From IMG/VR virus record IMGVR_UViG_3300033148_002355: a DNA stretch of 20,000 nt; one strand, given 5' to 3'. The position numbers and the translations under genes were made by a program. This stretch comes from an uncultured virus (IMG/VR IMGVR_UViG_3300033148_002355). Its lineage: Duplodnaviria > Heunggongvirae > Uroviricota > Caudoviricetes. Numbering within the stretch: position 1 is the first letter of the stretch; the number at the start of each line of letters is the position of its first letter. Of the stretch, positions 1 through 20,000 are shown piece by piece. Under the pieces are notes generated by a model. The model did not search any database. It was not told the DNA's origin and worked only from the letters and a program-made list of their open reading frames with translations.

Positions 1-642
1 ATTACTCTTACTATCTTTTCTAACCTCTATACGTTGCTCGGTTTTGCCTGCCATACTATCTACGGTATGGTCTGCTCTTTTACCATCTACAATATAGCGC
101 CCTCTTTGCGCCCCTATCTTCTCACTCCCGTCCTCCAAAATATCCTTTAACAAAACACCCTTATCTTCCGGTTGTCCTATTCCTGGTATATTAGTCCAGT
201 ATAACCTAACCCTGTTTTGAGCAGAGACTAACGAGCTGTTTATCATTATAGGCTCTACACCCATGTATTTAGATATAATATCTTGACTCTCCTTTTTCAT
301 CCTTACGTTTTCAAGTAAGAAGTATTTAGGTTGTAATTCCTCTTTAAGTCTAACGAACTCAAAGAATAACTTACTACGTGGATCTTCAAAGTTTAACTGT
401 TTACCTGCAAATGAGAACCCTTGACAAGGACTGCCTCCTATTAGTAAATCTATATCAGGTAAACCAAAGAAGGTTACGTTCCTAACGTCTCCCAATCTTT
501 TAATGTTTGGATAAATAGCTTTAGACACTTGCATAGCGTACTTATCTATTTCACTAGCGTAGTAATTATCTACTTTTATCCCCGCCTTTTCTAAAGCCAT
601 CATGCCGCAACTCTTTCCGTCGAATAGTGAAACTACATTCAT
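1..642 (-). CDS. DNA (cytosine-5)-methyltransferase, 3' end runs off the window
   Basis: Not in the ORF track. Manual translation from ATG at 642: MNVVSLFDGKSCG (motif I), ASEIDKYA (II), GDV (III), GGSPCQGFSFAG (catalytic PC, IV), FLLENV (VI), AQNRVRLYW (VIII). Confidence 0.95.
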   Translation of the reverse strand, partial: MNVVSLFDGKSCGMMALEKAGIKVDNYYASEIDKYAMQVSKAIYPNIKRLGDVRNVTFFGLPDIDLLIGGSPCQGFSFAGKQLNFEDPRSKLFFEFVRLKEELQPKYFLLENVRMKKESQDIISKYMGVEPIMINSSLVSAQNRVRLYWTNIPGIGQPEDKGVLLKDILEDGSEKIGAQRGRYIVDGKRADHTVDSMAGKTEQRIEVRKDSKSN

Positions 643-643
643 A

Positions 644-1414
644 TCAATATTTAATTTCAGTTTTAATAATTTCAATAGTGTCTTTAGGAAAATCATCTGC
701 TTTACTAATTACCCATAAAGCATAATCCCTATCATCATACACAGGTTTACCTCTATTTTTACCAAAGTTGTAACATATATTTTCTTTGTCATCTTTGATT
801 AGTTTACCTGTACTATCGAAATGGTTGTTCTTATCTCTTAGTTCATCAAAGTAAAAATCTATAATACCTTCAACAGTGTCAGGAATATCTTCTTGCTTAA
901 TCATTTCATCAAGGAGTATCTTAGTTGCTTTAGCGTCGTTGTAAGCATCGTGACTGCCTACTAACTCTTTCCCGGTGTATCTTTGATACATAGCTCCTAA
1001 CTTCCTACTATATATCTTATTAACTAATTTCATCACATCTAAGGTCATTGTTTCTGGTTCCTTATGGAAGTGGCAGTTAGCTTCGTACATCTCTCGTCTA
1101 AGCAAAGGTAAATCGAACCTATCAATGTTGTACCCGCAAACTATGTGAGTACTGATAGCTGCTTTGATAGTAGATGCTACCATATTGAACTTAGGTTCAT
1201 CTTTAACCATTTCATCTGTGATACCGTGTATTTCTGTAGCTTCGGGAGGAATAGGCATACCGGGGTTTACTAACCATGTCCTCTTATCTATTTTCCCGTT
1301 AGGCCGTACACGTATAGCAGCGACTTGAACTATCTTATCAGTTGATATGTTAACTCCAGTAGTTTCTAAGTCGAGCCAAACTAACGTGTTGTTTTCTTGG
1401 TTGAATTTGTTCAT
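644..1414 (-). CDS. DEDDh 3'-5' exonuclease (DnaQ/Pol III epsilon-like)
   Basis: ExoI LDLETTG, IHGIT, ExoII GYNIDRFD, ExoIII HDAYND; C-terminal FGKNRGKP motif. Confidence 0.92.
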   Translation of the reverse strand: MNKFNQENNTLVWLDLETTGVNISTDKIVQVAAIRVRPNGKIDKRTWLVNPGMPIPPEATEIHGITDEMVKDEPKFNMVASTIKAAISTHIVCGYNIDRFDLPLLRREMYEANCHFHKEPETMTLDVMKLVNKIYSRKLGAMYQRYTGKELVGSHDAYNDAKATKILLDEMIKQEDIPDTVEGIIDFYFDELRDKNNHFDSTGKLIKDDKENICYNFGKNRGKPVYDDRDYALWVISKADDFPKDTIEIIKTEIKY

Positions 1415-1415
1415 A

Positions 1416-1871
1416 TTACTTAATTAGCATTACTGTTCCTTTTTTATCTATTTTGATGTTGTGACTTTTAAAGTGTTTATTGAATAACGCTTTAGATTGA
1501 GTGTTAAGCTTTTTCTTAGCTGCATCAAAGTCTTTATACTTCTCAGGGTTTTTAAGATACTCATCATTCCCTTCCGCTGGATAAACTACATCTTTGATAA
1601 GTTTATCCCTAAGCACTTTTAATTTAGCATCGTATGCATCTTTTACTGATTTAGGAATAACTCCATACCTGTACGCTAATTTAATATCTGGAGTAATATA
1701 CTCTTTGTGTAACCGTTTGACTTGTGCGTAAGTTTCATTATCAACTGTTCCTTTTTTAAGGAAGTCACTGTATAGTTTTTCAACTATAAGAGGAGCGTCT
1801 TGAGCTTCTAAGTCAACTGATATTTCTCCCTTTTTCTTTTCCGCTTTTAACGGTTTCTTTTTCTTTGCCAT
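1416..1871 (-). CDS. Hypothetical basic protein
   Basis: 151 aa Lys-rich ORF tightly packed in the operon. Confidence 0.7.
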   Translation of the reverse strand: MAKKKKPLKAEKKKGEISVDLEAQDAPLIVEKLYSDFLKKGTVDNETYAQVKRLHKEYITPDIKLAYRYGVIPKSVKDAYDAKLKVLRDKLIKDVVYPAEGNDEYLKNPEKYKDFDAAKKKLNTQSKALFNKHFKSHNIKIDKKGTVMLIK

Positions 1872-1897
1872 TGTTTATTTATTTATTTAGTTATTAG

Positions 1898-2344
1898 TTA
1901 AAATCTTAAATCTTCATTTCCTCCTCCCATAGTCCTATAAATCAAATTATCTATATGTTCACTATGAGTTGACTTCTTATTTGTACCTGTATCAATTAAC
2001 GTTTGATTCCCTTGAGTTACTAAAGGTATCCTATGTCCTCCTTCTCCGTATATCGTTCCATCTATTATATCTTCACATACCAACTTAGTTATCTTTTCAA
2101 ATACATCGTTCAATCCGTTCATTTTAGATGTTACTAAAACATATATTATAATCTCACTTAACAACTCTGAAGCTTTGACTATATTTCTGTCTTGGTTAAA
2201 GTATATATAATTTTCAATAAGGTCCTCCATCTTCTCTCGAAACTCTTGTAATTTAACATCATTTAAGATAACTGGTTTTCTAGGTATTTCATGATTACCT
2301 AATATCTCTGCTATTGTCCTGATTTTTTTATCTAATGACTTCAT
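1898..2344 (-). CDS. Hypothetical protein, possibly a degenerate MazG/PRA-PH-type all-alpha NTP pyrophosphatase
   Basis: ATGA overlap with the helicase gene. Helical pattern (MEDLIENY...NIVKASELLSEIIIY...GLNDVFE) resembles this fold but lacks the acidic motif. Confidence 0.4.
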   Translation of the reverse strand: MKSLDKKIRTIAEILGNHEIPRKPVILNDVKLQEFREKMEDLIENYIYFNQDRNIVKASELLSEIIIYVLVTSKMNGLNDVFEKITKLVCEDIIDGTIYGEGGHRIPLVTQGNQTLIDTGTNKKSTHSEHIDNLIYRTMGGGNEDLRF

Positions 2345-4155
2345 ACTTTTTGAAATCTACTGGTTATACTTTCTTTGATATTGTTCTTCTTCTCGTAATC
2401 TTGTATAAGCGACTTGAATAGTTTCTTCTCCAGGTTCCCATATTCTACTATCCCTGCTTTCTTGTGATCTATAGCTGAGTTAATATCATCTGTTTTACTT
2501 TCAATAAGGTTATATATCCTCTGGTCAATACTATCTGGTATCATTGTATACATTACCTCTACATCTTTAGTTTGCCCCATTCTGTGAGCCCTTTTATATG
2601 GTTGCTCTAATAAATCGGGGGTGAATCCCATATCCATAAACACTACCTTACGAGCATTAACTAAGTTAATACCAATACCTGCAGCTATAACTTGACCTAA
2701 GAACACTTGTACCTCTGTACGTTGCTTAAACTTATCAATACGGTTCCTTCTTTTAAGACTACTAACACTTCCATCAATAAGAACAGCTGTATTACCTAAC
2801 TCATCTTTTAATTGATTAAGTACAGTTTTAAAGAAACTGAACACTATAACCTTTTCTCCTTCCCTGTTAAGCTTTCTGATTAACTTGAGGACATCAGGTA
2901 TTTTAGATTCACTACAAAGCCTGTTAAGAGTCATTATGTTACCTCTACTCTTCATTGAAGCTTTCCTTTTAGTACTCCTCAAGTAAACTAATCTCTCTGT
3001 GTTTCTAGTACCTGTCCCTATTTTGTTTTTAATCCTATGTTCTACTTCTTTAATTTCAGCAGTTACCTCTGCAAGTAGCTTCTGAGCGTCATACATCTCT
3101 TTTATAGCCTCTTGGTACTTCTTTGTACTCTTATCATTCATTTCGAAGTAGTAGCTCTTAATAACGAGCTTAGGTAAGTCTAACTCTTCTTCTGATTTCT
3201 TTCTAAGCATCCAGTTGGATAACTTTAATCTAAAGTCTTCTACATTCTTAATACCTGTAACTTTTTGACCGTTCCCTTTAGCGTACCTTCTTTTGAAGTC
3301 TGTAAAGTTTTTACCCATTGGGTGTTTGCTTAAGTGTAGTAAAGCGAATATATCAGTTATTCTGTTCTTGATAGGTGTGCCTGTTAAGAAGGTAACTCTT
3401 GCTTTAGGATACTTGTTCAAAAGCTTCCTAACTTGCTTGAACTTATCTGTACCCTTATTTTTTATATAATGAGCTTCATCTATGATAATGTGATCGATTG
3501 GGGACTTGGTTATATGCTTGATGTACTTCTCTACACTTTCATAGTTAACTATTACAAATGACTCTTTCATTACACTGAACATGCATTTATTCCTGTCAAG
3601 CAAAGTAAAGAATAAAGGGTTAAATCCCCACTCTTCTGTAAGGTCTGTATACCAGTTCCATTTAGTTAATGAAGGGCAAATGATTACTGTACGTTTTAAG
3701 TTGAATAGTTTAGTAAGTGAAGCAGCGAATAGTGTTTTACCTAATCCTTGTTCAAATGCACATAAGTTGAATTGTCTATTTCTGAAGGACCATAAAGCAG
3801 CAGCTTGATACTTCATTAGTTTCTTTGGATCACCTTCCTTGTCAAATAGTCCTTCGTATAAAGTCGCGGGAGAATACTTAGCTACAAATTCTTTAGCATC
3901 TTTTAAGTATATCCTTTTAATAAGATCAACAAATACTTTCTTCTTATCTACATTGAACTTATTGTCCATTAAGTTACGATCAACGTACTTAACGTATTTA
4001 AGTAATGCTTCTTTACACGTTATACGAATATCTACAACTACCTTTCCTTTGTCTTTGACAGTCATATCAAGACATTCAGCCGTTAACAGCTCCTCGTCTG
4101 AGAAGTGTTTTTGGAACAAGAGCCTCTTGTCGTCTTTACTTAACGTTATCTTCAT
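2341..4155 (-). CDS. SNF2-family (SF2) DEAH helicase/ATPase
   Basis: KYQ Q-motif, EQGLGKT, IIIDEAH, TGTPIKN, VIVFS, IDGS, GIGINL, KRAHRMGQ. Confidence 0.93.
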   Translation of the reverse strand: MKITLSKDDKRLLFQKHFSDEELLTAECLDMTVKDKGKVVVDIRITCKEALLKYVKYVDRNLMDNKFNVDKKKVFVDLIKRIYLKDAKEFVAKYSPATLYEGLFDKEGDPKKLMKYQAAALWSFRNRQFNLCAFEQGLGKTLFAASLTKLFNLKRTVIICPSLTKWNWYTDLTEEWGFNPLFFTLLDRNKCMFSVMKESFVIVNYESVEKYIKHITKSPIDHIIIDEAHYIKNKGTDKFKQVRKLLNKYPKARVTFLTGTPIKNRITDIFALLHLSKHPMGKNFTDFKRRYAKGNGQKVTGIKNVEDFRLKLSNWMLRKKSEEELDLPKLVIKSYYFEMNDKSTKKYQEAIKEMYDAQKLLAEVTAEIKEVEHRIKNKIGTGTRNTERLVYLRSTKRKASMKSRGNIMTLNRLCSESKIPDVLKLIRKLNREGEKVIVFSFFKTVLNQLKDELGNTAVLIDGSVSSLKRRNRIDKFKQRTEVQVFLGQVIAAGIGINLVNARKVVFMDMGFTPDLLEQPYKRAHRMGQTKDVEVMYTMIPDSIDQRIYNLIESKTDDINSAIDHKKAGIVEYGNLEKKLFKSLIQDYEKKNNIKESITSRFQKV

Positions 4156-4178
4156 TTCTGTTTTCTGTTGTCTTAATG

Positions 4179-4231
4179 GTTAACTAATTTTAAAAACAAT
4201 TTCGTTCCTCAACAATTTTTACTATTGCGTT
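4179..4231 (+). other. Leading (attI-like) recombination site A1
   Basis: GTTAAC-TAATT-TTAAAA...TTTTAC-TATTGC-GTT; arms identical to the site at 19020-19065. Confidence 0.6.
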
Positions 4232-4490
4232 ATAAAACATCTGTTTGTTTACTCCTTTCAAAACCGTCACAACCTAAGCATTGTGATTCACACCTAACCC
4301 CTCCAACTTCTTCATTAGAGCAAACAAACGATTTCATAACATCAGGTATATTTAAATTTTTCAACTCTGTCCATGCGTGAGCATAAGCTTGTGATTTTCC
4401 ATCACTTCTGCCTTTTTGGTATTCACTACTATCATCCCTTGGTGTATTAGCACCTTTTTTAAATACTTCTAAAATTTCGTTAATATTCAT
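4230..4490 (-). CDS. Cassette-borne hypothetical protein with C-terminal CxxxCxxC
   Basis: 86 aa. Its stop codon overlaps the GTTA core, and the ORF reads through the left arm of site A2. Confidence 0.7.
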   Translation of the reverse strand: MNINEILEVFKKGANTPRDDSSEYQKGRSDGKSQAYAHAWTELKNLNIPDVMKSFVCSNEEVGGVRCESQCLGCDGFERSKQTDVL

Positions 4491-4535
4491 CTGTGTAAAT
4501 TTATTCGTTAAAAATCAAAACATACCTGCAACATT
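4338..4535 (+). other. attC-like site A2 with a long coding loop and a mutated core (ATT)
   Basis: AAC-ATCAG-GTATATTTAAATTTTT (4346-4361) pairs 13/16 with AAAAATCAAAACATAC (4510-4525), followed by CTGCAAC-ATTACCTAC. Confidence 0.55.
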
Positions 4536-4561
4536 ACCTACAAGTGCTAAGTCGGTAGGTA

Positions 4562-5140
4562 CTAATAATGTTTCTTCTTAAATTCTTCTGCCATTATATC
4601 CTGCATATTACCTTTGTAATATCGTGCTGTTTCAGGGTTACTAATTTCATATATCCCTGAACCCATGTTTGGTATGATTAATCCACAAGTAAGAAAATCA
4701 AAACATAAAGCTATGTTTTCTTCTCGTATTAAAAACTCTTCTTTAGTTAACCTAAGCATTTCATCTACGTTATCGCACATTTGAATATACTCATCATATT
4801 TTTCGGTTATGGCTTCCAATTTCTCAGAGGTAATACATTCTTTAATGTCAGGATATTTTTTGATAGCTTCTATTGTTTTGACCCAATAACTACCTATGCG
4901 CTCTCTATCTCTATTTAGTCTATCCATTTCATAAGCCATAAAATGCTTATCGTCCTCCATTTGTTGTTTAAATCTTAGTGCAGGTGTGTCAGTTTCAAAC
5001 GAAACAAACTCATTATTCACTATCCAATTTTTATCATCAATCTTTGTGATGTTATTTTTATATTCGCTTTTACTACTTAATGTTTTTGAGAAGCTCCATC
5101 CCATTAAGCCAAATAATCCTATCATCAATATTATTTCCAT
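4562..5140 (-). CDS. Cassette-borne hypothetical protein with N-terminal membrane anchor
   Basis: 192 aa with hydrophobic N-terminus MEIILMIGLFGLMGWSF; flanked by ATTACCTAC (4533) and GTAGGTAAC (5175). Confidence 0.75.
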   Translation of the reverse strand: MEIILMIGLFGLMGWSFSKTLSSKSEYKNNITKIDDKNWIVNNEFVSFETDTPALRFKQQMEDDKHFMAYEMDRLNRDRERIGSYWVKTIEAIKKYPDIKECITSEKLEAITEKYDEYIQMCDNVDEMLRLTKEEFLIREENIALCFDFLTCGLIIPNMGSGIYEISNPETARYYKGNMQDIMAEEFKKKHY

Positions 5141-5174
5141 TTTCTTAATTTAATCAGTTTATAAATCCGCACCA

Positions 5175-5240
5175 GTAGGTAACACTATCTATATGCAAAA
5201 CTCCGTTGCACTACGTTCAGCACATAGCCAAACCGTTAAC
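5175..5240 (+). other. attC-like site A3
   Basis: GTAGGTAAC-ACTAT-CTATATGC...GCACATAG-CCAAACC-GTTAAC. Confidence 0.75.
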
Positions 5241-5464
5241 TACTTCTCTATAATCTCAATCAAAGTAAGTGTGTCAGGATCGCATAACATGGCTAATGGC
5301 TGACCTTTAATATGCACTTGCATTTTACCGTTAACCATATCTTTATTGTGATGTGTTATTCCTACTTTACCAGTGTAGGTTTTTACTTTGAATCCGGTAC
5401 TACCAACTCTAAAGTTGTGATCTAAGTACCAAGCGTTTGGATTTGTCTCTTCTGTTATTTTCAT
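5240..5464 (-). CDS. Hypothetical protein
   Basis: 74 aa ORF in operon orientation. Confidence 0.65.
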   Translation of the reverse strand: MKITEETNPNAWYLDHNFRVGSTGFKVKTYTGKVGITHHNKDMVNGKMQVHIKGQPLAMLCDPDTLTLIEIIEK

Positions 5465-5477
5465 AATATTTGTGAAT

Positions 5478-6920
5478 CTAATTATTTATAAACGCTTCTG
5501 CAAACCGAACCTCAGCATCCCCGTTCGCATTCCAATCTACCATCTCTATAAATAACTGATACCCTTTCTTTTCTATGAACTTTAATACTTTACTAAAAGT
5601 TTCTTTATCGAATAAACTACCATCTTTAATGAATATACATTTAAGGTTAGGATTCATAGCAATTGCTAGTTGTACTCCTACTCTGATAATAACACTGCTA
5701 GGATGATGGTCCCCGTTAAAAGGTAATCCTTCAAAGTAAACTCCTTCTTCATCAAATGATAATCCTTTAACTGGTAAGGTACTCGTTTCAAAAGACTTTT
5801 GCTTTTCTAATACGATAGCTTTTAAACGTTTGGTTAACTTGTTAGCTTTAGCTTCTTGTTTAGTCACCTCAGCGTGTTTAGTAACTACATCTTGGATTTT
5901 AGTATACATCGCTGTGTATTGTACTAGTTCAGTTTGTTTATCTCTTAGCTTATCTACGTCAGGTTCTTCATTCTTTTCAATCCAAGCTTTTACTTTAACT
6001 ATCTGTTCTGCTGAAGCTTTACCTCTGACCTGAATAAGGTCATGATCATGCATCCTGTTTTTAAGGTCCAGAAGAAACCTCTCATTGTCTTCTCCTAAGG
6101 CTTTAGCTTTATCTAAAACGATTCTATAATACTTAGTTAACTCCCTTGATTTGTCGCCTTCTAAAATACCTGTTTGATGTTCAGTTAATGCTGTTCTTGC
6201 CTTGTTATACTTGACAACACCGTCAACCATATTCAAAAGCTTATTATTAACCTCTGTGAGCTCTTTACTCTTGTCTTCAGTATACTTCTTTACATCCTCT
6301 TCTTTAATGTCTGTAGCACTGCTTAAATTAGCTTTTAAGGTTTTGATGGTTCTGTTAAGTTCAGTTCTTTCATCACGTTTTTCCTTATTCTCATTATCCA
6401 AATCTTCAAGTAATTGTTTTTCATCATCTGTTAAAAATTGTCTTAATACTTCTACTTGTTCTTTTAAACCTGCTTGACTTACTTTACCACTACTTGTTAA
6501 ACCTAACCTTATAAACTCATCAACATCGAAACTAACGTCTCCTATGATGTCACGTTGCATTGATTTAGTTTTAATCTTGTTACCTTCTTCATCTACTACT
6601 GTAACACTCCCTTTTTGATTGCTTTCAGTAAAGTTCATTATGTATTGGAAAGTCTTTTGTTCTCCATCTAAGTCACCTTTGATAACTAGTTTAACGTGTG
6701 CTGACTCTTCTCCTTTTTTGATTGCTTTAGAAGGGACTGCTTCGCTATTTATCGGGGATTGTATAGCTCTAAGAACAGTAGATTTACTACCCCCGTTCTT
6801 TCCTACTACAACTATACTCTTTCCTTGTATATCAATTACCTTACTAGATAATGATTGAAAGTTCTTTAACTCTGCTGAAATGATTTTCATTCCTGTCTCT
6901 TTTCTGTTTAACTCGCTCAT
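5478..6920 (-). CDS. SMC/Rad50/RecN-like coiled-coil ATPase
   Basis: LKNFQS, variant Walker A GKNGGSKST, central coiled coil, Walker B/D-loop IFIKDGSLFD. The start may be the second Met (MKIISAEL). Confidence 0.85.
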   Translation of the reverse strand: MSELNRKETGMKIISAELKNFQSLSSKVIDIQGKSIVVVGKNGGSKSTVLRAIQSPINSEAVPSKAIKKGEESAHVKLVIKGDLDGEQKTFQYIMNFTESNQKGSVTVVDEEGNKIKTKSMQRDIIGDVSFDVDEFIRLGLTSSGKVSQAGLKEQVEVLRQFLTDDEKQLLEDLDNENKEKRDERTELNRTIKTLKANLSSATDIKEEDVKKYTEDKSKELTEVNNKLLNMVDGVVKYNKARTALTEHQTGILEGDKSRELTKYYRIVLDKAKALGEDNERFLLDLKNRMHDHDLIQVRGKASAEQIVKVKAWIEKNEEPDVDKLRDKQTELVQYTAMYTKIQDVVTKHAEVTKQEAKANKLTKRLKAIVLEKQKSFETSTLPVKGLSFDEEGVYFEGLPFNGDHHPSSVIIRVGVQLAIAMNPNLKCIFIKDGSLFDKETFSKVLKFIEKKGYQLFIEMVDWNANGDAEVRFAEAFINN

Positions 6921-6935
6921 TTGTCTGTTTGCTTT

Positions 6936-7130
6936 TTAGTTTTTGTTTTTTATATATACTACTGCTTTACCTTTTATTGCTAAATCGTATATCATTTTCC
7001 TTTGATAGTCACGTAGGTTTAAAGGATGCCTGAATCCGTCTTCACTGAGTACGCAGGTGTATTTCTGTACAAAGTAAAGAAGATCATTTTGACACTTATC
7101 TAACTCTTCGTTTAGTTCTTGTTCTGTCAT
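6936..7130 (-). CDS. Small protein resembling the N-terminal segment of T4-type large terminase
   Basis: E..KC..D..YF...Y.......G.....LRDYQR.M pattern; ends before any Walker A. Confidence 0.6.
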   Translation of the reverse strand: MTEQELNEELDKCQNDLLYFVQKYTCVLSEDGFRHPLNLRDYQRKMIYDLAIKGKAVVYIKNKN

Positions 7131-7483
7131 GATTTAGTTTTAAATACTTCATCCCAAGTTTTAGGATACTTTTGATTTAATATTTGTTTCTTCAACTCTT
7201 TCTCTGCTTGTGACATCTTGGCTCCAGTAGCTCCTATTGATCTTGGTTTGTAAACTAAGTTTTTGAAACTTTTAACCCAACCCATATAATCTTCCCACTC
7301 TCTTATGTTAAGGTTCCAAACCTTCTCAATATACAATCCGGACATCTTACCATCTAATCCAAACTCACCATAACCGCAACGAGTCATCCCTATCTCTTTC
7401 ATTTCAATAAGGCGCTTTCTGGTTCTGTCGTTATTTAGAGTAGAGCTGTAATAGGTTTTGTCTTCTATATTTATTTCACTCAT
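7127..7483 (-). CDS. Hypothetical protein
   Basis: 118 aa with ATGA overlaps on both sides. Confidence 0.7.
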   Translation of the reverse strand: MSEINIEDKTYYSSTLNNDRTRKRLIEMKEIGMTRCGYGEFGLDGKMSGLYIEKVWNLNIREWEDYMGWVKSFKNLVYKPRSIGATGAKMSQAEKELKKQILNQKYPKTWDEVFKTKS

Positions 7484-7671
7484 TTATCTTTTATTTTTCC
7501 TGTTTTACATTTTGTCATATCAAGAGTTACGAATCTAAGATTACCTTGCTTAGCTTCTTCTTTTAAACACTTAATGTAGTTATCTTGAATCTCTTTCGCT
7601 GTGGGATTGATAGTGTACTCTTTAGTAACTAACTTCTCTCCGTCGTGGTATGCAATAGTCCCTTTGCTCAT
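7480..7671 (-). CDS. Hypothetical protein
   Basis: 63 aa, coupled to its neighbours. Confidence 0.6.
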   Translation of the reverse strand: MSKGTIAYHDGEKLVTKEYTINPTAKEIQDNYIKCLKEEAKQGNLRFVTLDMTKCKTGKIKDK

Positions 7672-7673
7672 AT

Positions 7674-8720
7674 TTACTTCTTTTTACTTTTTTCTACAAA
7701 CTCTTCCCTATCCTTTTTTTGTTTACAAAACTTAGCAACACTACAATAAAACTTACACTTAAACCCTACATCTATTCTAAACTCTATTTTAGGGTTAGTT
7801 AACTTAGCTTTGTTATCTTCTATATACTGTTCGGCACTTGCTTTACTGTAACATATTTTAGCAGCATTCTTCCTAGTTTCAGACATGACAGCAAAAGCAT
7901 CTGGTTTAGCCCATCTTTCTGTATAAGAACATAATGGTAACTTTTTCCTTTGACTTGCTTCGTAGTGTAACTTAACACGTTGCTTAATATACTCTTCACA
8001 TTCTTCCGGGGACCAAACTCTTAACTCTATAATTTTAAACACTGAGTCAGGGTATTTATTAGCTTTCTTATTAGGGTTCATAATGTAGTTCATCTTACCC
8101 CAGTTTCTGAACATAGCAAGTATTTCAATCTTCTCCACTTCACAACCAATAGCTCTTAACATGTGAGCGTATATGTTTTGTTGACGTTCCCAATCTATAT
8201 GTTCGTCTTCACCATACTTATTAACATTACATACTTTATAATCTCTTAACAGTTTTTCGGGAGCATTATAATAATCTTGAGTACCACTAACTCGGTAAGT
8301 GTATTCTTTATCATCAACTTCGCTTACCTGGGTAATATCTAATGTTAAAGTTCTTTCAGAAAATATAGTCTTACCTACTTGTTCATCAGGGAATCCTTTC
8401 TTAGCTGCTAAACCTATTTGTTTTGCCAAATCGGGGAGACCCATCCTTTTCAAAGCAGCGTGAGCAAACTTTAACGTTTCATAATCTCTATGAGTATAAG
8501 TAGCACTTTCCATCAAACTATGAAACGCTGTACCTAACATCATAAACACATGATCGTTAACATCTTCTTCCACTTCGTTAGCATCCTTTAACATACGTAC
8601 TCTAGGAGACCCTATTAAAGTAGTTACTGATATATCACCTTTAGTAACGTGATCGTCGAAACAAGCAGCTTTGTATAGTTCTGCAGGTGCTCCGTATTTG
8701 TTTGTTATTTTAACGCTCAT
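7674..8720 (-). CDS. PD-(D/E)XK (Cas4/RecB-like) nuclease, probable Fe-S cluster
   Basis: GTAFH, SGTQD, LRDYK, QQNIY motifs; PLC...CKFYCSVAKFC cysteines. The start was moved from 8807 to MSVKITNKY at 8720 because the extension covers a terminator-like hairpin. Confidence 0.82.
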   Translation of the reverse strand: MSVKITNKYGAPAELYKAACFDDHVTKGDISVTTLIGSPRVRMLKDANEVEEDVNDHVFMMLGTAFHSLMESATYTHRDYETLKFAHAALKRMGLPDLAKQIGLAAKKGFPDEQVGKTIFSERTLTLDITQVSEVDDKEYTYRVSGTQDYYNAPEKLLRDYKVCNVNKYGEDEHIDWERQQNIYAHMLRAIGCEVEKIEILAMFRNWGKMNYIMNPNKKANKYPDSVFKIIELRVWSPEECEEYIKQRVKLHYEASQRKKLPLCSYTERWAKPDAFAVMSETRKNAAKICYSKASAEQYIEDNKAKLTNPKIEFRIDVGFKCKFYCSVAKFCKQKKDREEFVEKSKKK

Positions 8721-8741
8721 AGTGTTGTATTTAATACTTTT

Positions 8742-8782
8742 AAAATAAAAACCCCTTGTCAACTTTGACATAAAACAAGGGG
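8742..8782 (-). terminator. Rho-independent terminator-like hairpin
   Basis: Minus strand CCCCTTGT...ACAAGGGG followed by TTTTTATTTT. Confidence 0.5.
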
Positions 8783-8865
8783 CTTCCCTCTTTTTAAGAA
8801 CTCTCACTTAGGATGAGAGGTAAGAACGATCTTTAATATCTTATTGTTAATAATCTAAATGTACT

Positions 8866-9378
8866 TTATACTTTCTTAAACTCCCGTTTTTTAAGATAAT
8901 TTAACTTCATTAATTTATAGTCGTCAGCATCTGGAACTTCCACTCCGTATATCATTTCCACATGACTTACTATATCGTTGATAAAATCTATCAACCTCCC
9001 CTTTGTCATATCTCTTTGACTCAGTAATACAAATACATCACTACCGTCATTATCGGGGATTACATCCTTTGCAAACATCATCTTCATAGCTATCATACAC
9101 TCGACCTTATCTAATACCTCTCCTTGGTCCCTTTTAACTTTCATGACAAAAGGTATCAGTACACCATTTAAGTAGTTGTACATCCTTCTTTTGCCTTCTA
9201 TAGATGTAGTTTCTTCTATTGTAATAGTAAGTTCCTCCCCGCGTTTTTGAAATAGGAATGAAGTTAATGATCTTACATCTGTCAAACGTATGAGCATATC
9301 TCTTAATGAAGAGTCTCTTTTAAATGTTACGTTGGTTATTATTTTGTCCATTTGTTTAATTCTATCGGGGTGTATCAA
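8866..9378 (-). CDS. NinB/Orf-like recombination accessory protein
   Basis: Pattern YNYLNGVLI...G...MK.MF...S.RDMTK..L..FI..I.......GVEVP; lies next to a recombination nuclease. Confidence 0.5.
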   Translation of the reverse strand: MIHPDRIKQMDKIITNVTFKRDSSLRDMLIRLTDVRSLTSFLFQKRGEELTITIEETTSIEGKRRMYNYLNGVLIPFVMKVKRDQGEVLDKVECMIAMKMMFAKDVIPDNDGSDVFVLLSQRDMTKGRLIDFINDIVSHVEMIYGVEVPDADDYKLMKLNYLKKREFKKV

Positions 9379-9758
9379 AAAGGTATAATCATAAGCCTAC
9401 CTCCAGCTCTTTGACACCATAAATCTAAAGCTCCACAACTAATGTTTACTATTCCTCTTTCTGCTTGTGCATAATAACTTCTATTAGTACCTACTAACAA
9501 AGCCATTTCGGTTTGCGTTAAGTTTAAGTTGCTCCTTAAATACTTAAGCATCTTTCCTCTTGATAATCGTTGAGGTTTGTTTTCATATTCAAGTATAGCT
9601 TTCTTATTCCTTGGTGTCTTAGGTCTTTTTTCTATTATTCTTTCTCTAGCTTCTTTTTCATCTGTTTCTGAAAAAGCAGCCCTAATATGTAAGTCTCTTT
9701 CTTCAGCTTCTGAAAGCGGTTGGTTTCCTGTTCTTGCTTTTTCTATTTTTCTTGGCAT
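9375..9758 (-). CDS. XRE-family HTH transcriptional regulator
   Basis: LKYLRSNLNLTQTEMALLVGTNRSYYAQAERG. Confidence 0.88.
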   Translation of the reverse strand: MPRKIEKARTGNQPLSEAEERDLHIRAAFSETDEKEARERIIEKRPKTPRNKKAILEYENKPQRLSRGKMLKYLRSNLNLTQTEMALLVGTNRSYYAQAERGIVNISCGALDLWCQRAGGRLMIIPF

Positions 9759-9790
9759 TGTGTTTTTATTTATTTGCGGGGAGAATTAAA

Positions 9791-10273
9791 CTACCCTTGG
9801 TTAAAATACTTGTTTACATCATTATCTATTACTTCCTTACAACAATTAACTAAACTAACATACTGAGCAAATCGTCCATAATCTTTACCTAACACATGAA
9901 CAATACTAAACAACTCCTTACGATACTTAATAATACCTTTAGCAATTTTCCTGTACTCTCTCTCTTGCACATTACTATCAGTAACCTTTTCTTTCATCTT
10001 TACCATCTTCTCTAATACACGATATAAGTTGTTAAGCACTTCTTTATCACTTAATAGTTTTACTTCGTCTATTCGCTTGTAAATAGAGCAAATAAATGTA
10101 CTTAAATTTCCTACTAGGTCAGTTAGTACTAAATACTTCACCTCCTGAGTTACTTGTCTTTTATTCCCTTGTATTTTGATGGTAGGATGTGTATTGTCTC
10201 TGCCATGTATAATCAAGTAAAAGTATAACGTGTGTATGTTGTCTTTGGTTGTTTGGTGTACTGTGGTTATCAC
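9791..10273 (-). CDS. Hypothetical protein
   Basis: 160 aa, GTG start overlapping the upstream stop. Confidence 0.65.
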   Translation of the reverse strand: MITTVHQTTKDNIHTLYFYLIIHGRDNTHPTIKIQGNKRQVTQEVKYLVLTDLVGNLSTFICSIYKRIDEVKLLSDKEVLNNLYRVLEKMVKMKEKVTDSNVQEREYRKIAKGIIKYRKELFSIVHVLGKDYGRFAQYVSLVNCCKEVIDNDVNKYFNQG

Positions 10274-10362
10274 TCTTTTTTATTTTTAAGTTGTTTCTTT
10301 AGATTTCTTATCATTAAAAAAAGTACTATTATAATCATTACTGGCGGTATGTATATCATCAT
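10270..10362 (-). CDS. Small membrane peptide (30 aa)
   Basis: Manual: MMIYIPPVMIIIVLFLMIRNLKKQLKNKKE; start and stop overlap both neighbours. Confidence 0.5.
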   Translation of the reverse strand: MMIYIPPVMIIIVLFLMIRNLKKQLKNKKE

Positions 10363-10613
10363 TTTTGATCTTTTAAAGTTTGAGCGCACCAATTAAGCGA
10401 GTGCATTTCCGCTTCGAGTATATCTATTTTATTCTTTAACCCTACATCATGCATTACATTTCTACTTGACTCTCTCTCTTTCGTAACTGCTTTCCATGTC
10501 TTCTCAGCCTCTTTAAACTGTTTTGTATACTTCTTTATCACTTGAACTTTTAAACAAGCTAACGACTCTTTAATGTCTTCGGGTGTTATTGTTTTGTAAG
10601 TGTTTTTGGTCAT
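10359..10613 (-). CDS. Hypothetical coiled-coil protein
   Basis: 84 aa ORF with A-rich leader. Confidence 0.65.
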   Translation of the reverse strand: MTKNTYKTITPEDIKESLACLKVQVIKKYTKQFKEAEKTWKAVTKERESSRNVMHDVGLKNKIDILEAEMHSLNWCAQTLKDQK

Positions 10614-10669
10614 AGTTTATATTTATTTGTGAATAGAGCAATAGCCTTTTTTTTAAGGTTTACTCTGGT

Positions 10670-10753
10670 TTATAATTTACTTGATATAATAATCAAAGCT
10701 ATTATACTAACAAAGATTATCCATGCTATAATAAAATCATTCTCTTTGTTCAT
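10670..10753 (-). CDS. Small membrane peptide (27 aa)
   Basis: Manual: MNKENDFIIAWIIFVSIIALIIISSKL; ATGA overlap with the upstream ORF. Confidence 0.45.
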   Translation of the reverse strand: MNKENDFIIAWIIFVSIIALIIISSKL

Positions 10754-10944
10754 ACTTTTTCAATTGTTAATCCTTCGTGCTTATCTCTTAACTCTTTTAC
10801 CTCTGTACTATTATACCTTCTCGCTAGTGCGGGTCTATCTGTTAACTCTGGTGTGTTGTTAACTATGTACCATACAAATAGCCTCCCTTTTTTTAGTATA
10901 TGGGATTTCGCGTATGTTTGTCTAGGGAATTTTGATCCTTTCAT
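10750..10944 (-). CDS. Hypothetical protein, paralog of 13403-13561
   Basis: 64 aa; shares the IL....LF.W.I..N.P..T.....A..YN....KE pattern. Confidence 0.65.
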   Translation of the reverse strand: MKGSKFPRQTYAKSHILKKGRLFVWYIVNNTPELTDRPALARRYNSTEVKELRDKHEGLTIEKV

Positions 10945-10972
10945 AATTTGCGGGGTTTTAGTTTTTAGTGGT

Positions 10973-11176
10973 TTATATTATGTTAATTTTTACTGAATAA
11001 TAGCTGCCGTTATTTAAAAAATCTTTCCAATCGCTTTCAGTGTTATACTCACACTCTTCAAATTCGTCTTTACTCATTTCTGAAGTCCTAAATTTTGAAA
11101 AAATCTTACCACCTACATATTTTCTAATTGTAAATGTTCTTTTTGATTTATTTGCTGTTGCTCTTAAAGTTTTCAT
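10973..11176 (-). CDS. Hypothetical protein
   Basis: 67 aa ORF with A-rich leader. Confidence 0.65.
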   Translation of the reverse strand: MKTLRATANKSKRTFTIRKYVGGKIFSKFRTSEMSKDEFEECEYNTESDWKDFLNNGSYYSVKINII

Positions 11177-11221
11177 TTGATTTTGTTTTAGTGGTTTTTA
11201 TTTTTGCGGGGTTTATTTTTA

Positions 11222-11389
11222 TTAAATATATAATTCTTTACCTTTCAAGTCTTCAACTGTGTCTCCTTGGCTAGATCCTAAGTACGTATAGTGTTGTTCG
11301 TCTGTACAACATTCGCAGTTAATAGGTATCCAAATTTGTAAACCTTGTTTAAAAAACTGTTGTGCTTGTGTTAATGTTATTTTTGTCAT
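11222..11389 (-). CDS. Hypothetical protein (55 aa)
   Basis: Manual: MTKITLTQAQQFFKQGLQIWIPINCECCTDEQHYTYLGSSQGDTVEDLKGKELYI. Confidence 0.6.
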   Translation of the reverse strand: MTKITLTQAQQFFKQGLQIWIPINCECCTDEQHYTYLGSSQGDTVEDLKGKELYI

Positions 11390-11410
11390 TTTTTTTGTTT
11401 TTATTAGATT

Positions 11411-11466
11411 AATAACGGAGATGTAAAACGCAACTCCTTACAGTCGCAGACGTTTACACGGTCGTT
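11411..11466 (+). other. Leading (attI/attC-like) recombination site C1
   Basis: AATAAC-GGAGA-TGTAAAACG...CGTTTAC-ACGGTC-GTT. Confidence 0.65.
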
Positions 11467-11470
11467 GTGC

Positions 11471-11692
11471 TTAATTAGGTAATAGACTAAGCATATTGTC
11501 CCAAACGCATACACTGTCATACATTCCATTACCTGAGTACGATATTGCTCCTACATTTACAATATCAAACTTTTCACCGTTTGGAATCTCTACTGTTTCG
11601 GGTGTTATGCTTGTTATTAATACTTTTCTATCGCTTACATTACATAAGTAAATGCAACCTTCTTTTAATTGTGATATTTTTAATGTTTCCAT
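11471..11692 (-). CDS. Cassette-borne hypothetical protein
   Basis: 73 aa; flanked by GTTGTGCTTA (11464) and TAAGCACAAC (11701), a perfect 10-bp inverted repeat. Confidence 0.75.
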   Translation of the reverse strand: METLKISQLKEGCIYLCNVSDRKVLITSITPETVEIPNGEKFDIVNVGAISYSGNGMYDSVCVWDNMLSLLPN

Positions 11693-11700
11693 AATTTAAC

Positions 11701-11791
11701 TAAGCACAACACTACCTATAAAAGCATAGCGTCGGGCTACTTGGTTTAATAATTAAGCGTATTACTGGCTACGCTTTATAGCCTCAACGTT
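11701..11791 (+). other. attC-like site C2
   Basis: TAAGCACAAC-ACTAC-CTATAAAAGC...GCTTTATAG-CCTCAAC-GTT, with one extra base in the left box. Confidence 0.8.
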
Positions 11792-11799
11792 GTAGTGCA

Positions 11800-11940
11800 T
11801 TAGATAAACTCTATGTTATCAATATGAACGTTTTCTATTTTGTTGTTATGCTCAACTTTAATCATAACAAAATCATTTACTATGATGCTACAAACTTCTG
11901 CTATGTCACATCCCCAAATTACTTTACTTCCTACTATCAT
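11800..11940 (-). CDS. Cassette-borne small protein (46 aa)
   Basis: Manual: MIVGSKVIWGCDIAEVCSIIVNDFVMIKVEHNNKIENVHIDNIEFI; flanked by GTTGTAGTGC (11789) and GCACTACAAC (11970). Confidence 0.65.
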   Translation of the reverse strand: MIVGSKVIWGCDIAEVCSIIVNDFVMIKVEHNNKIENVHIDNIEFI

Positions 11941-11969
11941 TTTATTTTGTTTTTTAGTTATTAATTAAC

Positions 11970-12027
11970 GCACTACAACAATTTGTATAGTACATACTTC
12001 GTACAGCCCCATACAAGGGGCGTTATT
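11970..12027 (+). other. attC-like site C3
   Basis: GCACTACAAC-AATTT-GTATAG...CATAC-AAGGGGC-GTTATT. Confidence 0.75.
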
Positions 12028-12043
12028 TTTTATTTAGCGGGGA

Positions 12044-12520
12044 TTAATATCTTACTCCTGTTTCTAAAAAATCATATTCATTAACTTCTAAACTTTCCTT
12101 AATACATTCATCACTCATTAAGTATTCATACTCTTTTTGTAGCATATTAATATACTGTAACCCTATACTATCTTTAAACATCCTGATAGTACCTTCTTTT
12201 TGCTCTAAACCTTTCATTACTCTCTCTCTCACTTGTTTCTCAAAACATTTAGCAGTGATATACGTTTGACATTCTTTCCCGTGCTCTGTCAATATTGTAT
12301 TAACAATTTCATCAATAGGCTTATTTAGTACTATTTCAATCTCTCGCCTGTCAATGTCAAAACTTTTAATTGTTGCACCTATATTCTCCATATCATCATA
12401 GATGCAATTCCACCACTCGCAGTATTCTACGTTAAAATATCTGTTATCTTCAATTGCTTTCTCTTGTGCTTCCTTGCTTAGTTCCTTGAACTTGTAAAGG
12501 TTTAATTTGATTGTTTTCAT
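12044..12520 (-). CDS. Acidic phage hypothetical protein
   Basis: 158 aa; LYKFKELSKEAQEKAIE...EWW..IYDD...EYEYLMSDE..NEYDF pattern, recalled from phage early regions. Confidence 0.75.
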   Translation of the reverse strand: MKTIKLNLYKFKELSKEAQEKAIEDNRYFNVEYCEWWNCIYDDMENIGATIKSFDIDRREIEIVLNKPIDEIVNTILTEHGKECQTYITAKCFEKQVRERVMKGLEQKEGTIRMFKDSIGLQYINMLQKEYEYLMSDECIKESLEVNEYDFLETGVRY

Positions 12521-12751
12521 AGCTTCTATTGATTTTTATTTGTAGTTATGTGTATTTATTGGTTTTTAAAATTCTCCTACTGTTACATTAACTGTTATCT
12601 CTTCGCCTTCCTCCGTGCAACTAGTCCAAGTAAAAACAACTTGTTCGCTGTTCGCTCCTATTCCTTGTTTCATGTATTCAAGGTCGCTTTGTGTAAAGTT
12701 TAATTTGATTGTTTTCATAGCTTCTATTGATTTTTATTTGTGGTTATGTGT
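12493..12751. repeat. ~60-bp direct repeat (12493-12553 and 12692-12751) covering the leader and first codons of two adjacent genes
   Basis: 44-bp identical core gtttaatttgattgttttcatagcttctattgatttttatttgt at 12500-12543 and 12698-12741. Confidence 0.9.
12566..12718 (-). CDS. Hypothetical protein (50 aa)
   Basis: Manual: MKTIKLNFTQSDLEYMKQGIGANSEQVVFTWTSCTEEGEEITVNVTVGEF. Confidence 0.6.
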   Translation of the reverse strand: MKTIKLNFTQSDLEYMKQGIGANSEQVVFTWTSCTEEGEEITVNVTVGEF

Positions 12752-12801
12752 GTTTGTATACTTGTATGTAAAAAAAGTGCTTAGAGTCCTTTAAAATAAG
12801 T

Positions 12802-12951
12802 TTATAGTATTTTGTTTAGTTCTTCTATTTCTTCTGCAATGTATTGTATTTTAACTATGCTATCCTTTCGGGGTGCCTGTGTTGTTTCTACATTTGCATT
12901 AATAGCGTTTAAAAGTTCTTTTACTCTCTCTCTTAACTGGTCGTTTTTCAT
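12802..12951 (-). CDS. Hypothetical protein (49 aa)
   Basis: Manual: MKNDQLRERVKELLNAINANVETTQAPRKDSIVKIQYIAEEIEELNKIL. Confidence 0.55.
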   Translation of the reverse strand: MKNDQLRERVKELLNAINANVETTQAPRKDSIVKIQYIAEEIEELNKIL

Positions 12952-13106
12952 TGGATTATGTTTTTAATTAATATTGTTTTAATTCGTGGGTATGCGTTTA
13001 AATCTCCTTCGCTGTACTCAATGACTTTCACCGTGTCACCGTTAACGCTTAATATTCTATACTTGTCGCCTGTGGTGGTGGTTATAATTTGCCCGTTGTT
13101 TATCAT
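12948..13106 (-). CDS. Hypothetical protein (52 aa)
   Basis: Manual: MINNGQIITTTTGDKYRILSVNGDTVKVIEYSEGDLNAYPRIKTILIKNIIQ; ATGA overlaps at both ends. Confidence 0.6.
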   Translation of the reverse strand: MINNGQIITTTTGDKYRILSVNGDTVKVIEYSEGDLNAYPRIKTILIKNIIQ

Positions 13107-13399
13107 ATTATTTCCAGTTCAAAAGCTCCTATTAAGTGCGTTCCCCCTTCCTCTTCTACTTCTTGCGCTTCGTTCTCTCTTAAGTATTCGTCAATCGCTT
13201 GCAATGCTTCGTTTTCGTTTGCTGCGGTTAACAGGTGTATCCTTGCAAAGTTTGAAACCTCCTCAGCTACTGCAAAAGGCTTGTAAACATCCTCTTTTAT
13301 GTCGTTTATGTCTTCGCTTGTGTGGTTTACGTGTATTGTTTCGCTGTGTCCTGAACTGTTTAAAATGATCAGTTTATTATTTTCTGTTGATAATTTCAT
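13103..13399 (-). CDS. Hypothetical acidic protein
   Basis: 98 aa with Glu-rich C-terminus. Confidence 0.65.
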   Translation of the reverse strand: MKLSTENNKLIILNSSGHSETIHVNHTSEDINDIKEDVYKPFAVAEEVSNFARIHLLTAANENEALQAIDEYLRENEAQEVEEEGGTHLIGAFELEII

Positions 13400-13402
13400 A
13401 AT

Positions 13403-13561
13403 TTATACAGTTTTTTTGATTATTAAATTAAACTTTTTCGCTATTTCTTTTGCTTTTTGTTTGTTGTAACTTTTCGCCATAATAAAACTATTTGTAAAGG
13501 TTGGCGCGTTGCTGTTAATGCTCCATAAAAACAGTGTTTTGTGTGTTAGTATATATTTCAT
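13403..13561 (-). CDS. Hypothetical protein (52 aa), paralog of 10750-10944
   Basis: Manual: MKYILTHKTLFLWSINSNAPTFTNSFIMAKSYNKQKAKEIAKKFNLIIKKTV. Confidence 0.6.
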   Translation of the reverse strand: MKYILTHKTLFLWSINSNAPTFTNSFIMAKSYNKQKAKEIAKKFNLIIKKTV

Positions 13562-13596
13562 AGTATTTTGATTTTGTTTGTTTTGTGGTTTATAAG

Positions 13597-13628
13597 TTCA
13601 CCCCGTTTTGATATTCGCGGGGTGGAAC
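13597..13628. promoter_or_regulatory. GCGGGG intergenic motif within a hairpin; 17-bp copy at 14333-14349
   Basis: TTCACCCCG...CGGGGTGGAA hairpin; TTTTGATATTCGCGGGG occurs at 13606 and 14333. Confidence 0.5.
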
Positions 13629-13638
13629 AATATTAATA

Positions 13639-13863
13639 TTATCTTTCGTGCCTTATTATTACATAGTTAGTTAACCAAGCAGAATATAAGTTAAAAAGTC
13701 TTTCGCTTATCTGATTCCGTAACTTTAAAACGTCCATTTCTCGAATATAAGCGTCTAGCTCATTATTTAATACTTCACGCCTATACGCTTTATCTCTCTT
13801 TGTGGTTTGGTCTGCTGTGTTTTTAATTAAGTTCTTGAAATGTAAATAGTATGAATGTTTCAT
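13639..13863 (-). CDS. Hypothetical protein
   Basis: 74 aa ORF. Confidence 0.65.
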   Translation of the reverse strand: MKHSYYLHFKNLIKNTADQTTKRDKAYRREVLNNELDAYIREMDVLKLRNQISERLFNLYSAWLTNYVIIRHER

Positions 13864-13885
13864 TTTGATATGGTTTTTATGTGGT

Positions 13886-14293
13886 TTATACGTATAAAAT
13901 ATGTGTGTGAGAACATTCTTCGCTTTCTGTCCTAGCAGTAAAAAAGTCTATTTGAACCGTTGCCCCTCGTGGGTCTCCTTGTGTCCTTATAAACCAGTTA
14001 TTTTCTCTTGCTATATCTTGGAGTTGTTCTTCAATCTTTTTTTCCTGTGCTTCGCTCTTTTTCCTTAACGCTTCATTTTCTACATTATAACGGTACATTT
14101 TGCCGTTTCTATACTCTGTTACCTCTTTCGGGTAACCATTACATGACAACTCTTGTAAGCGGTTATATTTTCGCTCTAATCGTACAACCTTATTAAAATC
14201 TTTTATTAAGTCGAAGGAACTTAAAACGTTTTCTTTGTTAGCTCTTTTAATTGCTTGGCTGATCTTCAATTGTCTTTTTTCTGATACTTTCAT
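13886..14293 (-). CDS. Phage hypothetical protein (CNG...GDPRG motif)
   Basis: 135 aa; LSCNGYP and QGDPRGA motifs, recalled from phage early proteins. Confidence 0.7.
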   Translation of the reverse strand: MKVSEKRQLKISQAIKRANKENVLSSFDLIKDFNKVVRLERKYNRLQELSCNGYPKEVTEYRNGKMYRYNVENEALRKKSEAQEKKIEEQLQDIARENNWFIRTQGDPRGATVQIDFFTARTESEECSHTHILYV

Positions 14294-14537
14294 TTGATTT
14301 GATTTATTATGTGATTATTTAAATTATTCAATTTTTGATATTCGCGGGGAGAAACATTAATTAACTATTTAACGATCTCCCCCTATACAGTAAACAAACA
14401 AAGCTTAACTATAAGATAATGTTACAATAGTAGTTAATACTATTAATAGTGCTTTAAACTTGTTCTTTGTGCTTGTTGTTGTGTTTCGCATTTGATTTGA
14501 TTTAATTGATTTGTTATGTATTGCCCTTAAGACTCTA

Positions 14538-14564
14538 CTAATATAGTTATTATTATTCTTACAA
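14538..14564 (-). promoter_or_regulatory. Possible Bacteroidota-type promoter for the early gene string
   Basis: Minus strand TTG-16 nt-TATATTAG, a variant of -33 TTG / -7 TAnnTTTG. The spacer is short. Confidence 0.25.
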
Positions 14565-14739
14565 CCTAATTTGTTAGTATATATATAACAATTATTTTTT
14601 AGTATTAGAGTAGTGAAAGCTCTGTGTCGTATGCTGTGACTAGGTTATAGAAGGTTAAAATATTATTAATTAAATACATAAAGAATAAAGCCTAGTAAAT
14701 AGGTAATATTTGACCCGTTTAATAGTGTTTGAGGTTCGG

Positions 14740-15460
14740 GTTTGCTGTGGTAGTAAGGGTTGTGGGTTGTTTGCTGTGGTATATTACGGTGTAAATTAGT
14801 GGTGTTTGCTGTGCTTCTATTCTCTCTCTATTACAGAGATAAATTAATTGTATTGATCAGGTAGTATAAGAGTGAGCACCAACACAGCAACCGAGCACAT
14901 ATAACAGGGTCAAATGTTGTCCTATAATTAACATTATGTTAAATAGGATTTTAAACGCCTGATAACAGTACAACACAGAGCACTTTAAAAAAAGACCTCT
15001 CCCCTCCCCTACCATATGCCATCTGTAAAATAGTATCAACCTATTCACTAAGGCATAGGACACCCCCTTACCCGTTTACATTGCTTTTGTATATTATTTG
15101 GATTATATAACGCACTTTTTATTCTTGGATAGGGGGGGTACCTTATTATACGTATACTGTCTGGCAGACAGAAACTTCCAAAACCACAGCAAACAAGGTC
15201 CTACCACAGCAAGCCCTACTCTAGTGTACAGCACAGCAAACGAGTATCTATCCACTCCTTATATCACAGCAAACCGTAAACTGGTTACGGAGTAAGTATT
15301 AACAACTGCAACTAATCAAGCGACTAATACATTAGTCCCTCAACCTCTCACGTTGCATTTAACGCACTTAATATATAAAATGGCATATAGATAAGGGTAC
15401 ACCCCTTTAGAGTGTCTTAGGAGTCAGCATATAGCAAACCGTAACAGTTTACGGTGTAAA
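14740..15460. repeat. Head-to-head clusters of CACAGCAAAC repeats in a long non-coding region (candidate origin or packaging/terminal region)
   Basis: GTTTGCTGTG at 14740, 14769, 14804; CACAGCAA(A/G)C at 15185, 15205, 15232, 15265; partial copies at 14883 and ~15432. Confidence 0.8.
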
Positions 15461-15641
15461 ATGATAAAGGGGGGGGTGTTTATATAAGTACTAGTACATA
15501 AATATCGAGATATAATGGAAACGGTACTTGTAAGGTGTACGATTATAGGAAATGGTAGATTAACCTATTTACTGGGCTGTAGGATGAATAAGTGCTAAAT
15601 TGCACGGGGTAGAGACAAAAAGTGACAGGAAACGCTAATGA

Positions 15642-15833
15642 TTACTCTTTATCTTTCAACCATTTAAAGAACTCATTTACTTGTATCATCATTTCGTCAC
15701 TCCACTCTACAGCCTTTTGCCAAGTGAATATGATGGTAATGTTAGTTAGCAGTCTGATTATTGCTACAATGGCTGCTAAAATGAGGAATGGTCCCCAAAG
15801 TAATGCTATTAATAATTTAAGTGTATATTTCAT
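15642..15833 (-). CDS. Small membrane protein
   Basis: 63 aa with a long hydrophobic N-terminal half. Confidence 0.6.
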   Translation of the reverse strand: MKYTLKLLIALLWGPFLILAAIVAIIRLLTNITIIFTWQKAVEWSDEMMIQVNEFFKWLKDKE

Positions 15834-15846
15834 AATTATTGTTTGT

Positions 15847-16080
15847 TTAAGTTTTAATTCTTCTTATGTACCAATACTTGAACATTATTCCTTTATTTCT
15901 TAAGTCGCATAATGTTTTCTTATGTATGGATAGGTCTTTTATTATTAGTCCTCCCCCGCATATTCTAAATCTGATAAACCCAGGGGCAAACGCATAAGTA
16001 AAAACATCGTAGTTTAATATCACTATCCTGCACCCTTTGAAATGCATGAAACCCTCATTACTATACTTGAATATAATCAT
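15847..16080 (-). CDS. Hypothetical protein
   Basis: 77 aa ORF. Confidence 0.5.
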   Translation of the reverse strand: MIIFKYSNEGFMHFKGCRIVILNYDVFTYAFAPGFIRFRICGGGLIIKDLSIHKKTLCDLRNKGIMFKYWYIRRIKT

Positions 16081-16150
16081 GAAACAAATATCAACTAATA
16101 AAGTGTAATGTAATAGTTAAATTTAGTTAGTGAGTAATATTTAAGATTTG

Positions 16151-16651
16151 TTAACTTTCTTTCCCTTTTATCAAATTATAATAACCGGGATCTAATACAC
16201 TTATCTTATGCATGTTTTCTTCATAATCTAACATCTCTTTCCTCCCTTCCGGATCATTCTCCCACTTTTGGTGACATGTCATGCAATGATACGTTATATT
16301 GCTCACTACAGCTTCTAATGCTTTGTTCTGTCCTACCGGGACCAAATGAGAGTGTGTTAACTCACTACTCCCGCATCCTGTGCAATGATGTTCCCTAATC
16401 TCCGCTATAATATCATAAGCCTTATGCTTATTCTTTATATTCCTAGCTTCTTTTTTAGAAACTTTGTTAGGACCAGCTTTATTAATCTTTTTCTTAATCG
16501 CTGTACGCTTCAAAGGAGTCCTTTTAAGCTCATAAGTCTTCTTTACCTTTACTTGGTATTGCTTTAGTCCTTTATGTTCGTTACAAAGGTAGTATATACC
16601 TAACTCTACGCACTCTTTAATCTTTCTACAATGCCTGCATATTTGCTCCAT
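16151..16651 (-). CDS. HNH/NinG-like zinc-binding nuclease
   Basis: CTGCG...HSHLVP...SNITYHCMTCH; N-terminal CRHC...CNEH zinc motif; KRTPLKR basic segment. Confidence 0.7.
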   Translation of the reverse strand: MEQICRHCRKIKECVELGIYYLCNEHKGLKQYQVKVKKTYELKRTPLKRTAIKKKINKAGPNKVSKKEARNIKNKHKAYDIIAEIREHHCTGCGSSELTHSHLVPVGQNKALEAVVSNITYHCMTCHQKWENDPEGRKEMLDYEENMHKISVLDPGYYNLIKGKES

Positions 16652-16653
16652 GA

Positions 16654-16899
16654 TTATCTTTTGGGTATTTTACTTAAATCTACTATATTTCTATACCAAA
16701 CTCCTTCAGGGCATTCGTTGCTATGTTCAGAAGCTTTTGCGGGTAAGTAGCATCCGCATCCTCCATTTTCTTTCCTGCACCATGTTGACTTATTAGATAT
16801 AGGACATAGACTACAAGCTTTTAATCTAGTTTCTTTCATGTCTTTATTCTCCCCGGAAAATAATTTTATAAACGATGTGGTTATGTTGATAACATTCAT
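16654..16899 (-). CDS. Cys-rich small protein
   Basis: RLKACSLCP...C....GGCGCYLPAKA...CP.G.W. Confidence 0.7.
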   Translation of the reverse strand: MNVINITTSFIKLFSGENKDMKETRLKACSLCPISNKSTWCRKENGGCGCYLPAKASEHSNECPEGVWYRNIVDLSKIPKR

Positions 16900-16913
16900 A
16901 AAAGTAAATATAC

Positions 16914-16946
16914 AAAAAAAGCCTAATAACTGAGTTACTAGGCTTT
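16914..16946 (-). terminator. Rho-independent terminator
   Basis: Minus strand GCCTAGTAAC-TCA-GTTATTAGGC-TTTTTTT. Confidence 0.75.
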
Positions 16947-17024
16947 GGTCGGTATCTAATACCTCTCCGTTTATTTCATCGGGATAGCGAAGGTAGTAAT
17001 AATTAGTTGAATAAGTTCATGATG

Positions 17025-17135
17025 TTATTTTTTATTGGTTTGGTTAATAATTAGCCCGTCACAATCTGAGCATTTGTTTTTTTTAATTTCTACATCGTCC
17101 CTATCGTAAATAATACAGGTGCAAATTTCATTCAT
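17025..17135 (-). CDS. Small Cys-containing protein (36 aa)
   Basis: Manual: MNEICTCIIYDRDDVEIKKNKCSDCDGLIINQTNKK (CxC...CxxC). Confidence 0.45.
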   Translation of the reverse strand: MNEICTCIIYDRDDVEIKKNKCSDCDGLIINQTNKK

Positions 17136-17159
17136 TTGTTTATTTTTTATTGGTTAATA

Positions 17160-17618
17160 CTATTCAAAACTCTTTTTCTGGTGCAACATAAATTCCAACT
17201 GCTCATTTGCCTTAATCAAATCCTTTGTTTGTTGGCGGTCTTTCGCTGCTAGATCATACATTTGAATACCCTGCTCAAAAGCTGTTATTAATTTTGCTGC
17301 GTCCCACGGTTTATTCAAAACTTTGAAAACCTTTCCCTCATTTACAGCCTCAATAACTACACTTATGTCTGAATAGCCAGTGAGTAACATTCGTAAAACA
17401 TCAGGATAGTCTTTTGCAGCCTTCTTTAAAAACTCACATCCATTCATTTTAGGCATTCTTTGGTCGGATATTATAATTTTAATATCGTTGTTTTTAAGAA
17501 TCTCAAAGGCTTCTACTGCTGAATCAGTTATAAAAACCTCGTATTCTCTTCTAAAGGTTGCCTTAAAAACGTTTAAGTTTGATGGTTCATCGTCTAAGTA
17601 AAGAATTTTGTTTTTCAT
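17160..17618 (-). CDS. Stand-alone response regulator (receiver domain plus short coiled coil)
   Basis: ILYLDDE, phospho-acceptor ISDQRMP, LLTGY, NKPW. Confidence 0.93.
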   Translation of the reverse strand: MKNKILYLDDEPSNLNVFKATFRREYEVFITDSAVEAFEILKNNDIKIIISDQRMPKMNGCEFLKKAAKDYPDVLRMLLTGYSDISVVIEAVNEGKVFKVLNKPWDAAKLITAFEQGIQMYDLAAKDRQQTKDLIKANEQLEFMLHQKKSFE

Positions 17619-17740
17619 TTTTTATTGTTTTTATTTATTAATGTTTCTAAAAGGCTTTCGACTATGTTTCTTAGTAAATTTATAGTCCAAATAGAGTAAA
17701 TTATTCCTACCCATTGTAAAATTTCGTTTAGTATTTCCAT
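17615..17740 (-). CDS. Small membrane peptide (41 aa)
   Basis: Manual: MEILNEILQWVGIIYSIWTINLLRNIVESLLETLINKNNKK; ATGA overlap with the receiver gene. Confidence 0.5.
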   Translation of the reverse strand: MEILNEILQWVGIIYSIWTINLLRNIVESLLETLINKNNKK

Positions 17741-17744
17741 TTTT

Positions 17745-18149
17745 TTATTTTTTAATGTTTATAGGTTGCCAATCTGTTATCCCGTTGCTATATTCATGCC
17801 CTTTACTATCACGCCAGTAAAAATCATATTCTTTGACAGCTTTTGACGGTAATCGCTCTTGGCATCCATATTTTACACACACAACACTACCATTATAAAT
17901 AGCTAGTACATAATCTGAATATTTTCCCCAGCTATGCTCATGTGTTAATTTAGGTAATTTTTCATCAACACTAGCCCAATCTTTATCTTTTTGATATTTC
18001 ACCATCCAAGTAGTAATGATTACCCATTCACCTCTTGTAAAACCTTTACTAAGACCTTCACCTTCATTGTATTGTGAGGCTTTTTCTGTTTTAAAAAACT
18101 CTTTTGTAAATAGTTTCATTAAAAACTTTCCTGCTCTAAATTTTTTCAT
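17745..18149 (-). CDS. Protein with C-terminal DUF551-like domain
   Basis: WASVDEKLP...SDYVL...ITDWQPI matches the WISV..RLP...VTHWMPL pattern. Confidence 0.65.
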   Translation of the reverse strand: MKKFRAGKFLMKLFTKEFFKTEKASQYNEGEGLSKGFTRGEWVIITTWMVKYQKDKDWASVDEKLPKLTHEHSWGKYSDYVLAIYNGSVVCVKYGCQERLPSKAVKEYDFYWRDSKGHEYSNGITDWQPINIKK

Positions 18150-18157
18150 TGTTTTGT

Positions 18158-18394
18158 TTATTGGTTTAACACTTCTTTTTTATACGCCTCAATTAGTTTA
18201 TCCCCTACATAGTGTTTATTATTTCCTGTAGTGTACCATGTTAGGAAGTTTTCCTGAGCTTGTTGGTAGCCTTTTATAAATGCTTTTCTATAGTTGTCAG
18301 TTGGTTGTTCACTCTGTACCGTACCTATACCTTCCTCGTTACTATAAGGATATTGCTTTTCCGCTAACTTTTCAATTTCTTCCTTTCTCATCAC
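18158..18394 (-). CDS. Hypothetical protein
   Basis: 78 aa; EIEKLAEKQYP...RKAFIKGYQQA. Confidence 0.65.
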   Translation of the reverse strand: MMRKEEIEKLAEKQYPYSNEEGIGTVQSEQPTDNYRKAFIKGYQQAQENFLTWYTTGNNKHYVGDKLIEAYKKEVLNQ

Positions 18395-18625
18395 TTATTG
18401 TTTATTGGTTAATCTATTATCTTGTTTTACTTTGTCTATATTAAGTGCTACAATTTGATAAAGTTTTTTGTATTTTAACGTTTCAAGGTATCTTTTAGCG
18501 TCCTTTTTTCTAAAGAATATTATACCCGTGTGAAACCAGTCGTCACTCTTTACATGTCTCACTTCCCAAAGTATATTACTAGCTATTGTAGCTCCTGAAC
18601 TTTTAATTGTGTAAGCTTTCATCAC
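18395..18625 (-). CDS. Hypothetical protein
   Basis: 76 aa, abuts its neighbours. Confidence 0.65.
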   Translation of the reverse strand: MMKAYTIKSSGATIASNILWEVRHVKSDDWFHTGIIFFRKKDAKRYLETLKYKKLYQIVALNIDKVKQDNRLTNKQ

Positions 18626-18940
18626 TTATTTTTTTTTGGTTAATACTCCTCGTTTGCTCACATCAATATAATCTTTACATTCTGATATGCTACCTTTAAA
18701 AACCTCCTCTTGTTTTTCTTCTTGTAAGAATCTTAAATCAGCATGAGTTATTCTAATAACTCTAAAAATATTATCCTTGTGAAATTCTATTCTATATTCC
18801 ATCACTTTTGGTTTTAACTGAGAAATAGACTCTTTTAGTTTTTTTCCATTTTCTCCTTGTTTTAAATATTCTGTTTCGTCTATGTGGTCGCACTTGTCAA
18901 ACCCTGCATAATAACAATCTTTGCAAACTTGTTTTTTCAT
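18626..18940 (-). CDS. Hypothetical protein
   Basis: 104 aa with N-terminal CxxC...CDH. Confidence 0.65.
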   Translation of the reverse strand: MKKQVCKDCYYAGFDKCDHIDETEYLKQGENGKKLKESISQLKPKVMEYRIEFHKDNIFRVIRITHADLRFLQEEKQEEVFKGSISECKDYIDVSKRGVLTKKK

Positions 18941-19019
18941 AGTTTTTTTTAAATTAATATTTCTCTATTTTCTTAACACGTTATTAATTTTATGTTAACG
19001 TTTTGCGGTTTTCTTAACA

Positions 19020-19065
19020 TAACTAATTTTAAAAGGCATTGAAACGCCCTTTTACTATTGCGTTA
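19020..19065 (+). other. Leading (attI-like) recombination site E1
   Basis: TAAC-TAATT-TTAAAAGGC...GCCCTTTTAC-TATTGC-GTTA; arms identical to A1. Confidence 0.6.
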
Positions 19066-19075
19066 GCTACAACTA

Positions 19076-19861
19076 CTAGACGAATACAACGTTACCTTCT
19101 TTGTGAGAAACAAATCCATCGTCTAACATTTTAAACCATTCTTCTTTTGTTGCTTTGTGTTTGCCAAATGTTGTAGCATTATCTTCACACCAATCACATA
19201 ATTTTTCCAATGTTTCAAATACAGGTGAGCTTGGACTTCCTTCGCTAGTCGTTTCCCATAATTGAAAACCTTCGCCCTTTGGTGGGTCATACTCTTTCCA
19301 ATTTTCGTAATCAGATTTTGCTCTTGGATGTTGCCATTTTTCACCTTCACCATCACAATGAATACATAAGTGAGATTTTCCCTGCCTTTTTAATTTAGCT
19401 TTTATCACAATTGAGCAATTAAGGCTGTCATGTCCCATACCTTTCAAGTTCCATTCGTTAACCTCTTTTGCTGTTGGTTTATATCCGTTATCAAATGGCA
19501 ACCAAGAGTTTCCCCCATCCTCAATTTTTTTCCTTACTATTTCTCTGTGTTCATCTGTTAGCGGTACTCTTGTAAAGTCCCAAAGTCTATCGGATTCTAT
19601 TAATGCATTTACATCTTCCTGTGTCAAATTGTTATTCCACGCAGAAGCATTATATATAAAACCTTCACGGAATGGATTAGGCTTGTAATCTTCCTTTCCC
19701 CATCCATACCATTCATTTTCTAATTCTTTATAATCCTTCGACCATCCAAGACCATCACATTCTACACATTCGTGTCGTTGGTGTGGGTTTATGTATCCAC
19801 TCCATGTTTTGCCAATTTCCCATTTGAAATCTAAAGCAACTCTTTTTAATTCTCTTCCCAT
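19076..19861 (-). CDS. Cassette-borne phage protein with two CxxCxGxG motifs
   Basis: CVECDGLG, CIHCDGEG, GFQLWETTSEGSP.SPVF; flanked by GTTAGCTAC (19062) and GTAGCTAAC (19903). Confidence 0.8.
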   Translation of the reverse strand: MGRELKRVALDFKWEIGKTWSGYINPHQRHECVECDGLGWSKDYKELENEWYGWGKEDYKPNPFREGFIYNASAWNNNLTQEDVNALIESDRLWDFTRVPLTDEHREIVRKKIEDGGNSWLPFDNGYKPTAKEVNEWNLKGMGHDSLNCSIVIKAKLKRQGKSHLCIHCDGEGEKWQHPRAKSDYENWKEYDPPKGEGFQLWETTSEGSPSSPVFETLEKLCDWCEDNATTFGKHKATKEEWFKMLDDGFVSHKEGNVVFV

Positions 19862-19902
19862 TATTATTTTTAATTTAAGTTTGTAATAAATAACCCGTAG
19901 CA

Positions 19903-19964
19903 GTAGCTAACAATACCTATATGTCAGCTTCCTAACGTCAGCCGAACACATAGCCGACCTCGTT
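19903..19964 (+). other. attC-like site E2; another cassette probably follows beyond the window
   Basis: GTAGCTAAC-AATAC-CTATATGT...ACACATAG-CCGACCTC-GTTAGC; closely resembles A3. Confidence 0.78.
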
Positions 19965-20000
19965 AGCAAACATTTATAAAAATGTATTGAAATTCTGTCG

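What the first reader, a model, noticed from the sequence alone, without database searches (positions are those of the whole stretch)
4179..19964. Phage genome carrying three dispersed integron-like gene-cassette arrays without an adjacent integrase
Seen in the sequence: eight intergenic sites share the architecture AAC-5 nt-box...complementary box-6 to 8 nt-GTT. They lie at 4182-4231, 4338-4535, 5181-5237, 11414-11466, 11708-11791, 11977-12024, 19021-19064 and 19909-19964. The bases after each GTT are complementary to the bases before the NEXT site's AAC, across the intervening gene: GTTGTGCTTA/TAAGCACAAC, GTTGTAGTGC/GCACTACAAC, GTTAGCTAC/GTAGCTAAC and (A)TTACCTAC/GTAGGTAAC. Established: this is the footprint of circular attC cassettes integrated at G|TT by integron-type tyrosine recombinases. 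Inference: the phage gains and loses single accessory genes as cassettes at several points inside its operons, using a distant phage-encoded or host-encoded recombinase. Integrons are classically bacterial or plasmid elements, so this may be an undescribed phage diversification system. The core sites keep AAC/GTT but often depart from strict RYYYAAC/GTTRRRY.
Basis: partly seen in the sequence, partly recalled or inferred. Interest (0 to 1): 0.93.

Follow-up and report, generated by a model that had tools for sequence, protein, structure and literature searches.

The report
attC-like gene cassettes in marine phage
A marine phage carries small accessory genes bounded by folded AAC...GTT hairpin sites that behave like integron cassette sites; related strains swap whole gene blocks exactly at these sites, a layout already reported in a few lytic phages.

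Summary
Seven of the eight reported sites are real imperfect hairpins (S2, 4338-4535, is not). All genes lie on the minus strand, and each site starts 0-19 nt after a stop codon.

The gene-spanning complementarity holds. Across the window and three other phage sequences, 9 of 11 cognate pairs match 5 nt or more beyond GTT/AAC, against 6 of 341 non-cognate pairs.

Two relatives lack the bounded genes. One has a bare GTTAAC at the empty place. Metagenome contigs from two studies replace 11467-12020 with 228 other letters, breaking at the CGTT ends of S4 and S6. A third study breaks at the same CGTT.

The sites belong to a family also present in Polaribacter and Cellulophaga phages. It includes a published phage attC (P12002L_attC1) and resembles PH101_attC2, which IntI1 recombines (Qi et al. 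2023).

The integron-like (CALIN) reading is therefore supported as DNA behaviour, but the kind is already in print, and this scan noted look-alikes on other DNA. No recombinase was found: none in the window, and a tyrosine recombinase in only 1 of 5 complete related or site-bearing genomes. The folding strand is the mRNA sense strand, so an RNA role may coexist.

The parts
4182..4231 (-). Site S1. On the sense strand it reads AACGCAATAGTAAAA...TTTTAAAATTAGTT. Its AAC overlaps the stop codon of the 86-aa gene. It forms the right end of the ~1.06 kb insert upstream of the helicase gene.
4230..4490 (-). 86-aa accessory gene with no family match. It is absent from G001 and L006.
4530..4561 (-). 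The GTAGGTAA pairs with TTACCTAC at 5175-5182. This is a degenerate or collapsed junction, not a full site.
4562..5140 (-). 192-aa accessory gene with a hydrophobic N-terminus and no family match. It is absent from G001 and L006.
5181..5237 (-). Site S3 (type I). It forms the left end of the insert and starts 2 nt after the stop codon of the conserved 74-aa gene.
11414..11466 (-). Site S4. Its CGTT end on the + strand (11463-11466) is a breakpoint in contigs of three studies.
11471..11692 (-). 73-aa accessory gene A, flanked by GTTGTGCTTA and TAAGCACAAC.
11708..11791 (-). Site S5 (type I with a long loop). It is homologous to the L006 site at 2922-2974.
11800..11940 (-). 46-aa accessory gene B, flanked by GTTGTAGTGC and GCACTACAAC.
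11977..12024 (-). Site S6. Homology to G001, and to the X3/X6 variant, ends at its AACG on the sense strand (12021-12024).
19021..19064 (-). Site S7 (type II). Its loop, CGTTTCAATG, resembles that of P12002L_attC1. In X3 it occurs in a different sequence context.
19076..19861 (-). 261-aa Cys-rich accessory gene. Its C-terminal 52 aa are 48% identical to a gene that sits at a different place in G001.
19909..19964 (-). Site S8 (type I). It shares 45 nt at 91% identity with site Qb of the unrelated contig L024.

Best explanation
The seven hairpins are attC-type cassette recombination sites, and the genes between them are mobile cassettes. They form three small clusters of attC-like sites without an integrase (CALIN-like) in the early region of a probably lytic marine phage. 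The host is probably a Flavobacteriia member; this is inferred.

Each unit, read along the gene sense strand, is C-(hairpin core)-GTT-X-(leader)-gene-X'-AA. So the site sits 5' of its gene. The window's + strand is the top-like strand (AAC...CGTT), and the gene sense strand is the better-folding, bottom-like strand (AACG...TGTT).

Exchange happens within CG|TT of the + strand. A circular unit integrated there leaves X after the upstream GTT and its complement X' before the next AAC, which is the pattern seen.

Shown here:
- the anatomy of the sites;
- the strand bias of folding;
- the anchored complementarity across genes;
- gain, loss and replacement of blocks at these ends;
- kinship with published phage attC sites.

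Inferred:
- that the exchange is site-specific and acts on folded single strands;
- that the enzyme comes in trans, from a host integron integrase or another recombinase, because none is encoded nearby.
For: Anatomy:
- All 7 sites read AACG at the sense-strand start and GTT at the end, and begin 0-19 nt after a stop codon.
- They have a short closing stem, unpaired spacers, and an inner stem with bulged bases.

Strand bias:
- The sense strand is the more stable as DNA in 15 of 16 family sites.
- The folds contain 25 G-T pairs on that strand against 2 on the other.

Footprint:
- 9 of 11 cognate pairs against 6 of 341 non-cognate pairs have 5 or more anchored complementary bases; 0 of 20000 permutations reach this.
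- One nested pair in P12002L (Pe pre / Pg post, 5 nt across two genes) fits insertion history better than RNA pairing.

Gain and loss:
- Four of the five bounded genes are absent from G001, and all five from L006; the 261-aa gene has a partial match at a different place in G001.
- The empty site in L006 is GTTAAC.
- Joint 11466->12021 with 228 letters between appears in X3 (a 5757-nt contig, flank 255) and in X6. An X2 contig matches 11463-11964 only from its 25th letter.
- The cores of S4, S5 and S6 share no homology, so these breaks cannot come from homologous exchange between repeats.

Family:
- Sites of the same family are found in P12002L (5 located), P12002S, and Cellulophaga phages phi12:1 and phi18:3.
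- P12002L_attC1 of PMC9892861 is one of them.
- PH101_attC2, which IntI1 recombines, aligns to S3, S4 and S6 with z 3.7, 4.2 and 4.9 in the sense orientation. The reverse orientation gives z of 1.4 or less.
- P12002S and P12002L are 99% identical in the flanks but carry one methyltransferase unit at different places.
Against: - No tyrosine recombinase (PF00589) was found in the complete relative G001, in P12002L, P12002S or phi12:1, or in 4 contig fragments.
- The only one found, phi18:3 gp037, is a generic phage integrase beside a repressor. It has no integron-integrase family match.
- The rest of this phage's own genome could not be searched.
- The closest published site, P12002L_attC1, was the one of six that IntI1 did not recombine.
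- The flanks depart from RYYYAAC/GTTRRRY.
- The empty places in G001 and L006 keep no hairpin site.
- Some breakpoints lie inside sites (5225, 4196, 11998) or 8 nt beyond a GTT (19072).
- Other gene losses in the same region use plain direct repeats: 12 nt of AAACCCCGCAAA at 10946/11203, and 44 nt at 12499/12698.
- The loops share a conserved motif, which attC loops need not do.
- G-T-rich folding of the transcribed strand is what an RNA element would show.
- No attC covariance model could be run here.
Confidence: 0.55

Rival explanations
1. The hairpins are regulatory modules at gene boundaries, comparable to the promoter-early stem-loops (PeSLs) of T4-type phages. The phage's own general recombination or replication machinery (the exonuclease 7674-8807 and the AAA_23 ATPase 5478-6920) shuffles genes at them through microhomology or hairpin-induced breaks. 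No site-specific recombinase is involved, and small circles arise as by-products.
For: - No recombinase was found in 4 of 5 complete genomes.
- A recombination gene set lies in the window.
- Other deletions in the same region run between short direct repeats of a promoter-like motif (12 nt) or of gene starts (44 nt).
- Type I sites share homology from AACG through GTT down to the start codon, so the site plus leader forms one module.
- The PeSL precedent includes mini-circles (PMC2839356, abstract).
Against: - S4, S5 and S6 share only AACG/CGTT, yet the block replacement breaks exactly there.
- No sigma-70-type promoter was predicted at the sites, and only 2 of 7 sites overlap a terminator-like hit, one of them on the wrong strand.
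- The anchored complementarity across genes needs a single crossover of a circle at a fixed point.
Confidence: 0.22
2. The hairpins are RNA elements only: 5'-leader or 3'-end structures for stability, processing or translational control, with 5'/3' pairing around each cistron. They mark mosaic junctions simply because they lie between genes.
For: - As RNA the sense strand folds much better than the other strand: S3 -22.0 vs -10.8, S8 -27.3 vs -11.2, S5 -28.4 vs -21.8 kcal/mol.
- G-T pairs are almost confined to that strand.
- The loop motif (CGTTT..GACGATAGGA..AAATG) is conserved, and a free-standing mini-hairpin GCTGACGTTAGGAAGC lies 16-25 nt upstream of start codons in P12002L, L017, L021 and L023.
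Against: - Breakpoints in three studies fall on the same four letters.
- The empty site is GTTAAC.
- The same site is shared at 91% identity between phages with no shared proteins.
- A nested complementarity spans two genes.
- A family relative is recombined by IntI1 as DNA.
Confidence: 0.12
3. The pattern is chance in AT-rich intergenic DNA.
For: Ten-base inverted matches between unrelated intergenic regions are not rare: 6 of 211 pairs.
Against: - Permutation of the anchored matches reaches the observed count 0 of 20000 times.
- Sites are conserved across phages.
Confidence: 0.01

Closest known systems
[quoted passage not shown] 2023, PMC9892861 (read: abstract, section 3.4, method passages, supplementary file 1)
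   Same: - A phage genome without an integrase that carries two or more attC-like hairpins between small accessory genes.
- One published site (P12002L_attC1) belongs to the same sequence family as the window's sites.
- PH101_attC2 is similar in a strand-specific way.
- Methyltransferases and genes of unknown function serve as cargo in the relatives.
   Different: - Here there are three separate mini-clusters inside an early operon.
- The site lies 5' of its gene, and the bottom-like strand is the mRNA strand.
- The flanks fit RYYYAAC/GTTRRRY poorly.
- Natural block replacement at CGTT is seen in metagenomes, which that paper did not show.
- None of these sites has been tested with an integrase, and the nearest published one failed with IntI1.
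Classical integrons (IntI, attI, Pc, attC-bounded cassettes; features recalled, apart from G|TTRRRY which is quoted)
   Same: - The same topological footprint: the bases after G|TT are complementary to the bases before the AAC at the far end of the same cassette.
- Imperfect hairpins with unpaired spacers and bulged bases.
- One strand folds better than the other.
   Different: - No intI, attI or common promoter was found.
- Genes are inverted relative to the site.
- Units are inserted at several places, including a bare GTTAAC.
- The loops are conserved.
PeSL mobile regulatory cassettes of T4-type phages: Arbiol et al. 2010, PMC2839356 (abstract read); Comeau et al. 2014, PMC4122927 (search listing only)
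   Same: - Small genes of unknown function in a phage's hyperplastic early region are gained, lost and replaced at repeated intergenic stem-loops.
- No dedicated recombinase is present.
   Different: - PeSLs are near-identical promoter-plus-terminator repeats that recombine by homology.
- Here adjacent sites share only four letters at each end.
- No sigma-70-type promoter was predicted at the sites.
Insertion of integron cassettes outside att sites: Loot et al., bioRxiv 10.1101/2022.09.11.507474 (search listing and start of abstract only)
   Same: It would explain units sitting at ordinary genome positions, such as the GTTAAC upstream of the helicase gene.
   Different: It was shown for bacterial genomes with IntI present. 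Nothing here shows that an integrase acts on this phage.

Membership tests
Integron attC site | Inverse core ...AAC and core GTT... at the two ends (RYYYAAC / GTTRRRY) | tested here: inconclusive
   AAC and GTT are invariant in 7 of 7 sites. The four flanking letters often depart from RYYY/RRRY, for example GCACAAC, CTACAAC, GTTGTAG and GTTACCT. The L006 unit has the exact GTTAGGC/GCCTAAC.
Integron attC site | Imperfect inner inverted repeats (L boxes) separated from the R boxes by unpaired spacers, with extra bases on one arm and one strand folding better | tested here: met
   Folds. The spacer after AAC is 4-7 nt. Bulged T or G is seen in S4, S5 and S7. The sense strand is more stable in 15 of 16 family sites.
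Integron gene cassette | The bases after G|TT at the start of the cassette are complementary to the bases before the AAC of its own attC | tested here: met
   9 of 11 cognate pairs against 6 of 341 non-cognate pairs have 5 or more anchored bases.
Integron gene cassette | Presence/absence or replacement polymorphism that breaks at G|TT | tested here: met
   Joint 11466->12021 in X3 and X6, and the X2 contig diverging at 11463. The insert is flanked by GTTAAC, against the empty GTTAAC in L006. Resolution is limited to the four letters CGTT. Some other breaks lie elsewhere (5225, 4196, 19072).
Integron attC site | Recognised by an attC covariance model or HMM (IntegronFinder, HattCI) | not testable with these tools
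   No attC model is available here, and Rfam gave no match at E of 1 or less. Indirectly, the family member P12002L_attC1 was predicted by HattCI. PH101_attC2 aligns to S3, S4 and S6 with z 3.7-4.9.
Integron attC site | Recombined by an integron integrase | not testable with these tools
   This needs a bench assay. In print, PH101_attC1/2 were recombined by IntI1 and P12002L_attC1 was not.
Complete integron | An intI gene (a tyrosine recombinase with the IntI-specific insert) next to attI and the array | tested here: not met
   No recombinase domain in the window's 40 ORFs. PF00589 is absent from G001, P12002L, P12002S and phi12:1. The rest of this phage's genome is not held.
CALIN | Two or more attC sites close together with no integrase nearby | tested here: met
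   S1+S3, S4+S5+S6 and S7+S8 each lie within 1.1 kb. This is met only if the sites are accepted as attC.
PeSL regulatory cassette | A strong sigma-70-like early promoter joined to a terminator stem-loop, repeated with high identity | tested here: not met
   No promoter-like hit on the sense strand within the sites. The nearest is a weak 9 of 12 match at 19887-19860. Terminator-like hits occur only at the S4 interior (sense strand) and S6 (+ strand). Adjacent site cores are unlike each other. The scan does not cover Bacteroidota promoters.

The most novel reading that the evidence does not exclude
The sites are not ordinary integron attC sites borrowed from bacteria. They would be the joints of a phage-borne pool of units, each a hairpin plus leader plus gene, shared among marine Flavobacteriia phages and reaching a Pseudoalteromonas phage.

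In this reading the units move at a fixed AA|C on the mRNA-sense strand, without any phage-encoded tyrosine recombinase. Either an enzyme not yet recognised does this, or a host integrase acts on replicating lytic-phage DNA. The same hairpin, with its conserved loop motif (GACGTTAGGAAG-like), would double as an RNA control element for the gene it brings along.
Probability: 0.3. Interest if true: 0.8.

Novelty: new member of a known kind. Interest (0 to 1): 0.5.

Why it matters
If the reading holds, lytic marine phages draw single accessory genes from a common cassette pool, using the same site logic as bacterial integrons. In the relatives these genes are often anti-restriction methyltransferases.

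This window adds natural evidence that the 2023 paper lacked. Environmental strains of one phage differ by whole units that break at the four letters CGTT.

It also sharpens an open question: which enzyme moves the units? Four of five complete genomes, either related or bearing such sites, encode no tyrosine recombinase.

The sites give concrete substrates for recombination assays and for transcript mapping.

Tried and rejected
- **Searches with no result.** Megablast of the whole window against GenBank phages gave no match. No tRNA and no Rfam family at E of 1 or less were found. No whole genome is held for the window.
- **Relatives.** Helicase tblastn against phages gave only hits below 30% identity. 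Protein-guided scans found just two relatives, G001 and L006. The genome-contig scan with the AAA protein alignment found nothing, and neither did its scan for a 21-mer of S8. So no bacterial copy of the site was found by exact match, which does not show absence.
- **Length test.** A test of inverted repeats by length alone did not separate adjacent from non-adjacent intergenic pairs.
- **Constrained folding.** Folding every AAC...GTT pair of 36-130 nt and ranking by energy favoured long coding stretches and did not discriminate.
- **Sequence HMM.** An HMM built from alignment A5 mostly recovered its own members. Its best hit in G001 had E 7.1.
- **Covariance model.** I prepared a model from the published attC sites, but the MAFFT alignment A6 was not structurally trustworthy (PH101_attC1 has two alternative AAC partners), so I did not build it.
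- **Circle junctions.** All four runs are held as contigs, which cannot show rare circles.
- **Contig ends.** Contig ends at 4231 and 12020, and uncovered parts, are not counted as evidence.
- **phi18:3 recombinase.** I considered gp037 as a dedicated cassette enzyme and set it aside. It is a generic 428-aa phage integrase next to a repressor.
- **Shared 16-mer.** The 16-nt identity CTAATGCACTACAACG between the end of gene B and an L024 ORF does not reflect a shared gene.
- **Cargo function.** The cassette proteins match no Pfam, PHROG or NCBIfam family.


Full report
**Setting**

The window has 33% G+C. It encodes, all on the minus strand, a phage early and replication region: a C5 methyltransferase, an RNase T-type exonuclease, an SNF2 helicase, an AAA_23 ATPase, a PD-(D/E)XK-type exonuclease, an HTH protein, a receiver-domain protein and many small ORFs without family.

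No GenBank phage is close. Two relatives were found:
- G001, a complete 71,693-bp IMG/VR genome with terminal repeats, 70-84% nucleotide identity in core genes.
- L006, a 9-kb metagenome contig.

Near-identical DNA is held by 20 listed marine and sediment runs from 13 studies.

**The observation**

Seven of the eight sites are intergenic imperfect hairpins. Read along the gene sense strand, each starts with AACG 0-19 nt after the stop codon of the upstream gene (S1 overlaps it) and ends with GTT 15-80 nt before the next start codon.

They form sub-families:
- S3, S5 and S8.
- S1 and S7.
- S4 and S6, each on its own.

Site 2 (4338-4535) lies inside an ORF and is not a site. Only a short hairpin followed by AATGTT exists at 4561-4530.

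The four complementarities across genes are as quoted. Length alone is unremarkable in this AT-rich DNA. Anchored at the GTT/AAC boundary, and using 16 sites from four phage sequences, 9 of 11 cognate pairs extend 5 nt or more, against 6 of 341 non-cognate pairs. No permutation out of 20000 reaches this. The two cognate misses are Pg->Ph in P12002L and Qb->Qb2 in L024.

**Which strand folds**

As RNA the sense strand is far more stable than its complement: S3 -22.0 vs -10.8, S8 -27.3 vs -11.2, S5 -28.4 vs -21.8 kcal/mol. With DNA parameters the sense strand wins in 15 of 16 family sites, and its folds hold 25 G-T pairs against 2.

The + strand of all seven sites ends in CGTT, as 4 of the 7 reverse-primer strings in Table S3 of PMC9892861 do. 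The forward strings there all end in TTGTT, and five of the seven begin their site with AACG, like the window's sense strand.

In TJE1, which the paper calls a typical array, the forward string is antisense to the ORFs. In PH101 and for P12002L_attC1 it is the sense strand of the neighbouring ORFs. That the forward strings are the bottom strands is my reading of that table together with recall of attC_aadA7.

**Gain, loss and replacement**

Neither relative encodes the genes at 4230-4490, 4562-5140, 11471-11692 or 11800-11940. The 261-aa gene has only a 52-aa match, at a different place in G001.

Upstream of the helicase gene the window has about 1.06 kb (S3, two genes, S1) that both relatives lack. 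L006 reads TAA-GTTAAC-AGAAAAC at the empty place, and the window's insert has (G)TTAAC at both ends. G001 has no such hexamer there.

Contigs of four runs from four studies were laid on the window:
- X3 (a 5757-nt contig with 2 and 6 other letters in the flanking pieces) and X6 replace 11467-12020 with 228 other letters. The block runs from the last T of S4's CGTT to the C of S6's CGTT.
- An X2 contig matches 11463-11964 without a difference, but only from its 25th letter. There the DNA left of the same CGTT differs.

Taken together, the crossover lies within those four letters. The replaced block holds the cores of S5 and S6 but not the core of S4. Each core therefore travels with the gene downstream of it on the sense strand. 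Type I homology running from AACG through GTT to the start codon fits this.

Against a simple picture:
- Other breaks lie inside sites (5225 in X1, X3 and X6; 4196 in X2; 11998 in X2, where only the loop differs) or 8 nt beyond a GTT (19072 in X3).
- Other genes are lost between plain direct repeats (10946->11203, 12 shared letters; 12499->12698, 44 shared letters).

**Family and literature**

S8 shares 45 nt at 91% identity with a site in L024, a contig with no protein in common with the window.

Polaribacter phage P12002L holds at least five sites of the family between its early-region genes, three of them just upstream of DNA-modification genes (two methyltransferases and a Mom-like gene), with the same flank complementarity. 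Related sites occur in P12002S and in Cellulophaga phages phi12:1 and phi18:3. An alignment of 14 sites shows shared loops of the form CGTTT(GACGATAGGA)AAATG. G001 has none.

Qi et al. 2023 (PMC9892861) reported 17 CALINs in phages, including P12002L, and showed that IntI1 recombines five of six phage attC sites at G|TT. The failure was P12002L_attC1, which is site Ph of this family.

PH101_attC2, which worked, aligns to P12002L_attC1 and, in a strand-specific way, to S3, S4 and S6 with z 3.7-4.9. TJE1 sites and P12002L_attC2 show no such likeness.

P12002S and P12002L are 99% identical around one site but carry a methyltransferase unit at different positions.

This scan's earlier notes describe look-alike AAC/GTT hairpin arrays in other phages. 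I treat them as leads only.

**The missing enzyme**

PF00589 finds nothing in G001, P12002L, P12002S or phi12:1, nor in the fragments behind L017, L021, L023 and L024. The control genomes all give matches.

Phi18:3 has one tyrosine recombinase 2.2 kb from a site. It is a generic Phage_int_SAM_5 plus Phage_integrase protein beside a repressor, and its only NCBIfam match is a weak XerD hit.

The phage does encode general recombination functions.

**Verdict**

The cassette-like DNA behaviour at CGTT is supported by independent natural variants, and the site family connects to published phage attC sites.

Still open:
- whether an integron integrase or another enzyme acts on the sites;
- whether the hairpins also work in the mRNA.

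The PeSL-like model and the RNA-only model explain parts of the data. They do not explain breaks at four shared letters between unlike cores, or the anchored footprint.

The kind (CALIN in a virulent phage) is already in print, so this is a new member. Its features of interest are the site lying 5' of the gene, folding of the sense strand, dispersal into three mini-clusters, and natural unit replacement.

Noticed in passing
window 14294-15641: A 1.35-kb ORF-free stretch with several copies of GTTTGCTGTG and, further on, its complement CACAGCAAAC. It may be an origin or iteron region. It is also the part with the densest letter differences between runs (14952-15021).
   Followed up: no
window 14349-14341, 13622-13614, 12042-12034, 11211-11203, 10955-10947, 9781-9773; also L001 2066, 2745, 4296: The motif CCCCGC(A/G/T)AA lies 15-35 nt upstream of many start codons on the sense strand and is conserved in both relatives. 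It may be a phage-specific promoter or leader element. One natural deletion (10946->11203 in X3) joins two copies and removes the 67-aa gene.
   Followed up: partly
window 12499-12698: The genes 12044-12520 and 12566-12718 both start MKTIKLN and share about 44 nt including their leaders. An X1 contig lacks the 198 nt between the repeats.
   Followed up: partly
window 19925-19940 (loop of S8); L013 around 30870 and 38830; L017 1318, L021, L023 6001: The 16-mer GCTGACGTTAGGAAGC forms a mini-hairpin. It sits in the loop of S8 and of L024 site Qb. It also stands alone 16-25 nt upstream of start codons in P12002L and three low-GC viral contigs; in P12002L that gene is a methyltransferase. Its role is unknown. 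7 of the 12 viral-contig hits were in high-GC contigs and look like chance.
   Followed up: partly
L013 (Polaribacter phage P12002L) 29170-39260: This phage holds at least five full sites of the family, plus truncated AACG... starts after many stop codons. The 2023 paper reported two attC sites. Its attC2-type site occurs twice (29175-29243 and 37201-37269), in the opposite orientation to the attC1-type sites.
   Followed up: partly
L029 (Cellulophaga phage phi18:3) 14704-18231: A long-loop site lies upstream of a C5 methyltransferase gene. A collapsed junction TTGTGCCTAACAATGTT follows at 16637-16692, and a 428-aa tyrosine recombinase gene starts about 250 nt further on, near a repressor gene.
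   Followed up: partly
window 6936-7130 and 6923-7487: A 64-aa ORF matches part of a terminase large-subunit family (phrog_5989, E 1.8e-09). It sits in the replication region, and X3 and X6 contigs skip 6924-7486.
   Followed up: no
window 17160-17618: A 152-aa stand-alone response-regulator receiver domain protein (PF00072, E 1.3e-18) is encoded in the phage early region. It is absent from G001.
   Followed up: no
window 13562-13638 and G001 17587-17669: A conserved hairpin, CACCCCGCGAATATCAAAACGGGGTG, embeds the CCCCGC motif. It is present in both the window and G001 and is unlike the AAC/GTT sites.
   Followed up: no

Follow-up and report, generated by a model that had tools for sequence, protein, structure and literature searches.

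Several gene arrays in the window, the whole 20,000-nt stretch of DNA that was analysed, begin with a short structured site, and these sites, designated A1, C1 and E1, are likely to be attI-like cassette acceptors of a Bacteroidota integron-like system that uses attC-like hairpins and a Xer-like tyrosine recombinase. The best reading is that each acceptor is an orphaned hairpin of the attC family that serves as a multi-copy stand-in for attI and is acted on in trans. Crossover occurs at G|TT, the sites behave only as acceptors, and their spacing is that found at the heads of host arrays; the A1-type site works like attI without being a classical-integron attI. The window is phage DNA with genes on the minus strand, including a polymerase exonuclease, a helicase and an exonuclease, and the hosts of such phages are Flavobacteria-type bacteria.

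A1 (4181..4232, plus strand) is a hairpin at the head of array A, with a left spacer of 5 nt, a right spacer of 6 nt and a G|TT crossover between positions 4229 and 4230. E1 (19020..19065, plus strand), which heads array E and has its crossover between 19062 and 19063, carries the same arms. Exact matching confirmed the preliminary description in that the arms of A1 and E1 are identical and the loops differ: the 15-nt arm begins at 4181 and 19020, the 16-nt arm at 4217 and 19050, each occurs exactly twice in the window, and all copies lie on the plus strand. A composition-based estimate puts the chance of two such arm pairs in 20 kb at about 2e-7. C1 (11413..11467, plus strand; 6/6 spacing, crossover between 11464 and 11465) heads array C and shares the geometry of A1 and E1 with another arm sequence. 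The inner arm lies 6 nt from GTT in all three sites, and the ending TTTAC-6 nt-GTT ascribed to them also proved correct, as did the longer spacers of the internal sites (7 nt in A3, C2 and C3, 8 nt in E2). Like attC sites, A1-type sites are imperfect palindromes of the form AAC-N5-L..L-GTT whose bottom strand folds better than the top, with weak folds (-2.7 kcal/mol, z 0.08, for the bottom strand of A1; -4.5 kcal/mol, z -1.08, for E1). The base of the loop covaries among them (A-T in 11, G-C in 7 and C-G in 1 of 20), and a search of Rfam returned nothing at the gathering threshold.

Each of the three sites is the leftmost of its own chain in the window and heads cassettes that lie antisense. 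The bases that follow the GTT of one site are complementary to those that precede the AAC of the next, a link that amounts to 10 nt both from C1 to C2 (11707..11792, plus strand) and from C2 to C3 (11976..12025, plus strand), and to a 9-nt core from E1 to E2 (19908..19965, plus strand; 5/8 spacing). Complementary cores of this kind are what circular cassettes leave when they enter at G|TT. Array A has weaker links, with 8 of 10 positions matched by eye on each side of A2, and is older-looking. A2 is a long attC-like site (about 200 nt; 4337..4535, plus strand) in which, by eye, the left arm lies within a gene, the gene start falls in the loop, the right spacer is 7 nt and the core GTT has become ATT. 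A3 (5180..5238, plus strand), the final site of array A, is an ordinary attC-like site with 5/7 spacing and a crossover between 5235 and 5236. Array E may continue beyond the end of the window. The site finder recovered A3, C1, C2, C3, E1 and E2 among many weaker intragenic hits and missed A2 as well as A1, whose stem is interrupted.

All cassette genes are read from the minus strand. The first in array A (86 aa, 4230..4490) has its stop over the GTTA of A1 and its start inside A2; neither it, nor the second cassette gene of the array (192 aa, 4562..5140), nor the first of array C (73 aa, 11471..11692) has a PHROG match, and the first of array E (261 aa, 19076..19861) has one weak match of unknown function. 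The left neighbour of A1 is a fixed gene rather than a cassette, encoding a 604-aa DNA helicase (2341..4155, minus strand) that is 78% identical in a complete 71.7-kb relative, locus L042; the fixed right neighbour of array A (74 aa, 5240..5464, minus strand) has a homologue there that directly adjoins the helicase. With the flanking genes side by side and the hairpin absent in L042, site and array are missing together. The same relative has a right flank resembling that of C3, without an array, and on their outer right sides arrays A and C end in what look like plain attG-type targets. The annotated phage collection contained no match to 4150-5300. Two sequences beside the arrays deserve mention. 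To the left of C1, 11395-11416 resembles 12025-12050 on the right of C3, through a shared T-run and an 8-nt word, a likeness that looks like a partial target duplication at the arrival of array C. To the left of E1, an inverted repeat with a 6-nt centre stands between two 11-nt direct repeats (18963-19019), related copies of which occur near arrays in L038, L021, L027 and L032; if this repeat is itself a site, E1 is not strictly first.

The exact two-arm pattern was present at 5 viral and 30 metagenome loci, and the right arm alone at 5 genome loci, two of which are phage-like contigs of one Flavobacteriaceae assembly. The other three genome matches lay inside coding genes and were dropped as chance, and four loci from looser viral patterns (L007, L172, L173, L175), without cassette context, were also taken as chance. 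After removal of 5 refetched viral loci, 5 metagenome duplicates, the near-duplicate L029 and 5 loci without the pattern, the scan of relatives for both arms that had been proposed from the sequence gave 35 copies, the window's two included. These copies have 17 different 12-nt left contexts, across which the arms are invariant, and 30 different right ends; since they come from related phages with 17 left contexts, they do not amount to 35 independent events.

The acceptor behaviour of the A1-type site is seen most clearly in what it lacks on its left. The left core of an attC is complementary to the start of the cassette to which the site belongs. A cognate core of at least 8 nt within 1.6 kb on the left was found in 0 of 35 A1-type copies (null from shuffling, 1.7) and in 26 of 40 ordinary attC-like sites of the same loci (null 2.6), the test being weaker for the 11 copies whose left sequence is shorter than 580 nt. 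The picture is similar for the outer cassette-end signature to the left of AAC, which occurs in 1 of 35 A1-type copies and 32 of 40 ordinary sites. On the right, a cassette-type end follows GTT in 29 of the 35 copies, compared with 33 of 532 background GTT. Nine loci with one left context (a 115-aa gene, complete in 7 of them) have nine different right ends. The loci L002 and L023 are identical over 1,874 nt leftward and differ by one 818-bp attC-bounded cassette exactly at G|TT; whether that cassette was gained or lost, the crossover lies at G|TT. No empty acceptor was seen. Several of the first cassettes in L001, L023, L033, L038 and L043 look, from motifs judged by eye, like DNA methyltransferase genes.

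An attI provides a primary insertion point at G|TT at the head of an array, and A1-type sites are first in all three window arrays and in 21 of 27 testable copies. The statement that they are always first therefore needs qualification, being correct for the window and failing in 6 of the 27, in which a complete left gene has its stop codon on an attC-type crossover, one gene leftward. These six comprise L003, L034, L036 and L047, where the gene encodes a response regulator, and second copies in L027 and L028; three other pattern flags for such a crossover were judged false, and L047 was rechecked. The preliminary description had named occurrence at internal array positions as evidence against its idea, and the exceptions realize this in part; they fit two arrays one gene apart. 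At the position homologous to E1, L003 retains only the right half-site, with cassettes still following it; this locus had been considered as proof of a true attC, an argument dropped after the cognate-core count. The window has a response-regulator gene of its own (17160-17618), by eye a stand-alone receiver protein, with PHROG matches of unknown function; the gene recurs in L003, L031, L034, L035, L036 and L047, in changing contexts and often between cassette sites.

The spacing of the acceptors can be compared with that of integron-like arrays in host chromosomes. The host search started from the family of the Flavobacteriaceae assembly that contains L043, and the ordinary-site model matched 15 of 41 genomes of that family. 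These arrays carry sense genes, and several adjoin a tyrosine recombinase that falls below the integron-integrase cut-off (TIGR02249, 186 vs 265 bits, matched in two stretches) and has relatives in 81 of the 121 family genomes searched. Of 97 listed places, 40 were selected on score and on the room left on the contig, and array heads were taken from these and from three earlier loci; 15 of the 43 were left out, seven because no attC was found, six because the first attC had been missed, one for want of a cognate, and L069, whose head, judged by eye only, does not fit the 6-nt rule. TA.-N6-GTT is present in 27 of the 28 heads kept, and TA at the 7-nt register in none. Among internal sites with a 9-nt cognate, the spacer measures 7 or 8 nt in 115 of 118 from hosts and in 73 of 76 from phages (58 of 61 once the two seed patterns are set aside), and 6 nt in 1 of 118 and 1 of 76, respectively; judged by position alone, 24 of the 118 host attC likewise have TA at the 6-nt register. 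Calling spacers from hairpins alone, a procedure made noisy by TATA repeats, gave 6 nt for 18 of the 28 heads and 4 nt for 7.

With 6 nt each, A1, C1 and E1 lack the 7-8-nt spacer of Bacteroidota-type attC sites, and as hairpins followed by TA.-N6-GTT, like 27 of 28 host heads, their geometry is that of the host's equivalent of attI. Short hairpins are found at most host heads too, so folding does not separate heads from attC. A head-vs-attC matrix placed A1 and E1 at -0.6, between the host-head 10th percentile of 6.6 and the attC median of -15; as 408 of 530 random GTT score above 0, it mostly measures attC-likeness, and it was dropped as support because heads are not separated from random GTT. 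The right-arm scan of genome contigs found no exact chromosomal copy of the A1 arms, and model R2, limited to 55 scored candidates in each genome, gave a match in 1 of 101 genomes, located on two phage-like contigs; as far as sequence comparison can tell, the arms of A1 and E1 do not appear to be copied from any host head found. Four arrays on host chromosomes (L072, L073, L075, L079) start with a short hairpin and TAT-N6-GTT and have no recombinase gene seen alongside, which indicates that stand-alone acceptors exist in chromosomes too.

No tyrosine recombinase was detected in the window, in 83 further loci, almost all of them phage-type contigs, or in 5 phage records. Across the window and the 83 loci, no A1-type site adjoins an integron-integrase gene as an attI does, and within the 20-kb window the attC clusters have the CALIN arrangement, with no integrase nearby. 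The docking sites probably rely on the enzyme of the host; as the search covered 20 kb of this phage genome, a recombinase encoded elsewhere in it is conceivable. A 28-nt sequence in a long non-coding stretch at 14915-14943 is a possible dif/Xer-like site that may serve integration or dimer resolution by host XerCD. As to ancestry, A1-type sites have loops that are also seen in ordinary attC sites, and L043 contains a 6-nt-spaced attC whose right arm is that of the A1-type sites, whose inner stem is fully paired and whose cognate core measures 8 nt; L174 and L176, both at contig ends, resemble it. Such likenesses suggest that the acceptor may descend from the minority of attC sites with a 6-nt spacer. 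In L171, a complete phage of 70.7 kb without a tyrosine recombinase, a C1-type site follows a fixed gene and stands at the head of an array, and this second arm family (C1, L171) appears to have converged on the same role and spacing. The genes directly adjoining the L171 site on its left are, by eye, presumably those of an ammonium transporter and a P-II nitrogen regulator. Heads of this class are not the rule in phages: walks from ordinary sites in 42 viral loci led to 34 phage chain ends, of which only some 4-5 looked by eye like hairpin heads with 6-nt spacing, the remainder being in many cases plain sequence and in many others breaks in the chain walk, and most other phage arrays start differently.

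The earlier proposal of a distinct class of insertion platforms equivalent to attI holds in that the sites own no cassette, that DNA changes exactly after GTT, and that the spacing is that of host heads. Equivalence to attI is limited by the six copies that are not first and by the loops, the AAC-N5 left arm and the right arm shared with L043, which point to an attC subfamily. These attC-like traits could mean that the sites are simply stranded ordinary attC sites of the 6-nt subfamily, recombining as folded single strands and heading arrays through cassette loss, the match in spacing with host heads being incidental. Bottom-strand folding, the covarying hairpin and an intermediate matrix score agree with such an origin, as does the true attC of L043. 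It is nevertheless unlikely, because a 6-nt spacer is rare in working attC and nearly universal in host heads, whose own hairpins deprive folding of discriminating value, because the arms stay invariant over so many left contexts, and because the C1/L171 arm family converges on the same role and spacing.

Two further explanations are both highly improbable. The site might be the attC of the left-hand gene, and a normal internal site of a longer array, as the six stop codons that overlap an attC-type GTT would allow; the two ends can be aligned by eye with gaps in L003, and more weakly in L034, L036 and L047. For the window this idea was already largely refuted: cognate cores are missing on the left in all 35 copies, the left genes include the 604-aa helicase and the conserved 115-aa gene with fixed neighbours, and L042 keeps the helicase without the site. 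Nor is much to be said for a regulatory repeat that combines a terminator with a translation-start signal for minus-strand genes and has no role in recombination. In many copies the start codon of the next gene touches or overlaps the left arm (at 0-3 nt in 10 copies), and the terminator scan flagged the inner C1 hairpin as terminator-like on the minus strand; A1 and E1 are, however, absent from the 13 terminator-like sites of that scan, and the exact cassette difference at G|TT, together with cognate cores on the right, requires recombination. The left arm may double as a translation signal for the next gene, which could be why its conservation is so strong.

If the sites are orphaned attC-family hairpins that stand in for attI, their history might have run as follows. 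A member of the 6-nt minority of attC sites would have lost its own cassette and become fixed just upstream of phage genes. Its 6-nt spacing would then have allowed the right arm to be read as a double-stranded attI-like core, so that cassette circles could enter at the first position, with a Flavobacteriaceae host supplying the recombinase in trans. The site would have reached new gene junctions within blocks, by G|TT crossover or by short-homology exchange, a spread that would give several independent arrays per phage. With cassette genes antisense, the site lies at the downstream end of each gene run and would need no cassette promoter. A T-rich junction repeat ending GGT(T)TAA lies between minus-strand genes at 17131-17168, 18142-18180, 18386-18424 and 18618-18656 and encodes the last residues of those genes; a repeat of this kind stands immediately before the A1-type sites of L001, L004 and L039, and one of another kind before those of L018, L027 and L031. 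Such repeats may move modules, and the acceptor with them. In the 9.7-14.4 kb region, a T-rich motif ending GCGGGG, possibly a phage promoter or a junction repeat, has six intergenic copies upstream of minus-strand genes (9776, 10950, 11206, 12037, 13617, 14344), and a 61-nt direct repeat with 95% identity (12497-12557 and 12695-12755) covers the starts of two neighbouring genes.

A bolder and more doubtful proposal is that this phage clade has domesticated a portable attI of about 50 nt that is itself delivered by site-specific recombination at G|TT, is run by a non-IntI recombinase of the host and starts new cassette arrays ahead of many genes of different kinds. Delivery of this kind is suggested by the A block, which has at each end a copy of an 8-bp direct repeat with GTT as its first bases, in the G|TT register (4179..4186, plus strand, and 5235-5242), and whose removal would leave an intergenic gap of 28 nt, compared with 23 nt in L042. 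Were it true, a single spacer base would convert a site from donor (attC, with 7-8 nt) to acceptor (attI, with 6 nt) or the reverse. Phages with their own docking sites and a borrowed host enzyme offer a testable answer to how integrase-less arrays begin and grow, and the spacer rule, with 6 nt at heads and 7-8 nt inside, is a way to find the attI equivalent in a barely described Bacteroidota system.

Among known systems, a classical attI, which recombines as double-stranded DNA, resembles the A1-type site in being the first site of an array, in crossing over at G|TT, in receiving cassettes and in owning none. The A1-type site differs from it in having no adjacent integrase gene and apparently no cassette promoter, in occurring in several copies per genome, in keeping an attC-like hairpin and in heading antisense genes. 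The likely enzyme for A1-type sites lies below the TIGR02249 cut-off, unlike IntI, which carries a specific extra segment. The core of classical integrons is given as G|TTRRRY (PMC9892861). Integrase-less attC clusters (CALINs) have been reported in virulent phages, including Polaribacter phage P12002L, one attC of which IntI1 was able to recombine with attI1 (Qi et al. 2023, PMC9892861). These CALINs and the arrays of the window are both integrase-less attC clusters in phages of Flavobacteriaceae; the dedicated head site seen in the window is not described for virulent-phage CALINs in the consulted part of that article. In attG/SALINs, cassettes enter genomes away from attI, at plain cores (10.1101/2022.09.11.507474). 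Such targets are unstructured and, as far as the consulted part of that preprint goes, share a GWT core only, whereas A1-type sites are conserved, structured elements of 45-55 nt, with fixed arms and a hairpin, that are reused repeatedly.

Integrons are known from Bacteroidota, which appear among the phyla listed in PMC8618304. In the rAID-1 clusters of Bacteroidales, an XerD-family recombinase is followed by a gene array with integron-like intergenic repeats, and motifs were sought separately just after the recombinase and between the genes (10.1101/471110). Those clusters are chromosomal, with sense genes and the enzyme in cis, unlike the phage arrays of the window, and the available portion of their description gives no crossover point, spacer rule or phage copies. 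The literature search, in which subscription papers were thinly covered and supplements fell outside the scope, turned up no account of a phage head site in multiple copies, nor of the spacer rule. The heads of Flavobacteriaceae host arrays are also close to the A1-type site, both being short hairpins that end in TA.-N6-GTT and are associated with cassette ends and attC sites of the same family. Most host heads have ATAAT or ATAAG, then 4 nt and the hairpin, and end in TAT-N6 (24 of 28), unlike A1 and E1, which have AAC-N5 on the left and TAC-N6 on the right. The feature is real, and it belongs to a known kind of system.
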